A DNA stretch of 64,000 nucleotides. Origin: Scenedesmus sp. PABB004 (taxonomy: Eukaryota). The notes beneath the pieces are model-generated. The model was not told the DNA's origin, did not search any database, and was given only the letters and a program-made list of their open reading frames with translations. The stretch lies in contig JABVCE010000028.1 of the NCBI GenBank assembly GCA_014905635.1, positions 124,001 to 188,000 of the forward strand, in the 5' to 3' direction. A program made the position numbers and the translations under genes. Positions 1 to 64,000 of the stretch are shown here, piece by piece. The stretch's first letter is position 1. Each line of letters begins with the position of its first letter.

Positions 1-5
1 CGCAG

Positions 6-240
6 GAAGCTCGAGGACGTGCTGACGGCCAAGCAGGCGGCGCTGCTGGCGGTCATACGTGCCGCCAAGGCCGCGGCGGACGCGGAGCGCGGCGCCAAAG
101 AGCCCGCAGCGGCGGCCGCGGCGCCGCGCGGGCTCAAGCGCTCGCGCTCGACCGCGTGGACGTCGGCCTCGCTCGATGCGGCGAGCGAGGTTGTGGGTGT
201 GAGCAGCAGCGGCAGCGCGAGCAGCAGCGAGGGCGAGTGA
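6..240 (+). CDS. 3' terminal exon of an upstream gene of unknown function (partial)
   Basis: cgcag acceptor at 1-5, then an open frame (KLEDVLTAKQAALLAVIRAAK...GLKRSRSTAWTSASLD...) ending in TGA at 238-240. Confidence 0.5.
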
Positions 241-536
241 GCAGCGAGGGCGAGCGCGAGTGCACCGCGAGCGCCGCGTGGCGCCCGCGGCGCGGCCGGC
301 GGCAACGATCCCTGGAACGCGCCTGCCTATGACGCTCCGCCAGTCACGCAAGAGCTGCAGGCGGCGGCTCGGCGCCAGGCGGTGCCCCGGCGCGCACGGT
401 GGTCACCCGGCCGCGTGACGGCACGGCAGACCCTGCGCCGCCGCCGCCGCTCCCAGGCTGGCACCGGCAGGTCGAACGAGCGCGGAACGGGCAGCCAGTC
501 GCGCGATGGCGCGTGGATCGCTGAAATAGGCACTGC

Positions 537-3500
537 ATGGCGGGCGGGGCGTCCGCCGGGACCGGGCGCCGTCTCGTCCTCGTCCTCGCGCTGCTGGGCG
601 CCTGGGCCCTGGCGGGGGCGCGCTGCGGGCCGTGCGCGCCGCGGGGCGGTGGCCGAGCGCCCTGGTCGCTCGCGCTGGGCGGCGAGAACTGCACCCTCGC
701 GCTGGGGCCCGACGCTGCGGGCGCACACCAGCAGGCGCTGGAGCTGGAGGGCCCCGGCGTCGTGACCCTGGCCGGCGATGGCGCCTTCGCAGGTCAGCAG
801 CGCCCAGCCTGGCGCGCGGCAGGGGCTGCCCGGGGCGCGGGAGCGACGGCCGGGCGCCCGGCCGGTGGCGCAGGCACGGGGGCGCCGATCGCTGCGGCGG
901 CACGGCCCGCACGCGCCGACGCGGCCGCGCGGCGGCGCCGCCGCTGCCCGCGCGCGCCGCGCAGGGCTCGGCGCCGCCAGCCTGCGCGACGTGGTGCTGG
1001 TCAGCGAGCGCTTCCCCACGACCGCGCTGAGCGTCGCGGACCTGCTGTGGCCGCCGCTGCTCGCGGCGCGCGGCGCGGCGCGCGTGAACATGACCAACGT
1101 CCAGGTCGTCTACCGCCTGCCGCCCGGCGCCGCGGCCGGCGCGGTCGCCGCGCTGCGCGGCGTCGTGAGCGACCCCGTCACGCAGCAGGCCGTGGCCAGC
1201 TGGGCCCTCAACCTCTACACGGTGCGCGCGCGGGCCGCGCCGCGGCCAGCCGCGCCGGGGGCCGCGCGAGCCCCGCGCCGGCGGCGCCGCCCCGCCCGCG
1301 CGGCGGCGCGGCGGCGACCCCGCCGGCCCCGCCGGCCCCGGCGCGCGCCGCGCAGGACTACTCGAGCTTTGCCTACGTGGCCGCGCTGAGCAGCGAGGGC
1401 CTGGCCTGCCGCGGCTGCGGCGTGTTCCTGGAGTTTGGCGGCGCGCCGCCGGGCCCGACGGCCAGCCCCAACGGCGGCGCGCCGGGCGTCAACTACGCGC
1501 TGGGCGTGACGCAGGCGGGCTTTGGCGACCTGCTCTCGCGCTACGCGACGCTCGAGAGCGCGCGGCCCTTCCTCGTGCTCCTCGGCAGCAACGTCACCTG
1601 GGGCGGCGCGCCGCTCGCGCTCGGCCGGCCGCTCGTGCTCGTCGGCCAGGCGGGGCGGCTGACGAGCGTGGACCTGGGCATGCGGGCCAACCAGGTCTCG
1701 CTCGCCGCGGCGCACGCCAACCTGACCATGGACGGCCTCGTCGTTGAAAACCTGGGCTACGGCGACCGCCAGAGCGGCAACCTGCTCAGCGGGCTGAGCC
1801 TGGTCAACACGTTCAACCTCTGGTTCTTCCTATGGGACAGGCGAGGCGCACGCGCGCGCGCGCGGGCCGTGCCGTGCCATCCCGGCGCTGCGCCGCCGCG
1901 CGCCTTGCCGCGCGCAGCGGCGGCGCCCACGCACCGTCCTCGCCGCCGCGCCGGGCGCGCCGCGCAGGTCGGACGTGCGGCTGGTGAGCCACAACGTGAC
2001 GCACGTCGCGGCGCGGCAGGCGGAGGTGGACTATCTCAGCTACTGGGCGGTCATGTTTGGCGCGACAGACCCGGTGCTCGCGGCAGAGGCGGCCTGGCTC
2101 AAGCGCGGCCCCGGCATCACGCTGTGGGAGGTGCGCCGCGGCGCGGCGCGCGCGGAGCGCGGGCGAGCGCCGCGCCGCGCCGCGCCGCGCCGCGCGCCCG
2201 GCGCCGCGCCCGACGCCGCGCCGCCCCGCCGCGCGGCGCCCGCGCAGGCCGTGCTGATCAGCGCCGACCTGTTTGACGTGCGCTTTGCGTCGCGCAGCGC
2301 GACCGCGAGCAACACCTGGCGCAGCGCGCGGCGCCGCGTCGCGTCGCCGGTGGCGCAGCGGCTGTCAGACCCGGAGCTCTACGCCGCGCCGCTCAAGGTG
2401 CACGCCGCCGCGCCGCTCGCCGCGCTGGCGAGCAGCAACGCGTCGCTGCAGGTGCGGCGCCGTGCGCGCAGACGCAGCGCGGCGCGGTCAGCGGCGCGGT
2501 CGCCCCGCCGCCCGCGCCTGCCCGTGCTCGCCGCGCGCGGGCGCCCGCGCCGCGCCCAGCTGTGCCGCCGCCGCGGCCCGCCGCGCCGCCGCAGGCCGTG
2601 CTGTCACAGCTGTCGGGCCTGCCGCGCGACGGCCTGGCGGTCGTCATGGCGCCCGCGCTCGGGCTCGGCCCCGACGGCTCTGGCGCGTGGCCGCCGCCGG
2701 GCGGCGTGGTGCTCAAGGCGCCGCGCACGACAGTGGTCGGGTACAGCGTGTGCCAGAGCCTCGGCGCCAACTTCTCGCTGCCGGGCGGTGCGCCGGCGGG
2801 CCCCGCGCTCGTGGGGCCGGGCGGCCCCGGCGGCGGCGACGCAGTCGAGGCGGCCGGCCCGCTGCCGCAAGAGGCGCTGCTGCAGGGCCTGCCCGGCGGC
2901 GACGCGAGCGCCGTGCGCGCGACGTGCGACAGCAACGGCAACGGCAACGGCGGCGCGTCGGCGGCCGCGCCCGAGCAGGGGCTGCAGCGGCTGGCGCACT
3001 CGGCGATGCTGGACCTGGGCGGCGCCCGGGGCCTGGTGCGCCTGGCGCCGGCGGGGCCGAGCGGGAAGCTGGAGCTGGGCAGCCTCACGCTCGCGGGGCT
3101 GGCGCAGGGCCCTGCGGTCGTGCTGGCGGCCGTGCGCGGCCGGCGGCGCGCGCGGGCGCTGCTGGGCGGCGGCGCCGGCGGCGGCCGGCGCGGCGCGCGC
3201 TGGGCGGGGCGGCGGCTGCTGGCCAGTGAGCAGCAGATGGCGGCGGACGCGGCGTCCGCGGGCCTCACGCAGGCCTCGCCGGACGTGTGGACGCACCTGG
3301 TGTGGGCGGTCGAGCGCGGCGCCGCAGCACCGCCCCCCGGAGCCAATGCGTCGGCCGGGGAGCTGGTGTTGACAAACGTGCAGCTGCTGCTGCCGCCGCC
3401 GGAGTTTGCGCGCCTGCTGGCGGCCAGCAGGGCCGCGCCAGGCGGCGCGTTCACGCTCGAGCTGTCGGGTGCGGCGTGGCGCGGGGGCGCGCGCGGCAGC

Positions 3501-6500
3501 CCGCGCTGCAGACGGCGCCCGCGGCGGTCGCCTGCGCGCCGCGGCCCGCCCCACGCGCCCACGCCCACGCCCGGCCCGCCCGCCGCCCGCCCGCGCACCG
3601 CGCCCGCAGACCCCGGCGGCGCCGCGCCGCCGCCGCCGCTGCGCGCGACGGCGTCGCGCCTGGTGGACGACTGCTGCCTGCTGGTTTCCAACTACAGCGC
3701 ACCCGGCCTCACCGCGAGCGAGCTGCTGCTGGTGGCCGACCCCGACGAGGCGCGGGCGATGCCGCCGGGCTATCTGTGGCCCTTTGACGGCACCGAGCGC
3801 CAGGGCGAGCTCGTGCCGCGGGCGCAGCGGCGCGGCGCCAGCGCGCTGGGCCCCGCCGCGGTGGCGGGCGTGGTGATCGGCGCGGTGCTCGGCGCGGCGC
3901 TGCTCGCGGCGCTGGTGCTGCTGCTGGTGCGGCGGCGGCAGCGGCGGCGGCGGCACGCCGGCGCGAGCGCCGCGGGTGCCAAGGCGCTGCCGCCGGGGGT
4001 GCGCCCCGGCGGCGCGCTCGGCGGCGGCTGCGACGCGGAGCGGCAGCCCGACAAGCAGCACAGCAGCGACGCGAGCAGCGAGCTGCAGCACAGCTTGGCG
4101 GCGCCGGGGTCGTCGTCCGGCGCGGCGCACAGCAGCGGCGACCGCGGCGGCGGCGGGGGCGGGGGCGTGCTGAGCGACAAGCGGTGGCTCAAGCTGACTA
4201 GCGCGATCAGCGGCAAGGTCCAGGACATCCACACCAACCGACTAAAGTCGGCGCTGCTGGAGTCGCAGGCTGCCGGGGCGCCGGGGGGCGCGCCGTCGCT
4301 CGCGGGCGCGCCGCCGCCGCGTGACGGCTCGCCGGCCGGGTCGACCGCCGGTGCGGAGGCCGACGACGGCGGCGGCGGCGGCGGCGGCGGCGCACCCCCG
4401 CACGGCGGCGACGCCGCCGCCGGCGGCGCGGGGCCGGGCGGCAACGTGCTGCAGCTCAAAGAGATCATCGGCCAGGGCAGCTTTGGCACCGTCTACAGGC
4501 GCGGCCCACGCCGCCGGGGGCAGCGCGGAGCGGCCCGCGCGGCGCTGGGGGCGCCGCTGCTACCGCGCACGGTGGGTGCGCGCGAAACTGCCGCCCGCCG
4601 CGCCGCGCCGCGCCGCGCCGCGCAGGGCGACGTGGCAGGGCGTCAACGTGGCGGTCAAGCTGCTGCAGCTCCCGCCGGGCGCGTGCGCGCACGCGCTGAC
4701 CGCGGCGTCGATCGACGCGAGCAGCTGGGACGGCGGCGGCGGCACCTCCGCGCTCGCGAGCGCCGTGACCGCGTCCGCGCGCGGCGGCACGCGCACGCGG
4801 CTGGACGGCCTGCTGAAGCAGGAGCACATGGCCGTCCAGGCGCGGCCGCCGCCCGCGCCGCGCGGCCGCAGGCCCACGTGGCCGCCCGCCCCCGCACGCC
4901 CCCGCTCACCCCGCTCACCCCGCCGCGGGCGCGCAGGAGGCGGCGATCGGCAGCACGATGGTGCACCCCAACATCGTGAGCGTCTACTCCATCGCGCTGC
5001 GCCCCGCGGCCTCCGCGGCGGCGGCGGGCATTGCCGCGCCGGCCGGCGCCGCCGACGGCAGCGGCGTGCTGCTGCTCGACGCGCCGGCGCCGGCGCCGCC
5101 CGGCGGCAGCCGCGCCGGCGCGAGCACCTCGCTGGCGGCGCCGAGCACGGCGGGCGCGCCGGAGCTGCTGCCGTGGGAGATGCAGCTGGTGCTGGAGTAC
5201 TGCGACCAGGGCACGCTGCGGCAGGCGCTGGACGCGGGGCTGCTGGTGCACCGCGGCAGCGGGCTGCACCACCTGCCCACGGTGCTGTCGCTCGCGCACA
5301 ACGTCGGCTGCGCGATGACCTACCTGCACCAGGCGCGCGCCCCGCCCGCCGCGGCTGACCTCGCCGCCACGCGCTGCACTCGCGCCGCCGCCGCGGGCCC
5401 GCCGGCGCGCGCCGACCCGCGAACCCGCGACGCCCGCCCCGCCCGCCGGGCTGCTCCTCCTGCGCAGGAGCACATCATCCACGGCGACCTCAAGGCCTCC
5501 AACGTGCTGCTCAAGACCTCCATCCCCTCGCTCATCACCAGCACGAGCGCCAACGCGAGCCTGCCCAGCGGCGCGAGCGCCGGCGGCGCCGCGCCCGGCT
5601 CGGGCGGCGCGCCGGGCGACGGCGCGGTGCCGGCGAGCCACGGCATCCTCGGCCAGGCCGCCGCCGCGGCGGAGGAGACCAACAGCGGCATGCACTGCCT
5701 GCTCAAGGGCGGCTGGGTGGTCGCAAAGGTCTCCGATTTTGGCCTCTCCCTCTGCGTCGACCCGGGGGAGACCCACGTCTCGAGCGTGCACGCGGTGCGC
5801 ATGCGTGTGTGTGCGTGTGCGTGTGCGTGTGCACCCGCGCGACGGCGCGCGCGCGCGCGGCGCGGCGGCTGAGGCGGTGCTCGCGCGGGTCGGCGGCTGA
5901 CGCGCCCGCCGCCGCGTCCGCGTCCGCCGCTGGGTCCGCAGGGCACGCTCACGCACATGGCGCCGGAGCTGCTCATGCAGGGGCGCTGCAGCAGGGCGAG
6001 CGACGTGTACTCGTTCGGGATTCTGGTCTGGGAGCTCGCCACGGGCGGCAAGGCGTTTGCAGGCGCGCGCGCGCGCGCGCGCACGCCCGCGGGGCGGAGC
6101 GGGCGCGGCGGCAGCAGGGCGGCCAGCTGCGGCGCCCGTGCTGGCGGAGCGCGTTGGCGGCGCCGCGCCGAGCGCCGAGCGCCGCGCGCCACCCCGCGCG
6201 CGCGCAGGCATCCCGAAGCCGCTGCTGGGCCACTGCATCGTCAGCCAGCAGATGCGGCCGTGCTGGCCGGCGGCGCTGCAGGCGCATGCCGCGTGGGCGG
6301 GGCTGCTGCGCCTGGCGGAGGCGTGCTGGAGCCAGGACCCGCAAGCACGGTGAGGGGGCCCGCGGCGCTGCCGCGAGCGGCAGGGCGGCGCGCCACGGCG
6401 CCGACCTGCGGCGGCGGCGCCTGCGCGCGCCTGCGTCCACGCTCACGCTCACGCCCCGCCGCCGCGCCGCGCCGGGCCGCGCCGCCCAGGCCCACGTTTG

Positions 6501-7207
6501 CGCAGGCCGTGGCGCAGCTGGACAAAATGATCAAGCAGCACCCCACCGAGGCGCTCAGCTCGCCGGCCGAGCCGGCGCCCGCGCCCGCGCCCGCGACGCC
6601 GAGCGCCAGCACGCAGCAGGCGGGCGCGCCGCCCAGCCCGCTCGCGCTGGGCGCGCTCGGCGTCGCGCCGCTGGCGGGGCCCAACCCGCTGCTCGCGCAC
6701 GGCGGGGGGCTGGACCCGGCGGCGCTCGGCCCGGGGCGCGGCGCCGCCGGCCCTGGCGCCTCGCCGCTGCGGCCTGCCGCCGAGGCGCTGGCGGCGCCGG
6801 TGGACGTGCTGCGCTGGTTCAAGGGCATCTCCACCGGCCACGACTCGTCCGGCGGCGGCGGCGGCTTTGGCGGGCACGCGCCGGGCGCAGAAGTGCAGGT
6901 GGTGCCCATGATGATGTGGGCCGGCGCCGGCGCGGCGGCCGCGGGCGACGCGCCGCCGGGCCCCGCGCCGGCGCCGGCCGCGCAGAGCGAGCTGCTGCTG
7001 CAGATGCAGCAGCTGCTGCGCCGCGACCAGCCGGCGGGGGCGGCGGCGGCGGCGCCGGCAGCCCCCAAGCAGGACCTGCTGGCCAGGGTGCTGGAGCGTG
7101 ACCGGCCGGAAGTCACGTTCATGGGCCAGCGGCAGCCCCCGCCGCAGCCGGCGGCGCCAGCCGCGCCCGCCGCGCCCGCCCGGGGCAGCGGCGTGCAGGA
7201 CTTGTAG
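537..7207 (+). CDS. Receptor-like Ser/Thr kinase (TKL group): signal peptide, large ectodomain, single TM helix, non-RD kinase domain; about 13 exons
   Basis: Signal peptide RRLVLVLALLGAWALAGA; TM helix AVAGVVIGAVLGAALLAALVLLLVRRRQRR (~3860-3950). Kinase motifs: IGQGSFGTVYR, VAVK, HPNIV, LVLEYCDQG, HGDLKASNVLL, KVSDFG, GTLTHMAPE, SDVYSFG, RPTF. Introns inferred at 793-964, 1222-1355, 1841-1967, 2131-2247, 2452-2594, 3469-3609, 4499-4625, 4840-4936, 5333-5467, 5795-5941, 6063-6207 and 6350-6489. Confidence 0.9.
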
Positions 7208-7795
7208 CCTGCTCGCGGGCAGCGCTGTGCGGGGCGCCTGAACTGCGCTGTCGCTGGGACCAAGCGCGCTGGGCTGGCGCGGGGGGCGCCGCGGCGACGC
7301 ATGCGCCGCGGCCCGGCGGCGACGCCGGGCCGGGCCCGACCGACTGACACACCACCCTGCCGCACCACCACACGCCTCCCCTCTCTGTGGCCGCACGCGG
7401 GCGCCGCGCTGCGCGCTGGCAAGAGCGCCCGCGCCGCAGCGCCCGACCGCGGCGTGATCGCCGCGCCCCTCGCTCGCCTGCGCGCGACACCGCCTCGAAC
7501 GGCCGCTCGATGGCCCCATGCACAAGAACTTGGGCTGCGCAATGGGTTGGCCTGTTCCTAATCTTTGGGCGCCGTTGATTTGAGAAAGCTCTTTCCCGCG
7601 GTCGGCGCTGCCCGCTTAACTGCCTGAGCTTGTTCTGGCCGCCCCTGCTCCTGTTCAAAAAGGTGGTGCTACTGTCAATGCTGCTTGCGCCCGGCGGGCG
7701 CGCGTTGCTTCGTTGTGTGATCTGGGTGCGGCGGCGCTGCGGTGGTTGACCAAGGGCTTGGTTAACTCTCGGTGCCCCCCGCCACCGCAGCGGGC

Positions 7796-10700
7796 CTATT
7801 CGCCCTCGCCCGGCGCGGTGTAGACCAGCTGCGGCCGCCGCCGCGCGCAGCCCCGCAGCGTCACTGCGGGCGCGGCGCCGGCGGCCGCGCCGCGCGCCCA
7901 CGCGTCCCACCCCGCCGCCGCGCTGGGCAGCTGCGCCGGAGGGCCTGGCAGCGGCAGCGCGGCGAGCGCGCGGCGCTGGTGCAGCCCCGCCAGGCCCTGC
8001 TGCGCTGGCTTGCGCGGCGCGGGGCCCCCCGCCGCCGGCGCGGGGCCCGCCTGCTGCAGCCACAGCTGCCGCACGAGCTGCTCGGCGCCCAGCTGCGACT
8101 CGCCGGCGGCGGGCACCAGCCCCGGCGCTGCGAGCGGCAGCGCCGAGGGGCCGCCGCCGCCCGACGCCTGCAGCGCGCCCTCCACCTCCGCCCGGCAGGC
8201 CGCCGCGAGCGCCTCATGCGCCGCGACCTCGCGGAGCCGCTTGTTGGCGCCGCGCAGCCAGCCCGCCCAGTCGCCGGAGAGCACCGCCGACAGCATGAGC
8301 AGCACCCGCTGAAACAGAGGGTGCCCTGCGCGGCGCGGCGCGGCGGGGTGAGGGCGTGCCGGGCGAGCGCCGCGCGCGCGCGCGCGTCGCGCATGCGTTT
8401 GTGCCGCGCGCACCAGCGTCCGCGGCCGCCGCCGCTGCCGCGGCCGCCACGTCGCCGCGGCCGGGCGCGGGCTGGGCCCTGAGGTAGGTCGAGACCAGCA
8501 GGTGCGGCAGCGCGGCCGCGAGGCAGGCGCGCAGGTTCTTGCGCGGGTCCGCCTCGCGGTCCGCGCGCACCGTGGGCAGCAGCGGCAGCAGCAGCCGCAG
8601 GCGCAGCCAAACCGACACCTGCACGCCGCCGGCGCTGCCGACCTCCAGCGCCGCGCCGCCGGCGCCCGCGCTGCCGCCCCTGCTGCCAGCGCCGCCGGCG
8701 CTTGCAGCGCCGGCGCCGCCCGCGGCAGGCACGTCAGCGACCGCAGCGAGCGCCTGCGCGCCGCCGATGGCGGCACCGCCGTCTTGCGGCCGCGCCCGGG
8801 CGCCGGTGATGGCCGCCCCGAAGCGTCGCTGCTTGGCGCCGGCCGCGACGCCGGCGCCCGCGTCGCCCGGCGGCGGCGGCGCGATCGGCGGCGTGCTGAC
8901 CGCCGCGCCGCCCTCGCCGCCGCCGCCGCCGCCGCTGCCGCCGCCCACTGCCTCGGCCGGCTGCGCCGCCGGCGCCGGCCCTGGCGCTGCCGCGCCCGGC
9001 GCTGCCGCCCCCGGCGCTGCCGCCGGCTTGCCGGCGTCGTCGGCCAGCGGCGGCGCGCGGCGCAGCAGCTCGACGACGCGGCCCAGCTGGCGCACGAGCT
9101 CCGCCGCAAATTCGCGCTGCCGGCTGTGCGACGAGCGGGCGAGCAGCAGCAGGACCACGTCGCTCAGCGCCGCCTCGACCGCAAACGGCGGCGGCGCGCC
9201 GCCGCTCGCGCCGCCCGGCTGCTCGGCGGCGGCCGCCGCCTCGGCCGCCGCGACGACCTGCGCGGGCTCCAGCCGCGCGAGCAGCTGCGACAGCGAGGCG
9301 CTGCCCGCGAGCCACGTGCCGCCGCGGTCCTGCAGCAGCCAGTCGACGCGCTGCAGCAAGTACTGCGACGCGCCGCCCGCGACGTCCGACACGAGCTCCG
9401 CGGCGGCCAGGCCCGCGCCCGGCGCGCGGCCCAGCGCCAGCAGCAGCGTGTCCACGAGGTTGCGCTCGGTGTGGCTCACCAGCACGGCCGCGGCCGCCGA
9501 CGCGGAGCCCGCGTGCGGCCCCGCGCCGGCGAGCGGCGCCGCCGCGAGCGGCCGCGCGCCCGCGCCGGCGCCGCCGCCGGGCATGAGCGGCGCTGCCGCC
9601 TCGAGCGCCTGCGGGCGGCGCGGGTCGGGGCGGGCGCGCCGGGCGCCGGTCGGCAGCGCGCGCGGGCGCAGCGAGCGGGCGGCGGCCGCCCTCCCTCCCG
9701 CGTGCGCCGCCCTCCCGCCCTTGCCCGCGGCTCACCGCCAGCCAGCTGCCGCCGCCGGGGCCGCCGCCACGCGCGAGCGCATTGTCCAGGGCCTCCATGG
9801 CCATCTGCTCGTCCAGCAGCAGCCGCAGCAGCAGCCAGGGAAGCTCGTGGCCCAGCGCGCCGCGCAGGCCGGCGAGCAGCTCAAGCTGCGCCAGCAGGTA
9901 CGGCGCCGCGGCGGGGCTCAGGTTGGCCCCCACCGCGCCGCGCGCGGCGGCCAGCACCGCGGCGCTCAGCCGCGGCACGGCCAGGCAGGCGCGCAGCCGC
10001 GGCTCCGCGGGCGCGCCGCCGCCGCCGCCGCCGCCGCCTTGCGCCGGCACTGGCGCTAGTGCAGGCGCGTGTGCCGCCTCGCCGCCCGGCGCCATCACCA
10101 GCAGCCGGCCGAGCAGGAGGCTCTGCACGGCGAGGCGCTGCGGCAGCGCCCAGAACCCCGGCCGCGCCGCGCCGGCGAGCAGCGCGACCAGCAGGCTCGG
10201 CGACGCGGCGGCGAGCTTGGCGTATGCCAGCCGCACGTCTGTGAGCACGCATGCGCGCAGCGGCGCGTGGCCCACGAGCGCGGCCACCGCGTCCGTCAGC
10301 GCGGGCGTCGCCTGCTGCGCCGCGGCGGCGCCCGGCTGCGGGCGCGCCGCCGCCGCCGAGCCCGCGTCGCCGGCTGGCTGCAGCCCGCTCACCACCGCCG
10401 CGAGCAGCGGCGCCTGGAGCAGCGCCATGGCGCTCTCGGGCGGCAGCGCCGCCTGCAGCCGCGCCAGCGTGCTGCCGAGCCCCGCATCCAGGCCGCCCGC
10501 CGCCGGCCCCGGCGCGCCGCCGCCGTCCGCCGCGGCTGACGGCGCTGGCTGCTGCCAGCAGCCGGCGCCCAGCACGCCCCACAGCAGCGACGGACGCAGC
10601 TCGGGGCTGAGCTGCCCTGCGCCGCTGCCGAAGTGCTGCGCCGCGAGCAGCTCCGCCGCGACGTCGGGCAGCAGCACCAGGCCCGCCGCGGCGGCGCACA

Positions 10701-13700
10701 TGACGCCGTCCAGCACGCACTGCCGCGCCGCGGCGCTCGCCGACGGCTCCGCCAGCGCCTGCCGCGCCGCGTCGAGCAGGCAGCGCGACAGGCCCGCGTC
10801 GACGCCGGCGCCAAACGCCGCGCCGCCGCCGCCGGCCGCGGCGGCGCCCGCGAGCAGGCGCGCGTGGAGGCCCTGCAGCACGGTCACGAGGCAGCCGGCA
10901 CGCAGCTGCGCGGCGCCGCCGTCCTCGCCGGGCGCGGGCCCCGCCACACTCGCCGCGGCCGCGAAGCTGCGGAGCGCCGCACCGCACACCGCGGTCAGGG
11001 GCTGCAGCGCGGCGGCGGGCCCCCTGGCTCCGCCCGGCGCCCGGGCGCTCGCGGCGCTCGTGGCCGCCAGCTCCCGCGCCAGCGCCGCAGCCGCCGCCGC
11101 GCACTCGCCCGCCAGGCGCCGCTGGGCGTCGGCGCCTGCGGCCGGGCCCCCGCCCCCGGCGCCCGCGGCGGCGGCCACGCCGTCGCCGAGCAGCTGCGCC
11201 AGCAGCTGCTGCCCGCTCGCCGCCGCGTCGGCGCCGCCGCCGGCTTCGCCCCCGGCGCTCGCTCGCGCGGCCGCCGCGGCCACCGCCGCCGCCGCTGCCG
11301 CCGGCGCGACGCCGCACACGCCGCCGACGCGCAGCACGCCGCTGCCGATCAGGCCGCCGGCCTCGCTCTCGCCGCCGTCGGCGCCGCCGCCGGCCTTGGC
11401 CGCCGCGGCGCTGCCGTAGTGCGCGGCGGCCGCGGTGAGCTGAACAATCAGCCAGTGCCGCGCCCCGTTGGCGCCCACGCCCGGCCCCGGCGCCGCGGCG
11501 CCGCCGCCGGGGCCGCCGAGCCCTGCCGGCAGGCCGGCGGGCGGCGCGTCCGCGCCGCCGGCGCGCGCCTGCAGCCCCTCCCACCAGCTCTTCACGCACG
11601 GCGTGTTGAAGCGCCCCGCCGTGAGCCGGCCCGCGGCGGCGATGCACGCGCCCAGGTGCGGCCGCGCACGCAGCGCAACGCGCGCCAGCTGCTCCGCGAG
11701 GCGGTGCGCCGCGGCCGCGTCCTGCGGGCCACCCGCGCCGCCTGCGCCGCCCGGCTTGTGCGGCGGCTGCGCGCCCGGCTGCCCGCCGGCCGCCGCCGCC
11801 GCCGCAGGCGGCATTGCCCAGCCGACACACGTCTCCAGCAGCAGCGGCATGAGGCCGGCCGCCGCGATGACATCCTGCAGCCCCTCCAGCAGCGCCAGCA
11901 CGCAGCCCACCGGCACGGCCGCGCCGCCGCCACCGCTGCCGCCGGCGCCCGCCGCCTCGCCGCGCCCGTCGCCGCTGCGCCGCGCCACGCGCTCGCCCGG
12001 CTGCGCAGGCGGGTGCGGCGCGGGGACCTTGAAGCCGCCGGCGCCCTGCTGGGCCTGGCCGGAGAGGCCCTGGGACGCTGCGTGCACGGCGGCCTTGACG
12101 TGCCGGTCCAGCAGCTGCAGCAGCAGCACGACCGCGTCCCCCGCCGCGTCCGCCGCCACGAGCAGCGCCACGAGGCGCTGCAGCCACAGCCCCGCGCACG
12201 GCCCCGCCAGCCACGCCCGCGCGGTGAGGGCCGGCCCTGCCGCCTGGCCTGGCGGCGCGTCGGCCGCTGCGCCGGCCGGCGCCAGCCCCAGCCCCAGCGC
12301 CGTCGCGCCCGCGCACGCGAGCTGCTGCGCCAGCACCGCCCGCTCCCAGGGCCGCAGGCCCGCCGCCGCAGCCTGCAGCCCGGCCGGCTGCAGCCGCTGC
12401 GGGGCTGGCCGCCGCGCTGGTGGCGGCGACGCTGCGCCGTTGGCAAGCGCGCCGTCCTGGGCCCCTCCTGCATGCGCGTCCCAGCAGCTGCCGCCGCCAC
12501 GGCGCACCAGCGGCGCCGCGCTGCCGTCCGCAGCGGCGTCGCTCGCCGCCGCGCCGAGGCCGAGCCACGAAAACGCAGCTGCCTGCACCTCCTGCAGCCG
12601 CGGGGCGTGGCCGGCCTCGCCGCCCGCCTCGGCGGTGCCCGCCTCGGCACCAGCGCCGGCGGCCGCGCCGAGGGCTGCGCCGCTGGCTGAGAGCCGGCGC
12701 CGCTTGGCGGGCGACGGCGGCTCGAACCCCAGCGGCAGCGCCCGCTCGCCGTCCTGCGCCGCCGCGGCCGCCACGTCCAGCATGGCCCGCCGGCCGGCGG
12801 CGTACGCCTGCCGCGCCGGCGGCCGCCGCGGCCGCCGGCAGCCGCTGTCGCGTCCGGCTAGCGTGTGGCCTGGCGCCGCGGCGGCACATGAACTGCACGT
12901 GAACTGCAGCGCCAGCAGCGCCGCGGGCCGCGCCTTGCTCGCCCAGCACTGCCCCAGCAGGCTGCAGACAGAGGTGTAGTGGCCGTCACCGCCGGCGCCG
13001 GCGCCGTCGGCGCCCCTGAGCTTCGCCCTGCCGCCGGCGCCCGCGCGCGCCTTGCCCACGCCTGCGCCCGCGTCGCGGCGTTCGGGCGCCTGCGCGGCGG
13101 CGGCGCCGCCGCCGCCGACTGCCGCGACGGCCTGGCCTCGCGACGCGCCGGCGGCGCGTGCTCCGGCGCGCCGCCGTCGGCCGCCGCGGCGCCCTCGAAC
13201 CACGGCAGCTGCGGGTGCAGGTGGCGCAGCATGCGCCGGTGGCGCGCGCTCGCCGCCGCCGCGTCGGCGCCCGCCGCAGCGGACGGGCGCAGCAGCGCCC
13301 GCGCGGCGAGGCCTGCAAGGTACGCCGGCGGCGCAAACAGGCCGCACTCAGACAGCGCGATCACGAGCGCCGCGGCGGCGCGCGGCGCGGGGCCGCCGCG
13401 CCCGCCGCCGCGCGGGTCGCCCGCCGTCGCGGCGGCGCTGCTGTTGGTGTGGTTGCTGAGCTCGCCAGCGAACCACGCAGCGATGAAGGGCTGCAGCGCG
13501 AGCGCGGCGCCACCGCCGCCGCCGCCCGCGCGCCGCCCGCGGCGCCGTGCGGCGCAGGCGCCGCGCCCGCGCCGCCCGCCTTGCCGCCCGCGGTGCCGCC
13601 CGCCTGCGGCCTGGCCGGCCCCGCCTTGGCCTGCTGCTGCAGCTGCGGCGCCTTGCCGTGCTGCGACGCCGGCGGCGCCTTGCGCGCCGCGCCCGCCGCG

Positions 13701-15843
13701 CCGGCGCGCGGCGGCGCGTCCTGCGCCGCCTGGCCGCCGCCCTGCTGCTGCGGCGCCGGCGGCGGCTGCCGCTCGCCGCGGCGCTGTGCGTAGCGGTCCC
13801 GCAGCTTCACCAGCAGGCGGCACGCAAACAGCCGCCGCGCCGCCGCGTCGGGCGCGGCCTCCAGCGGCAGCGGCGGCCCGCCGCCCGCGCCGCCGCCGGC
13901 GTCCGGCTGCGCCTGCGGCCCGCTGGGCAGCAGGTGCAGCGGCAGGCAGCGCAGCGCGTCGCCGGGCGCGGCGCAGGCCCAATCGAGCACCAGGCCGACC
14001 GCGGAGGCAAAGCCGGCCTCGGTGTCCGCCGGCAGGAAGCCCTTGAGTGTGGGGCTCAGCACCGCGAGCGCGCTGTTGACGTCGCCCACCAGGCAGCACC
14101 TGCTCAGCTGCGCCACCGCGGCAGGCACGGAGAAGGACAGCAGCCTGGCGGTGGCGTGCGTGCGTGCGGTGGTGGTGGTGGTGGTGGTGGTGGGGGGGGG
14201 GGGGGGGGGGACGTTGGCGCGCGGGGCGGCCACGAAGGCAAGCGGATTCGCGGCTGCGCCGGCGCGCGGCGCCGCACCTGGGGCTGACGGCCGCCGCCAT
14301 GTGGCGTGCCGTGTCGAGCACCGCGCCCAGGCACGCCACCAGCTCGGGCTCCGCGTCCAGCCCGCCCTGGGCGGGCCAGGCGCACGCGCGTGCGCCGCCG
14401 CTGTGTGCGAGCAGCGCGCGCGCCGCAGCCGGCCCGAGCAGCGCGTGGCACAGCTGTGGGAGCGTGTCCAGCGCCACAAAGCTCGCGGGCGCCAGCAGGA
14501 ACAGCTGCCGTAGCAGCTGCACGGCCTCGCGCTGCTGCTGCTGCTGGCGCGGGTCCGCCGCCGGTGCCGCGGGGGCCGCCACGTCTGCCGCCGCCGGCGC
14601 GTCCCCGCCCGGCAGCGCGCCCGACCCCGCAGCTGCAAGGTTGCCGCTGCTGCTCGTGCGCTGCCGCTTGGACGGCTGCTGCCCCAGCAGCTGCGCCGGC
14701 GCCGCCTCCAGGCCCTCCAGGTGCGCCAGCAGGCAGCGCGCCAGCCGCAGCGCCAGGCTGTGGCAGCCCCCGATGCCCTGCGCGGGGCGGGGCGCAGCGG
14801 CGGGGAGGCGTGTGAGCGGCGCCCCACGCGCGACCCGGCCGCCGGGCAGGCAGCGCAGCGCCACGCTCGGCGCCCGCCGCACATTGAGCCCAGCCTTGGC
14901 CAGCAGCAGCGCCCCCTCGCGCAGCTCCTCCACGGCGCTGCCAGTGCCGCCCAGCTGCCGCTCCGCCCACGCCACCAGCCGCTCCAGCTCAAGCAGGCCG
15001 CCCTCGCAGCACCACGCCGCGAGGCGCAGTGCCGCCTGCCACGCCTGCACCGCGCCCGCCGCCGCCGCGTCTGCGCTCGCAGCGCGCGCCGCGGCGGCCG
15101 ACGCGCCGTCGCTCGCGGCCGTGGCGGCCGCCACGGCTGCGGGCGTGGGCTCGACGTCCAGCGAGGCGGCCACCGCGGCAGCGGCAGCGGCGGCCGTTGC
15201 CGCTGCGGCGGCAGCGGCCGCCGCGGTCGCCGCCGCGCCCCGCGCCGCTGCGGCTGCGGCAGCATAGCGCTCCAGCTGCTGCAGCACCGTCTGCGTCCAG
15301 TGCTGCAACCGCGCCTGCTGCAGCGCGCCGCCCTCGCCGCCGGCTGTCGCCGCGGACCGCGCGGGGCCGGCGCCACCGGCGGCGCCTGCTGCGCCACCCG
15401 CCGCGCCGCCCGCCGCCGCCGGCGCCGCGCCGCCGGCGCTGCCCGCCGCTGCCGCGCCGCTGCCGCCCGGCGCCGCGGCGGCCGCCGCGGGGCTGGGCGG
15501 CTTGAGCCAATACACGGCCTGCACCAGCCACGCCGCGCGCGGCAGCGGCACGTGGTAGCGCACGAGCAGCTCAAACAGGCCCTCCCTGCGACGCGGCAGC
15601 GGCGGCGGCGGCCGCTGCTAGCTGAGCCGCGCGCGGGCCGGGCGGGGGCGCTGCGCGCGGGCGCGGGCGCCGCCTCACCGCTCGATGCTGTCCGGCACGC
15701 GGCCGGCGAGGTCCGCGAGCGGGCAAGTGCTCGCGAGGTCGAGCAGCCAGCCCGCGCGCTCCTGCTCCGACGCCGCGCACAGCCGCGGCGGGGGCGCCGC
15801 GGCGCCGCCGCGCCCCGCGTCGTCGCGCGGCGGCGCCGCTGCC

Positions 15844-15879
<36 letters not shown>

Positions 15880-16353
15880 GCGCGCGCGGCCTCGCGCTGC
15901 CGGAACACCGCGCAGAGGCGGGCGTGCACGCACTGGCGGAGCATGTCGACGTTGTGCCGCTCCCAGAACGCCTCATCGTGGCCCGTGAGCGAGAGCAGCG
16001 CCTCGTTGGCCTCGCTGATCTTCAGGGCCTCCGGCAGCCACGTGTAGCCGCTGCCCAGGCTCGCCGCGTCAACCCTGTCCTCGGGGCAGCTCCCCTGCGC
16101 GCGCCGGCAAGGGAGAGGAGCGCGTCGGCGGCGCGGGCGGCGCGGGCGGCGCGGGCGGCGCGGCAGCGTGCGCGGCGGCGCGGGGCAGTCCCCTCCCTCT
16201 CCCCGTCAGAGCCCGCACCGGGACCAGAGGGAAGAAGTCGGGCGGCCCCAGCCCCGCCGCGAGCGGCGGGCGGTCGGTGACGAGGCGGAACGGCACGAGC
16301 GCCGCCCCCGCCCCGCCCGCCCCCGCCGCCTCGCCGCCCGCCGGCTGCTGCAT
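7796..16353 (-). CDS. MED12: Mediator complex subunit 12-like protein (multi-exon)
   Basis: N-terminal LGPPDFFPLVP/GSCPED, then the Med12-domain pattern ERAGWLLDLASTCPLADLAGRVPDSIER/EGLFELLVRYHVPLPRAAWLVQAVY. C-terminal VSVWLRLRLLLPLLPTVRADRE resembles plant MED12. The middle is long and Ala/Gly-rich; internal exon boundaries are only partly resolved. Confidence 0.8.
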
Positions 16354-16914
16354 CGCGGGCGCGCCGGCTCAGCATGCCCGGCGGGGGCGCGGGGCGGCGC
16401 CGCTGGCCCGCGACGCGGCGGCCATGCCGCGGCGAGCGCGGCAGCGCGCCGGCGCCGCTGCTGCCGCGCCGCCCTCCGCCAGCGCGGCGCCCGCAGCCGG
16501 CCCTGCGCGGCGGGTGCGAGGCCGCGAGCGCCGGGACCCGGCCCAGGCCAAGCGCCGGGGCAGCGGGGTGGCCCGGTGCGGCGGCAGCGGTTGCGTGAGA
16601 GCTGCGCGTGCGGCGGCAGCTGCTCGGTGAGATCGGGCGCGCGTCTGCTCGCCGGCGCGGCCGATCGGTGTGGCCTGGCGGTTCGGCGCGCTGGAGCAGT
16701 GACCAGGGCACAGCGGCGGCGGCCGCGCAGCTTCGTCTGCCGCGAGCACTTTCACCGCCGGTGAAGGAAGACGCGCTGTCGCTCCCATTCACCCACTCCC
16801 GCCTTCAGCACTCCCGCCGCGCCTCCCAGCTCGCCCGCATCACGCACGCAGCCGCAAGCAGCAGCGCCCCCCGCTCCGGCACCGCCGACGCCGCTGCTGC
16901 CGCCGCGCCGCGCG

Positions 16915-18157
16915 ATGTCGGACGACTTCAAGGCCGCCTTCCGGGCTGCCCAGGCGCAACGAGGCCTGGCGGCCAAGCCGGTGCGGGCACCGGGGCGGCC
17001 GGCGGGGACGCGCAGGAGAGGGCGGGCGCCGCTGCTCCGCCACCGCCCCACGCCGCCGCCTGCCGCCGCCTCCTGCCGCCGCCGCAGACGAAGCAGCAGC
17101 TCAAGGCGCTCAAGGCTCAGCGGGTGTGCAGCGGCCGCCGGCCGGGCGCGGCTGCAGCCCGCGCGGCGCCGCGGCGGCCGCTCACGCCGGCGCCCGCGCC
17201 GCACGCCGCACCAGGCCGCACCCGCCAAGGCACCAGCGCCGGCAGCGGCGGCCGGCCCGCCGGCAGCGGCGGCAGCAGCGGCGCCGGCAGGCGGCGGCCT
17301 GCCGGCCGACTTTTTCGATGCGAGCAAGGGCAGCGGCGGCGCGCAGCAGCCGGCGGCGGCGCGGCAGCAGCACGCGGGCGGCGGGGCGGCAGCGCCGCCG
17401 CGGCAGCAGCTAGCGGGCGCCAAGCGCGCGGCGGACGGCGCGCCGGGTGGCGGCGACGCGCCGCCGGACGCGGCCGTGCCGAAGGGCTTCTTTGACGACA
17501 GGGCGGCGGACAAGAAGGCGCGGGGCATCAAGGAGTGCGTGGCGGGGCATGGGGCACGCGCGGAGAGCCAGCGCGCCCGCCGGCTGCGGCGCACGGCGGC
17601 GGCGCGCGGCTGACCGCGGCGCGCGGCTGACCGCGGCGCGCGGCTGACCGCGGCGCGCGGCTGACCGCGGCGCGCGGCGCGCGCAGGCCCACGGCGGCCG
17701 ACAAGGAGGCGGCGTTTGCTGCCTTTGCCGCCGCCGTGGACGATGAGCTGAAGCAGCAGGCGGCGGAGGAGGACGACGACGCGCTCGAGGCGGCGGCGGA
17801 GCGCGAGGCACGCGAGGCGTACAAGCAGCAGTGCGTGGCCGCGCGCGCGGGGCGGCGCGCCGCGCGCCGCGCGCGCGGCCCCCCGAGCGCCGCCGCGCCG
17901 CCTCCGCGCCCGCCCGCGCCCGCCGCAGGCTGCGCACGCAGCGCGCCGCGGAGCTCAAGGCGCTGCGCGCCAACCCGGCGGCCGCGGCGTCGCTGCAGGT
18001 CGACGAGGCCGTCGCGGCGGCGGTGCCGGCGGCGCCGCGGCGGCGGCGCGTCGTGGACGTGCTGCAGGAGGTGCTGGGGTCGAGCAGCGACGACGACGGC
18101 GAGGGCGGCAGCGGCGACGACGACGCCATGTTCGACTGGCGCGCCAAGGCGGTGTGA
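16915..18157 (+). CDS. ZNF830/CCDC16-like coiled-coil nuclear protein (5 exons)
   Basis: Motifs LPADFFD and VPKGFFDDRAADKKARGIKE, and C-terminal DDDAMFDWRAKAV*, typical of the ZNF830 family. Introns 16981-17087, 17124-17214, 17536-17686 and 17831-17928. Confidence 0.7.
17610..17677 (+). repeat. 4 x 17-bp tandem repeat (CTGACCGCGGCGCGCGG) inside an intron
   Basis: Units start at 17610, 17627, 17644 and 17661, just upstream of the cgcag acceptor at 17686. Confidence 0.9.
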
Positions 18158-18412
18158 GGAGCTCTGAACCGCCAACCACGCACGACCGCCGCCGCCGCGT
18201 GCTGGCGCTCCAGCGACCCTGGTCAACTGACCCTGCACGCCTGCAAGTGCCGCGCACCAAGCCCGCTCGCGGCTCCTTCAAACGCCCAGCGACAGCTGGC
18301 CCCGCCAAGGCCGCAGGGCGCCCAGCCGCCCGCCTGCCCCGTCCGTGGGTCCAGCTCGGCTGCGCTCCCACGCCCAGCCCGCCGCCTGCCGTCCCCGGGC
18401 GCCGCCGCGGCA

Positions 18413-20498
18413 ATGGCGCGTCGCGGGGGCGTCGCGCTGCTGCTGCTCGCGCGCCGCGGCGCGCTGCTGGCGCTGTGCCTGGCGCTCCCGGCAGCCCGCG
18501 GCAGCGCCCGCGCCCTCGAGCGGGACAGCGCCCTCGCGCGGCAGCACCGCATGCATCAGCCGGCAGCGGCGGCTAGGCGCGGCGGCATGCCCGCGCCCGC
18601 GGTGATGCCGCTCAACTCCACCAGGCCGCAGCCGGGTGCGTGCGGGCTGCGGCGGGGTGCGTGCGGGCTGCGGCGCGCGCCTCGCGACCGCCGCGCTCGC
18701 GCGCCGCGGCCGCCGCGCGCAGGCGCCGCCGCGCTGCCGCGCTTTGCCACCGAGCTCGGCGCGACGATCAACGGCTCCGGTTGGGCTGCCGGCGCGTGCG
18801 GTCCGCGGCCGACCGCGCTCGGATACGAGTGCAGCTGGGCGGGCGGCGGCGTGGTCGTCCACTGGTCGACGCGCTCGTCGCACCCTCCCATCAACCGCTG
18901 CACCGCCAGCGCGGCCGCCCTGCCGACGGCCGAGGCCGCAGCGCTCTGGGGCGGCGGCGCAGCGCTGCACTTTGCGTTGCAGGCGCCGACCAAGCGCGAG
19001 CTGGGCCTCGCGTTCGTCGACGGCTCTGGCCGCCTCTTCCCGTCGGAGGGCGTGCACGGCGCGCCGCCCGAGGTGCGCGCCGGCGCGCGCGCGCGCGCGT
19101 GCTTGCAGGACGGGGCCTGCACCACGACCCGCCGCCGTCCGCAGGTGAGCGTGCTGTTCCACGCCGCGCCCGGCCACGCCACGCGCACCGGCGGCCGCAA
19201 GCCGGGCAACGCGAGCGAGGCGGAGGGCTGGGCCGCGTGGGTGGCGGCGCACCAGGACGCCATGACCAGCGTGCTCTGCTTCAGCCGGCGCGCGCACAGC
19301 CCGGGCATGCGCGTCGGCGCCGACGCCACGCGCGGCGCGATGCTCAGCTACTCCGTGGGCGGCCGCGCGGCTGGCATGGTGGCCGTGGACCTCCGCGCCG
19401 GCACCGCGCGCAGGGTCACGGCGCCGCCGGCGCTAGCGTCGGTGCACGCCGCGCTCATGGTGGTGTGCTTTGCGCTAGCCCTGCCCGCGGGCGTGCTCGC
19501 CGCGCGCCACGCTTGGCTGTTTGTGGACGTCGACGGCGGCGGCGGCGTGAGCCCCGCGTGGCGGGTCGCCCAGGCGCTGCTGCTCGCGGCGGGCGCGGGC
19601 GCGGGCCTGTCCGGCCTGATCGTCGCGGTCATCGCCTTTGGCGGCGGCGGCAGCGGCGGCGCGCTGCCGCGCGCGCACCAGGTGCTGGGCATCATCTGCG
19701 TCGGTGAGCGAGCGGGGCGCCGTCAGCCGCGGTCAGCCGCCGCGGTCAGCCGCAGGCTGCGCGCAGCCGGCGTCGCGCGCTGCTCGCCACGCCCCGCGCG
19801 CCCGCCGCCGCAGGCATGTCCCTGGCGCTCGCGGCGCAGGCTGTGCTGCAGCCGCTCGTGCGCCGGCCGCGGCGCCGCGGCGCTGGAGCCGCGGGACTGC
19901 TCGCGCCGCAGGCGATGGGCCTGGCCACCCTGGCGGCGGGCTGGGCGACGCTCTTCCTGGGCTGTGCGGTGCTGCACCGCGTCTGGGTGCGCTGCGCGAG
20001 GGCGCGGCGCGCGGCCGCGCGTGGCACGTGGCGCACAGCGCCGAGCCCCGCCCCGCGCCCCGCCGCCGCGCGCAGGGCGCGCGCGCCTGGACGGCGCCCT
20101 GCGCGGCGCTCTGCGCGCTCGTGGCTGCCGCCGGCGTGCTCCTGGAGCTGCGCCTCGCGGCCCTGACGCGGTCCGGGCTCTGGAACCCCCGCTCGGCGAC
20201 GGTGGCGCACCTGGCGCCGCTGCCGACGGCGGGCGGCGCCAAGGCGCGCGACCCGCCGCCCCCCTCGGCGTACGGCGTCGGCGCCCTGGCCGCAGCTGCA
20301 GGCGGGCACGGCCCGCTGGCGGCGCTGCTGCTCGGCGGCGAGCGCGGCACGAGCGGTGGCGGCGGCAGCCCCGGCAGCGCGGGCAGCCTGAGCCTGCGCC
20401 GCGCGCGGGCGTCGTCGTCGAGCGCGGCGTCCAGCTGGGGCGGCGCCGCCATCACGACCGGCTTCCCCGCCGGCGGCGCGGCGCGCCCCGCCGTGTGA
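18413..20498 (+). CDS. DOMON-like + cytochrome b561-like membrane protein, degenerate
   Basis: Signal peptide, then a DOMON-like segment VVVHWS...LHFALQAPTKRELGLAFVDGSGRLFPSE. b561-like TM helices: VHAALMVVCFALALPAGVLAARH, WRVAQALL, AHQVLGIICVG, QAMGLATLAAGWATLFLG. Confidence 0.7.
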
Positions 20499-21010
20499 GA
20501 GGGTCGAGCGGGCAGGAGGGGGGGGGGGCTGGCACCGGCGCGCCGGTCCCGCCCGCGCGGGCGGGACCGCGAGCAGGAGGAGCAATAAGGTGCGCGGGTG
20601 TGGTGTGGTGTGCTTTCAATAATCATGACCAGAGATTTCCCTTCGAGCACCATTTTCCTATGCCTGGGCGGGCGCCGGCGCCACGCTTTAGCCGCCCAGC
20701 GAAATTTCGCTCGGCGCGGCGCCGCCGCCAGGGCTTTAGCCGGTGCGCCCTGCGCGGTGCTCGTAGCGCCCCCGGCGCACGTCCGAGAACCTGTGGACGC
20801 AACCGGCTGCCCGGACGTTCGCTGCCGCTCTCGGTGCATTCACGGCGGCCCGCAAGCAGCAGCGGCGCTCTCGCCGCTCTCGCCGGCGCGCAGCGGCCCG
20901 AATTCTGCTTGCCGGCAGTCGCGTTCCACCGCAGATCTCACACTCGCGCAGCGCAGGCTGCCGCTCGTTGTCCACGCGGCGCCCACGCGCGTGTCGGCGC
21001 TCGTCTCGAG

Positions 21011-22469
21011 ATGATGCGGCCGCTCGCGCCGCGCGGCCCCGGCCGCAGTTCGCAGCAGGCGTACCGGACGCCGAGCAGCTCGTGCGACACGCGCCGACCA
21101 TGGCGCGCCAGCGGCGGCCGCAACAGCCGCGGCGCGGCGCGCGCCGGCAGCAGCGCTGCTGCCGGCGGCGACGGCCCCGCCCCAGCGGGCGCTGGCAGCC
21201 CGGTCGTGGTGCGCGTTGACGGACTCGTGGTGGATCCGGCCTTTCGGTCGACGCCATGGCACGCGGAGCAGCAGCTGCAGGCGCAGCAGCAGGACGGCGC
21301 CGGGCGCAAGGTGCGGCCTGGCGTGGGCGGCGCCGGCGCGCCGCCGGGCGGTGGCCGCCCTGGCAAGCCTGCAGCGCGCCGGCGGCCGGCCGCCGCCGAC
21401 GCCCACCGCCGCCGTCGCAGGCGCTCATCATGTTTGTGAGTGAGAGCGGCATCGCGCGCGCGCCGCTCGCGGCCGCCCTGTTTGCAAAGCAGCTCGCGGC
21501 CAGCCCCCTTGCGGGCTGGGTCGACGCGGCGCCGCGGGTGCGCGCGCCGCGCGCCGCGCCGCGCCCCCGCGCCGCGGCGCCCGCCGCGCCGCCCGCCGCG
21601 CCGCCCGCCGCGCCCTGCAGCAGACGGCCCACGCCGCCGCCGCCCCCGGCCGGCCGCAGGCCACGCGCGACTACTGCCTCGGCCAGCCGCCGCACCCCGC
21701 CGCCGTGGCGGCCGCCGCGGCGCTGGGCACGCCACTGGACAGCACGGCCGGCGCCGGCGGCGCACTGCGCTTTGAGCCGGCGGCCGACATCGTGGCCGCC
21801 GACCTGGTGCTGGTGTTTGACAAGTACACGGCGGCCGACGTGCTGCGCGAGGCGCGGCGCACGCGGCGCGCGGGGACCAGGCACGTGCCAAGCCGGCCGC
21901 GCCGCCGCGCCCCCGCCGCGACGTCCCCGCCCGGCTCGCCCGGCGTGCGCAGGTGTCGTCGTACGACCTCATCAACCCAGGCGGCCACTACAGCGCCCGC
22001 GTGCGCCTCCTGGGCAGCTTCCACCCGCGCCTCGCCACCAAGGCGGGCCAGGCCGACGCGCAGGCGCGCGCGCGCCGCGCCGCCGCGCCGCCGCGTGGCG
22101 GCCCGCGCGCCGCCGCGCCGGCGCGCGCGTCGCGACAACGCGCCCCGCTGGCGCCCGTCGCAGGACCTGGACGACGCCCTGTACGGCAACGTGGGCGGGC
22201 AGGCGGAGGCCGACGCGGTGCTCGCGTGCGCGGGGCTGGTCGCGGAGGCGACCGCGGGGCTGGTCGGCCAGCTCGAGGCGCTCGCGGCGGCCGAGGGCCT
22301 GCTGCCGGCGGGCGGCGGCGGCGGCGCAGCTGGCGGGGGCGACGATGTCGGCGCGGCGGCGCGGCTGCGCGAAGCGCTCGTGTTGCGCGTGCGCTCGGAG
22401 GGCGTGATCAGCTGGCTGGTGCCCCCGATGCTGCAGGGCAGCACCACCGACCTGGGCGGCTGGGTGTGA
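21011..22469 (+). CDS. Low-molecular-weight phosphotyrosine phosphatase-like protein, probably organelle-targeted and catalytically inactive
   Basis: R/S-rich transit-like N-terminus; P-loop position IMFVSESGIARAPLAAALF; ADLVLVFDK; RVRLLGSF; DLDDALYG. Introns 21311-21420, 21538-21659, 21852-21952 (GC) and 22064-22163 (GC). Confidence 0.75.
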
Positions 22470-22572
22470 GCGCCGGCCCGTGCACACGGCGCGGGGCGCA
22501 GGCGTGTGGCTGCTTTTGCAACACGCCCCTCGCCACACATCCAAGCCCACCGCGGCCCCCGCCCTGCCGCGC

Positions 22573-24076
22573 TCACGACGCGGTCGCGGCCGCCGCCGCC
22601 TGGCCCGCCGCCGCCGCCTGGCCCGCGTGCGGGGGCGGCGAGGCGACGATGAGGTAGGTGGTGCCAAAGTGCCAGCGGCTGCACGACTCCACGACCAGCC
22701 CCGCCGCCTCCACAGCGCCCAGGATGTCCCGGTTGTACCAGCAGCCTGCCAAGGGGCGGCGGGCGGGCGGGTGGTGGGGGCAGGGGCGGCGGGGCGCGGC
22801 CTGGGGCGGACGCGCAGCGCAGCGCGGCGCGGCGCGGCGGGCGCGGCGCGGCGCAGCGGGCACGCCAGGCGCCGCACCGTACGTGGCGTGATGGCGGTCC
22901 GCGGTGGCGTCGATGTAGTCATTCAGCCACCCCCACGTGCCGCGGCCATGCTCGAGCAGCAGCAGCTTGCCGCCGGGGCGCACCAGCGCCGCCGCCTGGC
23001 GCAGCACCTGCGGCGGCCGGCGCGGGCGGCGCGGGGTCGGGCGGCGCGCGCGCGCGCGGCGGCGGCAGCGCCCGCCACGCGCTCCCGCCGGCCGCGCTGC
23101 CGCCGCGCCGGCACAGCACCGTCACGGGGTCGTCGCAGGAGCAGAGGCCAAAGCTGTCGACCACGGCGTCAAAGCTCCCCGGCGCAAAGGTGCTGCCCCG
23201 CGCCCCGCCGCCGCTGCCGCCGCCGCCGACGCAGCCGCACGGCCCTGCCAGCCGCGCCTGGGCCGGGCTCGGCGGCGCCCCGCTTCCGCCGGCGGCGGCG
23301 CCGCCGCTTGACCGCTGCTGCGGTTCCTGCTGCCGCTGCTGCTGCTGCAGCTCCTGCTGCTGCTGCTGCTGCGGCTCCTGCTGATGTGGCTCCTGCTGCT
23401 GCTGCGGCTTCCTGAGCCGCCACACGCTGCCCGGCGCTGCGGCGGGCCGCTCCGGCGGCGCGGCGCCGCGCCGCGGCTGCACCACCGCCTCGCCCGCGCC
23501 GCGCGGCAGCGGCACCGCGGTCGGCGGCTCGCCCGCGCGGGGCAGCAGCGCCTGCGCGTCTGCCAGCAGGAAGCGCACGCCCACGTCGGGCTGCTTGAAC
23601 TGCAACTGCAGCTCGTCAAAGTACTTTGACCGCGCCACGGCCAGCATCGGCGCGCTCACGTCGGTCAGCGTCACCGACGTCAGCGAGCCCCAGGGCAGGT
23701 GCTGCAAGTTGCGACCGGTGCCGGCCGAGATCTCCAGCACGTCGCCCTGTGTGGCGCGCCGGGCGGCGGGCGGTGCGGGTGCGGGTGCGGGTGCGGTCGT
23801 CGCTGCGCGCTGCGCGCCCGCCGCGCAGCAGCCACCAGCGCCGCGTACCCGCGCGCCGCGCAGCAGCCACCAGCGAAGCGCGCCGCAAAACATGGCCGCC
23901 TCCTCGGCGCCGATGATGGCATCGTACGCGCCCGCCAGCCGGTCGAACGCGCAGCCGCCCGGCGGCGCCGGCTCGCCCGCGCCGCGCAGCGCCGTGCGCG
24001 GCGCCGCCCACGCGTAGCCCCCCGCCACGCTCGCGGCGAACGCCGCGCCGCCCAGCGCGAGGTGCTGCAGCCGCAT
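22573..24076 (-). CDS. OMS1: OMS1-like SAM-dependent methyltransferase (probably mitochondrial)
   Basis: AFDRLAGAYDAIIGAEE, GDVLEISAGTGRNL, FDAVVDSFGLCSCDDPV, PGGKLLLLEHGRG, HHATYG/CWYNRDI, SRWHFGTTY. Confidence 0.8.
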
Positions 24077-24563
24077 GGCGGCCCGCAGCGGGGTCGGGCA
24101 GCAGCAGCGGGCGGCGGGAGCGGCAGCAGCGCCAGCAGCGGCAGGCGGCGGCGGAGACGTGGCGCGTGGGGCGGGCCACAACAACACCAGGATCACGCGG
24201 CCGTGTCTTTTCAGGGCCCGCCAGCCGAGGCGAAAGTGACAGCGGCGGTTGGGGCTCGCTGATCATCGCGCCGCCGCGGCGGTGCGGTGAGCGCCTGGGC
24301 GCCTGCGTGCCCCATTCGGTCTCGTGCATCGACGCCCGGCGCGCTCCCAACATCTCCCAGGCCCCAGCCCACGCCCGTGCACCCCGGGCCGCCCGTGCCG
24401 CTGCTGCCGGCGCTGCTCCGCCCGCCGCTGGCAGCAGCGCTGCCGCTCGCGCGTGCCAGGGTGCCCTGAGAAGCAGCAGCAGCAGCAGCACCAGTAGCAG
24501 CAGTAGCAGCGGCCTGACCGGCCGCGCCGGCGCGCCGCGGCGCGCGCCGGCGGCGGCGGCGCC

Positions 24564-26573
24564 ATGCGGCGCGCGCTGCGCGCGGGCGCGGCGTGGGCCA
24601 TCCTGGCCTTCTCGGCGGCCTACCTGGGCGTGGTGCTGTGGGGTGTGCGCAACTACGCGCCGTACCGGCACGACCCCGCCGCCGCGGCGTGGCCGGCCGG
24701 CCTCGCCTACGGCCTGCCGAGCGGCGCGCGACGCGGCGGCGGCGGCGCGGACGCGGGCGCGGGCGCGGACGCCGCCGCGCTGTCTGCGGAGCGCGCCGCC
24801 GCGGCGACGCCGGTGCTGATCGGCATCGCGGGCGGCAGCGGGCAGTGGCCCTTCTACCAGGCGATCCGGGACCGCGTGCTCACCGACGGCGCGCCGCTGT
24901 GGAACGAGTCGGCGCACCGCGCCTGCGCGACGCGGCGCGGCGTGCCGGTGGAGTGCCTGTTCACGATCAACGCCAGCGCGCTGCCGGCCGCGCACGGCGT
25001 CTACTTCCACGTCCCCAGCGCGCCGCCGGGCAGCGGCAAGGTCCCGCCGCGGCGCGGCCACGCGACCCAGATCCGCTTCGGGATCAGCCTCGAGTCGGCC
25101 GGCTACTACGCATGGCAGAACGACCCCGCCTTCTGGTGCGCGTTCGAGGCGGAGGCGACCTACCGCACCTGCAGCCAGGCGCGGCGCGCGGCGCGGCGGG
25201 TGGCGGGCATGCGTCGCGGCCAGCGGCGGGCACGCGGGCGGGCGTGGCGCCGAGCGGGCGTGGCGTGGCGCCGAGGGCCGCCGCCGCCGCCGCTGCGCGC
25301 GGCGCGCCGCGCCGTCGCGGGGGCGGGCGCAGGTGCACCAGACGATGCACTTTGAGAACATCCATGACTTCAGCACCGACAGCAACCGCCTCTTTGACGC
25401 GGCCGAGCCCTGGGAGGCCAAGGCCGACGGCGTCGCGTATGTCAACAGCAACTGCGGCACGCCGAGCAACCGCGCGGTGCTGATGCGCAACTGGATGGGC
25501 CTGCCCAACGCGAGCGTGCAGGTGCACTCGTTCGGGCGCTGCGACACCAACCGCCCCTGGCCCACCAACGCGACCGGGGCCCAGCTCAGCAAGCACGAGA
25601 TCTTCCGCAAGTGCGCCGCGTTGTCGCGCGCCGCGCCGCGCCGCGCCGCGCCGCGCGCGCGACCGACCCGCCCCCGCCGCTCACCCGCCGCCGCCCGGCC
25701 GCCCAGGCACAAGTTTTGCATTGCCATGGAGAACAGCGTGTCGTACGACTACATCACAGAAAAGGCACGCGCCCGCCTACAGCGCTCGCGCGCCCGCCGG
25801 CCGGCCACCGCGCCACCCAACGCGCCCGCCCGCGCCGGCGCCGCCCGCGCCGCAACGCCGCCGCGCGCAGGTGTGGGACGGCCTGGCCGCCGGGTGCGTC
25901 CCCATTTACATGGGCAGCCCCACCGTGCGCGACCTGCTGCCCGACCCGGCGGCCGTGCTCGTGTACGGCCCCGGCGGCAACGCGAGCACCGTGGCGGAGC
26001 TCGACGCGCTCGTGGGCCGCCTCTCCGCCGACCGCGCCGCGTACGAGGCGCTCGTCGCGTGGAAGGCCAAGCCGGTGCGCGCCTGCCACGGCGGCGGCGC
26101 GGGGGCCGCGTCCGCGCCCGTGCGCCGCCCCGCGCGCTCGCCGCTGGCCGCTGCCTCGCCGCCTCGCCGCCCGCGCCGCGCCGCGCCGCGCCCGCGCCGC
26201 GCCCGCCCCGCCCGCGCCCACCCGTCGGCGCGCCGCGGCGCAGCTGTCGTCGCTGGCGCCCGGCTTTCAGCGCTACATGGCTGAGAACAGCATGACCAAC
26301 GAGTGCCGCCTCTGCCTCCACGTCATACGCAAGCGCCTGGACGGCTTCAAGCCTGACACGCTCTGCATGTGGAATGCCACCTGGCTCGCCGCGGCGGGGC
26401 TGCCGCCGGGGAGCGCCAACCACAGCTGCCCGCCTGCGCGGCGGCGGCGGCGCGCCGCGCGCGCGCGCGCGCTGCTGGCGCGCTGGGCCGCGGCCTGGGC
26501 GCGGCGGCGCGCGCAGCGGCGCGCGCGGCGGCTGCTGCGGCTGGGCGGCGGGGGCGGCGGGGGCGGCGGGTGA
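24564..26573 (+). CDS. Glycosyltransferase family 10 (alpha-1,3/4-fucosyltransferase), type II membrane protein
   Basis: N-terminal TM WAILAFSAAYLGVVLWGV; ISLES; AYVNSNC; VHSFGRC; GT10 motif HKFCIAMENSVSYDYITEK/VWDGLAAGCVPIYMGSP; C-terminal CRLC. Introns 25179-25332 (GC), 25611-25706, 25765-25870 (GC) and 26075-26243. Confidence 0.9.
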
Positions 26574-26774
26574 CTTGTCGCCTGCGCGAGGCGCGCCACG
26601 GCGCCAGGGCACGCGCGTTGAACCTTCGCTGGCTCCGGGCAGTGCCGCACAGCCGATCGGGCAGCCTTGAACTCCGCGCCCCGCTCGCCACAGTGTTCTC
26701 GCAGCAGACGCAGCCGTTCGTCCAGTGAGAGCAGCAGCACCGGCTGCGGCACCGCGCCGCCGCGCCGCGCCAGG

Positions 26775-27571
26775 ATGCGCAAGGAGCAGCCCTGGTGGAC
26801 CGCCTTCCACACCGCCAGGTTCGCACGCTGCGCACCGCGCACGCCCAACCGCAGCGCGCGCCGGCACGGTGCGCATCGCCAACCGCCGCTGCTGCCGCGC
26901 CGCTGCCGCTGCCCTGCCGCAGCCACCCTGGCTATGTCACGCTGGTGGACCCGCCCACGCTGCCGGGGCTCTACGACCAGCCGCAGGGCCGCTACCGCGT
27001 CAAGGCGCGCCGCCCGCTGCTGCGCCTGCCGCCGTCGCAGCGCCGCGCTGCGCCGCGCGGCGCCGCGCCGCGCGAGCGCCGCGCGAGCGCGCCCGATTCC
27101 GCCGCCGCGCGGCGGCCGCGCAGACGCTGCTGCTGGACGACGTGCTGGACCCGAGCGGCTACGCGGAGGGCAACGCGCCGGCGCAGTTTGAGGTGACGGA
27201 GGGCTCCTTCGTGCTCATGCTGCCATCGGGTGCGGCGCCGCCAGTGCCGCGGCCCTCCCGCGCTGCGCCGCCGGCCAGCCCACGCCCCCGCCGCCGGCCA
27301 GCCCACGCCGCCGCGGCCCACGCCGCCGCGGCCCGCGCCGCCGCCGCCGCGCGCAGCGTCGGACCCGGGCGCGCAGCTCGTGGCGCCGCCGTGGCTGTGC
27401 CGCGTGACCAGCATCTGGTTCCTCCCAGGCCACGCGCCGCCCGGCGACGCGTCCGACGCGCCGTTTGCGACGCCGCGCGGCACCAGCCGCGAGGTCGTCG
27501 CCTGGGAGCGCGCACAGCTTGAGTGCGGGCGCCTGCCGGCGGCGCACTTCAAGCTGCAGGCGCGTCGCCCG

Positions 27572-27610
<39 letters not shown>

Positions 27611-28546
27611 TGCGCCCGCGTCCTGCCGCCGCCGCGGGAGCGCAACACGCGCGTGGCGCGCGCGGCTTGCTGACCTGGCGCGCCCGGCGGCCGCCCTGCG
27701 CGCGCTGGCCGCAGGTGACCTACTTTTACCGCTGGCCAGACCTCGACGACGCCATCGGCGCCCTGCCGCAGCAGGTGGCGCGCCTGGGGCAGGCGCTGAC
27801 GCAGCTGGGCATCGCCGGCAGCGCGCCCGAGGCCGCCAAGCTGCTCTCGCGGCGCGGCTGCAACAACACGCCCGCCAGCCACCACAGCATGCGCTACGTG
27901 TGTGCGCCGCCGCCGCCGCGCGCGCGCGCGCGAGGGGGCCACGCGGGGGCCGTGGCTGCGCGCGCCTCACGCACGCGCCGCCGCCGCCGACGCCACGCGC
28001 CGCCGCGCCGCTGCCGCCGCCCCGCACCCGCGTCCGGGGTCAGGTGGTGTTCAGCAATCACGAGACCGCGAAGCCGCAGGCGCTCGACTCGGACGACGAG
28101 GCCGGTGCGCCGCGCCGGCGGGCGCGCGGGGCGCGGCCGCGCGCGCGCGCCGGCAGGCCGCGCCCACGCACGGGTGCTGCCGCGCCCGCCGTCCGCCGCA
28201 GACGAGGGCGACGGCGACCCGCCCGTGCCGCTGGAGTCGGTGATGGGCCCCGCCAAGGTGGGCGCCGGCGCGGGGCGCGCCGGCCGGCGCGCTGCTCGCG
28301 CCGCCGGCGTCCCGCGCGCGCCCGGCCCAACCCCCGACCCCGACCCGCCGCCGCCGCCGCTGCCAGGTGCTGTTCCTCGGCACCGGGGAGGGGCTGCCCT
28401 ATCAGCCCTGCGAGCCGCCGGCGCGCGCGCCCGCCGGCGTGCCCGGCCTCGCCGGCCTCCCGCCAGGCGCGCGCGCCGCGCTGGCGTCGGGGCACCGCGC
28501 GCTGCCGCCGGGGTTCATCTGCAACCTCTTCATGGACCGCACGTGA
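26775..28546 (+). CDS. BAH (bromo-adjacent homology) domain-like protein, multi-exon; may continue into the AT-hook ORF downstream
   Basis: The spliced product gives FEVTEGSFVLMLPS..PPWLCRVTSIW..VTYFYRWPDL..VVFSNH..VPLESVMGPAKVLF..FICNLFMD, matching the order of BAH strands. It ends either at TGA 28544-28546 or at the AC|GTGAGT donor at 28543. Confidence 0.6.
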
Positions 28547-28786
28547 GTGCTGAGCCCGCCGCTGGCGGCCCGGCCCGCCCGCCGGGCGTGGCGTCACTCT
28601 GCGCGCTGGGTGGGGGCGCCGCGGGCTGGCGGCCCGGCCCGCCCGCCGGGCGCAGCGTCGCTCCGCGCGCTGGGGGCTGCGCGCCCTGGGGGCGCCGCGC
28701 GCTGGGGGCGCTGGGGGCTGGCGGCGCCGCGCGCTGGGCATCATCGCGGGCCGAGCCGCCGCCGCCGCCGCCGCCGCGTGCGAAGC

Positions 28787-29623
28787 ATGGCGCCGCCCCA
28801 CATGGAGGATCGGGACGGCGACGACGACGACGCGCCGGTGGTCCAGTGCGAGCTGCACGGCCTGCAGGACTGGGCGGAGGGCGCCGGCGCCGTCGGCACG
28901 GCGCGGGAGCCCTGGGTGGCGGCCAGCCGCGCGCTGGTGGCGCAGCTGCTGGCGCAGACGCGCGAGGAGCTGGCGGCCGGCGGCGCCGCGGCGCCCGACA
29001 GCCCCCAGCACTTCCACGATGCGCGCAGCGCCTCGCCCACCAGCGACGGCGGCGACGGCGGCGACGGCGGCGACGGCGGCGACGGCGGCGACGGTGACGG
29101 CGGCGGCAGCGGCCGGCCGCGGCCGGCCGGCCGCGGCAATGTCGCGCGGCGCGGCGGCCGGGGCGGCAGGCCGCCGGCGGGCGCGGCGGCGGCCGGGCGC
29201 AGCGGCGGCAGCGGCGGCACGGCGCCGCGCAAGCGCCCCCGGGCGGTGGTGATGAGCAGCAGCAGTGAGGGCGCCAGCGAGGGCGAGGAGCCCACCCGCG
29301 CGCCGGCGGCGGCGGAGCCGGCGGCGAAGAAGCGGCGCGGCCGGCCGCCCAAGGCGGCGGCGGCAGCGGCGCCAGCAGCGGCAGGCGGCCAGGGCCGCAG
29401 CCCGGCCAAGAAGCAGCAGCAGAAGCAGCAGCAGAAAAAGCAGCAGACGGAGCAGCAGCAGCAGGCGCCACCGCAGGCGCAGTCGTCGTCGTCGAGCGAC
29501 GGCTGGTCAACCAGCAGCACCAGCAGCACCAGCAGCAGCGGCGATAACGGCGGCGGCAGCAGTGAACCCGTGCAGGCCGGCAGCAGGGAGCGCAGCCCGT
29601 CGGTCACCGTTTCGTCCGACTGA
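28787..29623 (+). CDS. Low-complexity ORF with AT-hook and NLS-like motifs (last exon of the BAH gene, or a separate gene)
   Basis: MAPPHMED...APRKRPR...[14 protein letters not shown] (AT-hook core RGRP); Q- and S-rich tail; TGA at 29621-29623. Confidence 0.5.
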
Positions 29624-29749
29624 TGGCGGCTCGGGCAACAGCTGCTGGCGGCACCGCGCGGCGCGGCGGGGAGCCTGACCACGTGACGGTGACGGGGTGC
29701 TGTTGACCGGGACCGCCCGCCCGCCCGCTCCAGCTCGGCGGCGCCGCGT

Positions 29750-29754
29750 TTACA
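29750..29754 (-). promoter_or_regulatory. TGTAA green-algal polyadenylation signal for the ABCI-type gene
   Basis: ttaca on the + strand about 60 nt beyond the stop at 29813. UGUAA is the known chlorophyte poly(A) signal. Confidence 0.5.
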
Positions 29755-29812
29755 GACAGCCGCCCTGCTCGTGTCGCTGCGCCGCCGCAGCTCTCCGGGC
29801 CAGCCGCGCCGG

Positions 29813-31026
29813 CTAGCTGAAGGACGCGGTCGCCTCGGCGTCCCGCTGCAGCATCAGCAGGTCGCCCCGGCTGCTGCTCGGGCTCGCGCCGACGAGGCTG
29901 CTGGTGGCGCTCGCGCTGCGGCTCATCGCCATCAGCGCGGCGTCGTCCATCGGCGCGATCGTGCCGACCGCGCCCGACGGCAGCTCCAGCACGCGCCCGC
30001 CCACGCGGCTGGGCTGCAGTACGTCGTGAGTCACCCAGACGATCGAAGATGGGCAGCGCTGCAGCACGGCCTCCACCCTGCGGGGGGCGCGGCGCGGCGG
30101 CACGCGGCGCTGAGCGCGGGCGGCGCCGACGGCGCGGCCGAGCCCCGGCACGGCGCTGCCGCACGCACTTGAGCACAGAGACGTGGTCGCACGCGCTGGT
30201 GGGCTCGTCCAGCAGCAGGACGGCCGGCTTGAGCGCCAGCGCGATCGCCAGGCCCACGCGCTGCGCCTGGCCGCCCGAGAGCTCCGTCCACTGCTGGTGC
30301 AGCACGCCCGGCAGCAGCCCCAGCTCCTCGACCAGGGCCGCCAGGTCGCCGCGCGGGCGGCCGCGCTGCGCCGCAAAGTTCTGCACCTGCTCGAAGAACT
30401 CCAGCGGCGTCCCCTTGAAGTTGATGCGGCTCTGCCCACGGCGGCGGCAGCGGCGGCGGCGGCGGCTGGTGGGCTGGGTGCGGCCGCGGCGCCGCCGCGC
30501 TCAGCGCGCGGCAGGCCCCTGAGGTGGTGGCTGCTGTTGTGCAGCGCGAGGCCGCGCGCCACGGCGAGGAGGCTGCCGAGCTGGACCTGCGCGGCGCTAC
30601 CGAGCTGAGCGGCTCGCGCAGCGCGCACCTGGTGGACATACATGACCTGCGCGCGCCAGCACGGCGTGCCCATCTCGCTGGGGCTGCGCCCCTCCAGCAG
30701 CAGCTCCCCGGCCTGCGCGCGGCGGGCAGCGGCAGCGGGCAGGCAGGCAGCGGTCGACGCCGGCGCCGCGCTGCTGCCGCGCGCGGCCCGCGCAGGGCCG
30801 GCGGCACACGCCCCCACGCCCCCACGACCCCGCGCCCAAGCACCTCGAGCGGGTCCAGGCACGCCAGGGCGCGCAGGAGGAGCGTCTTGCCGACGCCGGA
30901 GGGGCCCCGCAAGAACCAGACCTCGCCGGGGTGCACGTCCAGGCTGATGCCGCCCCAGAGCTGCCGCCCCGCCACGCTGCGCTGCAGCCCGCGCGCGGAG
31001 AGCAGCGGCCGATCGCCCCCCGCCAT
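29813..31026 (-). CDS. Stand-alone ABC ATP-binding subunit (ABCI17/STAR1/FetA-like)
   Basis: Walker [10 protein letters not shown]-loop YVHQ, signature LSGGQAQRV, Walker [12 protein letters not shown]-loop WVTHD; no TM domain; 3 introns. Confidence 0.85.
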
Positions 31027-31235
31027 TGCCGGCTCCGCTGCTGCCGCCGCCGCTGCTGCCGCCGCCGCTGCCGCTGCTTCCGTTGCTCTGCTGGGCGTGC
31101 GCAGGGCCCCCTCGGCAGGGAGGTGTGCTATACAGGCGGTGTGCGCACTGGACTGCGGCGTGAGGGTCAACTCTGTCACAGCAGCGTTAGGGTTCACGGA
31201 GCCCGGAGTGTCACAAGCATTGTGGCGGCCACACT

Positions 31236-31264
31236 GTGCACAGGCCACACTGTGGCCTGTGCAC
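31236..31264. repeat. Perfect inverted repeat, 14-bp arms with a 1-nt spacer
   Basis: GTGCACAGGCCACA-C-TGTGGCCTGTGCAC, immediately downstream of the cyclophilin stop codon. Confidence 0.9.
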
Positions 31265-31275
31265 CAACGGCGCAA

Positions 31276-32712
31276 TCACAGCAGGCCGCAGTCCTCGATC
31301 ACGACGCGCTGCGCGGGGCGGCCGCCGCGGTCGGCGGGGACGTTCTGCAGCCGGTCCACCACGTCGAGGCCCTCCAGGACGCGCCCGAACACCACGTGCT
31401 TGCCGTTGAGCCAGGGCGTGTCCGCGGTGGTGATGAAGAACCTGGTGGCGGCGCGCGGCGGCGACGCGCGCAGCGTCGGCGCTCGGGGCTGGCCACGCCA
31501 GCTGCTCGGCGCGCGCCCGGCGGCGACGGCGGCGGGCGGCGCGCGCGGCGCGCTCACTGGCTGCCGTTTGTGTTGCGGCCGGCGTTGGCCATCGAGAGCA
31601 CGCCCGGGGCGTGGGGCACTGCAAAGTTCTCGTCCTCAAACTTCCTGCAAGCGGGTGCGCGACGCCCAGCCGCCCGCCGCCGGCGGCGTCGGGCGGGCCG
31701 CCCAGGGCGCGAGCGCGCGGCGCCGCCAGGGCGCCTGCTGCCTGCGCCCTGCAGCGCGGCGCCGCCGCCGGCGTGCGCCGCGCGCCGCGCGCCGCGCGGC
31801 GGGGCCGCACCGGCCGTAGATGCTGTAGCCCCCCGTGCCGTTGCCGCGCTCAAAGTCGCCGCCCTGCCGGCGGCCGCGGCGGCGGCCGCGTCGGGCCCAG
31901 GGTGCGTGCGGGCCCCGCCCGGCCGCTGCTGCGCCCGCCGGCCGCGCCCGGCCGCTGCGGCGCCCGCTGGGCGCGGCGCCCCCCCCCCCCCCACCGGCCG
32001 CCCCACCGGCCGCCCACCTGGATGACAAAGTCCTTGATGATGCGGTGGAAGGTGCAGCCTGGGTTTCGAAATGAAATTCCAAAGCGGCGGCGCGCGCGGC
32101 AAGCGGCACGCGGCGAGCGGGGCGCTCGGCGGCGCCGCCGGCGGGCGCGCGGCGGCTGCGGCGGCTGCGGCCGCCCCGCGCCGCCGCACCCTTGTAGCCG
32201 AAGCCCTTCTCGCCGGTCGCGAGCGCCGCAAAGTTGGCCGCGGTGCGGGGCGTCTCGTTGCCGTACAGGCCCATCACGATGCGCCCCGCGGGCGCGCCGC
32301 CGACGGAGACGTCGAAAAACACCTTGGCCGTGACCTCGGGGTTGGCCGGGTCGGCGGCCGCGCGCCTGGCCGCAGGCGGGCAGGGAGTGCGGGGCGGGGT
32401 GTGGCCGAGCAGCGCCGCGCCGCGCCCGCCGCGCCGCGCGCCGCCGCGCCGCCGGCGCAGGCCCATTGGCAGCTTCTCGCCTCACCCCGCGCTGGCGACG
32501 GTCACCGCGGCCACGCCCGCGACCAGCAGCTCGCGCTTGCAGAGCGCCGCAGCAGCGGCGGCGCGCTCCGCCTGCTGCTGCTGCGCCCGCACGGCCACGC
32601 GCGTCGCCCGGGCCGCGCGCGACGGCCGCTGCACGGCGACCGTGAACGGACGGACAGCGCGCGTGTGGCGCGCCGCCGCACCCAGGCGCTGCTGCTGCTG
32701 CGCGAGCGCCAT
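31276..32712 (-). CDS. Chloroplast (probably thylakoid lumen) cyclophilin PPIase, CYP20-2-like
   Basis: Bipartite transit peptide (…VAVRAQQ…[15 protein letters not shown]); [68 protein letters not shown]. Confidence 0.92.
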
Positions 32713-33057
32713 CGCTGCGGGTGCTGGTGCTTGTGGTCGGATTGAGCGACTGGTGGCGTCCACGACTGAGCTGGATGCAAGATGCAGGTTAACGACGCAG
32801 CGCCGCGTGCCGCCACCCCAAACCCTGCTCGGGGCACAGGCTGGCAGCGGTGCCGCAGCGCGCGTAGCAGTCGGCCGAGAGCACGCAGCCGATGATGTTG
32901 CCGGCGCGCCGGCAAGGAACTACGCGCGGCCAGGCACGGGCGTGGCCGCGCCGCGCCGCGCCAGCGGCGCCGGCCGCGGGCGTGGCCCGTGTGCGTGCGC
33001 GCCGCGCGTCGGCCGTGCCCTGCTGCATCTCTGCCGCGCCCGCCGGCGCCGGCCGCG

Positions 33058-33677
33058 CTACCGCGGCGGCGGCGGCCGCGGCGCCGCGCCCGCCGCCAGG
33101 TACTGCCGCGGCACCTCGGCGAGCAGCGCCTCGAGGCTAGCATTGAGGAACTGAAACGAAGCCTGCACCTGCAGCGCGGCGCCGGGCTCGCCGTCGGCGG
33201 CTCGCAGCGCCGTGCCGGCCAGGCTGTGAACGTGGTTGATGAAATCGACGTAATTTCGCCGCGCGGCGACCGCGGCGGCGCCGTCATCGCTCTGCAGGAG
33301 CGCCCACGGGATGTAGAAGCACGCCTGGCGCACGTCGTCAAACGGGGGCTGGTTGAGCGCCTGGCTCAGCGCGATCCACTCGCCGCTCGCGATTCGCTGC
33401 GCAATCGCCGGCCACGCCGCGCGGCGCGCCGCCTGCAAGATGGCGACATACGCCGAGACCGACAGGTTGGCCGGCACCGCCTTGGCGCTCGGCCCCCCGC
33501 TCGCCGGGCTGCTCGCCGCGCTGCTGCCGGCGCCGCCGCCGGCGCTGGGGCTGCTCGCCTCGCTGCTGGTGCTCGGGCCGCCGTCGCCGCCGCCGCGTCG
33601 CTGCGCCGCGCCGCCGGCGCCGCCGCTGCCGGCATTGCCACCGTTGTTCTTTGCCTCCTGCTCCTCCTCATCGCTGC

Positions 33678-33710
<33 letters not shown>

Positions 33711-34185
33711 CGTCGTCGGCGGCGCCCTGCTCGGCGTCGTCGTCGTCGGACGACGAGGAAGAGTCCTCGTCCTCCGCCTCGACCTGCTGCTCCTGCTGCT
33801 GAGGCGCCTCGTCCTGCTGCCGCGCCGCCGCGGGCTGGTCGCCACTGGCCGTGCCACCCAGTTGGCCGAGCCAGGACGGACTGGCGCCAGCGGCGGGCGC
33901 GTCGGGCGCCGCGTGCGCGCCGCCGGCCGCTGCCGCCCACGCGGCAGCCAGCGCGGCCGCGAGCAGCACGCCGCGCCGCGCCGGCGCGTCAGGGGCGTCG
34001 GCCACAGTGTCATCCACCACGCCTGGGCGCGACTCCGCGCCCGCGCCGGATCGGGCGGCGCGCCGGCGCGCCGGCGCGACCGCCAGCAGCGGAGCGCTGC
34101 TGCCGCAGGCGCCGCCGCCCCGCGCCGCCGGCGCGCCCAGCCCGCGCCGGAGGCCCCGCCAACCGGGAGTGCTCGTCACGAGCAT
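33058..34185 (-). CDS. Intronless, Tat-targeted thylakoid lumen protein with a helical-bundle C-terminus (PsbQ-like fold suspected)
   Basis: Transit peptide, twin-Arg signal ARRGVLLAAALAAAWAAAAGGAHA, acidic/Ser linker, amphipathic helical domain SAYVAILQ...DDVRQACFYIPWAL...LEALLAEVP. Alternative ATG at 34299. Confidence 0.6.
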
Positions 34186-34497
34186 AGCGCTGCCGCGGCC
34201 ACGCGATCGGGGAGCGCCGAGCGCGAGCGCGCGGAGCGCACGAAGCCGCGCCGCGCCGCTGGCCAGAGAGAGCTGCCTCCGTTCGTTCCGGAGCCGCATA
34301 TGCGGGGCGGTGCAGCAGCATCGAAGCCGCGGGGCGCAGAGCCGCGGCGAGCGGTTTGTGCGTGCGCCGCTGCGCCCCGCCAACGCGCGCCGCCGCCGCC
34401 GCCGTCAGCAACGCCTTGCCCTCTCTCCCGCAACCCCCTCCCCACCAGCGCCCAGCGCGACCCTCCCAGACGATGCGCAGCCAGCGCGCGCGCTCGC

Positions 34498-37400
34498 TCA
34501 CGCCGCGGGGCCGCTCGGCGCCAGCGCGCGCGGCGGCGCCCCCGGCGCAGGCAGCGCCGCGGCCGCCTTGGGCGCGGCCGCCCCGCCGGCCTCCGCCGGC
34601 AGCTCCTCGACCACCACCGCCGGGCCCGGCTCGACTGCCTGGAAACGCGGCTTGCCGGCCTGCGGCGGCCGGAAGGGGGCGGCCGCGCGCGGGGCGTCGG
34701 CGCGCGGCCCTCGCCGCCTGGCCGGCGCGCGTCGCGGCGCGCCGCGGCGCCAACAGCTGTCCCCGCCAGGCACACGCAAGGGCACGCGCGAGGTGCCAGC
34801 AACAACAGTGTGCTGCTGTTCACACCTTGAGTATGGAGTATGTGAGCCAGTAGTAAAAGGCCAGGATGCGCGCCTCCGCGCCGAGCGTGCGCCCGATGCT
34901 CGTGTGGCCAAACGACAGCCACGACAGCACGTCCTCGCCTGCGCGGCGGCGGCGCGGCGCAGCGGCGGCCGCGTGCTTGCGTGAGGCGGGCGCACACTCA
35001 CGTGAGGCGGGAGCCCGGCAGCGGGCGCGGCGCGCGGGGCCGGCAGCGGCCGAGTGCCGCGCCCGCGGGCGCCGGCGCCGCGGCTGCAGCGCCTCACCTG
35101 TCTTCATGCCGCGGCCGTTGTCGTCCAGGTCAAACTCGAGGCCGCCGAACTCGTTGATGCAGAGCGCCTCAAACGCGTGCTTGATGAGGCTCGCCTGCGG
35201 CAGCCAGCGCAGCGCGCTGCGACGCGCGCGGGCGCGGCGGGCGCAAGGCTCAGCCGGCGCGGGACGGGAGGGCTTAACCGGCGCGCGGCTGCCGCGGGCG
35301 GGGCCGCCGGCGACCAGGCGGCGCACGCGCACCGCGGGATGTTCTCCGGGTTGGCCTGCGCGGCGGCCGCGGCGGCGGCGGCGGCGGTCGGTGCGGCGGC
35401 GGCGGTCGGCGCGGCTCACGCGCGAGCCCAGCCCCCAGCCGTCGTCAGCCTTGACAGGCTGCCCCGCTTCCAAGCCCACCAACCCCACAACGCCCTAAAC
35501 CCCCTGCCTAAACCCACGTAGTATCCGCCAAAGATGATCCACACGAGCATGACCGCCGGCCCGATCGCGACCGCGGCGTCGGTGCTCGGCGCGGCCGCGC
35601 CGACCGCGAGGCCGAGCGCGGCGCTCGTGAACGACTCGAGCGTGAGCACGCCCAGGAACTTGGCAAACCTGGGGGAGAAGGGGGCAGCGAGTCGGGCCGC
35701 CGCGCGCGCGCGCGTGTGTGTGCGCGCCACTCCGCCGGCACGTCCCCGCGCCCGCGCCGCCGCCGGCAGGCCCCCTGCGCGCGGGGCGCGCACGCGGCGG
35801 CGCGGGCGGCGCGGCGCGGGGCTCACTTTGCGGGGCGCAGGTCGAGGCCTGTCACGGGGTAGACCACGGCGCCAAAGACGAGCGGGAAGACGCAGCTCAC
35901 CGGCAGCTCCGCCAGCAGCTTGGCTGCGCGGCGAGCGCGAGCGCGAGCGCGTGCGCGGGGCGCGTGCGCGCGTGTGCGGGGAGGGGGAGGGTGACGAGGA
36001 GGACAGGGAGGGGGGCGGCGGGAAAGCAGTGCGGGGCGCGCGCCGCACCCGAGAGGTATGGCAGCACGTCGTAGGCGCGGCGGCTGCGCTCGCGCGCTAC
36101 GATGGAGCGCTCGCGCGGGAAGACGGTGATGGTCTTGACCAGCGCTGACATGGCGGTGTTGATCGCCGCGACCTGCACCCGCCCGCGGCGGCGGGAGCAG
36201 GGAAAAGGCAGGGGCTGTGGGCGCGCGCCGGCGCACAGCGCGGCGCCGCCGGGTGGGCGAGCAGGCGCGCGCGCGTGCAGCTCGCGGCGGCCGCGCGCCT
36301 GCAGGAGGCCCATGCGGTCCTGGATGCTGCTCTGCTTGCGGCCCATGCGCCAGAAGATCGCGCCGAAGATCACCGCGCTGCTCAGGTTGCTGCGGAGGCG
36401 AAGCGCGGCGCGGCGCGGCGCGCGGCTCGGGGTGCGCGCGCTCCCCGCCGCGTGCGCCCGACCACGCCGCTCGCCACGCGCAGGAGGCCGCACCTGCTCA
36501 GCCGCGCGATCGCGGCGGCCTTGTCCCGTGTGATCTGGCGCCAGCTGCGGCGCAGCAGCAGCGCAAACTGGCGGCGCCAGCCGGCCTTGGGCCGCGGACT
36601 CACGGCGCCGAGCGCGGCCTCGCCGCTCGCGGTGCGCGCGATGTGGTGCGCCCCGGCCGCACCCGCCGCCGCGGTCGCCGCGGCGGCCTCGGCCTGCGCC
36701 CACGCGGCCGCGAGTGCGTCGACGCACGCGCGGCTGCCCGCCTCGGCCTCGGGCGTCGTGAAGTCGATGCTGCGGCGGCGGCGTTTGGGCCCGCTCGGTG
36801 AGCGCGGGGGCGTTGGGACCGCTGCGGGCACACGGCGCTGCGGGCACACGGCGCTCCCGCGCAGGGCGCCCGCGCCGCTGCGCGGTGTGTGCACACGTGA
36901 GGCCGCTCAGCCGCCGCACCTGATCAGGTCCGCCACAAACTCAGCGGGGTTGTAGTGCGCGGGGCAGGCGTGGCCGAGCTGCGGCGCGTGGTGCGCGGGG
37001 CGGGGCGGTCGCGCGTGGGCGAGCGCTGGCGCGCAATGCGCTGCGCGCGCGGGGCGCAGGGCCGCTGCAGGGCGCTGTGCGAGGGGCCCGGGCAGCGGCG
37101 ACAGTCATGGCTGCGGCGCACCGCCTCAAAGTAGTCGAGCGCGGCGGCGGCGGGGCCGGCGTAGACGGTGCGGCCCTCGGAGAGCAGCAGGAGGTCATCA
37201 AAGAGCGCAAAGATGCTGCTGCGCGGCTGCGCAGTGGGTTGCGTGGGCGTGTGTGGCGCGTGCGGCGTGGGTGCGGTGTGCAGGCGTGTGAGCGCGGCGG
37301 GCGTGTGGCGCGGTTGTGTGTGTGTGTGGTGGCGCGGCGGCGGGGCGGGTGCGCGCCTGGTGGATGGAGCAGACCACGGTGTGCCCAGACGAGGCGAGGT

Positions 37401-39031
37401 CCTTGAGCGTCGCCACGACCTGCGCCCCCGCGTGTGCGCGCGGCCGTGGCGCGTCGGCGCCGCCCTGCCACCTCTGAGGCCGCCGCCGCCGCGCGCCCGG
37501 GGCCGCCGCCGCCGCCGCCGCCGCCGCGCAGCGCAGCGCCCGCGCCGCGCCGTGCCCCCCGCGCCGCGCCGCGCCGCGCCTTCTCTGCCTGGAAGGAGTC
37601 CAGGCCGGTGGTGGGCTCGTCGAGGAAGATGAGCGAGGGGCTGCTGATGAGCTCGCAGCCGATGGCGAGGCGCTTCTTCTCGCCGCCTGCGAGTGCCGCG
37701 GCGGGCGGGCGCGGGCGGGCGGGACCGTGCGCGAGTGGGTGGGTGGGAGCGCGCGAGTGAGGGAGGGAGCGAAGGCAGGCAGGGCGCAGGCGCTGAGGGC
37801 GCGGGCGGCGGGGCGCGGCGCGCACCTGACAGGCCCCGGACCTTCTCGTCGCCCACGCGCGTCCCGCGCGACTGCGGCGGCGCGGCGTGGCGCGCGCGCG
37901 GGCCGTGTGAGCGCGCGCCGCCCCCACCGCCCCCGCCGCCGCCGCACCGGGGCTCGCGCCGCCGCACCTTTGCGAGGCCCAGCACGCTGATCAGGCCGTC
38001 CACCACCGCGCCGCGCGCGTCCTCCGGCAGGCTCTGCCGCAGCTGCAGCGCGCCCGCCATGCCCAGGGTCTCTGCACGGCGCGCGGGCGGCGCGGCGGCG
38101 GGCGCGCCATGAGCGGGGCGGGCACCAGGCACAGAGTGACAAAGCAACACAAAACGTTAACGCACCGTCGACCGTGAGCATCGAGTAGAAGTTGTCGCTC
38201 TGCTCGACGTACGCCTGGCGGTGGTTGCTGTCGGACGAGGGCACGCCGTTGACGTACAGCCCCCCTGCGCGGCGGCGGCACGCGATGGCGGTGCCCGGAC
38301 GGTGGGCGCGGGCGCGGCCCCGCTGGGCGCGCGGCGCGGCTGACGCGGCGCGGCGCGGCGCGCCGCGGGCCGCACCGGTGAGCCTCATGCCGGTGCCCGC
38401 GGGCACGTGGTTGGCCATCGCGTTCAAGAGCGTGGTCTTGCCGCTGCCACTGGGCCCCATGAGTGCCAGCAGCCTGGGCGGCGCGCGGGGGCGCGCGGCG
38501 GCGTGGGCGCGGGGCGGCGTGGGCGCGCGCGGCGGCGACGCGGCGGCGGCGGCGGCGCGGGGCGCGGCGCGCGCACCTGCCCGGCCGCGCCGCGCCGGAG
38601 AGGCCAAACAGGATCTGCTTCGCCCCGCCGCTGGCGGGGGCGCCGTCGGACGTGAGCTGCTGCTTCTTCTTTTTCTTGGGCGCCCAGTGGCAGCTCAGGC
38701 CCTCCCACTCGAGCGTCACGGGCGGCACCTGCGGCGGCGCGGCCGGCGGTCAGCGGCGGGCGCCGTGCGCGACCCCCGCCGGCGGGTCCGCGCGGCGGCG
38801 CTGCGAGCGCGCGCGCTCGCTTGCCTTGGCGCCGGGCGTGGGCGTCGCCGCGCGCAGCATCGCGGCGTCGCCGCCGCCCTCCTCCTCCACCGTGGGCGCC
38901 GCGGGCTCGCCGCCCCGCGCCAGGCGCCGCCGCAGCGCGCCGGCGCCCTTGACCGCGCCGATGCCCGCCAGCAGCGCCAGGTTGCCCTGGGGCGCCACCA
39001 GCACCGCCGCGCCGAGCAGAAAGTCCAGCAT
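34498..39031 (-). CDS. ABC transporter G family half transporter, ABCG7-like (many introns)
   Basis: [107 protein letters not shown]. Confidence 0.92.
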
Positions 39032-39627
39032 GCCTGCTGAAGCTGCTGCGTCGCGCGGTCGCCTGCGCTGGCCGCTCTGCGCGCGGCAGTGGCAGTGCGG
39101 CGCGGCGATGGCGGCGCAGATCTCAGCCAACTGCCTGTCCACGACGTACCCCTGCTACCGGGGCCACGCGGTCGCCGAATTGGGCGGCCGCGGTCGCGCT
39201 GGCAGCAGCAACGGCAGTCGCTGCCCCGCCGGGCGCTGGCGGATGCCGTGGGCCACGCCGCGCGGCGCATCAGAACCGTCGCCCCACGCGCACGGCGGGG
39301 AGCGCGAATGGCGCCCCAGGCGACGCGCCTGCGCGTGCGGGCCGACCGCTGCTTTCGCGCACCAGCTGCTGCTGCTGCCGCGCGCTTTGCTGGGCGAGAT
39401 CCGCTGGCCGCGCTGGGAGCGCGCGAGTGTGAGACGCCGCAGCGCCGGGCTGGGCGGCGCACCCGCGGCCCGATCGCCGCCACGACAGACGACGACGACG
39501 ACCGACAGCACGCGCGTTTTCAGCCGCTCGCGCCCGCGGCCAGCATCCCCAGCATCTCGCAGCTGGCGCGCAGGAAAGCCCTCGCTCCCCTCCCGCTACT
39601 GTACGCCGCCGCCGCCGCCGCCGACGG

Positions 39628-41673
39628 CTAGGCGTGCGCCGGCTCCGCCGCGAGCGAGGGCAGCGCCGCGGGCGCGCGGCCGTGCGCGGCGCCGCGCTGC
39701 GACACGATCATCCACTGCAGCGCGACCTTGAGGTCTGCGGGCGCGGCGGCAGCGTGCGCGTGCGCGTGGGCGGCCGGGGCGAGGGCGCGCGGGCGGGACG
39801 CTGCGGCGGCGGCAAGGGCGCCGCACCCGCGAGCATGAGCTTGAGCGCCTTGGTCCACTTGGCGTCCTTGTTCAGCATGGACAGCCGGATGGTGTAGTTG
39901 CCGACCTGCGTGCGCGTCGACGCCGGCGGTGACGCGTGGGCCGCGCTCGCCGCCGCCGGGCGTGACCTGCGCCGGGCCCCCTGACCCCAGCGCGCCGCAC
40001 CTTGTCGCCCTCGATTGCAAAGGGGAACTCAAACACGCTCGCCGCGCCCTCCGCGACGTCCCTGCGGCGGCGCGCGGGGCGCGGCGGGCTCTCGCCCCAG
40101 CGCCGGCGCGCCCGCCCCGCGCCCGCGCCGCTCCGCGCCCCCGCCCGCGCCCCGCGCGTGTCGCCCCGCACCGCGCGCGCGCAAAGTCGCCGAACTCCTT
40201 CAGGCAGGCGAGGTAGGCGGCCATGGCCTTGTCGTAGGAGGAGCCCCAGAGCTTGTGCACCGGGCCGTACAGGTCGTACGTGCCGCGCTTGTCCGCGACG
40301 CGCGGGCAGCTGCCCATCGGCAGCAGCCGGTACGCTGCGGGCGCGGCGCGCGCGGCGCGCTCGCGTGACGCGCGCGACCGCGGGGGGCGCGGCTCCAACG
40401 TGCGACTGCATCAGACCACACCCGGACCCGCCCGCCCGCAAAACGCGAGCACCTGAGAAGTTGAGCTTGCACTGCTGCGCCATCGTGTGCAGCAGCAGCA
40501 CGGCCTGCCCCCAGGCGGCGTTGATCTCGTCCCACTCGACCGCCACCTCGGGCGTGCGCCCGAGGCGGAAGCCGCTGATCGTGCCAAACGGGCCGTCGTG
40601 CCAGATGCGGAACGCGTCGTTCAGCACGCTCGTCGACTGCAGCAGCAGCAGCTGCTGCCCCGAGCGGTCGATGCGGCGCAGCAGGCTGTCCCGGTCGGAG
40701 AGGTGCCCCGCGAGCGCGAGCTGGTAGGCGTTGAGGTCGTGCCAGTAGCGCTCCTCCAGCGCCGACACCTCGGCCGACGCCCGCCGCGCCGCGGCGAGCG
40801 CGCCGCGCACAGACGCCGCCTCGGCGTCGGCGGCCGCCGCGTCGGCGCGCGCGGCGGCCGTCGCGGCGGCGAGCTGCGCCATCTCGGCGTCAAACTCGGC
40901 GGCACCGAGCTCCGCCGGCGCATCGGCGCTCAGGCGCGACAGCGCGGCGCCGTACGCGGAGACCTCGGCCTCGAGCTCGGCCACCTGCGCGCCGACCTCG
41001 TCGCGCAGCTGCGCGGCGCAGTCGAGGCAGAGCGGGTGGTCCACGCCCGTCGCGGTGCTCGCGAGCTCGCAGAGCGCCGCCAGCGCGTCGAGCTTGGCCG
41101 CGAGCCCGCCGCCGCCCGGGTGCTGCGGCCGCGCGGCGCCGCGGCCCGCGGCCGCGGCGGCCGCCGCGGCGACCGCCGCCGCGGTCGACGACCCGCCCGG
41201 CGGCGGCGCGCCGGCGCCGCCGCTGGCCTGCTGCTGCAGCGACCCGCCGCCCGAGCCGGCGCCGCCGCCGGGGCGCAGCACGCTCGCGGCGCCGGGCAGC
41301 ACGACGAACGACTCCTCGAGCTCCCGCGCCGTCGACCCCGGGCCCGGCGGCGCGGCGCCGACTGGGCGGCGGCGGGCGGGGGCGGCGCTGGGCTGGCGCC
41401 GGCGCGCGGCGCGCGCCACGACGCTGCTGCTGCGCGGCGCCCCGCCCCCGCGCACGCCTGGCCTCCGCGCCGCGGCGCTGCCCCCGCACCTGGGCCGCCC
41501 TGGCGTCGGTCATCGAGGACGATGAAGGACTCGTCGATCTTGCCGCCCTCAAAGACGCTGGCGCCGAGCGGGCCAGGCCACTGCTCCGGCCGGCCCGGCC
41601 CCGCCTCCTCGCCGCCCCGCACCAGCACCAGGCGCGCGCGGCAGCTCTGGCACACGCAGGTGAACGGCTCCAT
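39628..41673 (-). CDS. ATG6: Beclin-1 / autophagy protein ATG6
   Basis: N-terminal CQSC; IDESFIVL and LEESFVVL; VDHPLCLDC; coiled coil; VLNDAFRIWHDGPFGTISGFRLGR; VEWDEINAAWGQAVLLL; WTKALKLML. Confidence 0.95.
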
Positions 41674-42021
41674 GCCGCCACCAGCTCGCGCCCGCCCGCC
41701 GGGCGCAGCGACGCAGCGGCGCCCGCGAGCGCCGCCCCGCCGCCAGCAGCGCGCTGCGCGTCGAGCTGCGGGCGTCCAGGCACGAGCAAAGGTCGCGGAC
41801 GTCGTCACCGGATGCCGCGGGCAGCTCGCTGCGGTCCGGGGCGCGGCGGCGCCGAGCAGCAGCAGCGCTCGGCGTCGAGCAGCGGCGGCGCGGCCAGCGG
41901 TGCGCAGCAGCGCCTGGTGCGAGCTGCCAGCGGGGCTGTGTGTGTGCGCCGGCGGCGCGAGGAGCCGCGGCATGCTTGAGGGTCACACGCTGAACCACCG
42001 CAAGCTTTGGGGCGCCGTCCG

Positions 42022-45000
42022 TCACTTGGGCGCGATCATGTCCTCCGGCCGCACCCACGCGTCAAACTCCTCGCTCGACAGCAGCCCCAGCGCCATGGCC
42101 GCCTGCTTGAGCGTCGTGCCCTCCTTGTGCGCCTTCTTGGCCGCCGCGGCTGCGAGCGCGGCGGCGGCGGCACGCGCGTCGCGCGCGTCGTCGCGCGCCC
42201 GCCCGCCCCGCCCGGGCTGGCAGCACGGGCCCGGAGCATGCGCAGCGCGTGCCCAGCGGCGCGCGGGGCGCACCCGCGTTGTCGTAGCCGATCTTGGGGT
42301 TGAGCGCCGTGACCAGCATGAGGCTCTCGTGCAGCAGCTGGTCGATGCGCCCGCGGTTGGCCCTGGCAGCGGCGGCGGTCAGGGGCGCGGCGGCGGTGCG
42401 GCGACGGCGCGGCGGCGGTCAGCTGCGCGGCGCCGGAGCACGCGCGGCAGGCGGGGCGTGCGAGGGAGGAGGTGCGAGGGAGCGGGAGGGGCGGGGCTGT
42501 CGGGGCGGCGGCGGGCGCGCCGCGAGCGCGCCGCGCCGCGCGGGGGCGGGGCCGCCCCCGCACGGCGTGGCGCGGCCGCCCCGCCGCGCGGCGCCGCCGG
42601 GCGCCTCGTGGGGCCCCGGGGCGCGCGCGCGGCGCGTGGGTCGCTCTCGGCGCCGTAAAATACCAAACTCAGCTGGGGGCTCCGCGGTTTGGGGAACGAA
42701 GGCGCCGCACGTGCTGCGCGCTGTGCGTGCCGCGCCGCGCCGCGCCGCGCTGCGCCGCGCCGCGCCGCGCCGCGGGACGCACTGGATGCCGACCACGCAG
42801 TTGGCGGCGAACGACCCCGCCGCGTCGCCGAGCAGGCGCGTGGACTGCAGCAGGCTCGCGCCCATCATGGGCTTGAAGACGTTCAGCTCAAAGTGGCCGT
42901 TGCTGCCCGCGATGCTCAGCCCAGCGTTGTTGCCCATCACCTGGAACACCAGCGCCGAGCGGCGGCGGTGAGGGCGGCGGAGACGAGCGACAGCGGCGGC
43001 GAGGCGACAGCGGCGGTGAGAGCGGCGCCCGCGCCGCAGGCGGCAGCGGCGGCGCGGCGGCGCCGCAGCAGGCACAGCGGCGCGGCGCGGCGCGCCTGCG
43101 CGGCGACCATGGTGAGCGCCTCGCACTGCGTGGGGTTGACCTTGCCCGGCATGATGCTCGACCCGGGCTCGTTCTCGGGCAGCAGCAGCTCGCCCAGCCC
43201 GCACCTGCGCGCGGTGGGCGCGGAGGCCGCGGGTCTCGCGCCGCGCGCGGCGGGGGAGCGCTGCGCACGGCGGGCGAGGCCCCGCCAAGGGGCGCGTGCG
43301 CGTGCGCGGGCGGCGGCGGCGGCGCCGCACCGCGGGCCGGAGCCGAGGAGGCGCACGTCGTTGGCGACCTTCATAAGGCTGACGGCGAGGACGTTGAGCG
43401 CGCCGCTCACCTCGACGAGGCTGTCGTGCGCGGCGAGCGCCTCAAACTTGTTGGGCGCCGTCACAAACGGCAGCCCCGTGTCGGCCGCGACCTGCGGCGG
43501 GGTCGGTCGGTCGGGCGCCGCGTGGGGGTCGGCGCGCCGCGTGGCTGCTGCTGCGCCGCTGCTCGGCGGCCTGGCCCGGCGTAAGGCCGCGCGGCGCGCG
43601 GGCGGCGCGCGCGGCGCGCGCCTGCGCCGCCACGGCGACGTCGAAGCCGGGCTTGGTGTTGAGCCCCGTGCCGACCGCGGTGCCGCCCTGGGCGAGGCGG
43701 TAGAGCGCGGGCAGCGCGGCGCGCACGCGGGCGATGCCGTACGCCACCTGCGACGCGGGCGGGCGGGCACGGGCTGGTCCGCAGCAGCGCGGCCGCGCAG
43801 CTGGGCGCGAGCGGCGCGCAGCACGTCGCGCCGCCGCGCCGCCGCCCTCCCGCCTTCCACCCTCCCCCAGGCGCGCCTGCTGGGCGTAGCCGCCAAACTC
43901 CTGGCCCAGCGTGAGCGGCGTCGCGTCCATGGTGTGCGTGCGGCCGATCTTAATGATGCTCGAAAACTCGGCGGCCTTCCCCGCCAGCGCCGCCTGCGCG
44001 CGGCGACGTGAGCGGCGCCGCCGCCGTCGTCGGCGTCGGCGTCGGCGTCGGCGGCAGCGGCTGGCGGTGCTGGTGCGGCGCGCGGCGCGCGGCGGCGCGC
44101 GGCGGCGGGCGCACGTGGAGCTCCTCGAGCTGCGGCAGCAGCACCGCGTGCGCCTCGGTCGCGGCGGCGATGTGCATGACGCTCGGGAAGGTGTCGTTGC
44201 TGGACTGGCCCTTGTTGACGTGGTCGTTGGGGTGCACCAGCTTGCTGCCCAGCTCCCCGCCGAGCAGCTCGATCGCCCTGCCGTGGGCGTGGGTGAGGCG
44301 GCGCGCGCATGCCGGACCCCTCTCTCGCCCCTCCCTCGCCCCTCGCGGCGCCGCCGGCTGGACGCCCCCGCGCCCGCGCCGCCCGCGCCGCCTGCACGCC
44401 GCGCGGCGCGCCTGTTGGCGATGACCTCGTTGGCGTTCATGTTGCTCTGTGTGCCGCTGCCGGTCTGCCAGATGACGAGGGGGAAGTGGTCGTCGAGCTT
44501 CCCCGCCGCGACCTCGCCCGCCGCCGACACGATCGCGGACCCGATCTTGGGGTCGAGCCCGCCCGACGCCATGTTCACCTGGCGCACGGCGGCCGGACGC
44601 GCTGGGCCGGGGCGGGGCGGGGGCGCGGGGCGCGCGGGCGGGCGCGGCGAGCGCGGGGCGCGCGCACCTTGGCGGCGGCGCCCTTGAGCACGCCAAACGC
44701 GCGGATGATCGGCTCCGGCATGCGCTCGCGCGGGCCGCCGATCTTGAAGTTCTGCAGCGACCGCTGCGTCTGGGCGCCCCAGTACCTGCGCCGCCGGCGC
44801 GGCGGCGCGTCGGCGCGGCGCGGCGGACGGGCGCGCAGCAGCGCGCGCCCCCGATCGTCGCCCCCGGCGCGCACTTGTCGGCGGGCACCTCCAGCGCGCC
44901 CATGGTGTCCTTCTCCACGCGGACGCCCGGGCTGGAGAAGGCGCGCGTGCCTGCGCCGGGCGCGGGGGCGTGAGAGGCCGGCCGCCGCTGCTGCACGGCG

Positions 45001-45102
45001 CGCCCGGCGCGCCCGGCGCTCACCCGCCACGCCCATCGAGGGCAGCAGCAGGCCCCGCAGCGCCCCGCGGCGCGCCGCGGCGAGCAGCAGCGCGGGCTGC
45101 AT
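42022..45102 (-). CDS. FUM1: Class II fumarate hydratase, mitochondrial
   Basis: [61 protein letters not shown], signature [38 protein letters not shown]. Confidence 0.97.
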
Positions 45103-45546
45103 GCTGCGCCGCCGAGACGACAGCTTGCAGATGCGGGAGGCTCCGCGGCCCTAGACGCAGCGGGCGCGACGAGCGGCGCAGGCCGGGACCGCCGCCTGAT
45201 CGCGCCGACAGTGAGGGAGGCGCCGCGCAGGGCAGCGGCGTCGCTGGCGGGGAGGCGGAGGGAGGCGGCGGGACACAGCGCGTCACCCGCCGTCACGACC
45301 GAAGTTGTTGATTTGCCCGCCTCCGCGCCCCCGCCAGGCCCGTGCTCCTTGCATGCGCAGACTTGTCACGCCGCCACGACCGGCGGCCAATCAATCAGGG
45401 CACGCCCGCCCACCGTCAGGGTTGCGCAGCACGAAATGCCCCACTGGCCACCACCATGGCTGCAATTCAACCGTGACCTGGCCATGAAATAGCGCAGAAA
45501 ACACATGCCCCTCAAGCTCGTCCCTCCCCTCTCCGCGGCGCCCCTC

Positions 45547-45693
45547 TCACGCCAGACGTCCCGCCCACACCTGCGGCAGCCAGTTCTTGGTGGAGCCGTA
45601 CTCTGCGGCACGCGGCGCCAAGAGGGCGGGCGGGCCGCGGCGTCAGCGCAGCAGGGGGCGTTGCCGCGCGACACGCGCGCCGCGCGCCCGCGT

Positions 45694-45770
<77 letters not shown>

Positions 45771-47321
45771 CGCCGCCGCCGCCGGCGCGCACCCTCGATG
45801 AAGTGCAGCGCGTTCATCCAGCCGTACGCCACGGCGTCGCCGCTCGGCAGGTTGGTCGCGCCCTTGAGGACGCGGTCCCGAATCACGTTGTTGACGGTCG
45901 TCGCGAGGCTGCCGGTCTCAAACCGCGAAGGGACGGCCGTCTTCATCAGCCCCAGGAAGAACTGGCTGCGCAGGCGCAGGCCGTCGGGCGTGTCGGACCA
46001 GGTGTGCCGCGTCGTCGCGACGATGCGGTCGCCGAAAAAGGGGTTGCTCTCCCAGCGGTTGAACTCGATGCCGCCGGCCTTGAACGACCGCACGCGCATG
46101 ACCTCCAGGGTCTGGAACTTGGTGTTGTAATCGGCCGGCGGCGTGGAGCGCACAAAGCCGCGCGCGGTCGCGGGGCAGCTCCAGGAGTTGGTCTTGCGTG
46201 TGGGGTTGTACTTGCAGCCCGTCATGATCATCTCACACCTGCCGCACGGGGGCGCACGGGCGTCGGGCACGCGCCGCGCCGGTGCGAGCGGCGTGCCGCG
46301 GCGCGGGCGTGGCACGGCAAGGCGGCGGTGCGGCGCGCACCAGGTGAAGTTGGTGCCGACGCCCACGCTGTCTGGGCGGTTCGCCGGGTTGGCTGCCAGG
46401 TGGAACATGTGGTCGCGGGGGTGAAAGATCAAGTACCTGGGTTTAGGTGCGGCGGGGGCGGGCCGGCGGACGCGGACGTGGGCGCGCAGGCTCAGCCGCC
46501 AGGCTGGAGGGACGGCGCCAAGGCCAAAAGCGCGGCGGCAAGCTGCCGATGCCGCTGCGCTGCGGCCGTCTGCTGCGGCGCACATGGGGTACGTCTTGCC
46601 GTCGCCGGCGTACACCTGCGCGCGGGCGGCGGCGGCGGCGTGAGCGCGCCGCAGACAGCCAGCCGGTCGGCTGCCACCGCGTCTGGGGCCGTGGCCGGCC
46701 AGCTCCCTTCCTGCACTCACCGCGTCACCGGCAAGGTTCTTGAACATCCAATCCATCATGGTGCTGTTCACGCCCGGGATGGGGTTGTACTGGACGTCCA
46801 GCTGCAGCACGCCGGGGATGTCGGGGGCAGTCATCACGCGCACGCGCTGCGCGCAGTTCCAACTACACAACTTGTACCCCGTCGACGACGGCCTGCGCAG
46901 ACGCGGGCGGCGCTCGGTCGACCGGGCGGGCGCGGCGCGGCGGGGGCGGCGCGGTGCAACGTGGCCGAGCACTCACGGCGGCCGCGACGCGGGGAGGTCT
47001 TCCGGCTTCAGCACGCCCGTGGCCGCCGGCGCGGCGGCCGCCTGCAGTGTCGCCGCCAGCTGCGGGTCGTCGAACGTCGCGACCGGCTCGGCGGCGGCGC
47101 GCAGCGCCAGCGCCGCGCAGCACGCCAGCGCCAGCCAGGCGCGCGTCGCTGCGGGCCGAGCGCGGTCCAGGAAGGGTCAGGCGGCCAGCGGCAGCGGTGG
47201 CAGCAGTGCACGGCTGCGTGCGCCGAGCAGCGGCGCCGGGCCGGTGCCGCCGCTGCCGTGGTCGTCCGCGCGGCTCACCTGCGCGCCCGCAGCTCGAGGG
47301 TCGCCGGGACGGCGACGCCAT
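45547..47321 (-). CDS. Secreted DAPG/phloretin hydrolase (PhlG)-like protein, paralog A (7 exons)
   Basis: MASPSRRPSSCGRA/ATRAWLALACCAALALRAAA (signal); IPGVNSTMMDWMFKN; YPM/YLIFHPRDH; NFTW/CE; TTRHTWSD; LRLRSQFFLG; ALHFIE/EYGSTKNWLPQVW; TGA at 45547-45549. Confidence 0.75.
45694..45783 (+). repeat. (GCC)n microsatellite in the last intron of PhlG-like paralog A
   Basis: About 30 GCC units with one interruption. Confidence 0.9.
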
Positions 47322-47976
47322 GGCCGGGAGGCTCAGCTGTGCGAGCTCTCGCTGGTTTGGGCCGGAGATGATCGATCAGCGGTGCGCGGACTGCGTTGGA
47401 GCCGGGCGAGGTGCACGTTGAATGGCCCAGGGTCGAGCGCGACCGGCAGGGGCGCGGCAGGGTGCGGCGGCGGCGGCGGCACCGGCGGCGCAGAACCCGC
47501 GCCGCACGCCTTCTGTGCGCCCCGCGCTGGCCGGGGGAGCGCCGAGGGCCGTACGCTGCGACCGGGCGCACTCGAAATTGTGCGCAGCCGCGCACGTGGG
47601 AGCTGGGCTGACCCCGCCCCTGACCGCTAGGCTGGCCCGGGTGCGCATTCAGCCTGCCGCCGGCATCGCTCACGTTTACTCGCTCGCACGCACCCGCCCG
47701 CACGTCCGAATGTGCAGAGATCAATGTCAACCCCAACCACACGCTACCTGCTCCAACGAGCGCGACACGCTGTGCGCCGGGGGCACGGGTCAACAGGCGT
47801 GAACGCGCAAGCGCTCGAGCGCCGCACACTGGCGGCCAGTGCAGGAGTGCAGTGCCGCCCCTGCTCTAGTACTGCTTGGCGGGTGCGCGAGGCGCCCGGC
47901 ACACCACACAGGGCGCGGCCGCCGGGGGCGCGCGCACACAAACCCCTGTCGGACCATTCGCACGCGTGCGCACTGT

Positions 47977-48004
47977 CGGTCGTGTGCGGGCCCGCACACG
48001 ACCG
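47977..48004. repeat. Perfect 28-bp palindrome
   Basis: CGGTCGTGTGCGGGCCCGCACACGACCG equals its own reverse complement; about 100 nt downstream of the paralog B stop. Confidence 0.9.
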
Positions 48005-48101
48005 GCATCAAGCTCGACGCCCACATGGCATGTGCCGGCATGGAAGCCCCTCCCGTGCGCCACGTTGCCGCGCGCCCTCCCCTCTCCGGGCGGCGCCTCG
48101 C

Positions 48102-49930
48102 TCACTGCGAGGCGGCCCACACCTGCGGCAGCCAGTTCTTGGTGGAGCCGTACTCTGCGGCGCGCGGCGACGGGCGGGCGGGCGGGCCGGCGCGTCAGCG
48201 AGGCAGGGGGCACAACCGCGCGCCGCCGCGCGGCACGCGCGCCACGCGCGCCACGCGCGCCACGCGCGCCACGCGCGCCGCGGCCGCCGCGCGCCGCCGC
48301 CGCGGGCGCGCCGCCGCCGCCGCGGGCGCGCCGCCGCCGCCGCGGCGCGGGCCGCACCCTCGAGGAAGTGCAGCGCGTTCATCCAGCCGTACGCGGTCGC
48401 GTTGCCGCTCGGGAGGTTCTCCACGCCCTCGAGCATCTTCTCCTTGATCGTGTTGGCCGCGATGCGGGAGAGGAGCGTGGTGTCAAAGCTCGTGGTGCTC
48501 CCCGGCTCCATGAGCCCGACAAACATGCTCGTGTGCAGGCGCAGGCCGTCCGGCGAGTCCGACCACGCGTGCCGCGCCGTGCCGACGGCGCGCGGCGTCC
48601 GGAGCAGAGCGTGGCTCTCCCACCGGCTGAACTCGATGCCGCCCGCGTTGAACCGCCGCACCGTCATGACCGCGCGCGTCTGCAGCTTGTCGTTGTAGTC
48701 GGCCAGCGGCGTCGCGCGCGTGAAGCCGCGCGCGCTCGCGGGGCAGCTCCAGGGGTAGCGCGGCGCGCGCGCGTCATAGCTGCAGCCCGTGAGGCTCATC
48801 TCACACCTGGCGCGCCGGCCGGCCGCGCGGCGGCGCGGGCGCCGGGGGCGCGCGTGTGCCCAGGGCCGCGCCGCGCCGGTGCGAGCGGCGCGCCGCGGCG
48901 CGGGCGCGGCACGGTGCGGCGGCGGTGCGGCGCGCACCAGGTGAAGTTGGTGCCGACGCCCACGGTGTTGGGGCGGTCCGCCGGGTTGGTCGCCAGGTGG
49001 TACATGTGGTCGCGAGGGTGGAACATCAGGTACCTGGGTGTAGGTGCGGCGGGGTTTTGGGGGGGGGGGGGGGGGGGCGGCGGGGCAGCGCCGGCGCGGT
49101 CGGCGATGTTTCGCGAATGGGCGGCGGCTGTCGCGGCGCGCGCGAGGCCGCCCCCGTGCGCCAGCGCGGCCGCGGCGCACATGGGGTAGGTCTTGCCGTC
49201 GACGGGCGAGACCTGCGCGGCGGCGGCGGCGGCGGCGGCGGCGGCGTGGGCGCGCCGCCAGGGCGCGCGGGCCGGCGCGGGCGCGCTGGCGGGGCTCTCG
49301 CGCACCGCGGTGCCGGCCATGTTCTTGAACATCCAGACCATCATGGTGCTGTTCACGCCGGGGATGGGCTTGTACTGGACGTCCACCTGCAGCACGCCCC
49401 GCGTCTCGGGCGCGGTCGTCACGCGCACGCGCTGCGCGCAGTCCCAGCTGCACAGGTTGTACCCCGCCGCCGTCGGCGGCCTGCGCAGCCGCGGCGCCGA
49501 GGGGCGCAGCCGTGGGCAGACAGCGCTCGGCGCGCGCCCTGCCCCAGCCCGCCGGGCGCGCCGCGCTGCACGCGTTGCGTGAGCTGTTCGCGATGCGCGC
49601 CCAGCGCTCACGGTGGGCGCGCCACGGGCAGGTCCATCGGCCCGAGGATGCCCGTGTGCGGCTCGGCGGCGGCGCAAGCGTACGCCAGCGCGGCCACGCA
49701 CGCCAGCGCCAGCCAGGCGCGCGGCGCTGCGCGCGGGGCCGCAGCCAGTGTGGTGAGGGACGAGCCGTGGTGTGAGTGGGGCCGCGGTGGCCCCAGCATC
49801 CCCAGGCGGCGGCCAGCTGGCCGGCTGCCGACGCGCGCGCGCCAGGCTGCAGCTGGCTGCGCCGCCGCGGGCGCGACCGCAACGCACCAGCGCGGCCGCG
49901 GGCGCAGTGACGGGTCGAACACGTCGCCAT
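48102..49930 (-). CDS. Secreted PhlG-like protein, paralog B (tandem duplicate of A with the same exon structure)
   Basis: MATCSTRHCARGRA/APRAWLALACVAALAYACAA; IPGVNSTMMVWMFKN; YPM/YLMFHPRDH; NFTW/CE; TARHAWSD; LRLHTSMFVG; ALHFLE/EYGSTKNWLPQVWAASQ*. Confidence 0.75.
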
Positions 49931-50754
49931 CGCGAGCTGGGGCGGGCGCGGAGAGGAGCTCGCCAGCGGCGAGGGAGCAACCGCGCTCGAGAGCACCCGC
50001 GCCTGGCGCCCCGTCTGCGCAGCGTGCCGACCGCGCTAGACTGGCGCGCCTGCTCAGTGGAAAGTGCCTGAGAGGGCGGCGCGGGCGGATGGATGGCCGT
50101 GCACGCAGCGCGGCACTGCAACTCCGCGTCCGGTCGACTCCCGCGCGTCCGCGGGCCTGCTCACGCTGTGGTTCGGGCTCTGACTGGCGCCGCGGAAGCT
50201 GCACGGGCTCTGGGGCACGCCGCGGGGCGTTCGAACGGTGTGTGCCGGCGGGTCACCGGCACAGCAGCAGCGGCGGCCGAGAGACCGGTTGCCCGCGCTC
50301 ACCCACCGCCCACGCCGTGGCCCAGGAAGTTGTGTTTACCGCATGCTCCGCGCCCACACACAGCTTGCAGTGCGCGCGGCTTGTGTGAGTGCGCCCACAC
50401 GACTCTGACAGCCTCGTGTGACTGAGGCTTGGTCCCCGGCTCAGCGGGGCAGCCGCCGGGCTGGCGGCCGCATCGACGGCCCTCCACCCCCAGGTCCAGC
50501 AACAAGGAGTGCGGTGCTGCTATGAGATGAAACAATGAGAGTTGGGGCGCGCAGTCACGCGCGCGTCTTATGCTTATGCCCCCCACGGACGGTGCAACGC
50601 AGCCGCACAGCGGTGCAGGGGAGTGCGGCCACGGTTGCGCGGCTCAAGGCGGGATGTGCAGTGTGCGCAGTCCAAGGCAGCATGTGTGCGCGCCTCGCGG
50701 CGCGCGCGCAGTCACACACGCTCCAGCGCGCGGCGCGGCCGCCGGCGCCGGCCG

Positions 50755-53700
50755 TCACGCGCACCAGCCGGTGATGGCGGTGCCCGCGAGTGGCGGGAAG
50801 TTGGGCGGGAGCGGGTTGATGTTCTGTGTGCGGATTTCGGGCAGGTAGCCGCACGCGCCGGGCGTGCCGCCGTCGCACTTGCGCGCCGCGAGCATCCCCA
50901 TGTCGCGCCCCCTGTACGGCAGGCAGCCGCCGAGGCTGGGGTTGCCGCCGATCGCGAGGCGCATGACGCCGTTGCGGGCCCAGCTGAGCGGCACGGTGCC
51001 GGTGAGGCGGGCATCGTTGATGCGCAGGTCGTACACGCGCAGGCCGCCCCACTCGGCCGGCAGCGGCGTGCAGAGGGGGTTGCCGCTAAGGTCCAGGGCG
51101 CCCAGGTTGGGCATGCCCGCCCAGGCCGCGGGGAGCGGCCCGGTCAGGTTGTTGCGCGCAACCACGAGCGTGTAGCCCTTCCACGCGCCCAGGCCGGACG
51201 GGAGCTTGCCAGAGAGGCGGTTGTCCGAGGCGGACAGCGAGCCCATTGACGCCCACCCGGTCAGCGACGGCAGCGGCCCTGCGCGGCGCGCAGGCGCGCG
51301 GGCGGGCGCGGCGCGCGGTGAGGGCGGGGGCGCCGCCGGGCGCTGGCCGGGACCCCTGGCGGCGCACGCGCGCATCGCCTACAGCGTGGCCTGCGCCGCG
51401 CCGCACCTGTGAGCTTGTTGGAGTCGAGGTTGACCGCACTGAAGCTGACCCACTCGGCCGGCAGCTCCCCGGTCAGCGCGTTGCCGCTGAGGTCGAGGGT
51501 GCCCTTGCAGCCAAAGCCGCGCCACGCGGCCGGGAGGCTCCCGGCGAGCGCGTTGCCGTGCAGGTCCAGCTCCGTGATGCCCCCGCGGCTGCCGTCGGCC
51601 GGATAGTGGGCCGCCCACGCGGCGAGCTCGTCGGGCAGGCCGCCGGTGAGGTTGGCGCTGCCGAGGTTAAGGCTCCTCAGGCTGAGGCGACGGCGGCGGG
51701 GCGAGCGCGCGGGCGACGGGTCAGCGCACTCGCAGGGGGGGGGGGACCTCCAGCCGCCGCCGCACGGCCGCTGCTGCTGCCGGTGAGCTGCCAAGGGCTC
51801 ACCTGAGCATGTTGCCCCACCAGGTCCGCGGCAGCGGCCCGCCCAGGAGTGGGTTGTCGACCAGCTGCAGCAAGCGCAGGCTGGTCATGCCCGACCATGA
51901 CTCGGGCAGCGGCCCCGACAGCCGGTTCCCGCCCAGCAGCGCGACGCGCAGGCGCCGCGCGAGCGCGCCGGCGCCCCAGGCCGCGGGCAGCGCGCCCGTG
52001 AGCGCGCAGTCGGCCAGGTTGAGCTCCTCCAGGCTCGACCAGTCCGCCCAGCTCTCCGGCAGGGGGCCGCCGAGCAGGGGATTGCCGTCCAGGGAGAGCG
52101 CGCGTAGGCGCGGCAGGCGCGCCGGGTAGTCGTCCGGCAGCGTGCCGCTGAGGTTGCCGCCCAGGCCGAGCATCGTCAGGCTGCGCGGCAGCTGCGCGCC
52201 GCGCGGCGGCCCGCCGGCGAGCGTGATGCGCGCCAGTGTGATCTCAGTCAGCACCGGGAAGCTCGCCCAGCTGTCGGGCCAGGACGGGTCGGCCAGGATG
52301 GCATTGGGCTTGGCCGAGTCGACCCAGTTTGTGATTACGATCTTGGCCAGGCTTGGCGCGAGCGCGTCCCACGCGCGCGGCAGGCGGCCGGCGACGTCCT
52401 GGACGATGAGGTCGATGCGAGTGATCGCGCCGCGCGCGTCGCACGCGATGCGCTCCCAGGGAGGGCGGCAGACGTCGTCGGCCGAGACGTCCCACTTGCC
52501 CCGCGTCTGGTACTGCGCGTCGGGCGGCGGGTCGGTCGCCCAGACCCGGCCGTACAGCTCGTCCACGCCGGCCAGCAGCGCCGCCTTCTGCGCGGCGGCG
52601 TCCACGACCGGCGCGACCGGCAAGCAGTCCAGCAGTCCAGTGGAGCCGGTTCCCGCGGTCGTGGTGTTGGCCGGGCAGCGGGTGCAGGGCCTCGGCGGGC
52701 CGCCCGCTGCGGGCGCGACGGCGACGGGGCGAGTGCGGCGGGCGGCGGGCGGGTCAGCTCGCTCGCAGAGGGAAGGGGGGTGAGGGGCAGCGCCCTTGAG
52801 CTGCCGCCGCCGCCTGGCCACGGCAGCCGAGCGCTCACCTGAGTACGTCCCCCGACCGCACACTGCGCACGCCACGGCGGGGCCGTTGGACGGGCGCCCA
52901 TAGCCGGCAGCACACACGCTGCAGCTGTCGCCCGAGCTGGCCGTGCCCGCAGTCGCGTAGCCGGTCGCGCACGGCACGCAGCCGGTGATGGTCTGGGGGC
53001 CGCCGGGCGCAAAGCTGCCGGGCGGGCAGGCCACGCACTCGCCCTTGCTCGCCGACCAGTAGCTGCCGCCCGAGCAGGGCTTGGGGTTGGCGGCGAGTGG
53101 CGAGGTGCACTGCGGCACCGGCGCGCGCTTGGGCGGCGGCGGAATGCAGTCGCCCACGCTCGTGGACCGTCCCCTGAGCGTGACCAGGCCCGTGGGGCAG
53201 CCGATGCACTCTGCCCCCGCGCCGCCGCCTGCGGGCGCGCGTCGGCGGCGCAGCGGCGGTCGGTGGGCACGCAGGCTGGGCGCGGGCGCGGGTGCGGGCG
53301 CGGGCTGCGGCGGGCGGCGGCGGGCGCCTGCGCCCCACCTGAGTAGGTGCTTGACAGGCAGCCGCCGCACGTGCCGAGTGGGCTGATCAGCCGGCGCTGG
53401 CCAAACTGCTCGATCGAAAGCAGCCGCCCGTAGCCGGGCTTGCAGACGGTGCAGTTGCCGGGGGGCGAGGCCTCGCCAGGTGTCGAATACGGCGCGGCGC
53501 AGGCCGTGCACGCCGTGCGGGCGCCGCCGGCCGAAAAGGTGCCCACCGGGCAGGGCAGGCAGGCACCTGCGCTCAGAAAGTAGCCGCGCTCGCAGCTGGT
53601 CGCAGCGGCATCCGCGCCCCCCAGCAGCTTGCGACTCGCGGCTGCAGCGGGCGCGCCTGGCGGCCGACGGGAGGGCGGCGGCGGCACGGCGGCGGCGTGA

Positions 53701-53873
53701 GGTTGCTGCTGGTTTCAGGAGCGCGTCGCGACGCGCTGCAGCGTCTCGGGGGCCCCACCGCAGCGCGGCGGCCGCGCTTCTCCGCCGCCGGCCCGCCGCC
53801 CAACGCCGCGCGCCGCACCCGCGCCCGCCGCGATGGCGAAGCAGACGAAGAGCAGCATGTTCACGTCACGCAT
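50755..53873 (-). CDS. Secreted protein with Cys-rich (ephrin-receptor/GCC2-like) repeats followed by extracellular-type LRRs; no TM helix seen
   Basis: Signal MLLFVCFAIAAGAG; RKLL motif; repeats CxPCPxGTFSxGG...CxxC; LRR N-cap W...DVCRPPWERIACD; LRRs LxxLxLxGNxLxGxLPxxW; ends GTAITGWCA*. Confidence 0.8.
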
Positions 53874-54440
53874 GGCCCGCTCCGGAGGCGGGCCGGACGG
53901 CCCGGGCGCGGCGGGGAAGCAAGTGCCGGAGCTGCGCGGTGTCGATCGGCGAGCAGGACCGCGTGAGTAGTGCGTGTTTAGCTCGCGTGGGGTCACGTTG
54001 CAGAACTGAGCGCCCGCGGCACGGCCGGCAGCTCCGTGCACCACGCGGCGTCGCGACGCGGAGCTGCGAAGAACCTGACGCGCCGCCGCGCCGCGCAACC
54101 TCCCCCGCGCCGGGCGAGCGCCGCGGCAGTTCGCGGACGCTGGTTCCCGCCGCCCCCGGCCCACCGCGGCGCCTCGGCGCCAGCGTCACCGGCGGCGGCC
54201 TCCGCGCGCTCGCCGCGTGCTTACCCTCTCTCGGCGCGCCCGCCGTCTGTGCAGAGCTGGTGTCCAGGCAGTGTCGCCACGCGCACCCGCAGGCCGCGCG
54301 CGTGGTGCAGGCAGTGCAGCGCCGCGCCCCGCCCTGATCTACACCCCTCCCTCCGCCCGCCGCCGCCCCTCGCGCATGCACACACATTCACACACGCTCG
54401 CCCCGCCGCCGCGCCCGCGCCCGCGCCCGCGGCGCCGCCG

Positions 54441-54776
54441 TCAGTCGGGCACTTGCTCCAAGGGCGGGTAGGGGTGGCTCAGCCAGGGGTGCGCGAGCGC
54501 GTCGGCCGCGCTCGGCCGCGCGGCGGGGTCTGGCGTGAGGAGGTAGGCCAGGAAATCAAGGAAGCCCTCGTCACCGCCCGGCACGCGGTGCCGCAGGCTC
54601 GTGCGCTTGGGGACGAGCACCTCGTACCTGCGCGTGCGTGCGCGCGTGCGTGCGTGTGTGTGTGTGTGGGGGGGGGGAGGGGCACGTGTGGGCGCGTGTG
54701 GGTGTGGGTGAGTGGAGGTGCGGGTGCGGGTGGGGTGTGGGCGGGCGGGTGTGTGCGCGCGTGGGGCGGGACGCCG

Positions 54777-54865
<89 letters not shown>

Positions 54866-55222
54866 CACGGCGGCGCTGCGCAGGCGTGGGGCGCGGGGCG
54901 CGCCGCCGCGGGGCGCCCCGCCGCGCGCGCCGCGGGCGCACCGGCCGGTGGCCTTGTTGCGCTCGTAGATCTGGCGGCCCCGCGTGTAGAAGCGGTGGCC
55001 GTAGCGCCCCGTGGACACCATCCACCCCGGCAGCGGGCCCAGGATGCCCTCCAGGCGCACCAGCAGCGTCGCGAGCGAGTCGTTCTGCGGCGCGGCGGCC
55101 CGGCGGCGCGTCCGCGGGCGCGCCGTGCCGCGCCGCGCCGGCAGCCCGCCGCCGCGCTCGCCGTCACCCACACACACCCACCCACCCACCCACCCACCCA
55201 CCCACCCACCCACCCACCCACC

Positions 55223-55280
<58 letters not shown>

Positions 55281-55590
55281 ACCACCACCACCACACCCAC
55301 ACACACACACACCCACACACACACGCACCCACACCCAGCCACAAACACCCACCCACCCACACACACACGCACCACCACACCCACACGCTCACCTGGAAGA
55401 GCACGTATCCGGTCGCGAGCTCCGCGAGGATGCAGCCGAGGCTCCACAGGTCGACCTTCTGCCCGTAGCCGAGGCCCAGGATGACCTCGGGCGCGCGGTA
55501 GCTGCGCGACTGCACGTAGCTGGAGAGGTGGTCGGTGATGAAGCAGGAGCTGCCCAGGTCGATGACCTTCACCTCACACCTGTGTGTGTG

Positions 55591-55637
<47 letters not shown>

Positions 55638-58600
55638 GGTGGGGTGGGGGGGGGCACAACAGTGCAGTGACCACAGAGAGACCGCAGAGGGGTGCATGGG
55701 TGGGGCAGGCGGGCGGGCGGGCGGGCGAGTGCGGGTGAGTGCGGGTGCGGCGGGCGAGGCGAGGGGGAGCGCCGCGCGCGGGGCGCGGCGCGGCGGGCGC
55801 GGCCACGCCCTGCTCCTTGCTGCTGCCTGCTGCCGCCGCCGCCGCGCGTGCGGTCCGCGCGCATGGCGGCCGCGCCTGCTGTAGCTTTTGATGAGGATGT
55901 TCTCTGGCTTGAGGTCGCTGTGCACCAGGCCCAGGCTGTGCAGGAACGCGAGCGCGCGCAGCACCTGCGGCGCACCCAAGCCGGCGGCGGCGGCGCGGGG
56001 AGGTGTCACGTCGGCGCGCGGCAGGGCCGGGCTGCGGCCGCCCCACACGCCAAGCCGCGCCCCCGCGCCCCGCCGCCCCCGCCGCCCCGCTGCGCCGCGC
56101 CGCGCCGCGCCGGCGACCTGCGCCGCGATGCGCTGGATGCGTGGCGGCGTGAAGTAGGGCTCGTCGCCGTTCTCGCGCTGGTACTTTTGGAACTCGTACA
56201 GGTTGGCCCGCAGCAGCTCGCACACCAGGAACAGGTGCTCCTGGCGCGCGCGCGGCGGCGGAGGCGGCGCCGACGGGGCGAGGGACGGGGCGAGGGACGG
56301 GGCGAGGGGGGCGTGGGCGGGGCGCGCCGTCGCGCCGGCCCCTCTCGGCGCCGCGGCGTCCCCGCTGCGCCCCGCCGTGCGGGGCCGCTCAGGCCGCCGC
56401 CACCCTCACCCAGCCCTACGCCCCTGCACCCCTCAACGAGGGTTTTGCAAGCCCCTAAACCCTCAGCCCTAAGCCCCTAAACCCCTGAAGCAGCGGCCCA
56501 CCTTGTAGTAGAAAAAGTCGTAGAGACGCACGATGTGCTGCTCGTCGTCGGGGTCGCTGCCGTTGACGTAGCGCAGCAGCTTGATCTCGTCCAGGCTCTG
56601 GTCAAAGTAGTCCTGCGCAGGGGGACGCGGGGGTGTGGGGTGCGCATGTGTGTTGGTGTGTGTGGGTGCGTGGGCGTGTGTGGGGCGGGTGGAGGAAGGG
56701 GAGCAGACGAGAGGAGAGGCGCAGCGCGCGGGCGCAGCCCACAGCGCGCGGCGCGCGGCGCGGCGCGGCGCGCGGGCTCCCGCCCGCCCTCGCCCCCGCA
56801 CCTTGTTGTTCTTGATGATTTTGAGGCAGACCAGCGCGCCCGTCGCGGTGTCGAGCGCCTGCACCGCCTGGCTGAACGCGGCGCTGCCCAGGAAGTCCAT
56901 GACCTGAGTGCCCAGGAGGGAGGGGGGGGCAAGGGGGCGTCGGGCGCGGCGCGGCGCGGCGCGGCGCCGCCGCACACGCGCCGCCGCCGGGCCGCGCACG
57001 CGACGCGCCCTCTTCCCCTCTCTCCCCTCTCTTCCCCACCCCCACACCCCACACACCCACCACGCGCGCACCTGGTATCGCCCCGCGATGAGGTCGTTCT
57101 TGCGGATGGGAAACTCCTTGCTGTCCTCAAAGCCGGTGCGCCGGCGGCGGTGGATCACGCGCAGGTCAAACGTCTCGTACCTGTGCGCACCGGCACGCGC
57201 GGCGCGGCGGGTGCGGGTCGGGGCGCGGCGGGCGGCGGGCGGCGCGGCGCGCCCCCTCTGCCGCGCCGCCCCGCGCCGCCGCGCCGCCGCCGCCGCCGCC
57301 GCGCCGCGGCGCCGCGCACCACTGCTCCACGTACGCCGCGTCGTACTCATACAGCAGATTGCCCTCGCCGTCCACCACGTACCGCGGCGCGGGCAGCTCG
57401 CCAGACCCGGCGTAGCCCCCCGTGCCCGTAGAGGCGAGCTCGGCGTCGCCGCCGGGCCCGGCCGCGCCGCCGGGCTCGCCGGCAAAGCGCGGCGGCAGGG
57501 CGTCGGGGCCGGCGCCGTCGGGCGCGCCGCGCGGCGCGGAGCCGGCGCCCGACGCGCTGCCGCCGCGGGCGCCGGCGCCGGCGGGCGCGGCCGCGTCGGA
57601 CGCCGCGGCCGAGCCGGCCAGGCCGGGCGGCCGCGGCGGCGTCCCGCCCTGGCTGCCGGCCTTGAGCCGGCTGCTGCCGCCGCTGCTGCAGCCGGGCGCG
57701 CGGCTGCCGCCCGCGCCGGAGCTGCTCGGCGGCCGGCTGCCGGCGCGGCTGCTGCCGCCAGTCGACGCGTCGCGCAGGCCCACCGCCGCGGCGGGGCTGA
57801 ACGGGGTGGCCGGGCTCACCGGCGCCGCCAGCACGACGCACCCGCCCGCGCCGCCGTCGTCGCCGGCCGCGCCCGCGGCGCCGCCGCCGGCCGCGCTGCC
57901 GCTTCTGCTGCTGCCGCCGGTGCCGGGCGCCGCCGCCGCCGCCGCCTGCTGCGCCGGCGCCGCGGGCGGCACCGCCGCGGGCGTGGTCGGGAACTCCCAC
58001 GGCGACTCGCGCGCGTCGGCCGCGCCCGCGGCGCCCTCGCCCGAGCCGCCGCGGCTGACCACGAGCGGCGGCTTGCTGGTCACGGCGTCGCCTGCGGCGC
58101 GGCGGCGGCAGCGGGCCTCAGTGGGCAGGCGCCGCCGCAGGCGCTGCGCGTGTGCGCGCCTCGCGGCAGCCGGCGCGCGCCCCGGCCCCGCGCGGCGCAC
58201 CCTCGTCGTCGGAGGCGCCGCCCTCGAGCCCCGAGCGGCTGTGGTTGCTCGCCCACGTGGAGAACACGCGCTCCGCGCGCTCCTCGTGCACCGCCGCGTC
58301 CACCGCGCTCGGCGGCGTGGTGGGGAAGCTGAAGCCCCCCAGCCCGCCGCCGCCACCCCCGCACGCGCCGCCGCCGCTGCTGCCGCTGCCGCCCGCCGGC
58401 GCCGCGACGGGCGGCAAGCCCGCGCCGGCTTGCTGCTGCTGCTGCTGCTGCTGCCGCTGCTGCTGCCCCTGTTCCCGGTCCTGCTGCTGCTGCAGCTGCT
58501 CCTGCTGCTCCTGCTGCTCCTGCGGCGGCGGCTCCGCCGCGAGCGGCTGCTCGCACGCCTGCTGCGCCGCCGGCGCCAGCTGCTGCTGGGCTGCCGGCGC

Positions 58601-58757
58601 CTGCTGCTGCTCCGCCTGCTGCGCCTCCTCGTCCTGCCCCGGCCGCGCCGCCGCCGACGGCTGCTGCGGCGGCGCGAGCTTGGACGGCGGCTTGGGCCGC
58701 GCGCCGCCGGGCGCGGAGCGGCTGCCCGCGCCGCTCTGCTGCGAGCGCGGGCGGCCG

Positions 58758-58790
<33 letters not shown>

Positions 58791-60216
58791 AGCTCGCTGT
58801 CGGTCTCGCTCCAGCAGCGCATCGACCCGCCGAGCACGTCCACGCTGCTCGTGCGGCTGCCGCCGCGCAGGCCGAGCTCAAAGATGTTGCTCAGGTCGAT
58901 GCCCGCGTCGGCGGGGCAGTCCGGCGGCGGCGAGGGCGGGCTGAGGTCGATGACGTCGACAGCGTCGAGGCCGAGGCACGGCGCGCCGCCGCTGCCGCCG
59001 CCGCCGCGCCCGCCGCCGAGCCCGCCGCGGCTGCCGCCGCGGTCGAGCGAGCCCGCCTCGGAGCCGCGGCGCGAGGCCTCCTCGTTGCCGCCGTCGAGGG
59101 AGTCGAGCTCGTCGATGAAGCTGTTGCTCAGGCTCTCCACGCGGCTCAGGCCGCCCGGCTTGGGCTCGCTCAGGCTGCTGCGCCGCGAGTCGCGCGTCGG
59201 CGTGGTGACGGGCTCCGCAAACACGATGCCCGCGGGCCCGCTGTCCCACGCGGCGTCGCCGGTCGGCGCCTCGAGGCCGCCGCTCCCGCTCGCGCCGCGC
59301 TGCAGCGCGCCGCTCGCGCCGGGGCTGCTGAGGCTCGCGGAGCTGCTCGCGCTGCGCGAGGGCGGGCCCAAGCCGCCGCCGCCGCCGCCGCCGCCGCCAA
59401 ACGGCGCGCCCGCGCCCGCGCCCGGGGGCGGCGGCGCGCCGTACTCGCCGTCGCTGTCGAGCAGGTCGAGCTGGTGCAGGATGAAGTCCTGCTGGTTGGG
59501 CACGCTGCGCCGCACGTAGCCCAGGTCCTCCATGCCCTCGTACTCGTCCACGTCGGGGTCCTCGTACAGGCGCGACGAGCCTGCGGCGCGCGGGGCGCGC
59601 GGCGTCGGCGGCGCTGCGGGCGCCGCCGGCCGCGCGCGGCGCCGCGCGGGCGCGCCGCCGGCCACGCCCGGGCGCGGCGGGGCGCCTGCTGCGCGTGGCG
59701 CGGGCCCGCGCGCCGCTGCCGGGCGGCGGGGGGCCGGGATCAGGGCCGGGAGAGCAGCAGCAGCAACGCCCCTCACCAGACAGGCGCGTGGTGAGGCTGC
59801 CGGGCTCGCCCGGCGCCCAGGGGCTGCAGGGCCGCTCGCTGCCGGCGTAGTCCTCCTCGGAGGCGCCACGGCTGCGCGGCGCGGGCGCGGGCGGGTCGCG
59901 GGGCGCGGCACGGCGCCCTGCGCCGCGCCTGGTGCCCGCTGCGCCGGCCTGCGCACCTCTCCAGCACCGCCTCGGCGCTGCGCGAGCGCATGGGCTCCTG
60001 GACGTCGAACGGCTCCGACTCCGAGTAGGGAGCGGCATCATCGTCGCTGCCGCGCGCTGCATCCTGCCCCACCAGCGCGTCCGGCCCGCCGACGGAGGCG
60101 CAGACGACGGCCGCGGCCTCCTGAAAGCCGTGCGCCGTCAGCCAGGCGATCACGCTCTGCAGCTCGCTCGCGGGCGGCACGGGCGTGCCGCCCTCAGCCT
60201 GCGACGGCTGATCCAT
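54441..60216 (-). CDS. DYRKP: Plant-specific DYRK kinase (DYRKP; Chlamydomonas STD1-like)
   Basis: [117 protein letters not shown]. Confidence 0.93.
54779..54864 (+). repeat. (AG)n microsatellite in a DYRKP intron
   Basis: About 43 AG units. Confidence 0.95.
55166..55390 (+). repeat. Compound (CACC)n/(CA)n/(CCA)n microsatellite in a DYRKP intron
   Basis: Directly visible. Confidence 0.9.
55581..55635 (+). repeat. (TG)n microsatellite abutting a DYRKP 3' splice site
   Basis: Directly visible; reads (CA)n-CAG on the coding strand. Confidence 0.9.
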
Positions 60217-60323
60217 GGGGGCGCCGCCCCATCCACCGCAGCCCTCCGATCGAGCGCCGGGACCCACCGCTGCGTGTGCCGTGCTGCGCGGCGCGGCGCG
60301 GCGGCGGGCGGCGGGCGGGCTCG

Positions 60324-60385
60324 CGCGCGACGCTGCGGTCCACGGGCAGGGCTTCCGCGCGCGACGCTGCGGTCCACGGGCAGGG
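60324..60385 (+). repeat. 28-bp direct repeat (CGCGCGACGCTGCGGTCCACGGGCAGGG x2) in the PLA2-DYRKP spacer
   Basis: Copies at about 60324-60351 and 60358-60385. Confidence 0.8.
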
Positions 60386-60422
60386 ATTGCCTCGTGCTAC
60401 ACGGGCCGGGCTGACTGCGCCT

Positions 60423-62282
60423 TCAGTCGCCGCTGCGGCGGCCGGCCGCGGGGCGCGCCAGCCGCGCGGCCGGCGCGTCCCCGGCGCGCGCGAAGCAAAA
60501 CCCGGCCGCCGCGAGGTCGTGCCCGAACGAACCCGGGCACGCGTGCGTGCCGGCGTCGTACAGCCGCCCACCCCGCATCTCCTGCCAGCCCCAGACGGCC
60601 GAGAACATGAGCTGCGCGGTGCTGTCGCACCAGAAACTCGTCCACTTGGCTGACCAGTCCCACCAGCCGCGCGGCGCGTGGGCCTCGCCGCAGAGCGCCT
60701 TCATGTTGGCCAGCATCCGGCGGTCGCACTCGCGCCGCCCCTGCCTGCGCGGGACGCGCGGCGGCGGCGGCGGGGCGCAGCGACGCGCGCGGTCGGGCGG
60801 CGGCCGCGCCCCTGGCGCAGGCCGCGCCGCGCCGCGCCGCGTCGGAGCGCGCCGGAGCGCGCGCCTGCCGCTCAGCCCGAGCTTCCAGGCGCAGGCGTAG
60901 CAAACGTCGTGGGCATTGCAGCACGGCGTCAGCAGCTCCTGGAACTGCAGGCCGCGCTCAAGCGTGCCCGGCACGCTGCAGCCGTCGGCGTACCAGGCGC
61001 CGCCGCACGCCTCGGGCACCGCCAGCGTGCGCACCGGACCCTGTCCGCCGTCGACCACTGTCACCGTGCAGGCGGTCTGCGGCTCGGGCGCGCTGGGCGC
61101 CGCGGGGCCCCCGCCCGGCCCCGCCGCCTGCTGCCGCCGCTGCTGCGACTGCCCCCGCCGCCCTGCCCCGCGTGGCCGGCCCCCCGGCGCAGCGGCGCCG
61201 CCGCTGGGCGCGCCCGCCGGGGGCCGCTGGGCGCTGCTGCGGCCAGCTGCTGCCGCTCCGGAACGACCAGCGCCCCCGCGTGCCGGCGGCGCCGGCTCGC
61301 CGCCGCCCCCCGAGCTCCCTGACCTGGCCCTGCTGCCGCCACCGCCGCCGCCGCCGCCGCCGCCACTGCGCGCAGCCGCCGCACTGGCGGCGCCCGTCAG
61401 GCCAGGCGGCTCGCGCCCGGCGGGCCTGCTGCGCCTGCGACTGGGCCTGAGGCGCGCCGCCGACCGCGCGTCGGCGGCCGCGACCGCGACTGCGGCGCTG
61501 CTCGCGTTGGCGCTGGCCGCCGCGCTGCCCGCGCAGACGCCCACCAGCAGCTGACCCGGCGCCAGGAGTCGGCCGGGCGTGAGCGCTGCACGGGGGTTGC
61601 ACGCAGCGAGGGCGTGCGCGGCCAGCGCCGCCGGCGCGCCCGGGCTGGCCGCCGCCGCCGCCTGCAGCCAGCTATGGGGCGCGCCCTCGACCGCCACGCC
61701 CGGCCCGCACCCGCACAGCGCCGACGGTGGCGGCCCGCCCGCCGCCGCCGCGACGCCGACCGGGGGTGCGTCAGCGTCGCTGCCCGGCGCCTGCAGCTGG
61801 AGCAGGGGCTGGAACACGGGCAGCGCGAGGCGCAGGCCCGGCGGCAGCGCCGCGTCGCCGCGCGGGAACCCCGGGTTGACGCGCCGCGCTGCCGCGTTGC
61901 AGAGCGCGACGAGCGCCCACTGCGGCTCCCAGGGGACGCCGGGGTACGCCGCCGCCATGAGCGCCGCCGCCGTGTCGCCGGGCGCGGTCGTGTGCGTGGA
62001 CGCGACCGCGGCGCACTGGTCGCGCCAGAGCTCGCCGGCGCCTCCTGGCGAGGGGTGCGCGTGAGCGGGTGGATGGTGGGCCGCTGGTGGGGGCGGCCAA
62101 GCAGAGCTGCGAGCGGCGGCGCGCCTGGCGCGGCGCTGCTGCCAGCCGCAGTTGGCGGCGGCGAGCTGCTACCGCGCCGCACCGCTCTGCGCCGCTCGCA
62201 TCGCGGTGGTGGTCGCCATGAGCATGACGAACTGCAGGGCGCCCAGCGGGCGCCCCGGTGGCGCACACGCAGAGCAGCGCAT
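60423..62282 (-). CDS. Secreted protein: two LysM-like repeats, low-complexity linker and secretory phospholipase A2 domain
   Basis: Exon 1 MRCSACAPPGRPLGALQFVMLMATTTAMRAAQS. LysM-like segments HTTAPGDTAAALMAAAY...VNPGFPRGDAALPPGLRLALP and ...LAACNPRAALTPGRLLAPGQLL. PLA2 segment DGCSVP...LTPCCNAHDVCYAC...RRECDRRMLANMKALC...C...A.LMFSAV. GC-AG intron 60745-60864. Confidence 0.75.
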
Positions 62283-62511
62283 TTTCCCGCGCTGGCGCGT
62301 GCGCCCCAGCTCGCGAGCTCCACGCGGAGCTTCTCACGGAGCTTCGAACCTCTACGATGAGCTCACGACATGCCTGACGGCTCCCGCCTGACCGTGACGC
62401 TCCAGCTGCTGGCCTCCGAGCTCGCACCCGCGCCCGCCGCGGTCGGCCTGCAGAGCGCGCATGTGCGGGCGCCCACGCTTGAGCAGGCGTTCGTGGGGCG
62501 GTGCTGCCGCG

Positions 62512-64000
62512 ATGGCGGTCGCGGGTCGCCGTTGCTGCGGCTGCTGCCATCGAATGGCGGGCCTGCTGCTGGCCGTCTCGGTGCTCCTTCTGGCCGGCGC
62601 GCAGCTGGCCGAAAGCTCCTGCTCGGGCACAACGACCACGGCTTCCCTGATCGGCGACGCCGAGCTGGCCGTCAAGATTGGCCAAATGCTGCCAGGTGGT
62701 TGCCCGCAGCTGCGGCGATCGCCGGCCAGGGCCCCCCAGGCCGCGGCGCGCTGCTCGGCCGACAGCTTTGCTCGACCTGAGCAGCTCCGGCGGTCAGCGG
62801 CGGCCGCGGCGGCGCCCCGCCCCCGCGCGCCCACCCCCTGCTCGTGCCCCGCCGCCCCACAGGCGCGCACCGCCGCATCAGCGCGGCGGACCTGCCGGCG
62901 GCGCGACCGCCGCCGCCGGCGGGCGGGTGGGCCATGTGCGACTGGGACTGCGCGAGCAGCGTGGAGGTCAAGTCCAGCGAGCGCGGCGAGACGCGGGGCG
63001 GCGCGTTCACGGTCGACGTCACGTGAGCGCGCGGCGGCCGGCCGTCGCGGGGGCGTGCGCGCGTGCGTGCGTGCGCCGCGCCGACCCGCCCCTCCGGCCG
63101 CAGGTTTAAGCCGTTGAAAGGCGTGACCGCGGACGCGATGGTGTGGCTGCTGCGCAACCTCCACCGCGACGCGGTGTCGCCGCTCGACGGGCGCAGCTAT
63201 CCCATGTACCTGCTGTTCCACGGCGTGGACCACCTCCACCACGAGGCGACCCCCGCCGACGACGTGCGCGTCGGCACGGTCTTCACCTGGTGCGGCGGCG
63301 CGGCACCGCGCGCGGCGCGGGCGCGCGGCGGGCGCGAGCTCAGCGGGCGCGCGGCGCCGCCCAGCGCCTCTTGTCTTCCTGCACGTGCGCGCGCGCGCGG
63401 CGCCGGCCGCCCACCGCGGCGGCCGCGCAGGTGCGAGATGCCGCTGACCGGCTGCACCTACAACCGCTCGTCCGCGGCCGAGCCCTGGACCTGCCCCCGC
63501 GAGCGAGGGCGGGGCTTCGTCGCCGGCGACCCCGCGTCCGCGTGGGCCAACCGCTTCCACACGCGGGTCAACATGACGGTCACGCGGTTTGACCGCGGCA
63601 GCATCGAGTTTGTGTCGCGCGAGACCAACCCCTTCTTCGGCCCGCCCGGCACCGACGCCGCGACGCGCGTCGTCGCGACGACGCGCCACACCTGGTCCGA
63701 CTCGCCCGACGGCCTGCGCCTGCGCAGCCAGCAGTGGGTTGGCCTCATGGCGCCGGGGAGCAACACCGAGTTTGACACCTCGCCCATCGCGCCCGTGACC
63801 AACCTCATCATCAAGAACGAGTACCTCGACGCCGCGGGTGCGCCGGACCGCGCCGCTGCCGGCCGGACGCGCGCGCGCGCGGCGGCCGGGCTGGCGGGAG
63901 ACCGGCTGGGCGGGCGGCGGGCAGCACGCGCATCTGGCGGCGCAGCCCGGGCCTGCTGAGCGTCTGCCGCGTCCGCCCCTCACGCGCCCGCGCCGCGCCG
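62512..64000 (+). CDS. Secreted PhlG-like protein, paralog C (3' end truncated by the window)
   Basis: Signal MAGLLLAVSVLLLAGAQLA (ATG at 62512 or 62554); CDWDCA; LKGVTADAMVWLLRN; YPMYLLFHGVDH; VFTW/CEMPLTGC; TTRHTWSDSPDGLRLRSQQWVG. Confidence 0.75.

Follow-up and report, generated by a model that had tools for sequence, protein, structure and literature searches.

Frequent GC-AG introns, placed after exonic AG, in a 64-kb window of 80% G+C from an apparently chlorophycean alga

In animals, fungi and plants, U2-type GC-AG introns account for about 1% of introns and form a 5' splice-site profile class of their own (PMC7072748, PMC3033335). Fractions of 39.6% in Aureococcus anophagefferens, 22.2% in Micromonas pusilla and 7.7% in Chlorella sp. 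were reported by Iwata and Gotoh (2011, PMC3033335), who attributed the abundant GC-AG introns to G+C content and termed their abundance in Aureococcus and M. pusilla an enigma. In the haptophyte Emiliania huxleyi, GC was found at 56% of 241 manually mapped junctions (GC/GT about 60/40), nine GC junctions were confirmed by RT-PCR and GT-biased gene models were mis-predicted (PMC4028052). For the pelagophytes Aureococcus and Pelagomonas, about 14-17% of introns are predicted to be GC-AG, against 0.32% in the low-G+C Aureoumbra (bioRxiv 10.1101/2024.10.30.620910). The rarity implied by the initial annotation of the DNA analysed here was not borne out, as abundant GC-AG introns had been described in 2011; the expansion is already known in GC-rich algae and the present locus adds another case. 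No report of GC-AG introns for chlorophycean (Sphaeropleales-like) algae was found in the green-algal literature searched.

The DNA analysed is a single stretch of 64 kb, called the window throughout. Its G+C content is 80% (75-83% in each 4-kb bin) and it holds intron-rich eukaryotic genes with 10-17 or more introns each. T makes up only 5-8% of the bases within introns. The acceptors lack a pyrimidine tract, T has nearly gone from the introns and donor position +4 is C. The best named homologues of the window proteins come from Sphaeropleales green algae; the closest database proteins are about 50-60% identical, with no identical or near-identical match. From these comparisons the source appears to be the nuclear genome of a chlorophycean (Sphaeropleales-like) green alga.

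The window shares with Aureococcus, Micromonas and Chlorella a high G+C content, a GC-AG fraction at least ten-fold above about 1% and a canonical AG acceptor. Two of those three species are green algae, as the source appears to be, but their G+C content is 66-70% and not 80% (PMC3033335). The strict dependence on an exonic AG is a feature of the window and is not stated in the sections of that paper drawn on here. As in E. huxleyi, GC takes the place of GT at the donor and the AG acceptor is kept, which is ascribed there to genome G+C; unlike in that haptophyte, where GC is the majority donor, GC is a minority donor in the window (about 15-21%), found only after AG (PMC4028052). The pelagophyte fraction is similar to that of the window and tracks G+C between relatives, but pelagophytes are stramenopiles with 0.1-0.9 introns per gene (bioRxiv 10.1101/2024.10.30.620910). 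Ordinary U2-type GC-AG introns, which are spliced by the major spliceosome, have the same termini; the frequency in the window is 10-20 times higher and the consensus is GCGCG instead of one containing A/T (PMC7072748, PMC3033335).

Twenty GC donors had been proposed in the initial annotation, all after an exon-terminal AG and mostly reading AG/GCGCG (the slash marks the exon-intron boundary). AG/GC was found on the correct strand at all 20 positions and AG/GCGCG at 18, the exceptions being 1841 (GCGAG) and 25765 (GCACG). By itself AG/GC is unremarkable, because the two strands of the window hold 765 such sites and 21% of all dinucleotides are GC. Junctions were placed using a profile-to-genome spliced aligner in which all 16 donor dinucleotides were allowed at equal cost and the acceptor was restricted to AG. 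In the fumarase and ABCG transporter genes, 27 introns were placed (20 GT, 7 GC and no other donor). The seven GC donors coincided exactly with proposed sites and each was the unique optimum; forcing GT cost 22-48 units or was impossible. All seven unconstrained non-GT junctions in these two full genes were thus GC and all seven followed AG (backgrounds 21% and 4.7%). Seven further sites outside the two genes were verified by the aligner test or by exact continuity of Pfam coordinates. The claim that GC donors restore conserved proteins was upheld at 14 of the 20 sites, where GC...AG is the only such junction; with any other, the strongly conserved protein acquires one or more gaps or the exact Pfam continuity is lost. 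One more site was supported, five had ab initio support and none was refuted. All coordinates are given in the table.

GC-AG introns of the window. 'Best GT' is the score of the best GT junction relative to the optimum; 'gain' is the single-site ab initio gain.
Feature	Positions	Strand	Donor	Evidence
Candidate GC-AG intron, kinase gene, N-terminal part	1841..1967	+	cag/GCGAGG	ab initio only: gain 10.4, parse
GC-AG intron, kinase subdomains I/II	4499..4625	+		unique homology optimum, any dinucleotide allowed; best GT -39.2
GC-AG intron, kinase gene	4840..4936	+		unique homology optimum; best GT -15.2
GC-AG intron before kinase catalytic loop	5333..5467	+		homology optimum; best GT -33.9
GC-AG intron, kinase C-lobe	6063..6207	+		unique homology optimum; best GT -22.2
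GC-AG intron, LMW phosphotyrosine-phosphatase-like gene	21852..21952	+		unique optimum, any dinucleotide allowed; best GT -21.0
GC-AG intron, LMW phosphotyrosine-phosphatase-like gene	22064..22163	+		unique optimum; no in-frame GT alternative
Candidate GC-AG intron, GT10 fucosyltransferase gene	25179..25332	+		ab initio gain 13.8
GC-AG intron, fucosyltransferase	25765..25870	+	aag/GCACGC	exact Pfam continuity; gain 21.0
Candidate GC-AG intron, unnamed gene	27005..27123	+		ab initio only: gain 15.1
Candidate GC-AG intron, unnamed gene	27560..27714	+		ab initio only: gain 11.9; no in-frame GT within 60 nt
GC-AG intron, ABCG7-like transporter	36173..36298	-		unique optimum, any dinucleotide allowed; no GT alternative
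GC-AG intron, ABCG7-like transporter	37227..37356	-		unique optimum; best GT -48.1
GC-AG intron, ABCG7-like transporter	37420..37579	-		unique optimum; no GT alternative
GC-AG intron, class II fumarase	42941..43095	-		unique optimum; best GT -28.4
GC-AG intron, class II fumarase	43492..43621	-		unique optimum; best GT -21.8
GC-AG intron, class II fumarase	43748..43876	-		unique optimum; best GT -24.0
GC-AG intron, class II fumarase	44278..44411	-		unique optimum; best GT -41.4
Probable GC-AG intron, DYRK-type kinase	55580..55875	-		highest single-site gain, 25.1; no in-frame GT within 60 nt
Candidate GC-AG intron, PLA2G12-like gene	60745..60864	-		ab initio only: gain 13.2
Extra candidate GC-AG intron, N-terminal ABCG	38729..38824	-	caag/GCAAGC	gain 21.1; outside the initial list
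Extra candidate GC-AG intron, Med12-like gene	12808..12933	-	caag/GCGCGG	ab initio only: gain 13.7; outside the initial list

The verified sites span five genes between 4.5 and 44 kb of the window; the other sites on the initial list belong to another five genes, up to 61 kb. Across the junction at 5333, the PK_Tyr_Ser-Thr profile was matched at 76-120 and then, from residue 2, at 122-137, which is contiguous; this intron has 135 nt, is in frame and is stop-free. At 25765, Glyco_transf_10 was matched at 58-76 up to the last residue of the exon and at 77-140 from the first residue of the next. The human fumarase alignment ends at the exon end adjoining donor 43621. The ab initio gain at the verified site 21852 was just 5.7. 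The exons flanking the 55875 intron matched Pkinase at 107-132 and 136-198, and the downstream exon matched DYRK2 with E = 7e-21. This second kinase gene (54-56 kb) was too divergent for the kinase-domain profile, which gave only a 30-residue local match, and a PDB search using the 29-residue exon upstream of 55875 returned generic kinases only, with no DYRK chain among the 60 matches listed. The GC donor at 55875 is probable, being supported but short of strict verification.

The five sites with ab initio support (1841, 25179, 27005, 27560 and 60864) had single-site gains of 10.4-15.1. A 205-residue exon precedes 25179, and its Glyco_tran_10_N match ends at residue 204. One in-frame, non-consensus GT, a possible alternative donor, lies downstream of 1841 (at +33) and of 25179 (at +21). 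Within 60 nt of 27005, in-frame GTs occur only upstream, inside the exon; the sole one for 60864 is 60 nt upstream, also inside the exon. As for the extra candidates, the acceptor of the ABCG intron directly precedes the first homology-aligned ABCG base (38728), and the Med12-like intron was used in the motif-restricted parse. Further GC 'introns' placed by the aligner at 19593, 20443, 21299, 4665, 5120 and 5509 fell in weakly conserved or low-complexity stretches, all without exonic AG, and were rejected. The non-consensus GC at 21299, preferred with four homologues over the consensus caag/GTGCGG at 21311, was considered a thin-profile artefact; 21311 and 5795 were counted as GT on consensus grounds. 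'Introns' of 45-96 nt in low-complexity kinase loops were made under every regime and left out of the intron count.

As proposed, GC donors occurred only after exonic AG (14 of 14 verified, against 9 of 24 GT donors; Fisher p = 1e-4). The verified GC donors had -2A, -1G, +4C and +5G in 14/14 and +3G in 13/14; the GT donors had +3G in 24/24, +4C in 20/24 and +5G in 24/24. Apart from +2, the GC donors therefore match the local GT-donor consensus (G+3, C+4, G+5). C was present at -3 in 11 of 14 GC donors. The first base of the 3' exon was G for 13/14 GC and 16/24 GT introns, which is only suggestive (p = 0.11). Ordinary GC-AG donors have a stronger flanking consensus, and a compensating one was found here as the exonic AG. 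Phase 0 was enriched among GC introns (11/14, against 9/24 for GT; p = 0.02), because of codon usage: third positions are almost always G or C, and an A at -2 would be most readily accommodated in the second position of a codon. About 46% of the AG-preceded consensus donors were GC (26, against 30 GT). Were +2C neutral in donors preceded by AG, GC should on base composition exceed this 26:30 ratio; either T is still under some selection or the donors are not yet at equilibrium. Two tandem paralogues (47156-45522 and 49734-48075) are 73% identical and have five donors in common, all of them GT in both copies. A metagenome scan with a fumarase exon gave 71% identity at the best of the best 80 loci. 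Only two of these 80 (L001 and L072, G+C 59% and 51%) looked intron-containing, and their intron positions differ.

A first ab initio parser, which fused genes and was biased towards one strand, was abandoned. The second parsed both strands jointly and recovered 9/10 and 14/17 verified junctions in cross-validation. Its free GT+GC count (80 GC among 181 introns) was discounted, since unseeded decoy dinucleotides also gathered 47-115 'introns', at comparable score gains. In a permutation control, AG/GCGCG was used as a donor at 22 of 74 sites against 37 of 493 for nine composition-matched motifs (p = 3.8e-7). Where no AG came before it, GCGCG showed no excess (3.2% against 2.5-5.8% for decoys). 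Single-site gains above 10 were obtained at 28 of 763 AG/GC sites against 15 of 2336 decoy sites, and most of the highest-gaining decoys lay within about 45 nt of an AG/GC donor.

GC-AG introns were 7 of the 27 in the two fully aligned genes (fumarase and ABCG), a fraction inflated because the homology-aligned genes were picked partly for holding claimed sites. The AG-restricted ab initio parse gave 26 GC and 95 GT consensus donors. With 14 verified among at most 163 parsed introns, the floor for this window is about 9%. The window-wide estimate of about 15-21%, which like its denominator is approximate because the free parser is too permissive, is consistent with the 'one in six' first suggested. 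All these figures cover one 64-kb window and may not represent the whole genome. On this sequence evidence, the GC-AG introns of the window are confirmed as real and far above the norm of about 1%; splicing at these coordinates we infer from protein conservation.

These are probably ordinary major-spliceosome (U2-type) introns with C for T at donor +2. Under extreme G+C pressure, T-to-C changes at +2 would keep arising, and +2C would persist only where the other contacts of the 5' splice site with U1, U5 and U6, chiefly -2A and -1G, with +1G and +5G, offset the lost +2 pair. Compensation through these contacts belongs to the general knowledge of 5' splice-site recognition. The initial account was similar, with strong exonic pairing to U1/U5 as the compensation and perhaps altered U1/U6 snRNAs; it is supported in part, the AG dependence and the shared consensus fitting T-to-C change under G+C pressure with compensation, and the contact mechanism itself is drawn from that general knowledge. 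An artefact, in which nearby GT or other sites are used, the introns are retained or +2C is an assembly error, is very improbable. In-frame GTs at 1841 and 25179 would allow it, as would the four of 20 intron lengths divisible by three, of which 5333-5467 could be read through; against it stand the gaps in conserved protein or broken Pfam continuity that other junctions cost at 14 sites, the restriction of unconstrained non-GT junctions to GC after AG, and the implausibility of twenty independent T-to-C assembly errors exactly at +2. Minor-spliceosome (U12-type) introns may have non-GT termini, and a GC-AG U12 intron is mentioned for Acanthamoeba, but no donor here resembles ATATCC/RTATCCTT; the donors read GCGCG[CG], as do the local U2-type GT donors except at +2, and this reading is extremely improbable.

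It is also unlikely, though conceivable, that this lineage has a modified spliceosome that tolerates +2C, with G+C pressure doing no more than populating the donors thereby allowed. Candidates for such a change are the 5' end of U1, the ACAGAGA box of U6, loop I of U5, some base modification or a protein of the U1 snRNP or Prp8 type; in the window itself, an Rfam scan found no snRNA gene (no family at gathering score). The GC share among AG-preceded consensus donors is far above that of most eukaryotes and the prevalent +4C is not a base that a standard U1 usually pairs with. For Aureococcus and M. pusilla, Iwata and Gotoh proposed base modifications or proteins of the U1 snRNP. The first 11 nt of the putative U1 are consensus in Aureococcus and both Micromonas, with GC-AG fractions from 2.7% to 40% (PMC3033335), which argues against the need for an altered U1. 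The strict AG requirement is, moreover, what an unaltered U1 would impose. That the genome-wide fraction is only a few per cent, exaggerated here by the window or the choice of genes, is quite unlikely. Only 64 kb were covered, with tested genes partly chosen for claimed sites and an ab initio tally inflated by parser flexibility; yet the verified sites are spread over five genes that no local G+C peculiarity marks, and the floor is still 9%.

The GC donors have practical consequences for annotation. As had been predicted, GT-only models mis-build these genes: the score fell by 116 units for fumarase and by 133 for ABCG, and in GT-only aligner runs exons were skipped or false GT sites were taken inside exons or introns. 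Any gene finder or spliced aligner restricted to GT donors will give wrong models for a large fraction of the organism's genes, and broken frames do not betray such models because stop codons are rare at 80% G+C (e.g. 5333-5467). The known correlation between G+C content and GC-AG introns is extended to an apparently chlorophycean alga and to a more extreme G+C content. GC occurring only after AG, with a near-even GC/GT split there, offers a conditional view of G+C pressure against splice-site recognition. With little confidence, the window may be considered to show splice-site recognition at a limit, +2 being free (C or T) strictly given -2A/-1G, in what is maybe the most G+C-rich intron-dense nuclear genome readable for donors. 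If this were true, and a lineage-specific change in U1, U5, U6 or an associated protein lay behind it, the alga would provide a natural system for finding which contacts are indispensable for donor choice.

At all 20 coordinates for which the initial annotation had proposed a GC donor, a check of the sequence found exon-AG/GC-intron on the proposed strand, and 18 of the 20 read AG/GCGCG. Sequence alone is no proof of splicing here because GC makes up 21% of all dinucleotides and AG/GC occurs 765 times over both strands of the window. Fourteen of the 20 sites were verified by homology alignment or Pfam continuity. At the level of sequence comparison, these are GC...AG junctions that depart from the local GT donors at +2 alone and that occur solely after an exonic AG. 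The observation of frequent GC-AG introns was confirmed.

Pfam fragments of eukaryotic genes were scattered across differing frames in the six-frame ORFs of the window and the codon-phase periodicity shifted every few hundred bases; the window is therefore an intron-dense eukaryotic nuclear region and not bacterial. G+C content was 75–83% in each 4-kb bin, and genes had 10–17 or more introns apiece. Pfam-matched genes included a class II fumarase, Beclin/Apg6, an ABCG transporter, a cyclophilin, protein kinases, a GT10 fucosyltransferase and Med12. The best named homologues for three genes were from Sphaeropleales green algae (Scenedesmus, Tetradesmus, Monoraphidium). The Tetradesmus obliquus homologues of the LMW-phosphatase-like and fumarase genes have neighbouring locus tags on one 4.8-Mb contig. 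These genes are neighbours in the window too, which suggests that their synteny is conserved with a scenedesmacean alga. A gene segment matching no Pfam family was duplicated in tandem, the copies being 73% identical along some 1.7 kb (exon columns 76%, intron columns 66%). They have five donor positions in common, each of them GT in both.

Junctions were placed with our own profile-to-genome spliced aligner (BLOSUM62 homologue profile, affine gaps, introns in three phases, AG acceptor). Three donor regimes were compared: GT only, GT + GC, and any of the 16 dinucleotides, all costed equally. The fumarase profile was built from 68 of the 120 homologues listed and that of the ABCG7-like transporter from 23 of 24. 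With any dinucleotide allowed, the fumarase optimum contained 10 introns (six GT, four GC), and the four GC donors were precisely those proposed. All 10 junctions were unique optima, each ahead of its runner-up by 11 units (one gap) or more, and forcing GT on the four GC introns cost 21.8–41.4 units. The transporter had 17 introns (14 GT, three GC), unchanged under the any-dinucleotide regime; its GC donors again coincided with the proposed sites. An in-frame GT alternative was absent for two of these three introns. One GT junction (35097) tied with a GC placement yielding the identical protein. Together, the two genes gave 27 introns: 20 GT, seven GC and no other dinucleotide. AG preceded 7/7 GC donors, versus a background AG frequency of 4.7%. 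One fumarase GT-AG intron was 420 nt long, about three times the median; no exon is missing in it, since the exons on either side adjoin each other in the homologue profile (residues 422 and 423).

Evidence for the other proposed sites is listed in the table. Homologues of the kinase gene were drawn from a representative-protein search, and the best GT alternatives in this gene were 15–39 units worse. Site 55875 gave the largest single-site gain (score units added in the ab initio exon/intron parse), and no in-frame GT lay within 60 nt. It was graded as supported, short of verified.

Coordinates of donors, introns and segments in the window
Feature	Coordinates	Strand	Evidence or remark
Fumarase GC donors	44411, 43876, 43621, 43095	–	Verified, spliced alignment
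ABCG7-like GC donors	37579, 37356, 36298	–	Verified, spliced alignment
LMW-phosphatase-like GC donors	21852, 22064	+	Verified; unique optima, any-dinucleotide regime included (profile of 4 homologues)
Kinase GC donors	5333, 6063	+	Verified (profile of 13 domain segments); at 5333, PK_Tyr_Ser-Thr profile to 120, then 122 from residue 2, contiguous (single-exon translations, Pfam)
Kinase GC donors	4499, 4840	+	Verified (profile of 29 N-terminal segments)
Glyco_transf_10 GC donor	25765	+	Verified; profile 58–76 and 77–140 exactly contiguous (single-exon translations, Pfam)
GC donor	55875	–	Supported; flanking exons match Pkinase 107–132 and 136–198, downstream exon DYRK2 (E = 7e-21)
Candidate GC donors	1841, 25179	+	Ab initio only; one in-frame, non-consensus GT downstream of each
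Candidate GC donors	27005, 27560	+	Ab initio only
Candidate GC donor	60864	–	Ab initio only
Additional candidate GC-AG intron	38729–38824	–	caag/GCAAGC, single-site gain 21.1
Other additional candidate GC donors	12933, 11568, 16822, 50049, cluster near 13579–13650		Ab initio parse/single-site gain
Spurious aligner GC 'introns'	19593, 20443, 21299, 4665, 5120, 5509		Thin profiles or low-complexity loops
Rejected parser GC donor	5792	+	Not after AG
Long fumarase GT-AG intron	42363–42782	–	
Kinase GC-AG intron	5333–5467	+	135 nt; ORF 4817–5869 runs through
LMW-phosphatase-like gene	21199–22469	+	OEZ86_008786
Fumarase gene	42025–44921	–	OEZ86_008774
Tandem segments	45522–47156, 48075–49734	–	

Candidates that had not been proposed initially were also obtained. 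The acceptor of one (38729–38824) lies directly before the first homology-aligned ABCG base. Six GC 'introns' of the aligner were rejected as spurious; AG preceded the donor in 0/6 of these versus 14/14 strong ones. The GC donor placed by the parser at 5792 has a consensus GTGCG donor 3 nt downstream (5795) in the same frame, which illustrates that gene finders permitting GC can over-call such donors.

The frequency of GC-AG introns was estimated with a self-trained exon/intron parser, which, when cross-validated, found 9/10 and 14/17 of the verified junctions. The count from the free GT + GC parse (80 GC donors in 181 introns) was discarded because unseeded decoy dinucleotides also gathered 47–115 'introns'. 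When one extra motif was added to GT donors, AG/GCGCG was used at 22/74 sites (gain +289); nine permutations of the GCGCG bases after AG were used at 37/493 sites (total gain +137; Fisher p = 3.8e-7). Without a preceding AG, GCGCG served as a donor at 3.2% of 2620 sites, inside the decoy range of 2.5–5.8%. Single-site additions gained >10 units at 28/763 AG/GC sites versus 15/2336 AG/CG, AG/GG and AG/CC sites. Eight of the ten top-gaining decoy sites shown lay within about 45 nt of an AG/GC donor also gaining >10, and therefore seem to take its place in one and the same GT-less intron. Among the 20 proposed sites, 19 gained >10 units; the exception, 21852 (5.7), was nevertheless verified by homology. 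With GC allowed only after AG, the parse contained 95 GT and 26 GC consensus (+3G/+5G) donors (21% GC), those preceded by AG splitting 30 GT : 26 GC. Removing the decoy rate (7.5% of 85 AG/GCG[CA]G sites, about six) left about 17% GC-AG, and the hard floor was 9% (14 verified among at most 163 parsed introns). The original estimate of about one in six is thus reasonable.

Verified GC donors were compared with 24 GT donors, 20 from the two fully aligned genes and four on partial evidence. Two of these four (21311 and 5795) were accepted by donor consensus over slightly better-scoring non-canonical placements. Verified introns were about 87% G+C, with T at only 5–8% of bases. Acceptors were GCGCAG or CCGCAG and a pyrimidine tract was absent.

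Features of verified GC donors and GT donors
Feature	GC donors	GT donors	Remark
–3C	11/14	13/24	
AG at –2/–1	14/14	9/24	p = 1e-4
+3G	13/14	24/24	
+4C	14/14	20/24	34/38 together
+5G	14/14	24/24	
Phase 0	11/14	9/24	p = 0.02
3′ exon first base G	13/14	16/24	p = 0.11, suggestive only
Median intron length	129 nt	123 nt	

Codon usage accounts for the phase-0 bias: with G or C at almost every third codon position, the second position offers the best place for –2A. Conversion of +2T to C under GC pressure, compensated by strong exonic pairing and perhaps accompanied by altered U1 or U6 snRNAs, had been put forward as the explanation. This interpretation was partly supported: GC donors were restricted to exons ending in AG (14/14). 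The GC-AG introns are probably U2-type introns with T-to-C at +2, a change that the strong G+C bias may favour and that would be tolerated only when flanking U1, U5 and U6 contacts, notably –2A/–1G, compensate. Among AG-preceded donors, GC was rarer than base composition predicts, which suggests residual selection for T at +2.

Surveys give about 98% or more GT-AG and about 1% GC-AG introns (PMC7072748; PMC3033335), with a GC-AG fraction of 7.7% in Chlorella sp.; for Aureococcus and the two Micromonas species examined there, the 5′ 11 nucleotides of U1 are reported to match the consensus exactly (PMC3033335). Pelagophytes are given about 14–17% GC-AG (bioRxiv 10.1101/2024.10.30.620910). For Emiliania huxleyi, about 56–60% GC donors, confirmed by RT-PCR, are described, and GT-biased gene models were mis-predicted (PMC4028052). 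A limited literature search on GC-AG introns in green algae, including Chlamydomonas, Scenedesmus and Micromonas, returned none described from the Chlorophyceae or Sphaeropleales. The phenomenon is already known from other organisms and the Scenedesmus sp. PABB004 window is a further case, with a G+C content well above the 64–70% quoted for GC-rich algae (PMC4028052; PMC3033335). Its chief importance is for the annotation of this genome and similar ones. The kinase intron starting at 5333 is in frame and stop-free; at such G+C content, reading frames survive retained or missed introns. The window is also a clean, extreme example of donor sites reshaped by G+C pressure within the limits of splice-site recognition.
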